This document shows, piece by piece, positions 1 to 40,370 of a stretch of DNA of 40,370 bases. A program made the translations under genes and the position numbers. Within the stretch, counting starts at the first letter, position 1. Each line of letters starts with the position of its first letter. Where the stretch lies: NCBI GenBank assembly GCA_035638715.1, contig DASQZL010000110.1:1-40370 (forward strand). Reading direction: 5' to 3'. Source of the stretch: Balneolaceae bacterium (GTDB taxonomy: Bacteria > Bacteroidota > Rhodothermia > Balneolales > Balneolaceae). The notes under the pieces are model-generated. The model was given only the letters and a program-made list of their open reading frames with translations. It was not told the origin of the DNA and did no database searches.

Positions 1-213
1 ACTAATACCTATGACCCGGGCATCCAGTGAGTTATAAAGTTTCATATTGTCACGCATGGTGCAAACTTCCTCTGTGCATGTAGGCGAAAATGCCAGTGGA
101 AAAAATAACAGCACGACGTTTTCACTTCCCTGAAAGCCCGACAGCGATATCGTGTTGCCCTCGGTATTTTGTAATTCTATTTCCGGCGCTTTACTTCCTT
201 TTAATTGTTTCAT
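1..213 (-). CDS. Peroxiredoxin (AhpC/TSA-Bcp family), N-terminal part only; the gene runs off the left edge
   Basis: Absent from the ORF track because it is truncated. The reverse complement from ATG at 213..211 reads MKQLKGSKAPEIELQNTEGNTISLSGFQGSENVVLLFFPLAFSPTCTEEVCTMRDNMKLYNSLDARVIGIS. FPLAFSPTCT is the typical peroxidatic-Cys context of thiol peroxidases. Confidence 0.7.
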   Translation of the reverse strand, partial: MKQLKGSKAPEIELQNTEGNTISLSGFQGSENVVLLFFPLAFSPTCTEEVCTMRDNMKLYNSLDARVIGIS

Positions 214-451
214 GATATAAGTTTTTATTTAATTTCATAAAAAGAGGACTAATAAATAACCGACCACTTTTGTCATTCTTAATTTGTTCAGAGAATTTCA
301 TATTGGTTTTTAGCCTTTAAACACGGATTCTGAAGAGATCTGAAACCAGTTCAGGTCTAAAAATTCGGATGATATTTTGGGTTTTTAAAAGGCTTCAAAA
401 AATTATCAGCTAAATACTATCTGCCTCATATTTATGAAATTTACATTCGAT

Positions 452-1075
452 TTACAATGTTTCACCAGCTGTTTGCTGTAAATAATCATTTACCAAAAGA
501 AAGCCGCTTAACACTGTTACAATGCCAACTGCAAGCAAAACATGTTCTAAAATAGCATACGACGGTAGTAGCATATTTATAATAAAACTCAGAAGAAAAA
601 AAACGGTACCTGCGAAAATTATGAAATATCTATGCTCATTGTAACTATAAGATATAAAAATCAAGAGACCAACAATAGTTATTGCCGCCTCATAAATATT
701 TATTAGAAAATTTTGAAGCACCGTTGAATTATAGACCAAGCCGTATGATAGTACAATAATAAATGGAAATACGATATAAGATCCGGTAAATTGGCCATAA
801 ACGGGTTTCATATTCTTCAGGAAAAGCAGTAGTGAACTAAGTACGAAAGCTATGCTGAAAATTTGAGCCCAGCGTGTTATTTGGCTGATGATAACAGCTC
901 CCATCCCCTCGCCTATTATTGGCGAAACAATCATTCCCGCAACAATAAGAATAAAGAGTAAAGACGCTATAAATATTGCTAAAATTTTAAATTTATTTAT
1001 CTTTTTATAAAGATAAAAGGAAATGCACGAAGCAAAAACTCCAGCTGCTGCAAGTAAATATACCCCCCAGTGCAT
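452..1075 (-). CDS. Integral membrane protein of unknown function (multiple hydrophobic helices)
   Basis: 207-aa ORF that is almost entirely hydrophobic segments separated by short polar loops. I recognise no catalytic motif. Confidence 0.55.
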   Translation of the reverse strand: MHWGVYLLAAAGVFASCISFYLYKKINKFKILAIFIASLLFILIVAGMIVSPIIGEGMGAVIISQITRWAQIFSIAFVLSSLLLFLKNMKPVYGQFTGSYIVFPFIIVLSYGLVYNSTVLQNFLINIYEAAITIVGLLIFISYSYNEHRYFIIFAGTVFFLLSFIINMLLPSYAILEHVLLAVGIVTVLSGFLLVNDYLQQTAGETL

Positions 1076-1085
1076 AAGCTGAGTT

Positions 1086-1649
1086 TTATTGTTTATTATT
1101 TGAGGAAGGGTTTTGCATGGCGCGTTTATGTTTTAATTTGCGTTCGCTTTGCTTTTGATCATTAAAAACGCGTACCAGTTCAGCAATTTTTTTCAATTGT
1201 CTTCGATCAAACCGAATCATTTCACGTACAAAATCATACAATAAAATTTGTTGTTCATTTTTATAAACAACTGTTTCCCAATCAATTATAGAAATATTTT
1301 TTAAAGTATTTATGACCCCTGCCCGGTGCTTGGCCAGATTACTCAGTAATTTTTGAATGTTATTGAGGATCTCCCCATCGGGATCGAAGGTTTCTTTAAA
1401 ATCGATAAAATCGTCGAGATGGGTGGGACGCGGATTTTCAACCGCTTCTTTTATAATTGGCCGGTAATATGAAAGTTGGGCATGATCAATAAGTAAAAGC
1501 ATTTCGGCAATGGAGTAGCGCTCATCCGGGAGACTTTCATTATACGGTACGTTATCAATTACATATTTGAGAGCTTCTGCCTCATCCTGCAAATACGCAG
1601 CGTCATCGATAAGTTGATCAACCTGATCCTGAGAAATTTCTTTGTCCAT
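1086..1649 (-). CDS. Hypothetical soluble protein with a basic C-terminal tail
   Basis: 187-aa ORF packed tightly between the membrane protein and nuoI (7-10 bp gaps). Helical, acidic N-terminus. I cannot assign a family confidently; a DinB-like fold is only a guess. Confidence 0.5.
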   Translation of the reverse strand: MDKEISQDQVDQLIDDAAYLQDEAEALKYVIDNVPYNESLPDERYSIAEMLLLIDHAQLSYYRPIIKEAVENPRPTHLDDFIDFKETFDPDGEILNNIQKLLSNLAKHRAGVINTLKNISIIDWETVVYKNEQQILLYDFVREMIRFDRRQLKKIAELVRVFNDQKQSERKLKHKRAMQNPSSNNKQ

Positions 1650-1655
1650 AATAAA

Positions 1656-2354
1656 TTAGCGCGCCCAATTAGAATTGGCCTGTACATTATCGTTTTTCTC
1701 TTGACGTTCAAGCATATCCACCAATGAAAGCCCTGCGTTAAACTCACGATCCCGGTCGCGGACTGAATGAATATTATTTTCTTCCTGAAAGTTCCAGAAC
1801 TGACCAAACTGACTATTTTTATATTCGCGCAAAAATTCCAGGCGATCCTGTAAATCTTCTTTAGGTACAAGAAGACGTTCTTTGTCGTAGATCGCTTCTT
1901 CACGCGATTCAAAGACGATATCGTAATCCTTGCTCATTACAATGGCTTCTTCCGGGCATACCTCCTCGCAGTACCCGCAATAAATGCACCGAAGCATATT
2001 TATCTCAAAAAAGTCGGGATACCGTTCTTTAGGATCATCGGCCTCTTCATTTGCCTGCATACTGATTGCCAGTGGTGGACATGCGCGTGCACAAAGCCCG
2101 CAGGCTACACAGCGTTCTTTGCCGTTATCTTCAACCAAAACCGGACGGCCACGAAATATATCCGGCGGATCCCACTTCTCATCGGGATACTGCATGGTAA
2201 CTTTGGGTTGAAACATTTGTTTAAACGAGTACCAGAGGGCCTTGAAAATTTCTGGAAGATATATTTCCTCAAGAAAAGAGAACGAGCGCTCACGATCATA
2301 AGCTTCATTGAGCGCGTTTGCCCGGGGTTCTTCTAAGTTAGTAGATTGAGCCAT
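1656..2354 (-). CDS. nuoI: NADH-quinone oxidoreductase subunit I (2x[4Fe-4S] ferredoxin subunit), with N- and C-terminal extensions
   Basis: Two CxxCxxCxxxCP motifs ([12 protein letters not shown] and [12 protein letters not shown]). The NuoI-typical YPDEK...FRGRP segment lies upstream of the first cluster. Confidence 0.8.
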
Positions 2355-2433
2355 TTACGTTATTGATTAATCATCATGATCAGTTACGACGGGTAAAATA
2401 AGCTATTAAGCAATATACCTCAAAGAAAAATCA

Positions 2434-3741
2434 TTATTTTTGCCGAAAAATTGTAGTTATGGGAACGCCGGTAAAACCAAATTCCCGCCGTATATTTTTT
2501 TCTATGAAGCGCCGGTAATTAGTTGGTAGCTCTGACGGCATGTTCATAAAAAATTTGAATACGGGGGGATTACTTTTTACCTGTAATCCATATTTTATTT
2601 TCAATGCCCGCCCATGCTTCATCGGCAAAGGGCGATCTTTCAAAATTTTCTGCAAAAAATCATTAAATGTTGACGTATCGATTTTTTTGTTACGTTCCGC
2701 AATGACTTTGTTTGCAGTGTCAAGTACGCGATGAATGCGCTTTTTGGTGAGTGCGGAAGCTGAAACGATGGGAACCCAGCGCATATCCTGAATACGATCA
2801 TACACGTATTCCTTGAATTCCTGAAAGATATTCGGGTTTTCCTGCGGAACAAGGTCCCATTTATTTAGTACCAAAACGAGCCCTTTGTTATAATCGGCCG
2901 CCTGTTTCAAGATGTGGCGGTCCTGATGTTCAAAGCCTTGTACCGCATCAACCATGACCACAGCCACATCACATTCGCGCAAGGCCCGGTCTGTTCGCAC
3001 CGTACTATAAAATTCAACCCCCTCCTTTACGTTTTTTTGTTTTCTCAGGCCGGCTGTATCAACAAGAATATAGTTGCGATCTTTATAGACCAGTTTGCTA
3101 TCGATTGAATCGCGTGTGGTGCCGGGGATTTCTGTGACAATGCAGCGGTCATCATTTAATAGTGCATTTACGAAACTGCTTTTGCCTACATTGGGGCGCC
3201 CGACAATGGCCAGCCTGGGCGATTCGGAATCGGTTCTGCCCTCTTGCTCGGGTAACAGTTCAACCATCCGATCGAGCAAGTCGCCGGTGCCTCGTCCATT
3301 GGTAGCCGATATGGGAAAGAGTTCTTTAAATCCCAGCGAATAGAATTCGGCGGCGTTTAGCTCTCGTTCCCGATTATCGGATTTATTTGCTACGAGCAGA
3401 ACGGGCTTGTCTTGCTTCCGCAGCAAGTCGGCCATGGCCTGATCAAGACTGGTTATACCGGCCTCTACGTCTACTACAAATAAAATCAGATCAGATTCCT
3501 GTATTGCCAGAAAAATTTGCTCTCTTGTCCGGCTTTCGATTGTGCCGGATTCATCCGGCAGATATCCTCCGGTATCAATGACTGAAAAATCTCGTCCATT
3601 CCAGTAAGAATCTCCATAATGGCGATCGCGGGTCACACCATAAAAATCGTCTACGATGGCTTTTCTTTTGCCAATCAGGCGATTAAAAATGGTTGATTTG
3701 CCTACATTAGGGCGTCCGACAATTGATATAACCGGAAGCAT
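2434..3741 (-). CDS. der: Ribosome-associated GTPase Der/EngA (tandem GTPase domains)
   Basis: Two P-loops (GRPNVGKST, GRPNVGKSS), two DTGG/DTAG and NKSD/NKWD motifs, and a KH-like C-terminus. Confidence 0.95.
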   Translation of the reverse strand: MLPVISIVGRPNVGKSTIFNRLIGKRKAIVDDFYGVTRDRHYGDSYWNGRDFSVIDTGGYLPDESGTIESRTREQIFLAIQESDLILFVVDVEAGITSLDQAMADLLRKQDKPVLLVANKSDNRERELNAAEFYSLGFKELFPISATNGRGTGDLLDRMVELLPEQEGRTDSESPRLAIVGRPNVGKSSFVNALLNDDRCIVTEIPGTTRDSIDSKLVYKDRNYILVDTAGLRKQKNVKEGVEFYSTVRTDRALRECDVAVVMVDAVQGFEHQDRHILKQAADYNKGLVLVLNKWDLVPQENPNIFQEFKEYVYDRIQDMRWVPIVSASALTKKRIHRVLDTANKVIAERNKKIDTSTFNDFLQKILKDRPLPMKHGRALKIKYGLQVKSNPPVFKFFMNMPSELPTNYRRFIEKNIRREFGFTGVPITTIFRQK

Positions 3742-3824
3742 TTTGCGAATATTTTTATTATGTTGAAGGTGTTATAAAAATCCTAAAGATAAGGAAATAT
3801 CCACGAAAACAGAATTATTTCAAT

Positions 3825-4058
3825 ATGCTTGAAAACTTTTATCATGCTTTTGGATTCTTTGGAGCGCTTGCTGTGGCATTAATCGGATTTTCTGTTTTTA
3901 TTTTTTGGGTTGCCGGAATAGCCGGCATTGGAAATTTACCGGAGTCGAGGAAAAAGAATATCATGCTCATAGCTTGCATTATCTTCCCTCCTTTCCCGTT
4001 TTTCTGGATTTTTTACGATATTAACCGCGAGCGAAAACTTATGAAGGAAGGAAAATAA
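3825..4058 (+). CDS. Small two-helix membrane protein, unknown function
   Basis: 77-aa ORF with two clear hydrophobic helices and a basic C-terminal tail. It occupies an otherwise empty gap and is followed by a hairpin plus T-tract. Confidence 0.45.
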   Translation: MLENFYHAFGFFGALAVALIGFSVFIFWVAGIAGIGNLPESRKKNIMLIACIIFPPFPFFWIFYDINRERKLMKEGK

Positions 4059-4138
4059 TTTCATAAGACGGTTAAAATTCGAATACTAACTCTTTAGTTT
4101 CTGTCATTCAAAAATTGAGATTCCCAACTTCTTACCTT

Positions 4139-4182
4139 AAAACCCTGATTTTGTATGAATGAAGTCAGGATTTTTCTTTTTT
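4139..4182 (+). terminator. Candidate weak rho-independent terminator
   Basis: CCTGA (4144-4148) pairs with TCAGG (4165-4169). A-T extension is possible after one mismatch. A 16-nt loop is followed by TTTTTCTTTTTT (4171-4182). Confidence 0.3.
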
Positions 4183-4253
4183 AAAGATATCTTTTTTCTG
4201 ATAATTTTAAGGTTGGCATCACAACAGTATTTTCGCATCATCGAAAACAAATT

Positions 4254-4895
4254 ATGTTAAATGAACCCTCTTTCATACCACAGGAACAAGGCTGGATTGA
4301 AATTATTTGTGGGGGCATGTTCAGCGGCAAAACGGAAGAACTCATCCGTCGCGCAAGACGTGCCCATATCGCCGGACAGAAAATTGTGATTGTTAAACCG
4401 GCGATTGATGAGCGCTACAGCGATAGTGAAATAGTATCGCATAACCAAAATGCACTGCCCAGTATTATTGTTGATACAGCCGATCAGATTGTGCTGCTTA
4501 CCGGTAATGCAAGAGTGATTTGTATTGATGAGGCGCAGTTTTTTGATAATCGGCTGGTTGATGTGGCCAATACACTTGCCAATGACGGCAAACGCGTCAT
4601 TATCGCAGGTCTTGATATGGATTTCGAGGGTCAGCCCTTCGAGCCCATGCCCCAACTGCTGGCTATCGGTGAATATATTACCAAATTACATGCCATTTGT
4701 GCTGAAAGCGGGCGAATAGCTCACTACTCGCAGCGAGTTGTGGAAAGTGAAGATCGGGTGCTGGTAGGTGAACGGGAAGCATACGAACCTCGTGCCCGGC
4801 ACTGCTTCCGCCCCCCTATCGACAAACGCCGGGGACAATCCCGTGATGTGGCCGAAAAGGTAAACAGCACTGTTGAGCAAAAAAACAAGTCATGA
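4254..4895 (+). CDS. tdk: Thymidine kinase
   Basis: P-loop GGMFSGKTEELIRR, the DEAQFF motif and a typical TK length, plus a charged C-terminal tail. Confidence 0.92.
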   Translation: MLNEPSFIPQEQGWIEIICGGMFSGKTEELIRRARRAHIAGQKIVIVKPAIDERYSDSEIVSHNQNALPSIIVDTADQIVLLTGNARVICIDEAQFFDNRLVDVANTLANDGKRVIIAGLDMDFEGQPFEPMPQLLAIGEYITKLHAICAESGRIAHYSQRVVESEDRVLVGEREAYEPRARHCFRPPIDKRRGQSRDVAEKVNSTVEQKNKS

Positions 4896-5286
4896 TTTTT
4901 AAATTGATATTTATCCTTTACAAGTGCTTGTAATCTGCGAAATTTTGATGTAACGGATGATAAAATTCAGGAATCAGAGTGGAAATGAAGCGTACCATTT
5001 TGCAGTAATCCGAATGGAATTTTTAAAAATAGGAAGTCTTTGAAAGGGAACTTTACAATACTAAAGATTTGGTCATTCCAAGGATCCCGACAACATTCGG
5101 GATCGGGATGACAGATGGGTTCTGTAAAGACCTCTGAAAAAATAAAATCCGAACTTTCATCTCGATGATTTGGGATGAAATACTTAGTTTTGCAAAGATA
5201 CATAATCTGATAAGATTTTAACGAATGAATAGATTGTCTGTGAATATTTTTGAAAAAGCTTTTCGGTCAACCATTATTCCTACTTC

Positions 5287-6633
5287 ATGATCAATATTTT
5301 TCGAGGTATCGGGGGTATGGCAGCAATCATATTGCTGGCATATCTATTTAGCAACAACAAAAAACATATTAACTGGAGCATGGTCATCAAAGGGATGATC
5401 CTGCAGTTTGTGTTGGCTGTATTTATTTTGAAAGGAACTCAAATGGCCGGCTTCTGGTCTCCCCTCGGCTGGCCCAAAGACTTTTTTAGCTGGGTTTCAT
5501 CTTTTTTTGTCGTTGTTCTTAATTTTACAACCAAGGGGGCAACATTCGTTTTTGGAAATTTGGCTAAAAGTCCCGGTACCAAGGGAAGCATGGGCAGTTT
5601 TTTTGCTTTTCAGGTGCTGCCAACCATTGTATTTTTTGGTTCCTTAACAACGATACTGTACCACTATGGCATACTGCAGCGCATCGTGGCATTTATGGCG
5701 TGGGTAATGCAAAAATTTCTTGACACCTCTGGTGCCGAGTCATTATCGGTGATTTCGAATATATTTGTAGGACAAACGGAGGCTCCGCTTATCGTTAAAC
5801 CTTATGTTGAGGACATGACAAAATCCGAGTTACTTGCTGTTATGACCGGGGGCATGGCGACAATTGCTGGTGGCGTGATGGCTGCCTATGTTCAAATGCT
5901 CGGGAATTCCTATGCCCACGCGCATAACGTCAGCTTGCATGCGGGACGTTTACTGTTTGCCCAGCAGTTGCTGGGTGCCAGTTTGATGGCTGCCCCCGGG
6001 GCCTTGGTTATCGCAAAGATTCTTCATCCTGAGACCGATGAGCCGGAAACCATGGGTGAAGTCTCTGTTAATATTGAAAAGCCCGATGCGAACGGTATAG
6101 ATGCAGCTGCAAGTGGTGCTGCAACCGGCCTCCGGCTGGCAGTGAACGTTGGCGCCATGTTACTTGCTTTCATCGCTCTGCTGGCCATGGGTAATTACGT
6201 TGTCGAGTGGTTTGGTGGAATAACAGGAATTAACGGGTTAATCTCCAATGGTTCTTTACGCATCGAAACAATTCTTGGCTGGATTCTCTCCCCCGTTGCT
6301 TATATTATAGGTGTGCCCTGGACTGATGCCATACATATGGGATCGTTACTGGGCACCAAGGTGGTATTGAATGAATTTGTTGCGTATACCAAGCTCTCGG
6401 CTTTTGTAAAAAGTAATGCACTTGATCCAAAAACAGTGCGAATGGCAACATTTGCCCTATGCGGGTTTGCAAATTTTTCATCCATTGCAATTCAAATTGC
6501 CGGTATTGGCGGCCTGGCACCAAGCCGAAAATCTGAGCTCGCAAAATTTGGCCTTAAAGCTGTTCTGGCTGGCACCCTGGCTAATTTGATGACTGCCACT
6601 ATTGCGGGAATGTTATTTTTCGGTTCAACATAA
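5287..6633 (+). CDS. Concentrative nucleoside transporter (NupC/CNT family)
   Basis: 448-aa polytopic membrane protein. It has the N-terminal pattern IFRGIGGMAAIILLAYLFSNNKKHINW and the central GQTEAPL and GGMATIAGG segments typical of NupC-type permeases. It sits next to tdk, giving a salvage pairing. Confidence 0.88.
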   Translation: MINIFRGIGGMAAIILLAYLFSNNKKHINWSMVIKGMILQFVLAVFILKGTQMAGFWSPLGWPKDFFSWVSSFFVVVLNFTTKGATFVFGNLAKSPGTKGSMGSFFAFQVLPTIVFFGSLTTILYHYGILQRIVAFMAWVMQKFLDTSGAESLSVISNIFVGQTEAPLIVKPYVEDMTKSELLAVMTGGMATIAGGVMAAYVQMLGNSYAHAHNVSLHAGRLLFAQQLLGASLMAAPGALVIAKILHPETDEPETMGEVSVNIEKPDANGIDAAASGAATGLRLAVNVGAMLLAFIALLAMGNYVVEWFGGITGINGLISNGSLRIETILGWILSPVAYIIGVPWTDAIHMGSLLGTKVVLNEFVAYTKLSAFVKSNALDPKTVRMATFALCGFANFSSIAIQIAGIGGLAPSRKSELAKFGLKAVLAGTLANLMTATIAGMLFFGST

Positions 6634-6742
6634 CGAAAATTGTATGTCCAAATACAAAAATAGTTATTTTTAAGCTAAGCGAATCATTTAAGAAAAGGTT
6701 GCCCTTTGTTCAGTCTGCATATTTTAATACTTTGATATCACC

Positions 6743-7657
6743 ATGAAAACTGCATTAGGATTAATAATGCTCTGTATTGGCGCCGTAATTCTTACCGGTT
6801 GCTCACACAATCATACCAATGGAAAGAACGGGCCAATGTATCTTGCACGGGTTGGTTCATCTTATTTGACTGTAAGTGAGGCTAAATCCAAAATTCCGGA
6901 TTATGCTTACAAAAATAATCCGGTTCAGGCCCTTAAAAAATATCGGAAACACTGGATTAACCGGCAATTGGAACTGCAGGAAGCACATAAAAAAAATCTG
7001 GCAAACCAGAAGAAAGTTAAACAGCGGCTGGCCGAAGCCCGACAGGAAGTTTTGCTGGATGCTTTAAAAAAAGCGGTATTGTCCAAACATAAAAAGAAAA
7101 CAGCCGTCAGTGATTCTGCCGCAATAAATTATTATCACCGGCATCATAAAAAGCTTATTCTGAAACAACGATTTGTAAAATTTAGACAGGTCGCCACTCA
7201 TTATCTCAGCACCGCCCGGCAGGCACGGAATCAGCTCAGAGATGATTCATCCTGGGTTGAAGTCGCCCGCAATTTCAGCATAAATCCGGGAGACAAGATC
7301 AAAAAATCGACCAAATTTTGGCCGGTTTCTTCTCTTTTTAATAATTTTCCACAGATGAAGAAATATGTCAGCCGGCTCGATTCCGGACAAATTTCCCCCA
7401 TACAACGCTTTAACGGAGTTTATCAGTTTATACAGATAGTTGATGTTCGTGAAAAGGGACAATCGGCTAATCCCGAATGGTTCATCGGTCAGCTAAAAGA
7501 ATGGCTTAGACTTGATAATCAGCGCGAATACTACGATTCGTACGTAAAAAACCTTTATTTTAAAGCGAAACGCAACAATCAAATTGAACTTTATAACGTT
7601 GATTCAACACGATTAAATGGTAAAATTGATTCTACGAATACTAAAGCTTATGAATGA
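6743..7657 (+). CDS. Lipoprotein with a SurA-N-like region and a degenerate parvulin-like domain
   Basis: Lipobox LTGCS after a hydrophobic signal. The C-terminal half resembles a PpiC/parvulin domain (…SGQISPIQRFNGVYQFIQIV) but lacks the clean FGFH motif. Overlaps the next gene by 8 bp. Confidence 0.65.
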   Translation: MKTALGLIMLCIGAVILTGCSHNHTNGKNGPMYLARVGSSYLTVSEAKSKIPDYAYKNNPVQALKKYRKHWINRQLELQEAHKKNLANQKKVKQRLAEARQEVLLDALKKAVLSKHKKKTAVSDSAAINYYHRHHKKLILKQRFVKFRQVATHYLSTARQARNQLRDDSSWVEVARNFSINPGDKIKKSTKFWPVSSLFNNFPQMKKYVSRLDSGQISPIQRFNGVYQFIQIVDVREKGQSANPEWFIGQLKEWLRLDNQREYYDSYVKNLYFKAKRNNQIELYNVDSTRLNGKIDSTNTKAYE

Positions 7658-9062
7658 TTTTCGCTTCACGGCATTTGCTACAATACTTTTTCTGCTGCCC
7701 ATTTTGGGATTACGGGCACAAAATACCACAGGCAGCCAGCCCCAGCCGGTCGATCAAATTGTCGCTGTGGTAGATTCGCACGTTATTTTGAAATCAGACG
7801 TGGACCAGCGGGTTAAACAGGAACTATATCAACTCCGGCAACAAAAAAATCAAAATGTATCATTTAAGAAAAGCATGTGGTATTCCGCTTTGCAAAGTAT
7901 GGTGCAAAATTATGTGTTGCTGGATCAGGCCAAAATTGACTCCGTTACGGTCACCGATGACCAGGTTAATCAGCGCGTGAACCAGACGATTCAACAATAT
8001 ATCAATCAGGTTGGCAGTAAATCTGCCCTTCAGAAACAGATGGGAAAAACGATGGCCGAAATCAGATCGAGCATGCGTAATAATTATCGGCGTCAGATGA
8101 TTATCCAAAAATATCGCCAGAAAAAGATGCAAAATGTTCAGATTACGCGGCCAGAAGTAAAGGCCTACTTTAACAGTATTCCCAAGGATTCATTGCCTAC
8201 GGTCCCGGAAAAAGTGGCTTTATCTCAGATCGTTGCTGTTGCACCTCCCAAGAAACACGCAATTGCCAAGGCACGTCACCTGGCCGAACAAATAAGAGAC
8301 TCAATCGTAAATGACGGCAAAAGTTTTGAAGCAATGGCAAAAAAATACAGTGATGGGCCCTCTGCAAAGAATGGCGGTGAAATTCCGATGTATCCGATTA
8401 ACCAGTTAACCCCTAATTATGCTGCCGCTGCATCGGCGCTGAAACCGGGAGAAGTTTCAAAAGTGGTGCGAACACCCTTTGGGTTTCATATTATTCGGTT
8501 GAACAAACGCCGGGGAAACAAAATTGATACAAATAATATTCTAATCGCCATCAGCAAAAATAGCTATAATAAGCAGGCGGCGATCAATAAATTGAACCAA
8601 CTTAGAGACAGTATTCTAAATAATGACAATGTCACTTTTGCCCAAATTGCAAGAAAGGAGTCTGATGATCCGAATACGGCTCCTCGCGGCGGTCGTATTT
8701 TGAATCCCCAAAATGGAAATCGCCTTCTAACCTTCGATCAGCTTGATCCGTCGCTGTATCGAATCGTGCTGCTTCTGAAAAATGTTGGTGACATATCCAA
8801 ACCAAAACCATTTACCCTGGGTAAAGGAAATGACAATATTACGAATAAACAAGCCTACCGTATTGTCCGCTTGGATAAAGACATTCCCGAGCACACCGCC
8901 AACCTTAAACAGGATTATTCAGCAATCAAAAATCGTGCGCTTCAGCAAAAGCAGTATAAAGTCATGCAAAAATGGCTTAACAGGCTCAAAAAACAGGTAT
9001 TTATTGATTATAAAATACCGCTGCCTAAAAAGTATTCCAAGCTTGCGCAAAATGGCAGGTAA
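7650..9062 (+). CDS. surA: Periplasmic chaperone / peptidyl-prolyl isomerase of the SurA family
   Basis: I moved the start to ATG 7650 (MNDFRFTAFATILFLLPILGLRAQ is a signal peptide); the ORF-track start at 7617 would bury the signal. The parvulin motif GGEIPMY…PFGFHIIRL is followed by a second degenerate parvulin-like region. Confidence 0.8.
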   Translation: MNDFRFTAFATILFLLPILGLRAQNTTGSQPQPVDQIVAVVDSHVILKSDVDQRVKQELYQLRQQKNQNVSFKKSMWYSALQSMVQNYVLLDQAKIDSVTVTDDQVNQRVNQTIQQYINQVGSKSALQKQMGKTMAEIRSSMRNNYRRQMIIQKYRQKKMQNVQITRPEVKAYFNSIPKDSLPTVPEKVALSQIVAVAPPKKHAIAKARHLAEQIRDSIVNDGKSFEAMAKKYSDGPSAKNGGEIPMYPINQLTPNYAAAASALKPGEVSKVVRTPFGFHIIRLNKRRGNKIDTNNILIAISKNSYNKQAAINKLNQLRDSILNNDNVTFAQIARKESDDPNTAPRGGRILNPQNGNRLLTFDQLDPSLYRIVLLLKNVGDISKPKPFTLGKGNDNITNKQAYRIVRLDKDIPEHTANLKQDYSAIKNRALQQKQYKVMQKWLNRLKKQVFIDYKIPLPKKYSKLAQNGR

Positions 9063-9142
9063 GGTGTTCGTTACTCTCGAATGTTATCGAACGATGGGCA
9101 TCACTTATTTGACGTTGGAATAATAGTCAAGTGTCGGATCAT

Positions 9143-10183
9143 TCACCCCGCCTGTTTTACGGGAGATTCTAAGACTTTAATTATTCCCTGCCCTGAATCC
9201 ATCTGCGCTTTGACACCTATGGGCAACGTGAAGATATTCTTTATATGTCCAATATTTGCGCCGGAGTAAGCCGGGATGTCGTACTTTTTTAAATGCTGGC
9301 TCAACACTTGATTCAGTGTAAAATGGCGTCCTTTGCTCATTTTACAATCCGAACATTTGCCAAATACAAAACCGTTGATTTTTTCAAATACCCCATTTAG
9401 CTGAAGCTGTGTGAGCATCCGGTCAATGCGATAAATATCTTCTCCGACATCCTCCAAAAAAAGGATGCCATTCTCCCAGTCAGGCAGGTAATCTGAACCC
9501 AGCATAGAGGTAAGCACCGTTAAATTTCCACCCAAAAGTGTGCCTGTAGCCGTTCCTTTACGAAGCGTTTTAACTGCATTATTATTTTTGCTCGATCCTT
9601 TATTTTTCATCACGAAAGGACGAGCATCCATTAGCGCTTTTTTGAAATACCTTCTGTTAAAAGGCGTCAATTCCCACTCGCCCAGCGGGCCGTGAAAAGT
9701 TACCAGTCCGGACCTGGCATAAATCGAAAGTAAAAGAGCGGTGATATCACTGAATCCAAGTAGAATTTTGGGATGATGGCGAATAAGATCGAAATCAATA
9801 TAAGGAAGTATTCGATCGGAGCCCCAGCCCCCTCTGAATGGTATGATAGCATCTACAGAGGTGTCAGCAAACATATTATTTAGATCTGACGCCCTATTTT
9901 TATCCGTTCCTGCAAAATAGCCATAATGATCGCGTGCATGGGCTCCCACTTTTACCTTGAAACCAAATCTCTCAAACTTTTTAACAATTTTTCCGTATTG
10001 CCTTTCATGAGGCAGGCTGAAACCCGGACTAATCATCCCAATGGTATCCCCCTTTTTAAGGGCTTTAGGCTTTGTTACAGATTTTTGGAATGTATTTTTG
10101 GCTGATATCTGCCTCACCCCTAAAAATGACATTCCAAGTCCGGCCGCAATCGTCTGTAAAAATTTTTTCCTGTTTTGAGCCAT
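9143..10183 (-). CDS. LD-carboxypeptidase (peptidase S66, LdcA-like) with an N-terminal signal-like segment
   Basis: GFSDITAL nucleophile-Ser motif, a later E…H context (GANIGHI), and a size typical of S66. The N-terminus MAQNRKKFLQTIAAGLGMSFLG looks like an export signal. Confidence 0.82.
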   Translation of the reverse strand: MAQNRKKFLQTIAAGLGMSFLGVRQISAKNTFQKSVTKPKALKKGDTIGMISPGFSLPHERQYGKIVKKFERFGFKVKVGAHARDHYGYFAGTDKNRASDLNNMFADTSVDAIIPFRGGWGSDRILPYIDFDLIRHHPKILLGFSDITALLLSIYARSGLVTFHGPLGEWELTPFNRRYFKKALMDARPFVMKNKGSSKNNNAVKTLRKGTATGTLLGGNLTVLTSMLGSDYLPDWENGILFLEDVGEDIYRIDRMLTQLQLNGVFEKINGFVFGKCSDCKMSKGRHFTLNQVLSQHLKKYDIPAYSGANIGHIKNIFTLPIGVKAQMDSGQGIIKVLESPVKQAG

Positions 10184-10185
10184 AT

Positions 10186-10785
10186 TTAGATATCGGTATA
10201 TAGATTTTCTTTTTTTATAAATGATAATACGGGAGCAGGCACCAGGTGGTCGATAGGTTTTCCCTGTGCCACTCTTTGTCGTATTTCGGTTGAGGAAACC
10301 TGAACCGGTTCGTGATCAATAAATATTGAATGGCTAAAGAGTTTTTTATTGATCGTTTCTTTCTCTACATCCGGTCGGTTGGCAACCAGCAGCAAACAAT
10401 GATCAAGAATTTCCCGCCACTTGTGCCATGTCTGAAATGAATAGAAGGAATCCTGGCCTATACAGAGGAAAAATTCCCGTTCGGGATACGAATTTTCCAA
10501 ATAAGTTATGGTTTGAATGGTATAAGTCGGTTGGGGCAGGCGGGTCTCTAAATCACTGACAAGAGTATGTTCTATTGATTGAAAGGCTTCCTGTAACATT
10601 TTCAGCCGGAACTGGTAAGGCGCAAATTTTTCATCCGGCTTGTGCGGTGGAGAAGGATTTAATAAAATCCAAAGCGCATCAATATAATCACTGTTTAGAA
10701 AAGATTTTGCTATGGCAACATGACCGTTGTGTACAGGATTAAAAGTCCCCCCAAAAACGCCAATACGCTGTGGCTTTTCCTCCAT
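10186..10785 (-). CDS. nadD: Nicotinate-nucleotide adenylyltransferase
   Basis: GGTFNPVHNGH (HxGH nucleotidyltransferase motif) and C-terminal SSTEIR. Confidence 0.92.
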   Translation of the reverse strand: MEEKPQRIGVFGGTFNPVHNGHVAIAKSFLNSDYIDALWILLNPSPPHKPDEKFAPYQFRLKMLQEAFQSIEHTLVSDLETRLPQPTYTIQTITYLENSYPEREFFLCIGQDSFYSFQTWHKWREILDHCLLLVANRPDVEKETINKKLFSHSIFIDHEPVQVSSTEIRQRVAQGKPIDHLVPAPVLSFIKKENLYTDI

Positions 10786-10794
10786 AAATGATTG

Positions 10795-11649
10795 TTAGTT
10801 GACCGAACTCGTTTTTTTAGCCGATTGCGGCTTTAGATCGGCCAATGCCGCCTTGGCTTTTTGTACATTTTTCTTAGCCTGGGCACGATGCTTGCCCTTG
10901 GGAAATAACTGCAAATACTGTTGGTAGGCGTCAACAGCTTTCTTATAGCGTTTCCGCTTACTTGATGGCACACTTCGACTCGCATATTCTACATAGGCAG
11001 CTATTTTTCGCACCACCGCCTGTTCGGCCCACGATGTGCCGGGATATTGGTCGACCGTTAAATTGTAATATATAATAGCAGCTTTATATTGATCCAACCG
11101 CAGGTAAAGCTGTGCGGCGTTATAGTACTTATGTGCCAGTTTTGTGCGCATCTTTGTTACATATTTACCCGCTACATCGGCGCTGTCAGAATTGGGATAT
11201 TTCGAAATAAAAAGATTGAATTTCTGTATGGCCTTGTGCGTATTGGTCTGGTCAATATTGTACCGCGGACTTAATTTGTAATAGCTTTTTGCTTCCATGA
11301 AAGACGCCCGCTGCGTCCGCGAAGACTTTGGATACAGATTAATAAAACGATCATAAGCATTGGCTGCGAGTAGATATTGATCACTTTTAAAATAAGAATC
11401 TGCCAAATAATAATGCGCATTTTTAGCGTAATTTGTTCCCCGTCCTGCATTAATAACAGTTTTAAATGCCTTTGCTGCATCACGGTAATGATTGCTCTGA
11501 TACATCTTGAATGCTTTTTGATAAGCAACCTGGATGGAGTCACCCGGTTTGATTAAGGCTTCATGGGAACAACCCGTATATAAAAAAATTAAGGCCAAAA
11601 GACCTAAAATCAGTTTCCAGTTGTTACGCTTTTGCAATGAAGAAATCAA
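10795..11649 (-). CDS. bamD: Outer-membrane assembly lipoprotein BamD/YfiO (TPR-like)
   Basis: Lipobox LYTGCS. Repeated TPR-like Y/A-rich helical pairs (…AHYYLADSYFKSDQYLLA…). Size and basic tail are typical of BamD. Confidence 0.78.
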   Translation of the reverse strand: MISSLQKRNNWKLILGLLALIFLYTGCSHEALIKPGDSIQVAYQKAFKMYQSNHYRDAAKAFKTVINAGRGTNYAKNAHYYLADSYFKSDQYLLAANAYDRFINLYPKSSRTQRASFMEAKSYYKLSPRYNIDQTNTHKAIQKFNLFISKYPNSDSADVAGKYVTKMRTKLAHKYYNAAQLYLRLDQYKAAIIYYNLTVDQYPGTSWAEQAVVRKIAAYVEYASRSVPSSKRKRYKKAVDAYQQYLQLFPKGKHRAQAKKNVQKAKAALADLKPQSAKKTSSVN

Positions 11650-11924
11650 TATATTCTTTTTTAAAATTTAGTAGAAATAATTTAGATATGAATGCTAAAA
11701 ACGATATTAAGAAAAGACCTAAATATGGTATATCATCGTATGGGGACTAATGTAACAATAACATAACGTATTTTTAAGGATAAAATTTTAATCGAATAAG
11801 CTGCTTCTGTGAGCATATAAACTATCAATATACCTGTCTTTTATAAAAATCGTTTTAAAATTATTTGCAGCATGATATTGATTAACACGAATCGACTAAT
11901 ATAAAAAATTTTATTCAACTTCTT

Positions 11925-12959
11925 CTAACTTCGTTTTGATTTCATCCGGACGTGCCCGGGAATCAAATCATCAAGGCAATTGCATCCGAGGAGCGTCATA
12001 ATAATTTTCAATTGGCGTTTCCATCGTTGAACCAAACTTTCCAAGCCTTCATACCCTCCCTGGTCCACCGCTTTAATTATCGGCCCGGCAGCAGCACAAA
12101 AGTCTGCCCCCAGGCAAAAGGCTTTAGCAATATCAAAACTACTACGGATACCGCCGGAGGCAATAACGCTAAACTCATATTCATTTTTCAGTTGCACCAC
12201 TTGCTCGAGAGCTTCAGCTGTTGGGATACCCCATTCATCGAACATCGTATCCGGATTTTGATTGGAGGGGCGCCGGTTTTCAACCTTGGACCAGCTCGTC
12301 CCTCCTGCCCCGGCTATATCAATTACATCAACATTGTTTTGAAGCAGTCGTTCAGCAACGGCACCCGAAATGCCTGCACCGGTTTCCTTCACAAAAATAG
12401 GCAGATTGCTTTCCTCCTTAAGCTGACGAATTCCATCTTCAATACCTTTGAAATTCCGGTCGCCTTCAGGCTGCATTAATTCCTGCAGCGGGTTCAGGTG
12501 AACAATGATGGCATCAGCACGAATACTTTGTACAAGCAATTCACGATTTTCTTTTGATAACCCGTCGATAAGCTGTGCACCACCGATATTTGAGGCAATA
12601 AAAGCAGTGGGAGCTTTTTCACGGACGATTGAGAAACTCTCAATCGTACTTTCGTCCTCCAGCATCACACGCTGGCTGCCCACCCCAAATGGCAGATTGT
12701 ATGCTTCGCAAAATTCTGCCAAAACCGCATTGACGGCTGTTCCGTCTATATAGCCGCCGGTCATCGAAGAAATAAACAATGGGAAGGAATAAGTTCGTCC
12801 CAGGAAGGAGGCTTCAGTTGAAACTTTATCAATATCAACTTCGGGGAGGGCATTATGAACAAAATCATAATGGGCAAATCCTGTATCACGCTTATAATTC
12901 ATATCGCCCCCCACTGTCAGGTCAACATGATCCTTTTTTCGTTGTTTGATATTACTCAT
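11925..12959 (-). CDS. fni: Type 2 (FMN-dependent) isopentenyl-diphosphate delta-isomerase
   Basis: N-terminal RKKDHVDL, SSMTGG, VKETGAGIS and AGAGGTSW segments characteristic of IDI-2 TIM-barrel enzymes. Confidence 0.9.
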   Translation of the reverse strand: MSNIKQRKKDHVDLTVGGDMNYKRDTGFAHYDFVHNALPEVDIDKVSTEASFLGRTYSFPLFISSMTGGYIDGTAVNAVLAEFCEAYNLPFGVGSQRVMLEDESTIESFSIVREKAPTAFIASNIGGAQLIDGLSKENRELLVQSIRADAIIVHLNPLQELMQPEGDRNFKGIEDGIRQLKEESNLPIFVKETGAGISGAVAERLLQNNVDVIDIAGAGGTSWSKVENRRPSNQNPDTMFDEWGIPTAEALEQVVQLKNEYEFSVIASGGIRSSFDIAKAFCLGADFCAAAGPIIKAVDQGGYEGLESLVQRWKRQLKIIMTLLGCNCLDDLIPGHVRMKSKRS

Positions 12960-13019
12960 AAGTTGTAATGACTTTTATGAAATATACCTCATATTACTGT
13001 GCAACATATCACTGTTCAG

Positions 13020-14042
13020 TCATGATTCCGAGCGTTTTACCCGCACAGCATGATAGCCTTCTTCGGCGAGCCAAAAACCTACTCCCGGGATGGCAGTAAT
13101 AATTTCCTGCACCCGTGTAGCTAACGAGATGGCAATGAGTTCAGAGGGTGACAACCCTATAAAAGCGGATAGTAAAGCATAGACACTTTCCTGTATGCCT
13201 AATCCACCCCAAATAACAAAAGCTGCACTTCGAACACCAAAGGTTATCAGCCGAAGTGTTACGGCATCTATGATGTTTATCGGGGTATTCATCAGCCACG
13301 CTGCGAACCAAATTTCGCTTGCCATTGCAATATCGCCTGCAACCCGTATCACAACAGAAATGATAAAATTCCGGGGATGACGGTAAATCCCATCAAGGTG
13401 CTGTTCTATTTCATCTGCTTTTTCCCGGGCCGAGGATAAAAATCCACCGTCCTTTCCCGACCATTTTTCAAGCACTTTGGAAACGCCGGATGAACGCTGC
13501 AGGCGAATAAAAAAATAGGTCCCTACAGCAAGGATTAAACAAATGGAAGGGATTAAAATTAAAATTTTTTCATTCACCGACTGCGTTAACATCAATAACA
13601 TCCCTAATATCAAAATAACGATTGTCGAAACGGCGTGAGCGGTTTTATCTGCTATCAGGGATGAAATCGTTGTAGTATTATCCACATTTCTGTTATTCAG
13701 AAAACTACCACGTACGAAAATACCACCGATAGTGGCTGTCGGCAGTAGCCGGTTGATTGACTGGGCAAACCAGAATCCCCGGATAAACAGGCTGTCGCGG
13801 GGCAGATTCTTGCCGGGGAATACAAATTTCCATCCGTAAGCACGGGAGCACAATTCAAATGGATAAAAAAGGGCCAACAGTAATAAGGCAGGTCCGCCCT
13901 TTGCAATAGCTTTGGAAAATTTGGAAAAGCCGGTCCACCAGATTAATACGATCAGAATAATGATACCCGCCGCTACGCCAATTACTGATGATATTCTGCT
14001 CCAGGATGGTCCGGAGTTCTGACTTTGTTGTTGGTTGCTCAT
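13020..14042 (-). CDS. Flippase-like membrane protein (lysyl-PG-synthase TM region / UPF0104 family), HpnL-like
   Basis: 340-aa polytopic protein with the family-typical N-terminal helix followed by a …FELCSRAYGWKFVF… segment and LLPTATIGGIFVRG. The HpnL assignment rests on context, since hopanoid genes lie on both sides. Confidence 0.6.
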   Translation of the reverse strand: MSNQQQSQNSGPSWSRISSVIGVAAGIIILIVLIWWTGFSKFSKAIAKGGPALLLLALFYPFELCSRAYGWKFVFPGKNLPRDSLFIRGFWFAQSINRLLPTATIGGIFVRGSFLNNRNVDNTTTISSLIADKTAHAVSTIVILILGMLLMLTQSVNEKILILIPSICLILAVGTYFFIRLQRSSGVSKVLEKWSGKDGGFLSSAREKADEIEQHLDGIYRHPRNFIISVVIRVAGDIAMASEIWFAAWLMNTPINIIDAVTLRLITFGVRSAAFVIWGGLGIQESVYALLSAFIGLSPSELIAISLATRVQEIITAIPGVGFWLAEEGYHAVRVKRSES

Positions 14043-14089
14043 TATTTATGGCATGATCAATAAATATACCTGTAAAGGAAAATAGGCAA

Positions 14090-15487
14090 TTAACCACTCA
14101 CTGCAAAGCGGGTTAAGTGACGGGCTGTCGTCCATATAGGGCCTCCAATACTATGCACTTCATCCAGGGTTTCCTCAAAAGCTTCGAGGAACCAGTCAGC
14201 GTCACCTTTATTAATCATTAACGGGGGGAGAATTTTTATGATGTCAACGTTATGAGCTGCAACCTGCGTTAAAATGTGATGATCTTCAATAAGTGGCATG
14301 ATAATGGCCTGCGGGAATAATGATTGATTCGTCGGATGCATCATCTTCCACGCCGCTCTGTAGCGCAGGGCCTTGGGTTTGCCAAACTCAATACCAATCA
14401 TCAGCCCTTTGCCCCGGACTTCCTTAAGGAAATCATACTTTGGAATCATTGCGCGAAGCTTCTCAAGCATATATTCACCGGTTTTTTGAGCATTTTGCGG
14501 CAGGTTTTCCGATTCGGTTACTGCCAGGCTTCCCAAACCGCAGGCCATGGGCAGGCCTCCGCCTCCGAAGGTTGATGAGTGAACTTTACCCCGATCCATA
14601 CTTGAGTAAACCGAATGATAGATTTCATCCCGCATCAGCACCGCACCAACGGGCACCATGCCGCCGGAAAGCGATTTCGAGACTAATACCATATCAGGTT
14701 CAAGGTCCGGTACATGCTGATAACAGAATAATTTTCCTGTGCGTCCCATACCGGTCTGAATTTCATCCATGATGAAAACGGCATCATGCTTATTACACAA
14801 TTTCTGGACGCCCAGCATATATTCAGCGTTAGCCGGGTAAACGCCTTTCCCCTGAATGGGTTCTAAAATCACGCCGGCGATGTCATTTTTTTGAAATGCC
14901 CGTTCAAGGGCATCCAGATTGTTCAGCGGAACATTTACAGGACCGGGCAGAAAGCTGACGAATCCATCCTTAAAATTACTCGAACCATTAATCGACAATG
15001 ATCCGTAAGTGAGTCCGTGAAAGGCATGTTCGCAGTACACTACTTTTTCTTTGCCGGTCGTTGCACGACAAAATTTTAAAGCTGTTTCCACGCATTCCGT
15101 ACCGGAATTACCGAAGTACACTTTATCGAGATGTGGAACTTTCTCCAGCAGGGCTTCAGCAAGAAGGCCGGTCAATGGATTGGTCCCCATCGCCAATTTC
15201 CAGGTATCGTTAAGCTCGAGATAATCGTTTATGACCTCTTTTATGACCGGATGATTGCGACCCATATTGAACATGCCAAAACCGGAAAGAAAATCGAGAT
15301 ATTTTTCTCCTTTATCATCCCAGAGATAAGCTCCCCGCCCTTCTACATAGTTACGGTTGAACCCGATAGTTTTAAGTACTTTTGAAAATACGGGGTTGAC
15401 GTGCTTTTTATAAAGATCAGAATTTTTGTCGCGGTTTTCCTCAACCAGTTTTTTTAAGTCGAATCCGCCAGTGCTGGATTTATTCAT
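14090..15487 (-). CDS. Class-III PLP aminotransferase (ornithine/putrescine aminotransferase-like), HpnO-like by context
   Basis: GNSGTECVETALKF, DEIQTGMGRTGK, the Schiff-base lysine context VSKSLSGG, and HSSTFGG. The family call is firm; the hopanoid substrate is inferred from context. Confidence 0.8.
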   Translation of the reverse strand: MNKSSTGGFDLKKLVEENRDKNSDLYKKHVNPVFSKVLKTIGFNRNYVEGRGAYLWDDKGEKYLDFLSGFGMFNMGRNHPVIKEVINDYLELNDTWKLAMGTNPLTGLLAEALLEKVPHLDKVYFGNSGTECVETALKFCRATTGKEKVVYCEHAFHGLTYGSLSINGSSNFKDGFVSFLPGPVNVPLNNLDALERAFQKNDIAGVILEPIQGKGVYPANAEYMLGVQKLCNKHDAVFIMDEIQTGMGRTGKLFCYQHVPDLEPDMVLVSKSLSGGMVPVGAVLMRDEIYHSVYSSMDRGKVHSSTFGGGGLPMACGLGSLAVTESENLPQNAQKTGEYMLEKLRAMIPKYDFLKEVRGKGLMIGIEFGKPKALRYRAAWKMMHPTNQSLFPQAIIMPLIEDHHILTQVAAHNVDIIKILPPLMINKGDADWFLEAFEETLDEVHSIGGPIWTTARHLTRFAVSG

Positions 15488-15783
15488 AAAATATAATTAC
15501 CTCAATAGGGTTGAAAAACAAGATATATATTGAATTAAAGATAACAAAAATCATTATTGCTTGTGCAACTTTTTCTGGAATCCGATTTCTGTTTTTCAAT
15601 TATACAGCCAGTTTCGTACCTTCCTGAAAGATCATCCAGAATATTCAGCTTTTTAGTAGCTGCAAACTTTCATTTTAATAAAATTGCAGCATTTGTAGTC
15701 GAAGATATCTCTAATCAGTCCGTTTTTTTTATTATTTTCAGATAAAAGTTTCATAGCCGAACCTGTCTAAAATTACTGGTAAA

Positions 15784-16914
15784 ATGAAAGAAAATCTCCG
15801 CTTCCCGTCACCTGAATTATCACAGCATCCACTAATGGGGGCAAGGCTGGGAAATCTCTTTCAGCTGTTTTCGCAACAGCAGGGAGTGCTACCTTCTAAG
15901 TGGCCTTTTGTCCTGGCTTTTATGGGGTCTGCACTGGCACGCAGCCCCTTTTCGATGATTGACCGGTGGATTGCATCCCGGAAAAAAGCGGTAGAAAATT
16001 TGGAACCCCCGGTTTTTATTGTCGGATACTGGCGATCCGGAACGACCCATTTGCATAATTTACTGGGTCAGTCGCCGGACCTCGGTATCATCACCCCGCT
16101 CGGAAGCGGCCTGCCCGATGAGTTGTTAACACTTGGCACATGGTTTGAGCCGTTGCTCCAAAAAGGGCTGCCCGAAGATCGTGGCGTTGACCGTGTAGCT
16201 GTTAACCCCCAATCTCCACAGGAGGATGAAATTCCGGTAGCGAACCTGCAGAAATTATCGGTTTTTCACGCTCTCTACTTTCCTGCCAATTTCCGCAAAA
16301 ATTTTAATCGGGGCGTTTTTTTTGATGATGTTTCTGATAATGAAATTGAAGAATGGAAATCCGCGATGCTCTATTTTATTGGCAAGGTAGCCATCCATCA
16401 GGATAAGCAACCCCTGCTGATAAAAAATCCCGTTTACACAACACGTATTCATCTGCTTCGCGATCTCTGGCCTAACGCTCGCTTCATCCATATATATCGG
16501 AATCCCTACCGGGTTTTTCGGTCAACAAAGTATTACTACCCTGAAATAATTGATGAACTGGGTCTGCAGGCCTACGACCCTGCGGAGATTGAACCCGTAA
16601 TTTTAAATTCTTACCCGAGAATGCTCAATAAATTGTATGAAGACACAAATGACTTGCCGGAAAATCAATTTGTTGAAGTACAATATGAAAAACTGGACGA
16701 AAATCCGGTAGAGGTGCTTAAGAAAATTTATCACCAGCTGAATTTACCGGGCGGCTGGGAAGCGGCAAAGTCCAGCACTGAAGCATATTTAAAATCTATT
16801 GCTGACTATCGCAAGAACACCTATTCGTATGCCCCCGAGGATTTTGAAAAAGTAAATGAAAATTGGGGCAAATATGTAAACAAATGGGGATATGATTTAC
16901 CTGATACAGAGTAA
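15784..16914 (+). CDS. PAPS-dependent sulfotransferase family protein (paralog 1)
   Basis: 5'-phosphosulfate-binding loop GYWRSGTTHL (RSGTT at 16033..16047). FIHIYRNPYRVFRS is the region where a 3'-phosphate-binding motif would be expected. Clearly paralogous to 17166..18353. Confidence 0.8.
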   Translation: MKENLRFPSPELSQHPLMGARLGNLFQLFSQQQGVLPSKWPFVLAFMGSALARSPFSMIDRWIASRKKAVENLEPPVFIVGYWRSGTTHLHNLLGQSPDLGIITPLGSGLPDELLTLGTWFEPLLQKGLPEDRGVDRVAVNPQSPQEDEIPVANLQKLSVFHALYFPANFRKNFNRGVFFDDVSDNEIEEWKSAMLYFIGKVAIHQDKQPLLIKNPVYTTRIHLLRDLWPNARFIHIYRNPYRVFRSTKYYYPEIIDELGLQAYDPAEIEPVILNSYPRMLNKLYEDTNDLPENQFVEVQYEKLDENPVEVLKKIYHQLNLPGGWEAAKSSTEAYLKSIADYRKNTYSYAPEDFEKVNENWGKYVNKWGYDLPDTE

Positions 16915-17165
16915 TAGGAATATCTATTGAACCGTCCCCCATCTTCCGTAGCGGGCGAAAGTCTTAAAAACCTATGAAAATTCTCTGCTTGAGTGAGGCG
17001 TGGCTACTCCTGTGTGTTTTTATGGAGTCGGCAGACATTATGCCGTTGAATTGAACAGCAGAATTAAGTTTAACAGGATGAATATAAGAATTGCGCCTGT
17101 TATGTATCCCAAACTCAGGCTAACAGCTCCTTTCTTTCATAAAAGGCTAAAGAATCTCAAAATTG

Positions 17166-18353
17166 TCACGAAACGGCTGTATTTTTGACCTCCTCGTGCT
17201 GTAATGGATATAATTTTGTAGCATATCCAAATGCATCAAAACAATGGCCCCAGGCATCTGCAATTTTCCTTTTCTTGGCATTGGGCAGGCTGGGATAATT
17301 GTTGGTCTCATAGTCAGCGATAGATTCGATATATTCCAGCAAGCCAGGTTTAATTTCAGAAAAAGATTCCAATCCCAAATCGTGATAAATTTTTTCAATT
17401 GCCGCAACACGATTCTGAACGAGGTCCTCATAAGCCAACTGCGTTAGATTACCCTCCGGTATCAATGCTTTATCTTTTAAAAAAGTGTGATACATCTTTT
17501 TATATCGCCAAATGACGTAATCTTCCAACCCCTGCAGGTTCTTGGATTGATAACAGCAGTACGGCAGTGATTTCCGCTCCATCTTCATAGTAGATTGATA
17601 TACGCGATACGGGTTTCTGTAAATATGAATGAACTGCGCGTCCGGAAAAACCTCAAGCAATAATTGAATCTTAGCCGTATTAGTCGGAGCCTTGAAAAGT
17701 ATTGTAGCATCCGGATCACTTCGATATAACAGTTTTTGAGCAAATTTATAAAGCGCTTTTTTCCATTTCGTCCGTTGATTGCTACTGGCATCCTTAAGGC
17801 TTAGCATATATTTAAAATGATCACGGAATTCAGGGAAATAGCGGCTCATGTGGGTCGATAAGAATGTGCTGGAACAGAGTCCCCACTCCTCGCCAAGCGG
17901 CGAATCAGCAGAATGTTTTACTTTATCCTGGGGGCGTTCATCCGGGCTGAACCAAGAGGCAAGTTTATGGGCAATATTTTTGAATGTTAATAAAGTCTCA
18001 GGGAATAGTGTTTCGGTGACGGTTGGATATACAAATCGTTTATCATTTGTTAACAGTCGCCATAAATGTGTAGTTCCGCTTCGATGATGGCCAATGATAA
18101 AAATGGGAGATTTAACCTCAATCGATTCTAAATCCGATCGGTATTTTTTTTGCTCCCAATGAGCAAGTGCTGTATTCATAAGACTCATTGTCGTAGTAAA
18201 GGCGGTACGGGGCCAATATCGCGGGGGAATAGTGTTGCCATATTTTTTTAGAACCTTTTTCCATTCGCTGTAAACCGTTCCCGCCAACGGACTAAATATC
18301 CAGCGGGCAAGATTTCCGATAAGTTCCTGCCTCAATGACAATGTTATAGCCAT
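17166..18353 (-). CDS. PAPS-dependent sulfotransferase family protein (paralog 2)
   Basis: IIGHHRSGTTHLWRLL (RSGTT at 18069..18083, minus strand), FIHIYRNPYRVYQS and the C-terminal IADYETNNY, which parallels IADYRKNTY in paralog 1. Confidence 0.8.
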   Translation of the reverse strand: MAITLSLRQELIGNLARWIFSPLAGTVYSEWKKVLKKYGNTIPPRYWPRTAFTTTMSLMNTALAHWEQKKYRSDLESIEVKSPIFIIGHHRSGTTHLWRLLTNDKRFVYPTVTETLFPETLLTFKNIAHKLASWFSPDERPQDKVKHSADSPLGEEWGLCSSTFLSTHMSRYFPEFRDHFKYMLSLKDASSNQRTKWKKALYKFAQKLLYRSDPDATILFKAPTNTAKIQLLLEVFPDAQFIHIYRNPYRVYQSTMKMERKSLPYCCYQSKNLQGLEDYVIWRYKKMYHTFLKDKALIPEGNLTQLAYEDLVQNRVAAIEKIYHDLGLESFSEIKPGLLEYIESIADYETNNYPSLPNAKKRKIADAWGHCFDAFGYATKLYPLQHEEVKNTAVS

Positions 18354-18546
18354 AAAAATTAATTAGTGGGAAAAATTAATAATATGTATAATATAATCGA
18401 GCTAAATTTATTTTTATTATAAAGTTTCTCAAATAAATTTTATCAAATTAAAAGAACAATTAGCCGAGCTAATTTAAATGATATAATATAATTATTTTCC
18501 AGTCCGTCTCGTTCAAAATAGATTTTTAAAAAGACGATATGGAAAA

Positions 18547-19671
18547 TTAAATTTCATTTTTAACTACCCGTCCTCTCCAACGCATTCGTTCGCCCTGCCA
18601 GTAACGTATGGCTGAGGTCCATGTCATGGCCAAAAAAAGTGAAGCTGTAAGAGGAAAAGCTATAGCCCAGGACCAATTTAGGTTGTAATACCAAAGAGTG
18701 GGTAGATAAGTACATAACATAATTAAAACGGTGACCAGCGATGCCCAAAGCAGGTATCCCGAAAATAAAAATACCCCGACAATCGGAAGTACATAGGAAA
18801 AAAACATTAATAACGTACATAATAGCAAAAGTGTGATAGAATAGCTAAGCTGTGTATATGCCGTACGTGCTACCATATTCCATAGCTCGGTTAAACCGGT
18901 ATAGGGGCGTATGCTTTGTGCGGAGTGGGTCAACCCAAGCCATGTCCGATACCCCTGATCTTTCACCTGCCTGGCAAGTGTACAATCGTCAATTAATGTA
19001 TCTTTCAGAGAAGCAAAGCCGCCAATATCATCAAGCACCTGTTTCTTCGTCAATATACATCCTCCCGCGGCTGCAGCTACAAGATCGGAATCAGAATTCG
19101 ATACCCTAAACGGGTACAATAGCTTAAAAAAATATATGAATGCAGGCATCAGTAATTTGTCCCAAAAGCCGGTAAATGTAGGCATAGCCATGAGCGAAAT
19201 AAAAGCATACGGCTCACTTTTCAGTCGCTCTCGCAGGCCGCTAATCACCCCTTGTTTAAGTTTAATATCGGCATCAAGGAGCATGACAAAAGAAGTTTTA
19301 ACGCGTTTCCTACCCTGCTCCAAAGCCCATAATTTACCGCTCCATCCCTGTGGCCGCCGGCTGCCTTTTATGATGGTTAAATGATCGCCGCCAATTTCTT
19401 TTGCAATTCGGGCCGTATCATCATCAGAATTATCATCGATGACCAATATGTTCAAATTTTTTCCCTGTCGACATACTGCAGAAATGGTTTGATTGATGAC
19501 CTCAGACTCATTTCTGGCGGGTATAAGCACGGTTACATCACTTAAATCAACGAGATTACTTTTATCATCGGTTGACTCCCAGCTTTCTTTCGTTCGCCAT
19601 GGCTGCCAGGGAAGCACTAATATGATAACCCAGATGACCAGCGAAACGATTGGCAGTGTTGAGATAAGCAT
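18547..19671 (-). CDS. Membrane-anchored family-2 glycosyltransferase, HpnB/HpnI-like
   Basis: N-terminal TM helix, then the GT2 core VLIPARNE…IDDNSDDDT…LLDADI, then several C-terminal TM helices. This architecture matches hopanoid-associated GT2 enzymes. I cannot decide between HpnB and HpnI by eye. Confidence 0.78.
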   Translation of the reverse strand: MLISTLPIVSLVIWVIILVLPWQPWRTKESWESTDDKSNLVDLSDVTVLIPARNESEVINQTISAVCRQGKNLNILVIDDNSDDDTARIAKEIGGDHLTIIKGSRRPQGWSGKLWALEQGRKRVKTSFVMLLDADIKLKQGVISGLRERLKSEPYAFISLMAMPTFTGFWDKLLMPAFIYFFKLLYPFRVSNSDSDLVAAAAGGCILTKKQVLDDIGGFASLKDTLIDDCTLARQVKDQGYRTWLGLTHSAQSIRPYTGLTELWNMVARTAYTQLSYSITLLLLCTLLMFFSYVLPIVGVFLFSGYLLWASLVTVLIMLCTYLPTLWYYNLNWSWAIAFPLTASLFLAMTWTSAIRYWQGERMRWRGRVVKNEI

Positions 19672-19682
19672 ATAGCAAGTAT

Positions 19683-19726
19683 ATACAAAATAAAAAAGGC
19701 CCGATAAGATTTGTTATCGGGCCTTT
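19683..19726 (-). terminator. Strong rho-independent terminator immediately after hpnH
   Basis: Perfect 13-bp stem AAAGGCCCGATAA (19695-19707) / TTATCGGGCCTTT (19714-19726) with a 6-nt loop. On the minus strand it is followed by TTTTATTTTGTATA. Confidence 0.75.
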
Positions 19727-19740
19727 CAGTAATATTAATT

Positions 19741-20904
19741 TTATGCTATTGCTTCTGCTTCTTTATCCTTCTTTTTTTCTTTTTCTTCGAGTGCCTCTTT
19801 ATAAGCAGTGGGTTTCAGCGGATTAGACTCCTTGGCAAAGTCTTCCCACTCGTATTGACGTGGAATATCAGGAGCCATTTCGCCTTCTGTCTTAGGCCCG
19901 GTAATGGATTTTTTCAGTGCTTTAAGCGGGTGCGAGAAGGCGTCCTCGGCGGCTGTTCCTTCATAACCGCAATGAGCCATGCAATTATCGCACTTTGGAT
20001 TGCGACCGGTGCCCCATTTCTCCCAGTCGGTTTCCTCCATTAATTCTTCGAAGCTTTGAGCATAGCCTTCATTTACCAACAGGTAGCAGGGGCGTTGCCA
20101 TCCGAAAATGTTATAAGTGGGCATACTCCAGGGCGTGCATTGATACTGTTGGTTCCCGGCCAGAAAATCCAGAAACAGGCTGCTGTGATTAAATGACCAC
20201 CTACTGCCCCGCTCTTCTTGTTCCCTGAAAATTTCTCTGAACAGATTTTTCGTTTTATCTCTGCCCAGAAAACTGTCTTGATCGGGAGCAAATTCATAGC
20301 TGTATCCAGGAGAAACATCAATGCCGTCTACGCCAATATCCTCAACAAAATCGAAGAAATCAGCTACCCGTTCAGGTTCTGCATTATCAAACAGGGTGCA
20401 ATTGATATCGACATTAAACCCTCTTCCCTTGGCCATCTTAATTGCCTCAACAGCCCGGTCAAAAACTCCTTCACGCTCTACAGCCTTGTCATGTTCTTTT
20501 CTCAGGCCATCAAGGTGAATGGTGAATGTTAAATAAGGAGAAGGCTCAAAAAGGTCCAGTTTCTTTTTAAGCAGCACGGCATTCGTACATACCGATACAA
20601 ATTTTTTCCGATCGATAATACCCTGAACAATTTTATCAATCTCTTTATGGATAAGCGGTTCTCCGCCGGGAATAGCTACCATAGGCGCCCCGCACTCATC
20701 AACTGCTGACAAGGCATCTTCCACGCTCATGCGTTTTTTCAATATCTCTTTGGGATAAGCAATCTTCCCACACCCGGAACATGACAAATTACACTGGAAC
20801 AAGGGTTCAAGCATCAGTGTCAATGGATACTTATCCTCCCCCTTTAATTTCTTTCCGAGAATGTATTTTGCCATTTTAAACGTTTGCCTGAATGATACAC
20901 CCAT
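19741..20904 (-). CDS. hpnH: Adenosyl-hopene transferase (radical SAM) HpnH
   Basis: Radical-SAM CNLSCSGC (Cx3Cx2C) at 20770..20793. The N-terminal MGVSFRQTFKMAKYILGKKL…YPLTLMLEP and downstream GGEPL are typical of HpnH. Divergent from sqs-shc. Confidence 0.88.
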   Translation of the reverse strand: MGVSFRQTFKMAKYILGKKLKGEDKYPLTLMLEPLFQCNLSCSGCGKIAYPKEILKKRMSVEDALSAVDECGAPMVAIPGGEPLIHKEIDKIVQGIIDRKKFVSVCTNAVLLKKKLDLFEPSPYLTFTIHLDGLRKEHDKAVEREGVFDRAVEAIKMAKGRGFNVDINCTLFDNAEPERVADFFDFVEDIGVDGIDVSPGYSYEFAPDQDSFLGRDKTKNLFREIFREQEERGSRWSFNHSSLFLDFLAGNQQYQCTPWSMPTYNIFGWQRPCYLLVNEGYAQSFEELMEETDWEKWGTGRNPKCDNCMAHCGYEGTAAEDAFSHPLKALKKSITGPKTEGEMAPDIPRQYEWEDFAKESNPLKPTAYKEALEEKEKKKDKEAEAIA

Positions 20905-21423
20905 AGTTTTAAAGTTTTAAATTAGAAAGAATATTTTTTTTTAGCTATTTCCATAACTATTCGTAATTCAAAATCATTCGTGCGCGGAACATTTTTTTTG
21001 ATTTAATCTCAATTAAGATAAGAATTGAAAATTAATTCAAATAATCCTACAATATATATACACACTTAAATTTTCACCTTTTGACATCTATTCCAAATAT
21101 CACCATTTTCCAACCTCTATCAAAATTTTATATTTATTAATAGATAATGAATATATATAACTTGCATTTTTCTCTATATAGCCTATTTTGTTCGCTTTAA
21201 AAGGAGAAATAATTTATAAGTGGAATGGTGTTAAAAAACGAGGGGAACTAATTATTCATAGCAATTAAATATCAGGGATATGTTGGAAAATCAGCAATCA
21301 TCTTTAATGTTGTACGCAAATACATGAGTATAATTTAAAATATCAGTAATTTTCACTGCCAACATGTTATTAATAAAAAGGATTTCATTGTTCATACTAT
21401 AATAGTTTATCATAATTAACTAT

Positions 21424-22542
21424 ATGAAAGATAAAAAAAGCAATAGCAATACAAATACCGTTTCTAAATCCAATGACAAAGATGGTATAAGCAATTTATC
21501 TTATTCATCACAAAGAATTAAAAACTTCCGTGAAAATTATTCCGATACAGAACTCCAGTCTTATTTATTAGAAAACGTATCACGCACTTTTGCTCTTACT
21601 ATACCGGAGCTTCCAGATCCGCTTATTCGTGTTGTTTCTAATGCTTACCTGCTCTGCCGAATTGTGGATACCGTTGAAGATGAGCCAAATTTAACGCTGT
21701 CGCAGAAAGAAAACTTTTGCAGTCGCTTTATAGATGTTGTTTCAGGGACGGAGGACCCGGTACAATTTAGCCGTGACTTGGCTCCTTATCTTTCTAATGA
21801 AACCCTGGAAACGGAAAAAGAGCTAATTCTGTTGACAGACAGGGTCATCAATATCACCCATCAATTTAATGAACGACAGCAAAAAGCGATGGAACGGTGT
21901 ATTCGCATCATGGCAGATGGCATGGCGTTCTTTCAGCAACAGGGTTCAAAGCATGGGTTGCGAAATCTGCAGGATGTTAACAAATACTGCTATTACGTTG
22001 CTGGGGTTGTAGGTGAAATGCTGACGGAACTTTTTTGTATTTATTCCCCTGCGATTAACGAAAATCATGATGAATTGATGGATCTTGCGGTTTCATTTGG
22101 TCAGGGATTGCAAATGACAAACATCCTGAAGGACGTGTGGGAGGATTATGACCGATCGGCGTGCTGGCTACCCAGAAACTATTTTGAAAATGACCTGGCA
22201 AATTTAGAACAGGGAAAATCAACCGAAGATTTTAAAGAAGGTATTGATGAACTGATCGGGGTTACCCATGGACACCTGCAGGATGCAATGAGTTATATTT
22301 TACTCATTCCAGCTGAGGAAAAGGGTATTCGCCGTTTTTGTTATTGGGCTGTCGGAATGGCTATATTAACCATAAAGAAAATTCATAAAAATTTAGAATA
22401 TACAAATGGTGATGAGGTAAAAATTTCGCGGAAAAGTGTAAAAGCAACAATTTTATTTACAAATATTACGGTCGGAAGCAATCGTCTCTTAAAGTTGTTA
22501 TTTGACGCCACCCGCTGGGGGCTTCCTGATCCCAGAAAATAA
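21424..22542 (+). CDS. sqs: Squalene synthase (farnesyl-diphosphate farnesyltransferase, single-enzyme SQS type)
   Basis: SRTFALTI, YLLCRIVDTVEDE (DTVED at 21667..21681), YCYYVAGVVGEMLT and LQMTNILKDVWED parallel the conserved SQS segments. About 45 aa of Ser/Asn/Lys-rich N-terminal extension. Confidence 0.85.
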   Translation: MKDKKSNSNTNTVSKSNDKDGISNLSYSSQRIKNFRENYSDTELQSYLLENVSRTFALTIPELPDPLIRVVSNAYLLCRIVDTVEDEPNLTLSQKENFCSRFIDVVSGTEDPVQFSRDLAPYLSNETLETEKELILLTDRVINITHQFNERQQKAMERCIRIMADGMAFFQQQGSKHGLRNLQDVNKYCYYVAGVVGEMLTELFCIYSPAINENHDELMDLAVSFGQGLQMTNILKDVWEDYDRSACWLPRNYFENDLANLEQGKSTEDFKEGIDELIGVTHGHLQDAMSYILLIPAEEKGIRRFCYWAVGMAILTIKKIHKNLEYTNGDEVKISRKSVKATILFTNITVGSNRLLKLLFDATRWGLPDPRK

Positions 22543-22579
22543 GCTTAACTGTGTTTTAGAACGAAGATCAAACTTTAAA

Positions 22580-25288
22580 ATGGAAAAGAAGCATTCTCCT
22601 AAAAAGGCAACCTCAATAAGCGAAAACAACGATAAGCAAACACATCTCGACCAAGCAATAAAAAAAGCAAGATCTTCCCTCCTTTCTGATCAGCATGAAG
22701 ACGGATATTGGTTTTATGAACTTGAAGCCGACTGCACGATTCCCGCTGAATACATCATGATGATGCACTACATGGATGAAATTGACGAGGAATTGCAGGA
22801 AAAAATTGCTGTCTATTTGCGGCGTCATCAGAATGAAGCCGGCGGGTGGCCCCTTTATTATGGAGGGAAATCCGATTTGAGCTGTTCAGTCAAAGCATAT
22901 TATGCGCTTAAAATGGCCGGAGATGATATTGATGCGCCTCATATGACCAAGGCCAGGGAACTCATTCTTTCCATGGGAGGTGCGGCCAAATCCAATGTTT
23001 TTACACGTATCGCCCTGGCGCTTTTCGAACAAATTCCCTGGCGCGCGGTCCCGTTTATTCCAGTGGAGATTATGACCTTTCCCGACTGGTTTCCTCTCCA
23101 CCTGCAAAAGGTTTCCTACTGGTCAAGAACCGTTATGGTTCCGTTGTTCATTTTATATAGCCTGAGAGCCAAAGCTCGTAATCCGCATAATGTCGGGGTT
23201 CAGGAGCTTTTTTTAGTTCAGCCTGAAAAAGAGGACGACTATTTTAAAATTCGTTCTATGACAAATCGTTTTATTTTTGGCCTTGAACGAATTGGCCTGA
23301 AACTTGAGCCATATATCCCCAACCGCTTCAGAGAACATGCAATAAAGAAAGCGGAAGAGTGGTTTGTGGCTCGCCTCAACGGTGAAGATGGACTTGGAGC
23401 AATTTTTCCAGCGATGGTTAATGCGTATGAAGCCCTCGATTTGCTGGGTTATCCCGAAGATCATCCCCACCGGAAAACTGCTAAAAAAGCACTTCAAAAA
23501 TTATTGGTTGTCAGAGAAGATGAGGCCTATTGTCAGCCCTGCCTGTCTCCCATCTGGGACACCATTTTATCTGCAGGCGCCATACAGGAAACAGGCATCG
23601 CAGACCAGGATCAAGAACAAGCCCTCGTCAATGCAACCGAGTGGCTGGCTAACAAACAGTTAACGGATGAGCCCGGTGACTGGCGAAATGACCGCCCCGA
23701 TTTGCAAGGTGGCAGCTGGCCGTTTCAGTTTCGCAACGATTACTATCCGGATCTTGACGATACGGCATTCGCCGCTTTTGTGTTGCATTCTATCGATTCG
23801 GAGAAGTACAAGGACAATATTTTGCGTGCGGCCCGCTGGCTGAAAGGCATGCAATCCAGTAATGGCGGGTTTGCGGCATTTGAATATGACAACACCTACT
23901 ACTATTTAAACGAGATACCATTTGCAGATCACGGGGCCTTGCTGGACCCTCCTACTGCGGATGTAAGTGCCCGCTGCGCAATGCTTTTCGGTCAACTGGA
24001 AAATGAATATCCGGAGTTTCGTGAGCCGTTAAACCGCTGCCTTGATTATTTATTTGAGGTACAGGAAGAAGATGGTTCCTGGTTTGGACGCTGGGGAACA
24101 AATTATATTTATGGGACCTGGTCGGTACTGATTGCCTGTGAGTCCGCCGACATTCCTCCGGAAGAGCCGGAAATTCAGCGGGCCGTTGCCTGGCTGAAAC
24201 GGAAACAGCGTGAAGACGGCGGCTGGGGAGAGGATAACTGGAGTTACCATGATCCAGAAACCCGTGGTGAAGCAGATCGCAGCACTTCCTTCCAGACAGC
24301 GTGGGCTGTAATGGGACTGATTGCAGCCGGCGAGGTGGACTCTGAAGCTGTCAGAAGGGGTATTGATTTTCTACTGTCAACCCAGGAAGAAGATGGATTC
24401 TGGAGCGATCCGGAATTCACGGCTCCCGGTTTCCCCCGGGTTTTCTATTTGAAATATCACGGGTATACAAAATTCTTTCCACTCTGGGCGCTGGCTAAAT
24501 ATCAACGTAAAATAGATGATGAAAAATTAATCTCCAATGTGCAGGATAAGACGTCCAAAAATAAAATTGGTATTGTCGTAGCCCTCCCCCGTGAATTGCA
24601 GACGCTTGGCAATCATCATAAAGCCGGCAGTGAAATTATTCATCACTCTGAACGGATATTGATCGGACAGTCCGGCGTCGGAGCTAAGAATGCAAAAAAG
24701 GCAGCCGAACGCCTTATCAACCACGGAGCCAATATTTTAATCAGCTGGGGTACGGCTACGGCCCTGACTCCCGATATTGCCCCGGGAACAATAGCAATCC
24801 CGGATAAAGTACTGACTACCGAACAGGATATTTTTGAAACGGACCGTAGGTTGAGAGAACATTTATTCAACGAACTGCCGCTTGATGGTATGTTCGTGCA
24901 CGATACCATTTGTGAAACGGACGAAATACTTGCCAATACATCACAAAAGACGACTTTGGCAGCCCGTACAAACGCCAGGATAGCGGATATGGAGACTGCA
25001 GCTGTTGCCAGAGTAGCCAAAGAACATGATATTCCATTCCTGGCCATTCGATCCGTGTCTGATTCGGCTGAAATGCAGATTCCCCGGGCAATTAAGAATA
25101 ATGTAAATGATGGCACGCCAAACACTTTGGGAATTTTGAGTGATGCAATATTAGAACCGAAAGATTGGTTGCCAATGATCAGCCTTTCTTATAATTTTAA
25201 CAAAGCTCAAAAGTCACTGAGTAAAATGGCTCAAATTATATTACCCTATTTGAATCGCCAGGCAGATAATATAAAACTTCAAAAATAA
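22580..25288 (+). CDS. shc: Squalene-hopene cyclase fused in frame to a C-terminal HpnG-type nucleosidase/phosphorylase domain
   Basis: Start moved to ATG 22580 (MEKKHSPKK), because the ORF-track start at 22502 overlaps the sqs 3' end. The SHC part (22580..~24511) has DGYWFYELE, repeated QW-type motifs and the catalytic DLDDTA at 23750..23767. A 17-aa linker follows. The part from 24563..25285 reads KIGIVVALPRE…GQSGVGAKNAKKAA…LISWGTATAL…ADMETAAVA…FLAIRSVSD, a PNP/UDP-1 nucleosidase fold as in HpnG. There is no stop codon between the two parts. Confidence 0.88.
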   Translation: MEKKHSPKKATSISENNDKQTHLDQAIKKARSSLLSDQHEDGYWFYELEADCTIPAEYIMMMHYMDEIDEELQEKIAVYLRRHQNEAGGWPLYYGGKSDLSCSVKAYYALKMAGDDIDAPHMTKARELILSMGGAAKSNVFTRIALALFEQIPWRAVPFIPVEIMTFPDWFPLHLQKVSYWSRTVMVPLFILYSLRAKARNPHNVGVQELFLVQPEKEDDYFKIRSMTNRFIFGLERIGLKLEPYIPNRFREHAIKKAEEWFVARLNGEDGLGAIFPAMVNAYEALDLLGYPEDHPHRKTAKKALQKLLVVREDEAYCQPCLSPIWDTILSAGAIQETGIADQDQEQALVNATEWLANKQLTDEPGDWRNDRPDLQGGSWPFQFRNDYYPDLDDTAFAAFVLHSIDSEKYKDNILRAARWLKGMQSSNGGFAAFEYDNTYYYLNEIPFADHGALLDPPTADVSARCAMLFGQLENEYPEFREPLNRCLDYLFEVQEEDGSWFGRWGTNYIYGTWSVLIACESADIPPEEPEIQRAVAWLKRKQREDGGWGEDNWSYHDPETRGEADRSTSFQTAWAVMGLIAAGEVDSEAVRRGIDFLLSTQEEDGFWSDPEFTAPGFPRVFYLKYHGYTKFFPLWALAKYQRKIDDEKLISNVQDKTSKNKIGIVVALPRELQTLGNHHKAGSEIIHHSERILIGQSGVGAKNAKKAAERLINHGANILISWGTATALTPDIAPGTIAIPDKVLTTEQDIFETDRRLREHLFNELPLDGMFVHDTICETDEILANTSQKTTLAARTNARIADMETAAVARVAKEHDIPFLAIRSVSDSAEMQIPRAIKNNVNDGTPNTLGILSDAILEPKDWLPMISLSYNFNKAQKSLSKMAQIILPYLNRQADNIKLQK

Positions 25289-25302
25289 CTCTTGCCCCTT
25301 TC

Positions 25303-26304
25303 ATGAACGTAGATGATACGACTCAATCATTAAATAAAGATGTACAGAAACATATAGACCGTATTAATGAACTGATTACTAACGGCGATTTCCAGGATAG
25401 TCCCGATACTTTATATGAACCAATTCGGTATATTTTAAATACCGGTGGCAAGCGCTTGCGACCACTATTGACACTTTTTGGCTGTTACCTTTTTTCTGGT
25501 GAGACTGAGAATGCTTTGATGCCGGGTATAGGTATTGAGCTGTTTCATAACTTTACCTTGATCCACGACGATATCATGGATAATGCCCCCCTGCGGCGTG
25601 GTCAGGAAACGGTTCACCGGAAGTGGAATCAAAATGTCGCCATCCTTTCCGGAGATACCATTTTGTTTAAGGCCTATCATTATCTTATGCAGGTAAATGA
25701 ACCGCTTATAAAGGATGTCATCATGCTTTTTAATGAGTGTGCCATTGATGTCTGTGAAGGACAGCAGTTTGATATGGATTTCGAAAATCGCGAGAGGGTA
25801 AGTGAAGAGGAATATCTGAAAATGATTCGATTAAAAACCGCTGCGGTGCTGGGATTTTCACTTCAGCTTGGAGCTTTAATAGGTGGTGCCAATGTAGAAA
25901 ATACGGAAGCACTTAAAAATTTTGGCATTAATATTGGACTTGGTTTTCAATTGAAAGACGATCTTCTGGATGTCTTCGGAGATTTTGGTAAATTTGGTAA
26001 GCAAGTAGGCGGAGATATAATTGCAAATAAGAAAACATATTTGTTAATTAAAGCAATGGAACTTGCTAATGCAGAACAAAATAAAAAACTTCAAGGGTGG
26101 TTACATGGTGATTTAAGCAACGAAGAAAAAGTAAAACGTGTTACCCAATTATATAAAGAACTCCATATTAGGCAGCTAACCGAACAGAAAATTAGTGAAT
26201 TTTTTGAAATCGCTTTAACTTATTTAAATAAGATCGATTGTCCAGAGCATAGAAAAGAAGAATTAGCTGATTTTTCAAGTTCATTGATAGAACGTGAGAA
26301 CTAA
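25303..26304 (+). CDS. Short-chain trans-polyprenyl diphosphate synthase (FPP/GGPP synthase family)
   Basis: First Asp-rich motif DDIMD at 25567..25581, followed by LRRG. Second motif FQLKDDLLD. Product chain length cannot be read off reliably. Confidence 0.88.
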   Translation: MNVDDTTQSLNKDVQKHIDRINELITNGDFQDSPDTLYEPIRYILNTGGKRLRPLLTLFGCYLFSGETENALMPGIGIELFHNFTLIHDDIMDNAPLRRGQETVHRKWNQNVAILSGDTILFKAYHYLMQVNEPLIKDVIMLFNECAIDVCEGQQFDMDFENRERVSEEEYLKMIRLKTAAVLGFSLQLGALIGGANVENTEALKNFGINIGLGFQLKDDLLDVFGDFGKFGKQVGGDIIANKKTYLLIKAMELANAEQNKKLQGWLHGDLSNEEKVKRVTQLYKELHIRQLTEQKISEFFEIALTYLNKIDCPEHRKEELADFSSSLIEREN

Positions 26305-26343
26305 TTAGAAAAATTTAATGTTAACTAAAAAAAGGTGTTCGTT

Positions 26344-28266
26344 ATGGAAAGTGAAATTAGTGCCGGCCCTTTACTTGAACCCATCCATTCGCCAGATGAT
26401 TTAAAGAAACTGGATCCGGATCAACTGGTTGAATTGTGTGATGAATTGAGAGATTATATTATTGAAACGGTCTCAGTCCATGGCGGGCATTTTGGAGCAA
26501 GTCTGGGCACCGTTGAACTTACTGTGGCCCTGCACTACGTATTCGATACCCCCAGAGATCGTCTGGTATGGGATGTTGGACATCAAGCCTATGGACACAA
26601 AATTTTGACCGGACGGCGCCCTCAATTCCATACGAACCGTAAATATAAAGGATTGGCTGGTTTTCCAAAGCGGGAAGAAAGTGAATATGATACCTTTGGT
26701 GTTGGCCATTCAAGCACTTCTATTTCTGCTGCTTTGGGAATGGCTACAGCCCGCGATCTTGACGGAGGCGATAACCACGTCGTTACAATCACCGGCGACG
26801 GGGCCATGACGGCGGGATTAGCTTTTGAGGGACTCAATAATGCCGGGTATCTCAATAAGGATATGATTGTCATCCTTAATGATAATGATATGTCTATAGA
26901 TCCCAATGTTGGTGCTCTTAATGAATATTTGGTTGAGATAGCAACCAGTAAAACGTTTAATAAACTGCGTGATGAGATCTATAACATGCTCAGCCAGTTT
27001 AAATCGGCCGGAGAGAAGATGCAGAAAGTTGCCTCCAGGCTTGAAAAAGCTATTGGTACGGCTATCACTCCCGGCGGACTATTTCAGGCGCTGGGTTTCA
27101 AGTATTATGGCCCTGTGGATGGACATAATATCGATACGCTCCGTCGTACACTCAATGATCTGAAGGATATTCCGGGTCCAAAGCTGTTGCACGCCGTTAC
27201 AGTTAAGGGGAAAGGATTTGCCCCGGCGGAGAGAGAGCAAACGAAATGGCACTCACAGAGCAGCCCATTCGATAAAATAACCGGAGAATCGCTTGCAAAA
27301 GATAACGGTCCGGATATTCCGCGTTATCAGCATGTTTTTGGAGATGCTATTGTCGAATTGGCTGAGGAAGATGATCGTATTGTCGGTATTACCCCGGCGA
27401 TGCCCAGCGGATCCAGCCTCTGGCCGCTCATGAAAGCATTTCCGGAACGGGCCTTCGATGTAGGTATTGCGGAACAACACTCCATCACATTTGCAGCCGG
27501 CCTGGCTACTGAAGGCAAAAAAGCATTTGCCGCCATCTATTCCACCTTCTTGCAACGGGCTTATGACCAGGTAATTCACGATGTCGCTATTCAAAATCTG
27601 CCTGTCGTATTTTGTATTGATCGTGCCGGACTGGTCGGGGCTGATGGACGTACCCACCATGGAGCTTATGATATTTCATATCTCCGTAATGTACCGAATA
27701 TGATTGTGTCTTCTCCCCTCAATGAACAGGGACTGCGCGATCTTATGTACACTGCATCTAAATATGAAGAATCGCCATGGGCTATTCGCTATCCCCGCGG
27801 AGAGGCAACGGGTATGGAAATGCGCGATGAATTTCACTCCGTAGAAATAGGAAAAGGAGAATGCCTGCGCGAGGGCGATGAAATAGCGATTCTTAGTTTT
27901 AGCCCCATTGGCAATTACGTAATTGAGGCAGCGGATAGACTCGAAGAAGAGGGTATCAACGTTGGACACTATAATATGCGGTTTGCCAAACCGTTGGATA
28001 CCGAATTAATTGATCAGGTTTGTCATTCGTATGAGCGAATCATAACAATCGAGGACGGTACTGTACTCGGTGGTTTTGGCGGGGCCGTTGCCGAATATCT
28101 ATCGGATAAACCCTCTCGCGTACCTGTAACAATTATGGGTATCCCGGATCGGGTTATTGAACATGGCACGCAGCGGCAGCTTCATGATGAAATTGGCATT
28201 GGTCCGGATGGCATCATAGAGCAGGTCAAGAGCGTTCAAAAGGGAATTGTTGCCCAAACAAGTTAA
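26344..28266 (+). CDS. dxs: 1-deoxy-D-xylulose-5-phosphate synthase
   Basis: GHFGASLGTVELTVALHYVF, GHQAYGHKILTGR, the ThDP motif GDGAMTAGLAFEGLNNAG and GIAEQH. I prefer ATG 26344 over the GTG at 26335 used by the ORF track. Confidence 0.95.
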   Translation: MESEISAGPLLEPIHSPDDLKKLDPDQLVELCDELRDYIIETVSVHGGHFGASLGTVELTVALHYVFDTPRDRLVWDVGHQAYGHKILTGRRPQFHTNRKYKGLAGFPKREESEYDTFGVGHSSTSISAALGMATARDLDGGDNHVVTITGDGAMTAGLAFEGLNNAGYLNKDMIVILNDNDMSIDPNVGALNEYLVEIATSKTFNKLRDEIYNMLSQFKSAGEKMQKVASRLEKAIGTAITPGGLFQALGFKYYGPVDGHNIDTLRRTLNDLKDIPGPKLLHAVTVKGKGFAPAEREQTKWHSQSSPFDKITGESLAKDNGPDIPRYQHVFGDAIVELAEEDDRIVGITPAMPSGSSLWPLMKAFPERAFDVGIAEQHSITFAAGLATEGKKAFAAIYSTFLQRAYDQVIHDVAIQNLPVVFCIDRAGLVGADGRTHHGAYDISYLRNVPNMIVSSPLNEQGLRDLMYTASKYEESPWAIRYPRGEATGMEMRDEFHSVEIGKGECLREGDEIAILSFSPIGNYVIEAADRLEEEGINVGHYNMRFAKPLDTELIDQVCHSYERIITIEDGTVLGGFGGAVAEYLSDKPSRVPVTIMGIPDRVIEHGTQRQLHDEIGIGPDGIIEQVKSVQKGIVAQTS

Positions 28267-28276
28267 TTTATTGATT

Positions 28277-28306
28277 AGAGGAGGTGCTTTTAAACACATC
28301 TCCTCT
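28277..28306. terminator. Hairpin between convergent dxs and the GNAT gene (possible bidirectional terminator)
   Basis: AGAGGAGGTG (28277-28286) pairs with CAC-AT-CTCCTCT (28295-28306), giving 10 bp with a 2-nt bulge and an 8-nt loop. The flanking sequence is moderately T-rich. Confidence 0.45.
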
Positions 28307-28348
28307 TCATTATTCGAACAAATAAAAAGGTTTTGCGGCAGTTCTTTA

Positions 28349-28858
28349 TTACGAATTTTTGGCCAAATTCTTAAGGGCCTCCCCCGTTAGTCGATAGGTT
28401 GTCCAGTCATTCAATGGTTTGGCTCCTATTGCTTCATAGAAGTCTATAGCCGGCTCATTCCAGTCTAACACCGCCCATTCAAAGCGACCACAGTCTCGTT
28501 CTACCGCTATTTGAGCCAAATATTTTAATATTTCGGTGCCGAACCCTTCATGCCGGTAGCTCTCTTTTACATAAAGATCCTCAAGGTACAATCCCGGTTT
28601 GCCCAAGAAAGTTGAGAAATTATGGAAAAAAAGTGCAAAACCTACAGGCTTTTGATTGTATTCGGCCAAAATAACTTCTGCATAGGTTTTTTTACCAAAT
28701 AAATATTCTCTCAATTGCTTTTCATTGGCCACTACCTGATCCGAAAGTTTTTCATAGGCTGCCAATTCTTCTATAAATTTTAAAATAGTTAAAAGATCTT
28801 TTTCTTCTGCAAAGCGAAGTTTCAGATCAGAGCTGTTGTCCGATATATCTTCTGTCAT
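28349..28858 (-). CDS. GNAT-family N-acetyltransferase (diamine/spermidine acetyltransferase-like)
   Basis: 169 aa. The acetyl-CoA-binding region is VKESYRHEGFGTEILKYL. The overall pattern is that of small GNATs. Confidence 0.78.
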   Translation of the reverse strand: MTEDISDNSSDLKLRFAEEKDLLTILKFIEELAAYEKLSDQVVANEKQLREYLFGKKTYAEVILAEYNQKPVGFALFFHNFSTFLGKPGLYLEDLYVKESYRHEGFGTEILKYLAQIAVERDCGRFEWAVLDWNEPAIDFYEAIGAKPLNDWTTYRLTGEALKNLAKNS

Positions 28859-28959
28859 ATTTAATTCAATTTAAAAATTTTGCGTGAGTTTGAGATACAA
28901 ATCATAAAATTCTGATTTTCGATTGGAGAGGAAAAAACCATAATAACTTCCTCTCTTTT

Positions 28960-29862
28960 TTAAATCATTTTTGAATTGGATATAGCTTTAATTTCTTGTG
29001 TATCGTACGCGGGAATTGCACCGTTTTTTGAGGCAACATAAGCGCCGGCAGCATTCGCAAAAGCAATAATCTCTTTCCCCGTTTTACCAGATTTAATCCC
29101 AGACAACAGAGCGGCGGTAAAGGCGTCCCCTGCCCCAACTGTATCGGCCACATTGACTTCATGGGACGGGCAACTAAACCAGGAATCATGATACAGTAGC
29201 TCAGCTCCCTCCGCACCTCTTGTAACTGCAATCACCGGACAGTCAAATTTTTGCGCCAGCATTCGGACGGATCCTTCGGATGATTTTGTAATTTTGAACC
29301 ATTCGTATAATTGTTCCAACTCTGATTCATTTATTTTAAGAATATCAGCTGCATAGAGGGAAGTTTCTATAATATCACGATTAAAATGAGGCGCTCGCAA
29401 ATTAACATCAAATACTTTGTGGCAATCACTATTTAATAACTGCTGAATGGTATTTCGACTTCTGCCGTTGCGTTGAGCCAAACTGCCAAATACGATGCCC
29501 CACGCTTTATCCAAGCGTTTGTAAAGAGCATTCTTTGGACTTATATAATCCCAGGCGGTTGGCTCTATGAATTGATAATTCGGATCGCCTGTCCTATCCA
29601 GCTCAACGGCAACAAAACCGGTCTCCCGTTTATTATCAATCTGTATAAGTTCGGTTGACAGTCCTTTTGCTCTGAGTCGCCGCAATGCCTCCTTTCCCAA
29701 ACGATCATCCCCTACCCGACTAAAAATAGTACTTTGTTCGCCTAAATTGTGCAAGTGAAGACACACATTCAGCGGAGCCCCACCCAGATAGAGCCCTGAA
29801 GGCAAACCATCCCACAAAATTTCACCGACACAAATGATTTCATTGTTAATATCGCGGGTCAT
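28960..29862 (-). CDS. PfkB-family carbohydrate kinase, probable fructokinase
   Basis: N-terminal GEILWD…GGAPLNV, C-terminal DTVGAGDAFTAALL. Adjacent to the GH32 gene. Confidence 0.85.
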   Translation of the reverse strand: MTRDINNEIICVGEILWDGLPSGLYLGGAPLNVCLHLHNLGEQSTIFSRVGDDRLGKEALRRLRAKGLSTELIQIDNKRETGFVAVELDRTGDPNYQFIEPTAWDYISPKNALYKRLDKAWGIVFGSLAQRNGRSRNTIQQLLNSDCHKVFDVNLRAPHFNRDIIETSLYAADILKINESELEQLYEWFKITKSSEGSVRMLAQKFDCPVIAVTRGAEGAELLYHDSWFSCPSHEVNVADTVGAGDAFTAALLSGIKSGKTGKEIIAFANAAGAYVASKNGAIPAYDTQEIKAISNSKMI

Positions 29863-29874
29863 AAGGATATGAGG

Positions 29875-31470
29875 TTATTTCCGATAAGAATGTAATTTCC
29901 AAATATCAAGAGAAGAAATTTTAAGGGTGCCACCCCGAGCAAATAATTGCAGTCCGTCTGAGCTTAGCCGGGGGTAAATATCATCCGTTATGACTCTTTT
30001 TCCCTCATTGGCAAAAACTTCAACCGAACTTCGATCCACCAGGATATGCAAATGAATCAGACCATTTTCGAGCCGGAGTGGCGCTGACTGTATGCCTCCG
30101 GGAAAAGCCTTGCTAAACTGATCCCTGCCAGAATGAGTTCTATTTACGTAGAGCTCGTTTTGGTTGGGTTTATATCCGATGACGGTTTGTTGATTTTTCC
30201 CTTTTCGAACGATGAAACCGATTTTTTTTGCCGTACTCGGTTTCAAAGTGGCTTGAATTTCTACTGAGGTACCGGTTATACCTTTTTTACTGAGAGAAAG
30301 TTTTCCGGAATGAATGGCAAGATTTGAGAAATGAAAGTGCTGACCTCGCAATGAATGCAATTCTTTCACTGGATTTTGCAATAAATAATAGCTGTCGTCA
30401 CCTTTTTGAAGCGTAATACTTCGCGGAACGGTCATCATTCCCCTGAACGGATGTGTAGGAGCTTGCTGTGCATATTGCCAGTTGTCCATCCAGGCCAGCC
30501 ACAGGGTACGCCCGTCGCTGGCGGGGATATTGGCCCAGGAAGTAGCAGCATAAAAATCCATGCCATAATCAACCCGATGAGGATTATCTTTAAATGCCGG
30601 ATCGGGGATAAATGTTTTACCATTGAAATTGCCTACAAAATATAGCCCATTTTGAACGCTATCTATTTTGCCTGAAATTTCAAGCACCCACTTTTTCTGA
30701 GATGGTTCATTTTTCACATGAACCTTGCTCAATATAGGGCATTCCCAGTTTCCTTCGGTGGCTCCCTGGGGTCCGAAATCGCTCAACTTTTTCCAATGTA
30801 TCAAATCGGGAGACCGATAAAATCTGACTTTATGCTGCGCCGAGAGAGCCACGACCATGATCCATTCTTTATCCGGAGCATACCAAAAGACTTTGGGATC
30901 CCGGAAGTTTTTGGAATGCAAAGTGATAACCGGGTTACCCTTGAATTTGGTCCAGGTATGTCCGTGATCAAGACTATAGGCTAATCGCTGATCCTGAATA
31001 TGGGTCTTTGTGTTATAACCCGCATAAATAGCAACCATGGGAATTTTACCATTTTTACCAAAACCGCTGGTGTTATTGGAATCGACGACGGCACTGCCGG
31101 AAAAGATCATCTCATTGTTGGCTTCAGGAATGGCTACGGGAAGCTGTTTCCAATGTATCATATCGGAAGAAACAGCATGGCCCCAGCTCATGTGTCCCCA
31201 TTTATTGCCAAAAGGATTATATTGAAAAAAGAGATGATATTCCCCATCAAAATAAACAAGCCCATTGGGATCATTGGTCCAGTTTTTAGCTGGAGTAAAA
31301 TGAAATTGGGGGCGGAAGGGGTTTGGCTTATTTGTCGGAGCGGTTTGTAAACTATCACTTTGTGCCTGACAATAAGCAAAAGAAGGAAATATTAGGGACG
31401 ACAATATTACCAGTGCTAAAAATTGTTGTATGATATGAAGTAATTTTTTATTTAGAGACACTGGATTCAC
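29875..31470 (-). CDS. Secreted glycoside hydrolase family 32 (beta-fructofuranosidase/levanase/inulinase)
   Basis: Signal peptide. WTNDPNGLVYFDGEYHLFFQYNP (nucleophile motif), FRDPKVFW (RDP motif) and NWECP (EC motif). The start codon is GTG. Confidence 0.9.
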   Translation of the reverse strand: MNPVSLNKKLLHIIQQFLALVILSSLIFPSFAYCQAQSDSLQTAPTNKPNPFRPQFHFTPAKNWTNDPNGLVYFDGEYHLFFQYNPFGNKWGHMSWGHAVSSDMIHWKQLPVAIPEANNEMIFSGSAVVDSNNTSGFGKNGKIPMVAIYAGYNTKTHIQDQRLAYSLDHGHTWTKFKGNPVITLHSKNFRDPKVFWYAPDKEWIMVVALSAQHKVRFYRSPDLIHWKKLSDFGPQGATEGNWECPILSKVHVKNEPSQKKWVLEISGKIDSVQNGLYFVGNFNGKTFIPDPAFKDNPHRVDYGMDFYAATSWANIPASDGRTLWLAWMDNWQYAQQAPTHPFRGMMTVPRSITLQKGDDSYYLLQNPVKELHSLRGQHFHFSNLAIHSGKLSLSKKGITGTSVEIQATLKPSTAKKIGFIVRKGKNQQTVIGYKPNQNELYVNRTHSGRDQFSKAFPGGIQSAPLRLENGLIHLHILVDRSSVEVFANEGKRVITDDIYPRLSSDGLQLFARGGTLKISSLDIWKLHSYRK

Positions 31471-31711
31471 ACTTAATAATTATTTAGAATAACATGAGCC
31501 AAATATAAAAAAACTGCTGGATGGAGCGAGAATAAGCGTAAATAAGTGTTCTATTACTTTACACAAAGTTCTGCTGAGAAAACACAGAGATCCACAGAGG
31601 TACTATCTCGGTGAAGCAGCTTCTATCACAGCCCGCTTGCAAGACCTAACTTCAACTCACATTATTTTAATAATAATCATTTTGATTTAATTTAAGCCAA
31701 CATATTATAAA

Positions 31712-32353
31712 ATGAAAACTTGCTATTTTACTTTATGGGCAACCGTTTTAATTTTTGTTATTCATCTAAATTCGGCTAAAGCACAACTTGTACCTAAGCG
31801 ATCCAAACAACCACAAAAGGAAATTGCGATTCAAAAATGGAGAACCTTGGTGAATCATGGACGCATGCTGGCAGGCTCCTCCAATGCCCCCGTCACGCTG
31901 GTGGAATTCAGTGATTTTCAATGCCCTCACTGCGCAAAATTCGAGCAGACGCTTACCAAATATCTAAAAAAGCATCCGCATCAGTTGCGTGTAATTATCA
32001 TTTATTTTCCCCTGCCCCAACACCGGTGGGCCAGAGAGGCAGCCAAACAAGCAGATGGCGTTGCCCATTATGGAGACTTTGAAACCTTTGTAAAGCTTTT
32101 ATATAAGAATCAGGATAAATTTTCCTCTCAACCCTGGGACAGCCTCGCGAAACTGGCCGGAGTAAAAAATTTGAAAGCCTTACATCAGTATGTCCACAGA
32201 AAGTCGCTGAATAATAAAATTCAAAAGGATATGAGACTGGGAATTTCCGTTGGCTTGAGACAAACTCCCACTATCATCATTAATCGGAAATTCTATTCGG
32301 GTGAGCTGTCTTACCAGGAATTACAAAATGCAGTACGGGAGGCGCAAAAATGA
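31712..32353 (+). CDS. Secreted DsbA-like thiol:disulfide oxidoreductase (thioredoxin fold)
   Basis: Signal peptide. VEFSDFQCPHCAKF carries the CPHC active site. The late TPT segment (RQTPTIIIN) is the cis-Pro loop. Confidence 0.8.
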   Translation: MKTCYFTLWATVLIFVIHLNSAKAQLVPKRSKQPQKEIAIQKWRTLVNHGRMLAGSSNAPVTLVEFSDFQCPHCAKFEQTLTKYLKKHPHQLRVIIIYFPLPQHRWAREAAKQADGVAHYGDFETFVKLLYKNQDKFSSQPWDSLAKLAGVKNLKALHQYVHRKSLNNKIQKDMRLGISVGLRQTPTIIINRKFYSGELSYQELQNAVREAQK

Positions 32354-32369
32354 TATCGGAAAATGAACG

Positions 32370-33113
32370 CTAAATCATATACGATCCGCCATTAATATGA
32401 AAGGTAGCGCCGGTCATGTGTTTTACCTTGCCGGTTGATAAAAAGACACCGAGCTCAGCCACCTCTTCGGGTGATGTGATTTCATCAAACGCCATGCCCT
32501 CTGTTAAATATTCTTCACCATAAACATCTGTTGATTCCAGAGCCATATCTGTTTTGATAAATCCCGGAGCGATAGAATAAGCAACAATTCCATGTTTGCC
32601 AAAATCCCGGGCTATGCTCTTCGTAAAGGCTACCAAACCGCCTTTCGAAGCAGCGTAGGCTGCATATTCCTGGGTGTCGCCCCGATAGGCTGCCCGTGAG
32701 GCAATATTTATGAGAATACCTCCGTCCTCCTTTTGCCAGCGGTTTAAAGCCCATTTTGATAAAAGAGCCGGGGCACGAAGGTTCACCTGCTGTGTTTTAT
32801 CCCATGTTTGCAGCCATGCCTCATCGTCCTTGTCCATGCCGGCTTCTTCAAAAATGCCCGCATTATTTATAAGCACATTGGGCGATTTAGAGCGATTGAA
32901 TATGGGTTTGAGTACTTTTTCTGCCTGAATGGGATCAGCTAAATCGACAGACAGCGATTCAAAATGCTCATTGTCTGAAAATTTCTCGGGAAAGGGTGAG
33001 TTATGTCTCGTCCCAATAACGGTTGCCCCCTGATCCAATAATTTTTCCGTAATATGCTTTCCAATGCCCCGCGATGCGCCCGTTACCAGCGCATGGATTT
33101 CAGAATTGGTCAT
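32370..33113 (-). CDS. Short-chain dehydrogenase/reductase (SDR), substrate unknown
   Basis: TGASRGIG cofactor motif, NNAG, and the catalytic YAASK. Confidence 0.85.
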   Translation of the reverse strand: MTNSEIHALVTGASRGIGKHITEKLLDQGATVIGTRHNSPFPEKFSDNEHFESLSVDLADPIQAEKVLKPIFNRSKSPNVLINNAGIFEEAGMDKDDEAWLQTWDKTQQVNLRAPALLSKWALNRWQKEDGGILINIASRAAYRGDTQEYAAYAASKGGLVAFTKSIARDFGKHGIVAYSIAPGFIKTDMALESTDVYGEEYLTEGMAFDEITSPEEVAELGVFLSTGKVKHMTGATFHINGGSYMI

Positions 33114-33218
33114 TATTTTAAAACAGTCTTCTGTATTTACTGTATGAATAAATAGCGGAAGCCAAATACTGCTCTCCTATAAAAATTATCAGCTTTGGAA
33201 ATTATCGAACCATTAAAA

Positions 33219-33755
33219 CTACCGCTGTCGATAAACCGGTACGTTAGAGCAGGCTTCCCCGTACATCAATTTTTTAACATGCGGTACCAGTTTTTTCGTC
33301 GCATAAAGATAGGCGCTCTCTGGCACCGGCTTCTCACTGTCGCTGCATCCTTTAAGAATAACAAATTTATCCTCATATTCTTTCCAGTCTATATTTTCGA
33401 GACTGCGACGATATAATTCATCGCGAACGACAGAAGTATCGCCCTTGAAAACATCTTTAACAAACGGCACAGCATACTGGGCCACAAGCATATAAGCCCA
33501 TTTGGAAATAATTGCATCTGTGGAGCAGAAAACGGCAAGATACTTATCTTGATATTGCTCCCAGTCGTGTTCCTCCAAAGCCTGCCTGTAATTTTCTTCT
33601 TTAAGGATAAGTTCCTCATAAAGAAAATTTTTCAGGTCAAGCTCAGCTATAGGCGTTTCATCAAAGTATTCCTGTAAATCAAGCGTTACAAGTTTCTTCG
33701 ATTGCTGGATTTTATTGACAATAGGTCCGTCTTTTGTTGCCTGAGAAGATGCCAT
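33219..33755 (-). CDS. Conserved hypothetical protein linked to the suf cluster (possibly a DUF2480-type protein)
   Basis: 178-aa acidic soluble ORF directly downstream of the A-type carrier gene (15-bp gap). The family name comes from memory of similar suf-adjacent genes and is not verified. Confidence 0.55.
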   Translation of the reverse strand: MASSQATKDGPIVNKIQQSKKLVTLDLQEYFDETPIAELDLKNFLYEELILKEENYRQALEEHDWEQYQDKYLAVFCSTDAIISKWAYMLVAQYAVPFVKDVFKGDTSVVRDELYRRSLENIDWKEYEDKFVILKGCSDSEKPVPESAYLYATKKLVPHVKKLMYGEACSNVPVYRQR

Positions 33756-33770
33756 AATACGATAAATACT

Positions 33771-34109
33771 TTAAACTGAAAAAGATTCACCACAAGAGCA
33801 CGTCCGGTTGGCATTTGGATTATGAAAATGAAAGCCTTCGCCCTCAAGCCCTTCGGTATAATCCAGTTCTGTACCTGACAAGTACAGAAAACTGCGCATA
33901 TCAACGATGAGTTTAATGCCGTTGTCCTCAAAAAGCTGATCTTTTTGAGACTCGTCCGGTTCCCCCTCATCAAAATCAAGTTCATAGGTAAGACCGGAAC
34001 AGCCGCCGCTTACCACGCCGACTCGCAATTTAACATCGTCATCGAAATTATGTTCGCTCTGCAATTGATGAATTCGCTGAGCAGCCCGATCACTTACAGT
34101 AATAGACAT
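33771..34109 (-). CDS. A-type Fe-S cluster carrier (HesB/IscA/SufA/ErpA family)
   Basis: 112 aa. GGCSGLTYELDFD and the C-terminal CSCGESFSV give the three conserved Cys. Confidence 0.88.
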   Translation of the reverse strand: MSITVSDRAAQRIHQLQSEHNFDDDVKLRVGVVSGGCSGLTYELDFDEGEPDESQKDQLFEDNGIKLIVDMRSFLYLSGTELDYTEGLEGEGFHFHNPNANRTCSCGESFSV

Positions 34110-34132
34110 AATGCATTTGTCCTAAGTTCCGA

Positions 34133-34684
34133 TTAAACAGAAACAATTTCTATGTTCGGATCAACACGTTTAACCATACTTTCAATAGCATACAGCGTAC
34201 CCGATGTGGCTGTCGGGCAGGTACCGCATGCGCCCTGGTAGTGAACTTTTAAGCGATTGTCTTTCAAACCAAGGATTTTCAATCCACCACCATCAGCCAA
34301 TAAGTATGGGCGAACTTGTTCGTCCAGCATTTTATTGATTTCAATCAGACGTTCGTCATCTGTCTCCTGAACTTCTTTGGTAGCATGGACTTCATCATCT
34401 TCCTCTATATTTGACTGAGCCTCTGCTTCACGAATCGGCGGAGCCAATTTTCGAAGCAGTTCTGACCATACAGCTTCGCCGTCTTGCGTAACCGTAACAT
34501 ACTGGTTCACATAGTAAACACTTATAACATGATCTATGGCGAATAGTGACTCGGCCAAGCTGTCATTTTCAACCTCATCCACACTTTCGTATGATTTGGT
34601 AACTCCATTTGTCAGTGGAGTTCCAAGCACAAAACGCATTGCGTCAGGATTTGGTGTTCGCTCTATTTCTTTGATCTTAGGCAT
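34133..34684 (-). CDS. Nfu/NifU-like Fe-S scaffold/carrier (Nfu_N domain plus NifU C-terminal CxxC domain)
   Basis: The N-terminal TPNPDAMRF pattern indicates Nfu_N. The C-terminal LLADGGGLKILG…GACGTCP indicates the NifU C-domain. Confidence 0.8.
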   Translation of the reverse strand: MPKIKEIERTPNPDAMRFVLGTPLTNGVTKSYESVDEVENDSLAESLFAIDHVISVYYVNQYVTVTQDGEAVWSELLRKLAPPIREAEAQSNIEEDDEVHATKEVQETDDERLIEINKMLDEQVRPYLLADGGGLKILGLKDNRLKVHYQGACGTCPTATSGTLYAIESMVKRVDPNIEIVSV

Positions 34685-34825
34685 ATTGCAAGAGTTTTTA
34701 TTTGTACTTATTCAATTTTGAAAACGAATGTAAACAGGATTTAGTTTCTTGTAATTGTACGAAATTCGGCAGTTAAACCATAAATTACAATCTGAAATTT
34801 AGGCACCATAGTTAAATAGCGAATT

Positions 34826-36070
34826 TCAGAAAAATTCTTTTACGGTGCGTAATCCCTCAACCAGCTGATCTATATCTTGTTCTGTATTATAAAATGACAA
34901 AGAAGCCCGGGCCGTTGCGGGTACATTAAAACGTCGCATGGCAGGTTGTGCGCAATGATGTCCCGTTCGAATTGCTACTCCCTGCTTATCCAGAATGGTA
35001 CCCACATCATGAGCATGAATATCATCAAAAACGAAAGATATAACCGACGCCTTATGATCGGCGGTGCCAATAATACGCAACCCCTCTATTTTTGAAAGCT
35101 GCTCCGTGGCATACCCAAGCAATTCATGTTCGCGCCTGGCGATATTTTTCATGCCAATATCATTCAAGTAATCAACGGCTGCTCCGAGGCCAATGCCAGC
35201 GGCAATGGGAGGTGTTCCAGCCTCAAACTTATGGGGCAATTTATCATACGTCGTTTCTTTAAAACTTACTTTATCAATCATATCGCCCCCGCCCCGGTAT
35301 GGTGGCATCTCGTTCAGATAATTTTCCTTACCGTAAAGAATACCAAAACCGGTTGGCCCACACATTTTATGAGCGGAAAAAGCATAAAAATCCACGTCAA
35401 GATCCTGTACGTCGATAGACATGTGGGGCGCCGCCTGTGCCCCGTCAACCAAAACCGGGACATCATATTTGTGTGCTTCAGCAATTATTTTTTTGACCGG
35501 GTGAATCGTTCCCAGCGCATTGGATACATGTCCCACCGCCACCATGGCCGTGTTTTTACTCAACAATGACTTAAATTCATTCCATATTATCGCTCCATCG
35601 TCATCAACCGGGGCCACTTTAATAACAGCACCCGTCTGATTGGCAATCATTTGCCAAGGGACAATATTCGCATGATGTTCAACCTCCGTCAGGATAATCT
35701 CGGCATCTTCCTCGAAAAACTGCCGGCCGTAGCTGTTGGCTACGAGATTAATAGAATCCGTTGTTCCCGTAGTATATATTATTTCATGTTTATGCCGAGC
35801 ATTGATAAAATCGCGTATTTTTTCCCTCGTTTCTTCATACGCTTCTGTGGCATGCTGACTTAGGTGATGAACTCCCCGGTGAACATTGGTATGCTCGTGA
35901 CGATGATAATAATCTATGCGATCTGCCACCTGAGCCGGCATTTGACTGGAAGCAGCATTATCCAAATAGGCCAGCGGATAGCCATTCATCTGCTGATCGA
36001 GCACGCTAAAATCCTTGCGCACCGCGTCAAAATCGACCGCTTTTGATATTGAATTCAATGTTTCAGACAT
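34826..36070 (-). CDS. sufS: Cysteine desulfurase SufS (group II)
   Basis: PLP-Lys context FSAHKMCGPTG and the catalytic Cys loop RTGHHCAQP. Located after sufD. Confidence 0.93.
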   Translation of the reverse strand: MSETLNSISKAVDFDAVRKDFSVLDQQMNGYPLAYLDNAASSQMPAQVADRIDYYHRHEHTNVHRGVHHLSQHATEAYEETREKIRDFINARHKHEIIYTTGTTDSINLVANSYGRQFFEEDAEIILTEVEHHANIVPWQMIANQTGAVIKVAPVDDDGAIIWNEFKSLLSKNTAMVAVGHVSNALGTIHPVKKIIAEAHKYDVPVLVDGAQAAPHMSIDVQDLDVDFYAFSAHKMCGPTGFGILYGKENYLNEMPPYRGGGDMIDKVSFKETTYDKLPHKFEAGTPPIAAGIGLGAAVDYLNDIGMKNIARREHELLGYATEQLSKIEGLRIIGTADHKASVISFVFDDIHAHDVGTILDKQGVAIRTGHHCAQPAMRRFNVPATARASLSFYNTEQDIDQLVEGLRTVKEFF

Positions 36071-36098
36071 ATTTAGTCTGCTATCTACTATCTACGGG

Positions 36099-37424
36099 TT
36101 AATTTTCAAACGTGCGACTCGTGTAATCGTGCACCTCATCAACGAGTAATTCCTGCACCGAATCAACGGTAATATTTTCGATGGTTTCGAGTGCAAAGGC
36201 ATAGGTCAATAGCTCGCGGGCCTGTTCTTCACCGAGGCCCCTGCTTTTCAAATAAAACACCTGATCATCCTCGAGTTGTCCGACGGTTGCTCCGTGCGTA
36301 CAAACCACATCATCGGCAAATATTTCAAGCTGCGGCTTGGTGTTGACCAAGCCCTTTCTGGAAAGCAGTAAATTTCTATTTTCCTGGAAAGAGTCGATTT
36401 TCTGGGCACCCTGACGGACAAATATCTTGCCGTTAAAGACGGAATGAGCATGCCCGTTGATCACACATTTATGCAATTGATGGCTGTCTGCATGGGCAAA
36501 GCGGTGATCCATCACAGAGTGTGTGTCTGAAACCTGCTCACCGTCAATCAGCACGAGACCGTCAACCGTAAATTCGACCTCTTCCTCTAACTGCGTTATT
36601 CGCGGCTCATTGCGCGAAAGTTTGGCCCCAATGGTGATGGTATATGATTCGTAATTGGCATGTTGTTTGACGTGAGCCGCAGTCCGGGCAATGTGAATGG
36701 CCTCAGTACTTTCACGCTGAATTTTGGTATGCTTGACATAGGCATCGCGTTCAAGATTCAGCTCTACGACCGGCAGGCTAAAATATTTATTTTCGCCAAG
36801 ACCCACATGATCCTCAACAAGCGTAAGTTCCGAATCTTTATCAGCCAAAACGAGGCATCGGGAAGTCGTAAAATAGGGTTCATCCGCCCCGGTCTGCACA
36901 AAAAGAAGCTGAACGGGCGTATCCACTTTTACTCCTTCGGGTACGTGAATAAAGGCTCCGTCATTGAGTAATGCCGTATTAAAAGAGGTAAATATATCGT
37001 CCTCAAAATCGCCATACTCATGCAGATGCGTATCAACCAGCGTCTTTTCATCTCCATCAACCCCAGCAATATTACCCAGCGTAACTTCCGACGGAAGGGA
37101 ATCCGTAGATGAATGATCAGACGAAAAACGCCCATTTACAAAAACAAGGCGGGCGCCCTCACTTTCAGGAATATAATATTCACTTATATCCGGCACGTCC
37201 GCTTCAATCTGTGAAGCGGGAACATAAGAGTCGGAATATAAATCACGAAGGTTGATGAACCGCCATTCTTCGTCTTTTCTATGCGGAAAAGCGGTATTCT
37301 TTACCTCCTCTGCCCCTTTTTGGCGCAGCTCTCTAATCGTATCCGACTTGCCGTTCAGTGATGTCTCTTTAGCAATAAGATCGTTAAGAAAATTATCCTT
37401 TCTTTCTCTGATAGAAGTTGCCAT
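36099..37424 (-). CDS. sufD: Fe-S cluster assembly protein SufD
   Basis: 441 aa. The C-terminal beta-helix region carries the SufBD-family pattern (…TKPQLEIFADDVVCTHGATVGQL…FYLKSRGL). Positioned between sufC and sufS. Confidence 0.9.
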   Translation of the reverse strand: MATSIRERKDNFLNDLIAKETSLNGKSDTIRELRQKGAEEVKNTAFPHRKDEEWRFINLRDLYSDSYVPASQIEADVPDISEYYIPESEGARLVFVNGRFSSDHSSTDSLPSEVTLGNIAGVDGDEKTLVDTHLHEYGDFEDDIFTSFNTALLNDGAFIHVPEGVKVDTPVQLLFVQTGADEPYFTTSRCLVLADKDSELTLVEDHVGLGENKYFSLPVVELNLERDAYVKHTKIQRESTEAIHIARTAAHVKQHANYESYTITIGAKLSRNEPRITQLEEEVEFTVDGLVLIDGEQVSDTHSVMDHRFAHADSHQLHKCVINGHAHSVFNGKIFVRQGAQKIDSFQENRNLLLSRKGLVNTKPQLEIFADDVVCTHGATVGQLEDDQVFYLKSRGLGEEQARELLTYAFALETIENITVDSVQELLVDEVHDYTSRTFEN

Positions 37425-37427
37425 AAT

Positions 37428-38207
37428 TTAATTTTGTTCTCCGTTTACCGATACTGATGATAAATCAGTCAACCAGTCATAGCCTTCATCCTCCAGTTTA
37501 ACTGCAAGATCTTTATCACCTGATTTAACAATTTTACCGTCAAGCATTACGTGAACGGTGTCAGGCACAACATAATCCAGAATACGCTGGTAGTGTGTAA
37601 CCAGACAAACAGCATTGTCATCGTCAGCAAGATAGTTTATACCCTTGGCTACCGTTTTCAGAGCGTCAATATCCAGGCCGGAATCCGTCTCATCCAGAAT
37701 AGAAAGTCTGGGATCGAGGACAGCCATCTGAAATATCTCATTTCTTTTCTTCTCACCGCCCGAAAACCCGGCATTAATGCTGCGTTCAAGGAATTCAGGA
37801 TTCATGTCAACAACTTCGAGGCGCTCTTTAGCATAATCCTCAAACTGAAGAGGATCAAGTTCTTCACGCCCGCGCTTTTCCGCAATCGTATTATATGATT
37901 CGCGCAAAAGCGTTTTATTAGTAACGCCGGGCACCTCAACCGGATACTGAAAGGCAAGAAATATACCCAGGTGTGCTCGTTCGTCAGGTTCAAAATCCAA
38001 AATGCTCTCCCCGTCGAAGAGGATATCACCTTCGGTAACTTCATAATCTTCATGGCCGGCCACAACTTTAGCGAGCGTGCTTTTACCGCTTCCGTTGGGA
38101 CCCATTATAGCGTGAATTTCCCCTTCATTTATATTAAGATTGACACCCTTAAGAATCTCAGTGCCATCTTCTTCAACAACAGCATGTAAATTTTTAATTT
38201 CTAACAC
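37428..38207 (-). CDS. sufC: Fe-S cluster assembly ATPase SufC
   Basis: Walker [10 protein letters not shown], signature FSGGEKKR, Walker [16 protein letters not shown] start at 38207..38205. Confidence 0.95.
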
Positions 38208-38214
38208 GTTATAA

Positions 38215-38253
38215 TAATTATTGAATTTTAAATTATTAATTATTGAATTTTAA
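38215..38253. repeat. 17-bp perfect direct repeat (TAATTATTGAATTTTAA) x2 in the sufB-sufC spacer
   Basis: Copies at 38215..38231 and 38237..38253 (period 22 bp), read directly from the sequence. They lie just upstream of the sufC GTG. Confidence 0.9.
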
Positions 38254-38350
38254 TGCTTTCAGGCAGCGGTAAGCTCTGGGCATCATCTCAATAAAATCTA
38301 ATGAATGTAAATGAGATGAAGCAGCAGCTGGCATTCAGCATGTAAAATGG

Positions 38351-39829
38351 CTAACCTACGCTACCTTCAAGTTTAATGCTCAACAGTTTATCCGCTTCAA
38401 CCGCAAATTCCATGGGCAATTCTTTCAGTACTTTTTTACAGAATCCATTAACGATGAGTGAAATGGCATCGTCTTCATCCATGCCGCGCTGCTGCAGATA
38501 AAATATCTGATCTTCACCCACCCTGCTGGTCGATGCTTCGTGTTCTACCTGGGCTTCGGGATTTGCAGACTGAATGTATGGAAATGTATGCGCACCACAC
38601 GTTTGACCAATTAACATGGAATCGCAGACGGAATAATTTTGCGCTCCATCGGCCCGCGGGCTGATCTTAACCAGTCCCCGGTAACTATTATTGGATTCAC
38701 CGGCTGAAATTCCCTTCGAAATAATGGTACTTTTGGTGTTTTTGCCGACGTGCGTCATCTTTGTTCCCGTGTCGGCCTGCTGACGTCCATTGGTCACAGC
38801 TACCGAAAAGAACTCCCCAACCGAATTATCTCCGGATAAAATCACACTGGGATATTTCCATGTAATCGCAGATCCGGTTTCAACCTGGGTCCAGGAAATT
38901 TTTGAATTGTCACCGCGGCACTGCCCTCGTTTAGTCACGAAGTTATAAATACCGCCGTTTCCTTCTTCATCGCCGGAGTACCAGTTCTGAATCGTTGAAT
39001 ATTTTACATCTGCATTTTCGAGTGCCACAATTTCAACGACCGCAGCATGAAGCTGATTTTTTTGATACATCGGAGCCGTACAGCCTTCCAGATAGCTTAC
39101 TTCGCTGTTGTCCTCGCAGATTATGAGCGTTCGTTCAAACTGCCCGGACTGCATATTGTTAATACGAAAATAAGTGGAAAGCTCCATCGGGCAAACGGTA
39201 TCTTTGGGGACATAAACAAACGATCCATCCGAGAAAACAGCCGAGTTCAATGCGGCATAGAAGTTATCTCCTTTCGGGACAACCGATCCGAGATATTCTT
39301 TTACAATTTCCGGATGATTTTGGATGGCTTCCGAGATGGAACAAAAAATAACCCCGGCTTCTGCCAACTTTTCTTTGAAAGTCGTAAATATGGATTCACT
39401 GTCAAATACGGCATCAACCGCAACGCCGGAGAGTCTTTTTTGTTCATCAAGCGGAATACCCAGCTTGTCATACGTTTCCTTGATTTGAGGGTCTATTTCA
39501 TCCAGGCTTTCAGCCTTTTTACCCTTTTCTTTCTTGGGAGCTGAATAATATTGAATATCATCAAAATCCGGTTTTTCATATTCAATATTCGCCCAGTCCG
39601 GCTCATCATCCATTTTTTTCCACTTTTCAAAGGCTTCCAGACGAAAATCAGTCACCCACTGCGGTTCGTTTTTACGCCGCGATATTTCACGGATGATATC
39701 CTCGCTGATGCCTTTTGGAAAATCTTCATATTCAACATCGGTGGTGAAACCATATTTATACTCACCGCCGATCATCGATTCCATCGCTTCAGATTCGTTT
39801 TCTTCTCCTACTATTTGTGTCTGACTCAT
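38351..39829 (-). CDS. sufB: Fe-S cluster assembly scaffold SufB
   Basis: 492 aa. A long conserved SufB core (…[35 protein letters not shown]…[21 protein letters not shown]…). Confidence 0.95.
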
Positions 39830-39944
39830 AAAAGTGTATTTACGAGATTAATTATGTAGAATTCTGTGGACAAATTCTTATTAACGCTTCACAAAGGAAT
39901 TTGTGATGTTATCATTCCCTGACTTATTTAGAACTATTCAATAT

Positions 39945-39958
39945 AAGCAATATTGCTT
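39945..39958. promoter_or_regulatory. Perfect 14-bp palindrome AAGCAATATTGCTT, candidate operator upstream of sufB
   Basis: Read directly from the sequence. It extends to 20 bp (TATAAGCAATATTGCTTTTA) with one mismatched pair. It lies 116 bp upstream of the sufB ATG. The regulator is unknown. Confidence 0.35.
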
Positions 39959-40250
39959 TTAACTTAAACATCAAACAGAAAAATATATTTTGGTGATAAA
40001 TATTGATAAAACATACCGTCGTTTGATTGAACAGAAGGCCTGAATCATTGTTAATGAATGATATTCAGAAATATTGAAACAATTCTGATTAATGCTATAT
40101 CATCAGCTTAGTAGATTTACAGGGATTCATAAATGGCATAAAAACTTATAACGTTCCACTTTATTTCCCAACCAGATTATCCGTTCTGGTTGCCGATCCT
40201 GCTTTGCGGGAAAATAAATTTTGATGAGAAGCAATAATTCTGTAACCGGC

Positions 40251-40370
40251 TCAGAAAGAAATGATGGCGCCAATACCAAGCAAGTTGCGATATTTAAATT
40301 CAGGTTCACCCTTCGCCGGATTAGAAAGCCACAACGGCACATCATAGCGAATTGCAAAGCCACGTGATTG
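40251..40370 (-). CDS. 3' end of a gene running off the right edge; the C-terminus looks like an outer-membrane beta-barrel protein
   Basis: The minus-strand frame entering from 40370 reads …SRGFAIRYDVPLWLSNPAKGEPEFKYRNLLGIGAIISF*, with alternating hydrophobic residues and a terminal Phe as in many OMPs. It is only 39 codons, so this is tentative. Confidence 0.3.
   Translation of the reverse strand, partial: QSRGFAIRYDVPLWLSNPAKGEPEFKYRNLLGIGAIISF

Follow-up and report, generated by a model that had tools for sequence, protein, structure and literature searches.

The hopanoid gene cluster

In the window, the whole 40,370-nucleotide stretch of DNA that was analysed, 11 consecutive ORFs span exactly positions 11925–28266. 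Assignment by NCBIfam and Pfam profile searches yields the same ORFs and gene families as listed in an earlier note on this DNA, and the motifs quoted there, CNLSCSGC, DTVED, DLDDTA and DDIMD, are all located in the translations. On one side the cluster adjoins housekeeping genes encoding BamD, NadD, an LdcA-like protein and SurA, on the other those for GNAT, pfkB kinase and GH32 proteins as well as a suf operon, and its nearest relatives are Balneolaceae MAGs, in line with the Bacteroidota/Balneolota-like host previously assumed. Comparison of synteny showed that four Balneolaceae MAGs and a metagenome contig keep the gene set in rearranged form (55–76% protein identity; all relatives compared are MAGs or metagenome contigs), hence the clustering is conserved and not due to chance. 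As had been claimed, the window carries a genuine hopanoid (BHP) gene cluster, here of a Balneolaceae-type bacterium: SHC, HpnH, HpnB, IDI-2 and DXS all score above curated cutoffs (equivalog cutoffs for the first three), and the sequence-derived identification of an HpnG-type domain and an HpnO-like aminotransferase draws support from best family match together with synteny. Among the hopanoid profiles proposed in the note, hopene_cyclase, HpnH and HpnB pass, HpnG and HpnL stay under their cutoffs and HpnI fails.

SHC is encoded at 22580..25288 (+ strand) in one ORF with an HpnG nucleosidase/phosphorylase domain, a fusion overlooked before and found only here, as 13 of 13 related loci have two separate genes. 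The SHC domain (about 22640–24514) matches TIGR01507 at residues 47–671 (865 bits versus a cutoff of 431) and bears DLDDTA at residues 417–422. The HpnG domain (about 24563–25240) scores 144.3 bits with TIGR03468 (residues 713–908), under the cutoff of 187.1, and passes PF01048 (residues 688–874). The translation is unbroken; the ORF is open from TTG 22502, with ATG 22580 as probable start. HpnH, the radical-SAM adenosylhopane synthase (19741..20904, – strand), shows 535.3 bits with TIGR03470 (cutoff 225), PF04055 and DUF3463 domains and CNLSCSGC at residues 38–45. The hopene-associated GT2 glycosyltransferase at 18547..19671 (– strand), with hydrophobic segments at the N- and C-terminus, is HpnB by TIGR03469 (383.5 bits versus a cutoff of 379.25), an enzyme whose function is not established (PMC12583986). 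Its assignment as HpnI was rejected (53.1 bits, cutoff 310), and HpnI, HpnJ and HpnK were not found in the window, at odds with the HpnI-type glycosylation suggested earlier. Between hpnH and hpnB, a terminator-like hairpin with a 14 bp stem and a T-run lies at 19694..19727 (– strand); it merely matches the consensus, and terminators are overall no more numerous than in shuffled sequences. The divergent hpnH and sqs genes are separated by an AT-rich region of 519 bp (20905..21423, 23.7% GC), presumably a promoter region, which gave no match in an Rfam search and is not clearly conserved in relatives.

Four further genes belong to isoprenoid and squalene supply. The squalene synthase (SQS; 21424..22542, + strand) has DTVED at residues 82–86 and DVWED at 237–241; it matches PF00494 (173.8 bits) and, under the cutoff, TIGR01559 (123.8 bits), the latter score far exceeding those for HpnC and HpnD (42–51). 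This single-enzyme squalene synthase, kept upstream of shc in 12 of 14 related genome loci, stands in for HpnCDE. The prenyl diphosphate synthase (25303..26304, + strand; PF00348, 250.9 bits) has IdsA/GGPP_syn as best NCBIfam matches, all under cutoff, and its FARM motif is DDIMD (residues 89–93) without insertion, positions –5 and –4 being occupied by F and T; it is predicted to be a short-chain, FPP/GGPP-type enzyme, chain length being not settled. DXS, the first MEP-pathway enzyme (26335..28266, + strand; TIGR00204, 809.7 bits versus a cutoff of 466), is 74–76% identical to the DXS at the matching position of Balneolaceae loci, and IDI-2, the type 2 isopentenyl-diphosphate isomerase (11925..12959, – strand; TIGR02151, 359.9 bits versus a cutoff of 281.3), was not found adjoining the cluster in Balneolaceae relatives. 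DXS represents one of seven MEP steps, the six enzymes Dxr and IspD–H being missing from the window. With HpnN and PAPS-synthesis genes not found there either (the latter also not in the flanks of relatives), the notion of a self-contained locus starting from central metabolites had to be abandoned.

Aminotransferase, HpnL-like protein and sulfotransferases

The class-III (omega-type) aminotransferase (AT3; 14090..15487, – strand) matches PF00202 with 307.6 bits, the best NCBIfam match being the aldehyde-aminating domain of PigE. No curated HpnO model exists, and HpnO is hard to distinguish from other class-III aminotransferases (PMC12583986). Homologues at 40–48% identity sit within hopanoid clusters. 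In L005, a Methylococcaceae MAG locus without sulfotransferase, the homologue lies immediately downstream of shc-hpnG and nests among the sulfotransferase-linked AT3s in an NJ tree without support values. The neighboring HpnL-like membrane protein (LPG_synthase_TM/flippase-like; 13020..14042, – strand) has about five hydrophobic segments; it passes PF03706 (93 bits) and is just below the TIGR03476 cutoff (180.7 versus 195.65 bits). LPG_synthase_TM genes also adjoin aminotransferase or sulfotransferase genes in loci L002, L010, L011, L019, L022, L102, L103 and L104.

The sulfotransferases ST1 (15784..16914, + strand; PF13469, 114.5 bits) and ST2 (17166..18353, – strand; PF13469, 118.8 bits) share 32% identity and have no TM segments. 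The ST1 gene is divergent from the aminotransferase gene, a layout also present in L105 and L107. ST1 shows the PAPS motifs YWRSGTTH (residues 82–89) and RNPYRVFRS (239–247), and the GHHRSGTTH and R246..S254 motifs of ST2 are invariant across 24 homologues. Both proteins are genuine members of the Sulfotransfer_3 family, their 5'-PSB and 3'-PB motifs being intact. The two paralogues lie outside the canonical hpn set, as stated earlier, and their conservation with the aminotransferase and HpnL in distant lineages had escaped attention. The AF2 model of ST2 (pLDDT 89.4) has mycobacterial Stf9 and Stf1 as closest folds (TMq 0.68 and 0.64), while matches to the ST domains of CurM/OLS and to retinol dehydratase are weaker (TMq 0.31–0.39). 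Stf3, a member of the same family as Stf9 and Stf1, acts on hydroxylated MK-9, an isoprenoid lipid that it sulfates (PMC7404182); one ST orthologue in JGI carries an automatic name after Stf3.

Linkage of sulfotransferases and hopanoid genes across lineages

The conservation of the ST pair with the aminotransferase and HpnL over distant lineages is the aspect of real interest here. In an NJ tree without support values, ST1-type and ST2-type proteins each form a monophyletic hopanoid-linked clade, each locus contributing one protein to either clade, and the ST1-type clade is represented in every ST-bearing hopanoid locus having enough flanking sequence. As read from the sequences, their genes adjoin HpnO-like aminotransferases and usually also HpnL, HpnH, HpnG, SHC or HpnN; this is seen in Balneolaceae as well as in a cyanobacterium, a deltaproteobacterial MAG and metagenome contigs without taxonomic assignment. 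Both types are kept with AT3, HpnL and hpn genes in five Balneolaceae loci despite rearrangement. A Leptolyngbyaceae MAG shows the arrangement ST-AT3-HpnH / SQS_PSY-HpnN-ABC-ST-HpnG-GT2, and metagenome contig L019 carries SHC, an IDS-SQS fusion, AT3-ST and HpnL followed by ST-HpnH-HpnG-HpnN. L103 combines HpnH, HpnG and SQS with an overlapping operon AT3-ST2type-ST1type-HpnL-HpnN, L104 (the deltaproteobacterial MAG) has HpnH, HpnL and AT3-ST, and in a Geminicoccaceae MAG AT3-ST-ST is found with a 4-bp overlap. As a control, the loci (6 kb or longer) of distant ST relatives (≤38% identity) were inspected: none of 34 has a hopanoid-gene match, compared to at least one match in each of the nine in-clade loci. 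The recurrence of two ST genes beside a hopanoid aminotransferase in several unrelated groups suggests a sulfated hopanoid lipid.

Proposed pathway and alternative explanations

We put at about 0.55 the probability that this BHP cluster with its conserved tailoring module (HpnO-like aminotransferase, two PAPS-dependent sulfotransferases and HpnL-like protein) makes a sulfated amino-BHP. DXS would supply the MEP pathway, whose remaining enzymes would be encoded elsewhere, IDI-2 would balance IPP and DMAPP, and the prenyl synthase would provide FPP, from which the single-enzyme squalene synthase would form squalene. The SHC domain would then produce hopene, HpnH would add the 5'-deoxyadenosyl moiety and the fused HpnG domain would remove adenine, giving ribosylhopane. 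We infer that the aminotransferase converts ribosylhopane, as open-chain aldehyde, to 35-aminobacteriohopanetriol. The cytoplasmic ST1 and ST2 might subsequently move sulfate from PAPS onto two side-chain positions, hydroxyls and/or the amine, resulting in a zwitterionic or anionic sulfated amino-BHP, which the HpnL-like protein, a putative translocase for charged product, could flip over the inner membrane. HpnB is given no role in this proposed route.

The main reservation is that AT3-ST1 pairs also occur without a hopanoid gene within ±10 kb, in L105, where the pair is surrounded by sulfatases, and in L107 (genomes with such stand-alone pairs are, for example, GCA_965658675.1 and GCA_046757845.1). 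Likewise, L017 has AT3 and both STs without hopanoid gene in this range, and in L108 an AT3 homologue is paired with an unrelated Sulfotransfer_3. The substrate is therefore one that we infer, and another aldehyde or amine would be possible. These loci would fit an aminotransferase–sulfotransferase unit acting on another lipid aldehyde, polyamine or envelope component, which would then merely often lie near hopanoid genes, in a locus otherwise making ordinary BHPs. This appears unlikely, as the unit is met again inside hopanoid clusters of five or more unrelated contexts, one of them the overlapping operon ending in HpnL-HpnN, against the lack of hopanoid linkage in all 34 control loci. Moreover, many hopanoid producers are known to carry hpnO away from their hpn clusters (PMC12583986), so that a hopanoid role is compatible with stand-alone pairs.

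Sugars are substrates of many Sulfotransfer_3 and NodH-like enzymes, and HpnB adjoins ST2 in the window and is also encoded in the Balneolaceae and cyanobacterial loci. The STs might hence act on BHT hydroxyls or an HpnB-added sugar, giving sulfated BHT or glycosyl-BHP; we regard this as quite improbable, because L019, L103, L104 and L017 have no HpnB within 10 kb, whereas the aminotransferase adjoins, or is translationally coupled to, an ST in nearly all loci. It is highly doubtful that the STs are activating enzymes in the manner of CurM/OLS or retinol dehydratase, installing sulfate as a leaving group so that the BHP side chain could undergo elimination, cyclisation or substitution, with a final lipid free of sulfate. 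Such proteins do appear among the structural matches, but far more weakly than Stf9 and Stf1; no enzyme that could carry out the subsequent reaction was seen, and a charged end product would better explain two conserved paralogues next to a flippase-like protein or an RND exporter. In the searched literature, no mention of sulfated hopanoids or BHPs, or of sulfotransferases in hpn clusters, was found.

Comparison with known systems

Functional analogues of the proposed PAPS-dependent sulfation of a polycyclic triterpenoid may be seen in sterol sulfotransferases, namely human SULT2A1, which matches the ST2 model only weakly (TMq about 0.3–0.38), and the cholesterol sulfotransferase of Bacteroides. 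Structurally, the similarity to mycobacterial Stf1 and Stf9 spans the full length of the protein and takes in its long N-terminal helical region, although sequence identity is only 14–16%. In contrast to the Stf3 sulfomenaquinone system, a CYP128-type P450 partner is absent, and the neighboring genes are those for hopanoids and an aminotransferase, not for menaquinone. With the canonical hpn clusters of Rhodopseudomonas palustris TIE-1, Burkholderia, Zymomonas and Methylococcus, the locus shares the SHC, HpnH, HpnG and HpnB families as well as HpnL-like and HpnO-like proteins, and it would follow the same side-chain logic from hopene via adenosylhopane and ribosylhopane to aminotriol. It differs in replacing HpnCDE by one enzyme, in lacking HpnA, HpnI/J/K, HpnM, HpnN and HpnP/R within the window, in the SHC-HpnG fusion, in the co-location of DXS, IDI-2 and prenyl synthase, and in the two embedded sulfotransferases. 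As in the HpnO-dependent aminobacteriohopanetriol pathway, a class-III aminotransferase is encoded next to hpn genes, but here and in several other lineages it is paired with sulfotransferases.

Gene content of the cluster

ORF calling combined with NCBIfam and Pfam scans resolves positions 11925-28266 into exactly eleven consecutive ORFs, confirming the cluster proposed in the earlier note. All motifs quoted there were located in the window ORFs, and the description of the flanks as housekeeping genes is borne out by the same scans, which reveal no relation to the cluster. The locus is almost certainly dedicated to bacteriohopanepolyol (BHP) synthesis. HpnH (TIGR03470, 535.3 bits versus a cutoff of 225.05) bears both the CxxxCxxC motif and the DUF3463 domain, while DXS (810 bits) and IDI-2 (TIGR02151, 359.9 bits, passing the cutoff) are likewise assigned by NCBIfam, the latter adjoining the cluster in the window only and not in the relatives compared. 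The squalene synthase (SQS, PF00494) is of the single-enzyme type, its TIGR01559 score of 124 bits far exceeding those for HpnC and HpnD. The short-chain prenyl diphosphate synthase (IDS) shows a FARM of the archaeal type (F at -5, T at -4, DDIMD, no insertion) with residues fitting FPP or GGPP, so that chain length is ambiguous from the sequence. The HpnL-like membrane protein reaches 180.7 bits with TIGR03476 (cutoff 195.65) and passes PF03706.

The membrane GT2, previously regarded as HpnI-type, has to be reassigned, as it only scores 53.1 bits against an HpnI cutoff of 310 and corresponds to HpnB (TIGR03469, 383.5 bits versus 379.25), a protein whose function is not established (PMC12583986). 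Candidates for HpnJ or HpnK were not found within the window by NCBIfam and Pfam. The notion of a self-contained locus also had to be abandoned. DXS is the only MEP enzyme in the window, with Dxr, IspD, IspE, IspF, IspG and IspH not found among its ORFs of at least 100 aa, which match other families or none. Moreover, HpnN is missing from the window (no MMPL or ACR_tran protein in the NCBIfam and Pfam scans) and is present in related loci, namely a Leptolyngbyaceae MAG and the loci L019 and L103. Genes for PAPS synthesis (cysC, cysDN, sat) are encoded neither in the window nor in the flanks of the Balneolaceae-type loci L002, L010 and L022.

Scanning the window with Rfam at gathering thresholds and for tRNAs gave no result, and sigma-70 promoter and terminator counts in the cluster were no higher than in shuffled sequences. 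In the gap between hpnH and hpnB, a strong terminator-like hairpin is found on the minus strand (19694-19727; 14-bp stem with 6 GC pairs, followed by a T-run), which suggests that hpnH may be transcribed apart from hpnB and ST2, one of two sulfotransferase genes of the cluster. The intergenic region separating hpnH from the divergently oriented sqs (20905-21423; 519 bp, 23.7% GC) has no Rfam match, and its alignment with three Balneolaceae relatives revealed no convincing conserved element. The cluster is directly bordered on its downstream side by a gene pair for a GH32 beta-fructosidase and a sugar kinase of the pfkB family (28960-31470, minus strand), which looks like a sucrose or fructan utilization unit. 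Farther along lies a complete suf operon for Fe-S assembly (33771-39829, minus strand) encoding SufB, SufC, SufD, SufS, an Nfu-type scaffold, a SufA-like protein and then a DUF2480 protein. Three further ORFs of 187-304 aa (452-1649, minus strand, and 6743-7657, plus strand) show no Pfam or NCBIfam match.

Cyclase fusion and related loci

Squalene-hopene cyclase (SHC) and an HpnG-type phosphorylase are joined in one uninterrupted ORF of 928 codons (22502-25288), probably starting at ATG 22580 and not at the upstream TTG. Profile search and motif agree in identifying the cyclase as an SHC, as the earlier note had deduced from DxDDTA, with TIGR01507 at 865.2 bits (cutoff 431.1) and DLDDTA at ORF residues 417-422. 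For the HpnG-type part, TIGR03468 is the best PNP-type match at 144.3 bits (cutoff 187.1) and PF01048 passes. The placement of the HpnG-type part after shc is shared with 13 relatives. A widespread SHC-HpnG fusion, seemingly indicated by single tblastn hits spanning both parts in L001, L003 and L010, was ruled out by translation, which revealed in-frame stops between the two in these loci and differing frames in the 10 others. As SHC and HpnG are thus separate genes in all 13 related loci having both, the fusion (junction at about 24515-24565) is either a local event, via loss of a single stop codon, or an assembly error.

For comparison, one genome per GTDB species was scanned with the SHC-HpnG protein, giving 14 loci. 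Four of them are Balneolaceae MAGs sharing SQS-SHC-HpnG-IDS-DXS, HpnH and HpnB at 55-76% identity, well above the identity to proteobacterial loci, and the cluster is hence of the Balneolaceae type. NCBI places this family in the phylum Balneolota within the Bacteroidota/Chlorobiota group, and the cluster thus shows a capacity for hopanoid synthesis in a lineage related to Bacteroidota, for which a microsynteny study of shc neighborhoods reports SHC to be absent or extremely rare. The synteny comparison also shows that the gene set is retained despite rearrangement, the block of HpnL, the class-III aminotransferase AT3 with the sulfotransferase ST1, and ST2 being located downstream of DXS in the relatives and upstream of HpnB in the window. 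Between ST2 and HpnL, the Balneolaceae relatives possess a second ST2-type paralogue according to the neighbor-joining (NJ) tree, i.e., a third sulfotransferase (L002, 16968-18098; L010, 15536-16636; L011, 13132-14229; L022, 8808-9938), which is absent from the window. Directly upstream of hpnB, L010 encodes a histidine kinase with multiple PAS domains together with a response regulator that consists of a receiver domain only (217-2878), and these two could regulate the cluster. They are absent from the window, and in L002 the same position is occupied by a 762-aa ORF.

Sulfotransferases linked to hopanoid genes

Both sulfotransferases, ST1 (15784-16914, plus strand; PF13469, 114.5 bits) and ST2 (17166-18353, minus strand; 118.8 bits), belong to the Sulfotransfer_3 family and are paralogues with 32% identity, without transmembrane segments. 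The PAPS-binding motifs 5'-PSB (RSGTT) and 3'-PB (RNPxxVxxS) are present in both and, in the case of ST2, invariant in 24 homologues. The AlphaFold model of ST2 (pLDDT 89.4) is nearest to mycobacterial Stf9 (TMq 0.68) and Stf1 (TMq 0.64) over the full length at a Foldseek probability of 1.00, with far weaker matches to the CurM/OLS, TPST and SULT folds. When the two proteins were searched against PDB sequences, only distant Stf and CurM matches were obtained.

The linkage of these enzymes to hopanoid genes was surveyed by searching for ST2 homologues and looking up their gene contexts. Every ST2 relative with at least 39% identity and sufficient flanking sequence has a hopanoid neighborhood. 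In the Leptolyngbyaceae MAG, the order is ST-AT3-HpnH / SQS_PSY-HpnN-ABC-ST-HpnG-GT2, while L103 bears HpnH, HpnG and SQS plus an overlapping AT3-ST-ST-HpnL-HpnN operon. A deltaproteobacterial MAG encodes an HpnH fragment, MlaC, HpnL and AT3-ST, and in the related locus L102 HpnL adjoins a sulfotransferase. A Geminicoccaceae MAG shows the order AT3-ST-ST, including an overlap of 4 bp, and further hpn genes are absent within 10 kb. The metagenome contig L019 encodes SHC, an IDS-SQS fusion and HMG-CoA reductase, then AT3-ST, HpnL, ST-HpnH-HpnG and HpnN, and is a mevalonate-fed hopanoid cluster bearing the AT-ST-HpnL-ST module. The fusion on this taxonomically unassigned contig comprises 688 aa and adjoins the HMG-CoA reductase and SHC genes (5084-8436).

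In an NJ tree of 100+ sequences, the hopanoid-linked sulfotransferases form two monophyletic clades, ST1-type and ST2-type, with one member of each per locus where flanking sequence suffices. All nine loci within these clades carry at least one hopanoid-gene match. As control, 80 metagenome loci were fetched, most with sulfotransferase relatives of 32-38% identity, and those of at least 6 kb were assessed. None of these 34 loci matches SHC, HpnH, SQS, AT3, HpnL or HpnB, including L020 and L021, for which direct look-up revealed unrelated gene contexts (L021 lies within an NRPS cluster). Hence, the link is specific to the clade, as Sulfotransfer_3 proteins of 32-38% identity show no hopanoid linkage in these loci.

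Aminotransferase and stand-alone pairs

PF00202 (307.6 bits) is the only family match of AT3 that passes its cutoff. Among NCBIfam models, the PigE aminotransferase domain matches best, none of the equivalog models reaches its cutoff, and a curated HpnO model does not exist. Synteny and the NJ tree tie AT3 to hopanoid-cluster aminotransferases, as an aminotransferase directly downstream of shc-hpnG in a Methylococcaceae MAG free of sulfotransferases nests among the sulfotransferase-linked AT3 sequences. This is consistent with all of these enzymes being of the HpnO type, and AT3 probably functions as HpnO.

The closest AT3 relatives outside Balneolaceae (58-62% identity) are found in Planctomycetota and Gemmatimonadota MAGs and in one MAG of unstated taxonomy. 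Of three gene contexts looked up, two show a divergently adjacent gene of the ST1 type (48-54% identical to ST1), exactly the arrangement of the window, and no hopanoid gene within 10 kb. In L108, an AT3 homologue with 49% identity is followed by an unrelated Sulfotransfer_3 gene. Such pairs without hopanoid genes within 10 kb are located at 8766-20857 in L105, 2742-5621 in L107 and 10001-12728 in L108. The pair in L105 is surrounded by four sulfatase genes, and an FGE-sulfatase gene is found about 2 kb from that in L108. Hence, the AT-ST1 pair is the deepest conserved unit, not always near hpn genes, and its occurrence away from them is the main caveat for a hopanoid substrate.

Proposed pathway and its alternatives

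The protein families, the motifs and the linkage of the genes, with its negative control, are established. Beyond these, a pathway can be proposed in which HpnH and HpnG would convert hopene to ribosylhopane by side-chain extension and AT3 would aminate C-35. ST1 and ST2 might then each transfer one sulfate from PAPS, which genes located outside the window would supply. The HpnL-like protein, as a putative translocase, would move the charged lipid across the membrane, with HpnN exporting it afterward in other lineages. Formation of sulfated amino-BHPs by the two enzymes, on putative acceptors and at putative O- or N-positions, is favored by somewhat better than even odds. The wider proposal, that sulfated (amino)BHPs represent an unrecognized class of bacterial membrane lipids made via an HpnO + ST1-type + ST2-type + HpnL (± HpnN) module across Balneolaceae, cyanobacteria, deltaproteobacterial lineages and others, is tentative, at a probability of roughly 0.45.

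Alternatively, the sulfotransferases might act on bacteriohopanetetrol or on a glycosyl head group, or sulfation could be an activating step preceding elimination or cyclization. A non-hopanoid substrate would agree with the AT3-ST1 pairs lacking hopanoid genes within 10 kb; however, hpnO is reported to be located outside of hpn clusters in many producers (PMC12583986), and distance from these genes is therefore also compatible with a hopanoid role.

We classify the locus as a hopanoid cluster with a conserved sulfation module. Hopanoids are bacterial counterparts of sterols and major molecular fossils, with polar side-chain variants serving as markers for taxa and environments. Sulfated amino-BHPs, if real, would have a charged head group altering membrane behavior, and could easily be overlooked by current positive-ion or acetylation-based BHP methods. 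Such a class would provide new diagnostic polar BHP biomarkers, which the link to Balneolaceae might associate with marine or saline settings, and would for the first time place the orphan HpnL family in a functional setting. Already the conserved gene module offers a concrete hypothesis for HpnL, a protein of unknown function according to two recent surveys, PMC12583986 and the shc microsynteny study, the latter containing no word that starts with "sulf". The literature searched for hopanoids or BHPs with sulfation or sulfotransferases, and for SHC with sulfotransferases, describes neither a sulfated hopanoid nor a sulfotransferase in hpn clusters, albeit with incomplete coverage, so that an earlier description is possible.

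Among known enzymes, ST1 and ST2 might resemble the cholesterol sulfotransferase of Bacteroides. One of the sulfotransferase orthologues bears the name Stf3, solely as an automatic JGI label. Within the Stf family, Stf3 sulfates an isoprenoid lipid, hydroxylated menaquinone-9 (PMC7404182). In contrast to the window and the sulfotransferase-bearing loci examined, all devoid of a P450 gene, the Stf3 sulfomenaquinone system employs an adjacent CYP128-type P450 for making the hydroxyl acceptor.

Follow-up and report, generated by a model that had tools for sequence, protein, structure and literature searches.

Hopanoids are major membrane lipids of bacteria and rank among the most abundant molecular fossils, and the decorations carried by their side chains serve as taxonomic and environmental markers. 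Among the described systems close to the locus considered here is the canonical hopanoid pathway (HpnH, HpnG, HpnO, HpnI/J/K, HpnP/R), with which two sulfotransferase genes, here termed ST1 and ST2, would have in common both the gene cluster and the C35 side chain, sulfotransferases of this kind being found together with HpnO, HpnA and HpnL of that pathway. However, neither the canonical hpn gene table nor the neighbourhood surveys consulted name a sulfotransferase, and this enzyme is never mentioned in two broad 2025 studies of hpn neighbourhoods (PMC12324291, PMC12583986). The combination of sulfotransferase with hopanoid, bacteriohopane or SHC returned nothing relevant in those portions of the literature that were available and, in line with a preliminary description of this DNA, no sulfated hopanoid was found in the literature searched. 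A sulfate group would add a new type to the known hopanoid decorations.

Regarding the sulfotransferases, several known enzymes are useful for comparison. Stf3, the sulfomenaquinone sulfotransferase, has as its acceptor an isoprenoid lipid hydroxylated by a neighbouring tailoring enzyme (PMC7404182), and sulfation of a tailored isoprenoid lipid is the logic that we propose for ST1 and ST2, even though the context of Stf3 is the cyp128 operon of Actinomycetota, whereas that of ST1 and ST2 consists of hopanoid genes in other hosts. Some relatives at 45–49% identity are named after Stf3 by JGI, which is an automatic label. The mycobacterial Stf1 (PDB 2zq5) and Stf9 (PDB 2z6v) share with ST1 the fold and an N-terminal helical extension, and they give the best matches by profile and by Foldseek, the former with a profile E of 3e-14 and the latter with TM values of 0.71/0.68, but because the identity is just 15–16% despite the common fold, ST1 and ST2 are considered non-orthologs of both. 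Finally, CurM and olefin synthase (OLS) domains (PDB 4gbm, 4gox) combine a fold of the Sulfotransfer_3 type with action on a hydroxyl of lipid-like character, as proposed for ST1 and ST2, but they match ST1 weakly in structure and are located inside PKS modules, where the expulsion of sulfate is coupled to a thioesterase, whereas ST1 and ST2 are free-standing.

The window, i.e., the whole stretch of DNA that was analysed, comprises 40,370 nucleotides from a Balneolaceae bacterium. It encodes ST1 on the + strand (15784..16914, 376 aa, ST1-O subclade; Pfam Sulfotransfer_3 E 1.1e-32, 114.5 bits) and ST2 on the − strand (17166..18353, 395 aa, ST2 clade; E 5.4e-34, 118.8 bits), both as first described, both well beyond the Pfam gathering cutoff of 27 and both also matching Sulfotransfer_1. 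The two proteins are paralogous over their full length, with 32% identity across ~368 columns and a BLASTP E of 6e-50, which is well above chance and bears out the paralogy claimed from the shared segments. These segments were all recovered: the first residue of FIHIYRNPYRV is number 234 of ST1 and number 241 of ST2, and that of the C-terminal IADY is 339 and 345, respectively. The 5'-phosphosulfate-binding (5'-PSB) loop RSGTTH is likewise present in both, at R84-H89 of ST1 (16033..16050, +) and R91-H96 of ST2 (18066..18083, −); the ranges previously assigned to it had to be corrected, as they covered its first five codons only. The 3'-phosphate-binding (3'-PB) motif reads RNPYRVFRS in ST1 (R239...S247; 16498..16524, +) and RNPYRVYQS in ST2 (R246...S254; 17592..17618, −).

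Among 112 clade members, R, S, G, T and T of the 5'-PSB loop are kept in at least 108, the 3'-PB Arg (R239 in ST1, R246 in ST2) in all 112 and the Ser (S247 and S254) in 111, the conservation of the loop and of the Arg...Ser motif being at least 95%. By profile and motifs, and for ST1 also by its modelled fold, the two proteins are assigned to the PAPS-dependent sulfotransferase superfamily, neither has a transmembrane segment, and both are proposed to be soluble and cytoplasmic. Candidates for the catalytic base, chosen from the sequence, are H89/H96, the invariant residues R133 and D136, and E147 within SPQEDE. Relative to ST1, ST2 has two further conserved arginines (R171, R194) and is devoid of R53 and D/E113, differences that are a weak hint, rather than evidence, that it may bind a substrate that is already anionic.

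The AF2 model of ST1 (pLDDT 94.1, pTM 0.92), when compared with the PDB by Foldseek, gave 41 matches with E ≤ 1e-3, all 41 of the sulfotransferase fold, headed by Stf1 when ranked by E-value and by Stf9 when ranked by TM-score (0.71). CurM, the OLS domains and retinol dehydratase are also found among the sequence and structural neighbours, and they suggest a different use of the sulfate, namely as a transient leaving group on a side-chain hydroxyl, which would drive elimination, cyclisation or substitution and yield, for example, an unsaturated chain, an anhydro (cyclic ether) chain or an amine substitution. A stable sulfated hopanoid would not then build up, which would agree with sulfated hopanoids being unreported despite decades of BHP analysis. 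Nevertheless, the ST enzymes stand alone with no thioesterase or lyase conserved beside them, the match of CurM/OLS is weaker (TM about 0.37–0.38) than that of Stf9, and the two to three paralogs present per HpnO-type locus better fit decoration at several sites, so that we regard an activating sulfation as quite improbable. In terms of enzyme class, assignment to the PKS-termination type was discarded for both proteins, which have neither a PKS nor a thioesterase as neighbour, and so was assignment to the NodH/NoeE carbohydrate or Nod-factor type, for which NCBIfam gave only a sub-threshold match to NoeE.

The surroundings of the pair are rich in hopanoid genes. The tail-to-tail placement of ST1 and ST2 between an HpnO-like aminotransferase and the GT2/HpnH genes, noticed at the outset, is confirmed by the Pfam and NCBIfam assignments of the neighbours. 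The HpnO-like class-III aminotransferase (14090..15487, −; Pfam Aminotran_3 E 1.4e-91), predicted to aminate C-35 and give aminobacteriohopanetriol, shares 48% identity, along 99% of its length, with the aminotransferase encoded at the end of the canonical hopanoid cluster of Streptomyces. Its gene adjoins that of an HpnL-like membrane protein (13020..14042, −) with a flippase-like LPG_synthase_TM domain (Pfam E 3e-26), whose score against the HpnL model TIGR03476 (180.7 bits) is slightly below the cutoff of 195.65. On the other side of the pair, the GT2 gene (18547..19671, −) encodes the hopene-associated glycosyltransferase HpnB (TIGR03469, 383.5 bits, cutoff 379.25) and not HpnI, and next to it is the gene for HpnH, the adenosyl-hopene transferase with radical SAM and DUF3463 domains (19741..20904, −; TIGR03470, 535 bits). 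A squalene synthase-like protein (SQS_PSY; 21424..22542, +; Pfam E 7.4e-51) and an in-frame fusion of squalene-hopene cyclase (SHC) with an HpnG-like phosphorylase (22502..25288, +) complete this part; residues 47–671 of the fusion match TIGR01507 (865 bits), residues 713–908 match TIGR03468 (144 bits), and the junction is free of stop codons. Isoprenoid supply is represented by a type-2 IPP isomerase (11925..12959, −; TIGR02151, 359.9 bits) and by polyprenyl (FPP) synthase and DXS (25303..28266, +; Pfam).

The HpnO-like gene and ST1 have in common a divergent intergenic region of 296 nt (15488..15783), which presumably carries the promoters of both, while ST2, separated from hpnB by 193 nt, probably ends a transcription unit composed of hpnH, hpnB and ST2. 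A promoter and terminator scan of positions 15300–18700 gave nothing beyond shuffled background, the 251-nt convergent spacer of ST1 and ST2 being without terminator, and Rfam and tRNA scans of the whole window returned no match. The GC content is even across the ST genes, about 0.40–0.45 as in the surroundings, and for this reason a horizontal-transfer island was dismissed. E. coli CysC, CysN and CysD used as tblastn queries had zero matches in the window or in 93 related loci; with neither APS kinase nor ATP sulfurylase encoded there, PAPS is assumed to come from elsewhere in the genome.

An unrelated genomic context of the relatives had been named beforehand in the preliminary description as an observation that would speak against a role in hopanoid tailoring. 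The context was sampled from the 80 closest species-representative genome loci (42–58% identity, at least eight phyla), and hopanoid-associated families occur in the flanks of 67 of them. When only the 33 loci with complete 10-kb flanks are considered, the count is 32, and 20 of these 33 have strict markers (SHC, HpnH, HpnN, HpnG, HpnB, HpnCDE); several relatives have just HpnO and a divergent ST gene within 10 kb. In the 13 loci that lack hpn neighbours, the surroundings are varied and unrelated, with no gene family in common. Neither a rival conserved context nor the pattern that would have spoken against the proposed role emerged among these relatives.

The arrangements that recur are also informative. 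The divergent HpnO–ST1 pair, with a gap of 40–260 nt, is found in about 19 genome loci, and metagenome relatives have SHC-HpnH-HpnG beside an HpnO-HpnL-ST-ST group that faces away from a further ST gene. HpnL together with HpnO and sulfotransferases is found in L002, L004, L009 and L090, the last of which has them as an HpnO-HpnL-ST-ST operon, read in one direction, in which stop and start codons overlap. The cyanobacterial locus L088 combines both ST types with HpnO, HpnH, SQS, HpnG and a GT2 in one cluster. ST2-type genes are located either in HpnO-containing loci or behind hpnH-hpnB, as in L093, where an ST2 ortholog of 62% identity follows after a gap of 22 nt. In Azospirillum and Roseomonas, what looked like fused ST proteins of ~745 aa were rejected, as they are wrong-frame shadow ORFs of GC-rich DNA with no Pfam match. 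Acidobacteria Mor1 has shc and hpnH, while hpnO was not called in a 2017 BLAST survey (PMC5462960), which suggests that the HpnO-like clade may differ from the genetically proven HpnO of R. palustris.

Hopanoid genes often move as blocks, and in the closest relatives (L001, L092, L093) the ST genes are shuffled relative to hpnO. It could be argued from these facts that the ST genes are inactive, or that they are passengers clustered by shared horizontal transfer and not by function. This is very improbable in our opinion, because the ORFs are intact, the cofactor motifs are maintained throughout the clade, and the GC content of the ST genes equals that of their surroundings. Moreover, the association survives many independent rearrangements across at least eight phyla and involves subclade-specific partners, the pattern expected from selection for a shared function.

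This partner specificity is evident for ST1, whose neighbour is an HpnO-like aminotransferase in 30 loci and an HpnA-like SDR in another 30. On the ST1 tree, the partner type needs two changes, versus a mean of 18.9 and a minimum of 12 in 2000 shuffles, and Cyanobacteria, Ectothiorhodospiraceae and Caulobacterales each occur in both the HpnO- and the HpnA-partner groups; the partner tracks the sulfotransferase subclade, not the taxonomy of the host. ST1 and ST2 form distinct clades, each conserved separately, and HpnO-type loci have two to three sulfotransferases, HpnA-type loci one, which is consistent with the earlier suggestion that two paralogs imply two sites or two acceptors. No residue separates HpnO-paired from HpnA-paired ST1 at 80–85% conservation, charged residues included, so the sequences are silent on the position of the acceptor.

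As to the nature of the acceptor, the sulfate might be destined for a molecule that the cluster makes or handles other than the hopanoid polyol or amine itself, such as a sugar added by HpnB, or for a different lipid or glycan of the envelope (lipid A, ornithine lipid, exopolysaccharide) whose regulation is tied to that of hopanoids when the membrane is remodelled. ST2 is indeed directly 3' of hpnB both here and in L093, HpnB-like GT2 genes are found in at least 12 related loci, the product of HpnB is undefined (PMC12583986), and JGI labels a few relatives as "LPS sulfotransferase NodH". However, the place of closest and commonest neighbour belongs to HpnO or HpnA and to HpnL rather than to HpnB, and self-contained HpnO-HpnL-ST-ST operons exist without any glycosyltransferase. 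The carbohydrate sulfotransferase model NoeE gives only 21.9 bits for ST1 versus a cutoff of 500, and ST2 does not match it, while a glycosyl-hopanoid carrying sulfate would be a sulfated hopanoid all the same. A different acceptor is accordingly judged unlikely, though less so than the activating role discussed above.

Distant family members bear on the same question. Those with 33–35% identity over 95% of ST1 come from a crtI-acyltransferase-GT cluster and a type I PKS cluster, which are lipid and not polysaccharide clusters. These sulfotransferases, of A. ramasamyi (L097) and Gloeothece PCC 7822 (L098), each stand at the end of an operon for lipid tailoring; their carotenoid and polyketide-lipid clusters involve clades and lipid scaffolds other than those of ST1 and ST2. 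Taken with the Stf enzymes as nearest structures, these contexts suggest that lipid acceptors are the norm of the family, and of the other acceptors that were allowed for at first, polysaccharide becomes less likely than it then appeared.

The reading that we prefer, and consider likely, is that ST1 and ST2 carry out PAPS-dependent sulfation of the C35 amino/polyol side chain of hopanoids, as suggested in the preliminary description; it draws support from the fold and cofactor motifs of the enzymes, from the position of the genes in the cluster and from the conserved, cross-phylum and subclade-specific linkage to HpnO, HpnA, HpnL and the core hpn genes. As to the acceptor, the sulfated positions, the sequence of the reactions and the transport, we infer the following. 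SHC would produce hopene, to which HpnH and the HpnG-like domain would provide a ribosyl side chain, and the HpnO-like transaminase would convert the C-35 aldehyde into the amine of aminobacteriohopanetriol. PAPS would then supply the sulfuryl groups that ST1 and ST2 place, one each, at different positions of the amino-polyol chain, most likely on its hydroxyls and possibly on the C-35 amine. The product, with one or two sulfates and zwitterionic or anionic, would be flipped or exported, perhaps via the HpnL-like protein.

If this is true, these products would represent a new lipid class and would give a biochemical context to the unexplained neighbourhood of HpnA, HpnL and HpnO. There is, in our estimate, an even chance that mono- to tri-sulfated BHPs (BHT, aminotriol), made by dedicated sulfotransferase subfamilies, are widespread and overlooked anionic or zwitterionic membrane lipids. 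The proposed makers would include cyanobacteria, Alpha- and Gammaproteobacteria, Verrucomicrobiota, Planctomycetota, Myxococcota, Acidobacteriota and Balneolaceae-type Bacteroidota, with saline habitats as the origin of many, and a charged hopanoid head group could affect membranes when salt is high or phosphate is low. Sedimentary anhydro-hopanoids could also derive from the sulfate esters as reactive precursors, although this link to diagenetic products is speculation. Positive-ion and periodate-based BHP methods would overlook sulfated BHPs, so that standard workflows would under-report hopanoids in some organisms and BHP inventories would be incomplete. Carriers of such genes among the relatives include Caenispirillum salinarum and the culturable Nodosilinea nodulosa PCC 7104 and Azospirillum brasilense Sp7. 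The last of these, which has a single ST gene of the ST1-A type (CP012915.1, 183655–184728) with shc and hpnH in the same locus, and in which only adenosylhopane has been detected, is one possible case of sulfated BHPs having been missed.

The sulfotransferase genes ST1 (15784–16914, + strand) and ST2 (17166–18353, −) lie within the hopanoid (hpn) cluster of the window, which was mapped from an ORF list together with Pfam and NCBIfam scans. Minus-strand genes of this region encode a type-2 IPP isomerase (11925–12959), an HpnL-like membrane protein (13020–14042; LPG_synthase_TM, with TIGR03476 at 180.7 bits, slightly below cutoff), an HpnO-like class-III aminotransferase (14090–15487), the glycosyltransferase HpnB (18547–19671; TIGR03469 above cutoff; not HpnI), and HpnH (19741–20904). 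On the plus strand follow a squalene synthase-like gene (SQS, 21424–22542), a squalene-hopene cyclase (SHC) joined in frame to an HpnG-like phosphorylase (22502–25288), and the genes for FPP synthase and DXS (25303–28266). The joined ORF is a single frame of 928 aa with no stop at the junction. Its counterparts are separate, overlapping genes of 647 and 250 aa in the related locus L093, and in locus L009 a stop ends the cyclase and HpnG lies in another frame; the window's ORF could be a real fusion, or reflect an internal start or a sequencing indel. GC content is uniform over the ST1/ST2 region, no Shine-Dalgarno sequence was found upstream of ST1 (15754–15786) or ST2 (18351–18383), and scans of the whole window found no RNA genes. 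The closest matches of the window's proteins belong to a Balneolaceae MAG (67% for SHC, 67% for HpnO, and 58% for ST1), and no species-representative genome of the scanned collection has an ST1 match above 58%. The window probably comes from a Balneolaceae-like member of the Bacteroidota. A GH32 (invertase/fructanase-type) glycoside hydrolase and a PfkB sugar kinase, encoded right after the isoprenoid genes (28960–31470, −), appear unrelated to the sulfotransferase finding, and a DUF2480 protein is encoded at 33219–33755.

The preliminary description regarded ST1 and ST2 as paralogous sulfotransferases, and this is borne out: they align over their full length (32% identity, E 6e-50), both pass the Pfam Sulfotransfer_3 threshold, and every shared motif that it quoted is found in the translations. 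Neither contains a transmembrane segment. Among 112 aligned ST1- and ST2-type sequences from related loci, at least 95% keep the 5'-phosphosulfate loop (R-S-G-T-T), the 3'-phosphate motif (R...S), and K214, H236, R133, and D136 (ST1 numbering). A 30-sequence alignment gave a confident AlphaFold2 model of ST1 (pLDDT 94.1, pTM 0.92), which in the PDB best matches the mycobacterial sulfotransferases Stf9 (TM 0.71) and Stf1, followed by tyrosylprotein sulfotransferases and CurM/OLS domains. From these results, the cofactor side of the enzymes is intact.

Metagenome searches returned 1561 relatives of ST1 and 405 of ST2, with many contigs carrying both. Contexts on long contigs (ST, sulfotransferase; <>, divergent pair) include SHC-HpnH-HpnG-Omp85-ST-ST-HpnL-HpnO<>ST in L004, SQS-ST-HpnO<>ST-SHC-HpnH-HpnG-HpnL in L006, and ST-ST-HpnL-HpnO<>ST in L002. 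A Leptolyngbyaceae cluster (L088) combines both ST types with HpnO, HpnH, SQS, HpnG, GT2, and transporters. Two close relatives come from the same single sample: in L093, hpnH-hpnB-ST2, with a 22-nt gap, lies next to SQS-SHC-HpnG-FPPS-DXS, and in L092 ST1 is divergent from two HpnL-like genes.

A scan of species-representative genomes gave at least 571 relatives, and contexts were counted for the best 80 (42–58% identity to ST1), so that hopanoid linkage is claimed for these most ST1-like clades and not for Sulfotransfer_3 as a whole. Their hosts include Balneolaceae, Salinivenus, Verrucomicrobiota, Planctomycetota, Myxococcota, Acidobacteriota, Desulfofustis, many cyanobacteria, Alphaproteobacteria (Azospirillum, Roseomonas, Caenispirillum, and Hyphococcus), and Gammaproteobacteria (Ectothiorhodospiraceae and Litchfieldella/Halomonas). 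Neighbours were called by tblastn with the window's hpn proteins and by unsupervised clustering of every neighbouring ORF, with HpnA-like and HpnN identities verified against NCBIfam. At least one hopanoid-associated family is present in 67 of the 80 loci, and in 32 of the 33 with full 10-kb flanks; strict markers (SHC, HpnH, HpnN, HpnG, HpnB, HpnC/D/E, and SQS) occur in 20 of these 33. The 13 loci lacking hopanoid families share no common neighbour gene. Orthologs residing mostly in unrelated contexts, the outcome that the preliminary description had set against its own proposal, are thus not what the neighbourhoods reveal. That the genes are inactive or mere passengers is contradicted both by the conserved motifs and by a hopanoid association kept through many rearrangements. 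Many carriers among these loci are saline or marine, i.e., Salinivenus, Balneolaceae, Great Salt Lake and salt-lake isolates, Ectothiorhodospiraceae, a Desulfofustis MAG (PB-SRB1), and marine cyanobacterial MAGs, and soil/rhizosphere Azospirillum is a carrier too; a bias to sulfate-rich environments is possible.

Three groups appear on a neighbour-joining tree (without bootstrap, midpoint-rooted), from which the L093 ST2 ortholog, located behind hpnH-hpnB, was left out. The ST2 clade (28 sequences, two sub-branches) belongs to HpnO-type loci and has HpnO as partner in most of them; in L001, at a contig end, HpnO is not seen. The ST1-O subclades, which include the window's ST1 and span many phyla, adjoin HpnO, mostly divergently at 40–260 nt, and the ST1-A subclade, from Alpha- and Gammaproteobacteria and cyanobacteria, adjoins an HpnA-like SDR. 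Partner type changes only twice on the ST1 tree, versus a mean of 18.9 (minimum 12) over 2000 label shuffles, and since cyanobacteria, Ectothiorhodospiraceae, and Caulobacterales each contain both types, the pattern is more than host phylogeny. The aminotransferase of the window matches the terminal one of the canonical Streptomyces cluster (hpnC-D-E-pps-shc-x-hpnH-ispG-dxs-aminotransferase) at 48% identity across 99% of its length, which supports its assignment as HpnO-like. HpnO-type loci hold two or three sulfotransferases versus one in HpnA-type loci. A transient, activating sulfation, as with CurM, is possible, but these several paralogs per locus argue against it, as does the fact that no lyase or thioesterase partner is conserved.

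Sulfation of hopanoid side chains by ST1 and ST2 is the probable function, and this reading is favoured by every computational test available. The ribosyl side chain is built by HpnH and HpnG, and HpnO is linked to the formation of amino-bacteriohopanepolyols (amino-BHPs) (PMC12324291); no function has been established for HpnA, HpnB, or HpnL (PMC12583986), and conversion of ribosylhopane to bacteriohopanetetrol (BHT) by HpnA is suggested but unproven (PMC5462960). We propose that HpnA and HpnO would be alternative C-35 finishers, giving OH or NH2, with each sulfotransferase subclade acting right after its partner's step, on BHT or aminobacteriohopanetriol; in the window, ST1 and ST2 would sulfate separate positions of the latter, by O- or N-sulfation. 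ST1 sequence comparison found no residue that tells HpnO-paired from HpnA-paired proteins, which, if anything, suggests recognition of a feature common to both substrates, i.e., hydroxyls. ST2-clade proteins have two additional conserved arginines, which weakly fit action on an already sulfated intermediate. Because PAPS is cytoplasmic and both enzymes are soluble, sulfation would occur at the membrane's inner face, and the charged product may be moved by the HpnL-like protein, which has an MprF-type flippase-like domain. No PAPS-synthesis genes were found near the sulfotransferases in the window and 93 related loci.

A non-hopanoid or glycosyl acceptor for ST2 is possible, given that ST2 comes after hpnB; against it stand whole HpnO-HpnL-ST-ST modules without a glycosyltransferase, such as the co-directional operon of L090 with its overlapping stop and start codons, and the distant family members in lipid operons. 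Two of these, 33–35% identical to ST1, are the last genes of plasmid operons: aldehyde dehydrogenase-crtI-crtI-acyltransferase-glycosyltransferase-ST in Azospirillum ramasamyi (L097:357-8104), which looks like a cluster for C30 carotenoid glycoside esters, and type I PKS-PKS-hypothetical-oxidoreductase-ST in Gloeothece PCC 7822 (L098:1-8101). The usual substrates of the family would therefore seem to be lipid alcohols, and both operons suggest further undescribed sulfated lipids.

Phrase searches of the literature found no paper on sulfated hopanoids or BHPs, and every abstract or text checked that paired "sulfotransferase" with a hopanoid term was irrelevant. Two 2025 surveys of hopanoid gene neighbourhoods (PMC12324291, PMC12583986) never mention sulfotransferases or sulfate, and one of them saw no obvious new candidates near alphaproteobacterial hpn clusters. 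That same survey, using the method of Hopmans et al. 2021, analysed Azospirillum brasilense Sp7 and reported adenosylhopane only, with periodate-degradation products absent despite a full gene set. Replicon p1 of this strain carries hpnA<>ST-unknown-hpnN-shc-hpnG-hpnH, and its lipid profile would fit a polar product that went undetected, without demonstrating one. The method employed reportedly relies on positive-ion detection. Previously known are the enzyme family and the concept of lipid tailoring encoded within clusters, but not the sulfotransferase clades specific to hopanoids or their predicted product.

Several further genes recur in these loci. Right downstream of the ST1-A sulfotransferase, 14 alphaproteobacterial hopanoid loci encode a conserved protein of ~360–415 aa without a Pfam or NCBIfam match (L096:13248-14168, from A. 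brasilense Sp7 p1; L087:11053-12300; L081:11105-12184), which may be another uncharacterised hopanoid-related gene. In cyanobacterial loci (L026, L045, L046, L051, L062, and L088), HpnN is replaced by an ABC exporter, similar to the cyclic-peptide exporters of TIGR01194, and an AcrB-type RND pump, which may form an alternative route of hopanoid export. Omp85/TamA-like outer-membrane protein genes repeatedly adjoin the module, in L004 (3559-4857 and 17093-19060), L074 (7852-9696), and five other alphaproteobacterial loci. Finally, directly upstream of the L090 module (L090:1-3238), genes for a fatty-acid hydroxylase, a Sulfotransfer_2 protein, a Zn-alcohol dehydrogenase, and an acyltransferase may constitute a second sulfolipid pathway.

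Follow-up and report, generated by a model that had tools for sequence, protein, structure and literature searches.

The window, a stretch of 40,370 nucleotides from an uncultured member of the Balneolaceae, carries what is probably a genuine fusion of shc (hpnF), the gene for squalene-hopene cyclase (SHC), with hpnG. In our preferred model, which is built from sequence comparisons, the fused gene belongs to an uncultured (soil) Balneolaceae subclade and would be translated as one polypeptide of about 100 kDa in which both domains retain their catalytic residues. The original prediction described an uninterrupted 902-codon frame comprising a complete SHC up to 24511, a 17-residue polar linker and a nucleosidase domain from 24563, and the sequence and domain models bear this out. 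The relevant features are as follows.

22580..25288, + strand: fused shc::hpnG ORF, assigned from the open frame and its domain content, with the frame confirmed in independent assemblies
22580..24511, + strand: squalene-hopene cyclase domain, aa 1-644 (TIGR01507, Pfam N and C domains, motifs and a fold match to 3sqc_A)
24512..24562, + strand: 17-aa polar linker IDDEKLISNVQDKTSKN, read from the sequence
24522..24526, + strand: A5 homopolymer inside the linker, A5 in all independent assemblies
24539..24541, + strand: in-frame GTG located 10 codons ahead of the conserved GIVVALP; no other internal start is conceivable for a separate HpnG
24563..25285, + strand: HpnG-type PNP/MTAN-fold domain, aa 662-902 (ALPRE with E672, DMET with M804 and E805, R824, D828)

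The ORF opens with an ATG at 22580 and runs for 902 codons to a stop codon ending at 25288. An alternative TTG start at 22502 would overlap the upstream squalene synthase gene. The last residues of the SHC part are ...FPLWALAKYQRK, and the HpnG domain begins with KIGIVVALPRE. The junction was originally said to contain neither a stop nor an ATG and to offer a single GTG as a possible internal start. All of this holds, except that the GTG occupies 24539-24541, where a position of about 24538 had been given.

A one-base error in the A5 run could in principle have joined two separate genes. Removing one A in silico yields GAA AAT TAA, so that SHC would end ...YQRKIDDEN*, at most one codon from the end of the SHC of an unfused relative (L003), which closes with ...YQRETDNE* at the place equivalent to the A5 run. 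In addition, other apparent fusions (P0289/L021, P0018/L002 and P0248, described below) come from error-prone long-read contigs in which genes are split. Nevertheless, this explanation is largely refuted and we regard it as extremely improbable. Assembly support across the junction was examined in assembled contigs, and three other assemblies of the window lineage, from two Logan runs (2017 and 2024) and one JGI contig, span it with SNPs only, without a stop or an indel. The first (X1) is a 7.7-kb Logan contig with a word depth of 31.5 and five synonymous SNPs that keep the frame. The second (X3), from a Logan run of another study and year, is a 285-bp contig with four SNPs, and its linker carries three amino acid substitutions while the frame is intact. 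The JGI contig (L183) aligns without gaps over 3679 bp at 99.54% identity. Because SNPs set all three apart from the window, they represent separate strains. Two more divergent fused lineages, both from short-read assemblies, also argue against an artefact.

The N-terminal part of the protein is strongly supported as a complete monotopic-membrane cyclase, predicted to convert squalene to diploptene or diplopterol. TIGR01507 (NCBIfam) matches with 865 bits against a cut-off of 431 and covers model positions 15-637 of 640, and both Pfam halves align end to end (SQHop_cyclase_N at aa 27-313, SQHop_cyclase_C at aa 322-643). The DLDDTA motif at aa 391-396 (23750-23767) corresponds to the DxDD proton-donor motif, whose residues D391, D393 and D394 are invariant across 52 aligned relatives, and five Q...G.W repeats are present. 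Like the solved SHC of Alicyclobacillus acidocaldarius (1SQC, 2SQC, 3SQC), the N-terminal 644 residues thus cover the full model with DxDD and QW repeats, and they are 39% identical to 3SQC. The window protein differs from characterized SHCs in its approximately 258 additional C-terminal residues, comprising the linker and the HpnG domain. The length of 116 of the 120 best database relatives is 621-676 aa, as it is for characterized SHCs.

For the C-terminal domain, PNP_UDP_1 (PF01048) matches aa 662-848 with 84 bits against a cut-off of 25, and by far the best family is TIGR03468 (HpnG), although its 144-148 bits fall below the curated cut-off of 187.1. Genetic work on HpnG has been done in Methylobacterium, Rhodopseudomonas, Burkholderia and Streptomyces. 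The window domain shares with HpnG the PNP_UDP_1/MTAN fold, the catalytic Glu, Met-Glu and Asp, a C-terminal helical extension common to proteins named HpnG, and a location directly after shc and near hpnH. It differs in being the C-terminal domain of an SHC, whereas HpnG is usually a free-standing protein of about 240 aa, and in scoring 148 bits against 187, as unfused Balneolaceae orthologs also do. The residues needed for nucleosidase activity are all in place: E672, M804/E805, R824 and D828 align with E12, M173/E174, R193 and D197 of Escherichia coli MTAN and are invariant.

These data bear on the idea that the C-terminal domain is a decaying remnant, with HpnG activity lost after an accidental fusion or supplied by another copy so that only SHC functions. 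The score below the TIGR03468 cut-off fits this idea, and a second hpnG might exist elsewhere, as 40 kb of the genome is in view. However, fused proteins score 139-149 bits and unfused orthologs from the same clade 137-141 bits, and a Crenothrix protein named 'hopanoid-associated phosphorylase' (185.3 bits) also lies under the cut-off. The low score thus reflects the clade and the model, and not the fusion. The invariant catalytic residues speak against decay, as do the SNPs in the HpnG domain within the window lineage (4 synonymous, 0 non-synonymous). Relative to SHC, HpnG diverges no faster in fused pairs (ratio 2.5-3.3) than in unfused pairs (2.5-5.6). Judged from these comparisons, constraint on the HpnG domain is not generally relaxed. 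One fused lineage gives a hint to the contrary, with small counts: between P0003 and P0390 the changes in the HpnG domain are 11 non-synonymous and 3 synonymous, and those in SHC 3 and 13, respectively, corresponding to dN/dS values of about 1.1 for HpnG versus 0.065 for SHC, such that constraint on HpnG may be relaxed in this lineage. Considering also that the frame has stayed open across lineages only 47-50% identical in the HpnG domain, we consider a decaying remnant very unlikely.

The two further fused lineages are P0002, found in JGI and Logan data, and P0003/P0390, found in two Logan runs whose sequences are 98% identical with no gaps. Both carry the same fusion in the same synteny (hpnH divergent, then squalene synthase (SQS), shc::hpnG, polyprenyl synthase and dxs). 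A continuous frame is thus present in four assemblies of the window lineage and in two further lineages, each seen twice. The SHC and HpnG domains of these lineages are 74-78% and 47-50% identical to those of the window, which indicates that the open frame was kept over substantial divergence. Linkers in the fused lineages are 13-18 residues long and fast-evolving, and that of the window cannot be aligned with those of P0002 and P0003.

The nearest unfused Balneolaceae (L003, L004, L005, L007, L016 and L017) share the gene order SQS, shc, hpnG, polyprenyl synthase and dxs with hpnH divergent, and are 69-75% (SHC) and 33-50% (HpnG) identical to the window. Whereas the window has one frame and no stop, hpnG in these relatives follows shc directly with an overlap of 8-11 nt in different frames, with an 18-nt gap, or in one frame with a single stop. 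Fused and split forms are therefore only a few mutations apart. More broadly, shc lies directly upstream of an hpnG homolog in 66 of 80 GTDB loci and 63 of 80 JGI loci. The genes had been expected to be separate and often adjacent elsewhere, and in these GTDB and JGI scans all 129 other adjacent loci are indeed unfused, with fusion confined to the window's own lineage.

A search of 50%-identity cluster representatives with a junction-centered query turned up almost no fusions, but this number is only a lower bound, since the clusters of the window protein, P0002 and P0003 were not listed and are probably represented by unfused SHCs. When queried with only the C-terminal domain, a word-indexed protein search missed the query's own full-length protein and is not usable for fusion counts. 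Several other candidates were rejected. P0289 (696 aa, high GC) lies on a long-read contig in which shc itself and hpnH are in fragments, P0018 comes from a long-read contig of 3x depth whose lytB is split, and the SHC C-terminus of P0248 is frameshifted. The long open frames of L013 and L015 are not in frame and reflect high-GC DNA lacking stop codons.

Neighbor-joining bootstrap trees of SHC and HpnG are congruent, and the fused lineages form a grade around a nested unfused subclade, which requires at least two fusion or fission events. Parsimony favors one old fusion that was later split, and so do the extended N-termini of the HpnG proteins in the nested unfused subclade. The linkers favor three independent fusions, given that they are non-alignable and that P0002 retains an ATG.

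This ATG opens the P0002 linker, at the position expected for an ATGA-type overlap with the stop of shc, and it raises the question of whether HpnG arises mainly, or in addition to the full-length form, as a protein of its own from an internal start within a fused frame. In the window, the GTG at 24539, 10 codons ahead of the first conserved strand, could serve this purpose. In L003 and L005, hpnG starts about 15 codons before GIVV within the 3' end of shc, so that initiation in this A-rich region works in close relatives. However, the linker of P0003/P0390 has no in-frame ATG or GTG between the C-terminal helix of SHC and GIVVAMP, leaving the TTG for the Leu of WAL as the sole candidate. Moreover, internal initiation would not prevent full-length synthesis, because no stop intervenes. 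We therefore consider internal initiation unlikely, though less so than a decaying remnant. No RNA runs containing the fusion locus were found. If HpnG were made in this manner, the fusion would be functionally silent and the pair would act like the ancestral, translationally coupled genes.

Returning to the model of a single polypeptide, we predicted the structure of the full-length protein with AlphaFold2. Both domains fold, with a mean pLDDT of 86.8 for the model, and find counterparts among SHC and MTAN structures, and the linker is of low confidence (pLDDT 54 at residues 651-660). The SHC part is mostly above 90 over residues 20-650, and Foldseek aligns it with the double alpha-alpha barrel of 3sqc_A (TM 0.93, rmsd 2.6 Å). 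The HpnG part matches MTAN and futalosine hydrolase structures with TM of about 0.7. The input alignment has only 4 rows for the HpnG domain, and the interdomain packing in the model is accordingly uninformed.

The fusion is surrounded by the following genes.

18547..19671, - strand: hpnB-type hopene-associated glycosyltransferase (TIGR03469, 383.5 bits against a cut-off of 379.25)
19741..20904, - strand: hpnH, coding for the radical SAM adenosyl-hopene transferase and transcribed divergently from the shc operon (TIGR03470, 535 bits, cut-off 225)
21424..22542, + strand: single-enzyme type of squalene synthase from the SQS_PSY family, the gene directly preceding the fusion (PF00494, 174 bits; among NCBIfam models squal_synth scores best, with 124 bits, below its cut-off)
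25303..26304, + strand: polyprenyl diphosphate synthase, the next gene after the fusion at a distance of 14 nt (PF00348, 251 bits)
26335..28266, + strand: Dxs, 1-deoxy-D-xylulose-5-phosphate synthase (PF13292, 398 bits)

The TIGR03470 match confirms that HpnH is encoded divergently next door, as first proposed. According to the literature, HpnH produces adenosylhopane and HpnG strips off its adenine, leaving ribosylhopane, from which bacteriohopanepolyols are made. The place originally assigned to HpnG, after HpnH and with adenosylhopane as substrate, agrees with knockouts in other bacteria that revealed the adenine cleavage (PMC13459092). SHC and HpnG thus catalyze non-consecutive steps, and direct channeling between them would be impossible without HpnH. 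The channeling or metabolon idea that accompanied the original prediction is still a matter of inference.

A precedent for merging adjacent genes of this pathway is hpnCD, which has been reported as fused in subdivision 2 Acidobacteria, Actinobacteria and Alphaproteobacteria (PMC5462960). In both cases neighbors from the same pathway have become one ORF in some lineages. In contrast to hpnC and hpnD, which are homologous and act in consecutive steps of squalene synthesis, shc and hpnG code for unrelated folds and non-consecutive steps. We found no description of an SHC-HpnG fusion in the literature retrieved by combining hpnG with 'fusion' or 'fused', and the architecture has no name in the databases searched. 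Likewise, our literature search found no hopanoid study on Balneolaceae.

Our findings are best explained by a model in which the stop codon or frame offset between the tightly packed neighbors shc and hpnG has been lost. The product would be one polypeptide of about 100 kDa, composed of SHC, a short linker and an MTAN-fold HpnG domain, whose two domains keep their catalytic residues and co-diverge like split orthologs. Most likely, it is a bifunctional, membrane-tethered enzyme. The main consequence would be equimolar co-expression of SHC and HpnG, and the otherwise soluble HpnG domain would be anchored at the membrane surface, the site of its lipid substrate.

Both enzymes and the pathway are well known, and nothing categorically new is encoded. 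The selective advantage is probably small, considering the non-consecutive steps, the rarity of the fusion, the nested unfused subclade and the few mutations that separate the two forms. A strong advantage is also argued against by the absence of the fusion from the 129 other adjacent loci together with the nested unfused subclade. Given its rarity and apparent reversibility, we infer that the fusion is close to neutral or confers a mild benefit, and is not a mechanistic innovation.

A more speculative 'Rosetta-stone' reading, to which we assign a modest chance, holds that SHC and HpnG are normally in physical contact, that SHC, HpnH and HpnG make hopanoid side chains within a complex at the membrane surface, and that the Balneolaceae clade made one of these contacts covalent. 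If so, the very hydrophobic intermediates would never leave the bilayer interface.

The fusion of shc and hpnG, our preferred reading, is a rare and genuine, but small, evolutionary step. It illustrates how packed, translationally coupled neighbors can switch between split and fused forms through one or two mutations, and the locus reveals a full hopanoid cluster in some Balneolaceae. Provided that the single polypeptide is active, it would be an example from nature of a soluble-type side-chain enzyme able to function when tethered to a monotopic cyclase. It would also offer a compact two-in-one part for engineering hopanoid production, and a concrete way to test how hopanoid side-chain biosynthesis is organized at the membrane surface.

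The fusion of squalene-hopene cyclase (SHC) with an HpnG-type domain was originally described as one uninterrupted 902-codon frame holding a complete cyclase up to about 24511 and a nucleosidase domain from 24563, and this description is correct in all its elements. The features are as follows.

22580 (ATG) to 25288 (end of stop), + strand: shc::hpnG, 902 codons in a single frame without interruption
Residues 27-313, + strand: SQHop_cyclase_N (Pfam)
Residues 322-643, + strand: SQHop_cyclase_C (Pfam)
Residues 662-848, + strand: PNP_UDP_1 (Pfam; 84 bits, cut-off 25)
To 24511, + strand: end of SHC, reading ...FPLWALAKYQRK
24512-24562, + strand: linker, IDDEKLISNVQDKTSKN
From 24563, + strand: start of the HpnG domain, KIGIVVALPRE...

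An alternative start at an upstream TTG (22502) would create an overlap with the preceding gene. The protein scores 865 bits against the hopene cyclase family TIGR01507 (NCBIfam; cut-off 431), and the best family by far for its C-terminal part is TIGR03468 (HpnG, NCBIfam), at 144-148 bits, which is below the curated cut-off of 187. Reading the junction in frame reveals neither a stop codon nor an ATG, and the sole GTG, at 24539-24541, is the lone candidate for an internal start.

The linker carries a run of five A nucleotides (24522-24526) where a homopolymer error might have fused two genes. With one A fewer the sequence becomes GAA AAT TAA and the cyclase would finish ...YQRKIDDEN*. This was a real possibility, because the hypothetical stop falls within one codon of the SHC end in the nearest unfused relative, L003 (...YQRETDNE*). 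However, independent assemblies of the same lineage rule out the artefact. X1, a Logan contig of 7.7 kb (word depth 31.5) from soil sequenced in a 2017 run, spans 23800-25300 without gaps and differs by five SNPs, all synonymous. X3 comes from a different study, run in 2024; this contig spans 24335-24618 with an intact frame and four SNPs, three of which alter residues of the linker (I>K, D>N, K>Q). Over 21563-25241 of the window, L183, a contig from a JGI metagenome, matches at 99.54% identity with 17 SNPs and no gaps. Thus assembly support at the junction, flagged for rechecking in the original prediction, holds without any indel when read from assembled contigs, not raw reads. The fused frame is present in at least three haplotypes, and the fusion is real and reproducible.

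As the original prediction held for characterised clusters, shc and hpnG are normally separate and often adjacent genes. A scan of GTDB species representatives with an HpnG alignment as query yielded 80 loci from Balneolaceae, Gammaproteobacteria, Burkholderiales, Nitrosomonas, Acidobacteriota, Opitutales and others. In 66 of these shc lies directly upstream of hpnG, and none of the 66 is fused. A JGI metagenome scan gave at least 80 loci; among the matches listed, the genes adjoin in 63 of 80 and the only fused locus is L183, from the window's own lineage. These counts are samples rather than a census, and the JGI matches listed do not include the contig of P0002, a fused relative. The closest shc loci derive from uncultured Balneolaceae MAGs, and a SufB-like gene (38351-39829) shares 89% identity with its counterparts in Fodinibius and Aliifodinibius. 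The organism is therefore a soil Balneolaceae bacterium, and the fusion seems limited to one small uncultured clade.

The proposed search for over-long SHC proteins uncovered further fusions. The best 120 database relatives of the full protein measure 621-676 residues, except for the window protein, P0002 (902 residues, found in one JGI and one Logan assembly), P0003 (895) and P0018 (824). A second run added P0390, a gap-free sister of P0003 with 98% identity. The P0002 and P0003 loci share the window's gene order: divergent hpnH, then squalene synthase, shc::hpnG, polyprenyl synthase and dxs.

We set aside P0018, from a long-read contig (L002) with a split lytB, and two junction-spanning proteins from a representative search, P0289 and P0248, as unreliable. 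Such candidates come from long-read contigs in which many genes are split, or carry a frameshift at the end of the cyclase. On long-read contig L021 (contig_7608, 957 kb), shc is broken into 187 and 696 residues and hpnH is fragmented. Contigs such as L021 and L002, with broken hopanoid genes, generate apparent fusions, which calls for caution when domain architectures are counted database-wide.

Both halves of the protein carry intact catalytic residues. The cyclase motif DLDDTA (residues 391-396) is invariant across 52 relatives, five QW repeats are present, and an AlphaFold2 model of this half matches 3SQC with a TM score of 0.93. The C-terminal domain might have lacked residues needed for nucleosidase activity, but all aligned catalytic residues are there: E672, M804/E805, R824 and D828 are invariant when the domain is aligned with stand-alone HpnG-type proteins and with E. 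coli MTAN, where they correspond to E12, M173/E174, R193 and D197. The sub-threshold TIGR03468 score is common to the clade's unfused orthologues (137-141 bits), and a protein from Crenothrix that bears the name 'hopanoid-associated phosphorylase' reaches 185 bits. Relative to SHC, the divergence of HpnG is 2.5-3.3-fold for fused pairs, against 2.5-5.6-fold for unfused ones. SNPs within the window's lineage include four synonymous and no non-synonymous changes in the HpnG domain. Between P0003 and P0390 the counts are small: in this domain 11 changes are non-synonymous and 3 synonymous (dN/dS ~1.1), and in SHC 3 and 13 (dN/dS 0.065). The discordant HpnG pattern could reflect relaxed or diversifying selection in their lineage, or noise from low-depth contigs. 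The full-length AlphaFold2 model (mean pLDDT 86.8, pTM 0.73) is least confident near the junction (pLDDT 54 at residues 651-660, 53 at 671-680), and it is uninformative on interdomain packing because only four alignment rows cover the HpnG part.

Neighbour-joining trees with bootstrapping were built for the SHC part, for the HpnG part and for the two concatenated, and they agree with one another. The concatenated tree places P0003/P0390 outside P0002, then the window protein, then an unfused group of L003 with P0008 and P0121 (support 99, 93 and 100%), and monophyly of the fused proteins receives 0% bootstrap support. This nesting leaves two possible histories. A single fusion at the base of the clade may have been undone later in one subclade (two events), and the nested unfused HpnGs retain a 15-residue N-terminal extension of linker length, compared with 2-5 residues in outgroup HpnGs. 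Alternatively, the fusion may have arisen three times independently; the linkers of the three fused lineages are mutually unalignable, and the linker of P0002 still opens with an ATG. If there was a single fusion, the frame would have stayed open while identity fell to 74-78% in the cyclase and 47-50% in the HpnG domain.

The nearest unfused relatives (72-75% cyclase identity) share this operon, but in them a separate PNP_UDP_1 gene (248-250 residues) stands directly 3' of shc. In L003 and L005 hpnG lies in a different frame and overlaps shc by 8-11 nucleotides; L004 has an 18-nucleotide gap. The distance from FPLWAL to GIVV is 93, 87 and 78 nucleotides in the three fused lineages, and 88 in L003 and L005. 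In other loci both genes share one frame, divided by one stop codon.

L007, 3204-3208: in-frame shc/hpnG junction
L009, 5893-5897: in-frame shc/hpnG junction
L016, 5887-5891: in-frame shc/hpnG junction
Eight more GTDB loci: in-frame junctions, making 11 with at least one stop between the genes

Given these spacers and layouts, the split form differs from the fused one by a stop codon, a ±1 frame shift or both. Same-frame pairs make up 11 of the 66 adjacent GTDB loci and 10 of the 63 listed JGI loci, most with a single stop between, where one substitution or stop-codon read-through would yield a fusion protein.

The fusion lies in an isoprenoid/hopanoid supercluster of about 16 kb (window 11925-28266).

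15784-16914, + strand: first sulfotransferase (PF13469)
17166-18353, - strand: second sulfotransferase (PF13469)
20905-21423: AT-rich 520-bp spacer between divergent hpnH and the squalene synthase operon
21424-22542, + strand: SQS_PSY-type squalene synthase (top NCBIfam family squal_synth, 124 bits, below cut-off)
Within the supercluster: type-2 IPP isomerase (TIGR02151, 360 bits)
Within the supercluster: HpnL-like membrane protein (TIGR03476, 181 bits, below the cut-off of 196)
Within the supercluster: class-III aminotransferase, possibly HpnO-like
Within the supercluster: HpnB (TIGR03469, 383.5 bits)
Other members: HpnH, shc::hpnG, polyprenyl synthase and Dxs
28960-31470, - strand, just 3' of the isoprenoid genes: GH32 glycoside hydrolase and PfkB kinase (fructan or sucrose use), with no bearing on the fusion

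Squalene is apparently supplied by the single SQS_PSY-type enzyme, and the window shows no hpnCDE, the three-gene route that is widespread among hopanoid producers. The spacer is presumably a shared regulatory region; GC content is 0.376 for 20001-22000 and ~0.42-0.45 nearby. Both sulfotransferase genes, neither with an NCBIfam match, are flanked by hpnB and the class-III aminotransferase gene. Because sulfotransferases also adjoin hopanoid genes in relatives (L004, 13870-16211; L023, of the P0003/P0390 pair, 3043-4167), Balneolaceae hopanoid side chains are possibly sulfated.

Squalene is cyclised by SHC; HpnH, a radical-SAM enzyme, attaches a 5'-deoxyadenosyl group to diploptene; and HpnG, a PNP homologue, strips adenine from the resulting adenosylhopane, which builds up in hpnG knockouts (PMC13459092). 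This agrees with the original placement of HpnG two steps after SHC. The fusion therefore joins the enzymes of the first and third steps, and no product can pass directly from one domain to the other without HpnH. HpnG may be made separately from the GTG at 24539-24541. However, the P0003 linker has no in-frame ATG or GTG, just a TTG for the Leu of WAL, and the full-length product would persist despite internal initiation. A bifunctional polypeptide is the best-supported reading of the sequence: it would be expressed as one chain active in both halves, with the cyclase anchoring the nucleosidase to the membrane surface and setting a 1:1 stoichiometry. Any kinetic benefit is probably small, as the rarity and apparent reversibility of the fusion suggest.

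A literature search for hpnG with 'fusion' or 'fused' returned a report of fused hpnCD (PMC5462960) and no shc-hpnG fusion, and the fused proteins are unnamed in their source databases. The novelty is the domain architecture, as both components are of known kind. The main value of the fusion is as a natural probe for testing whether hopanoid side-chain enzymes cooperate at the membrane.
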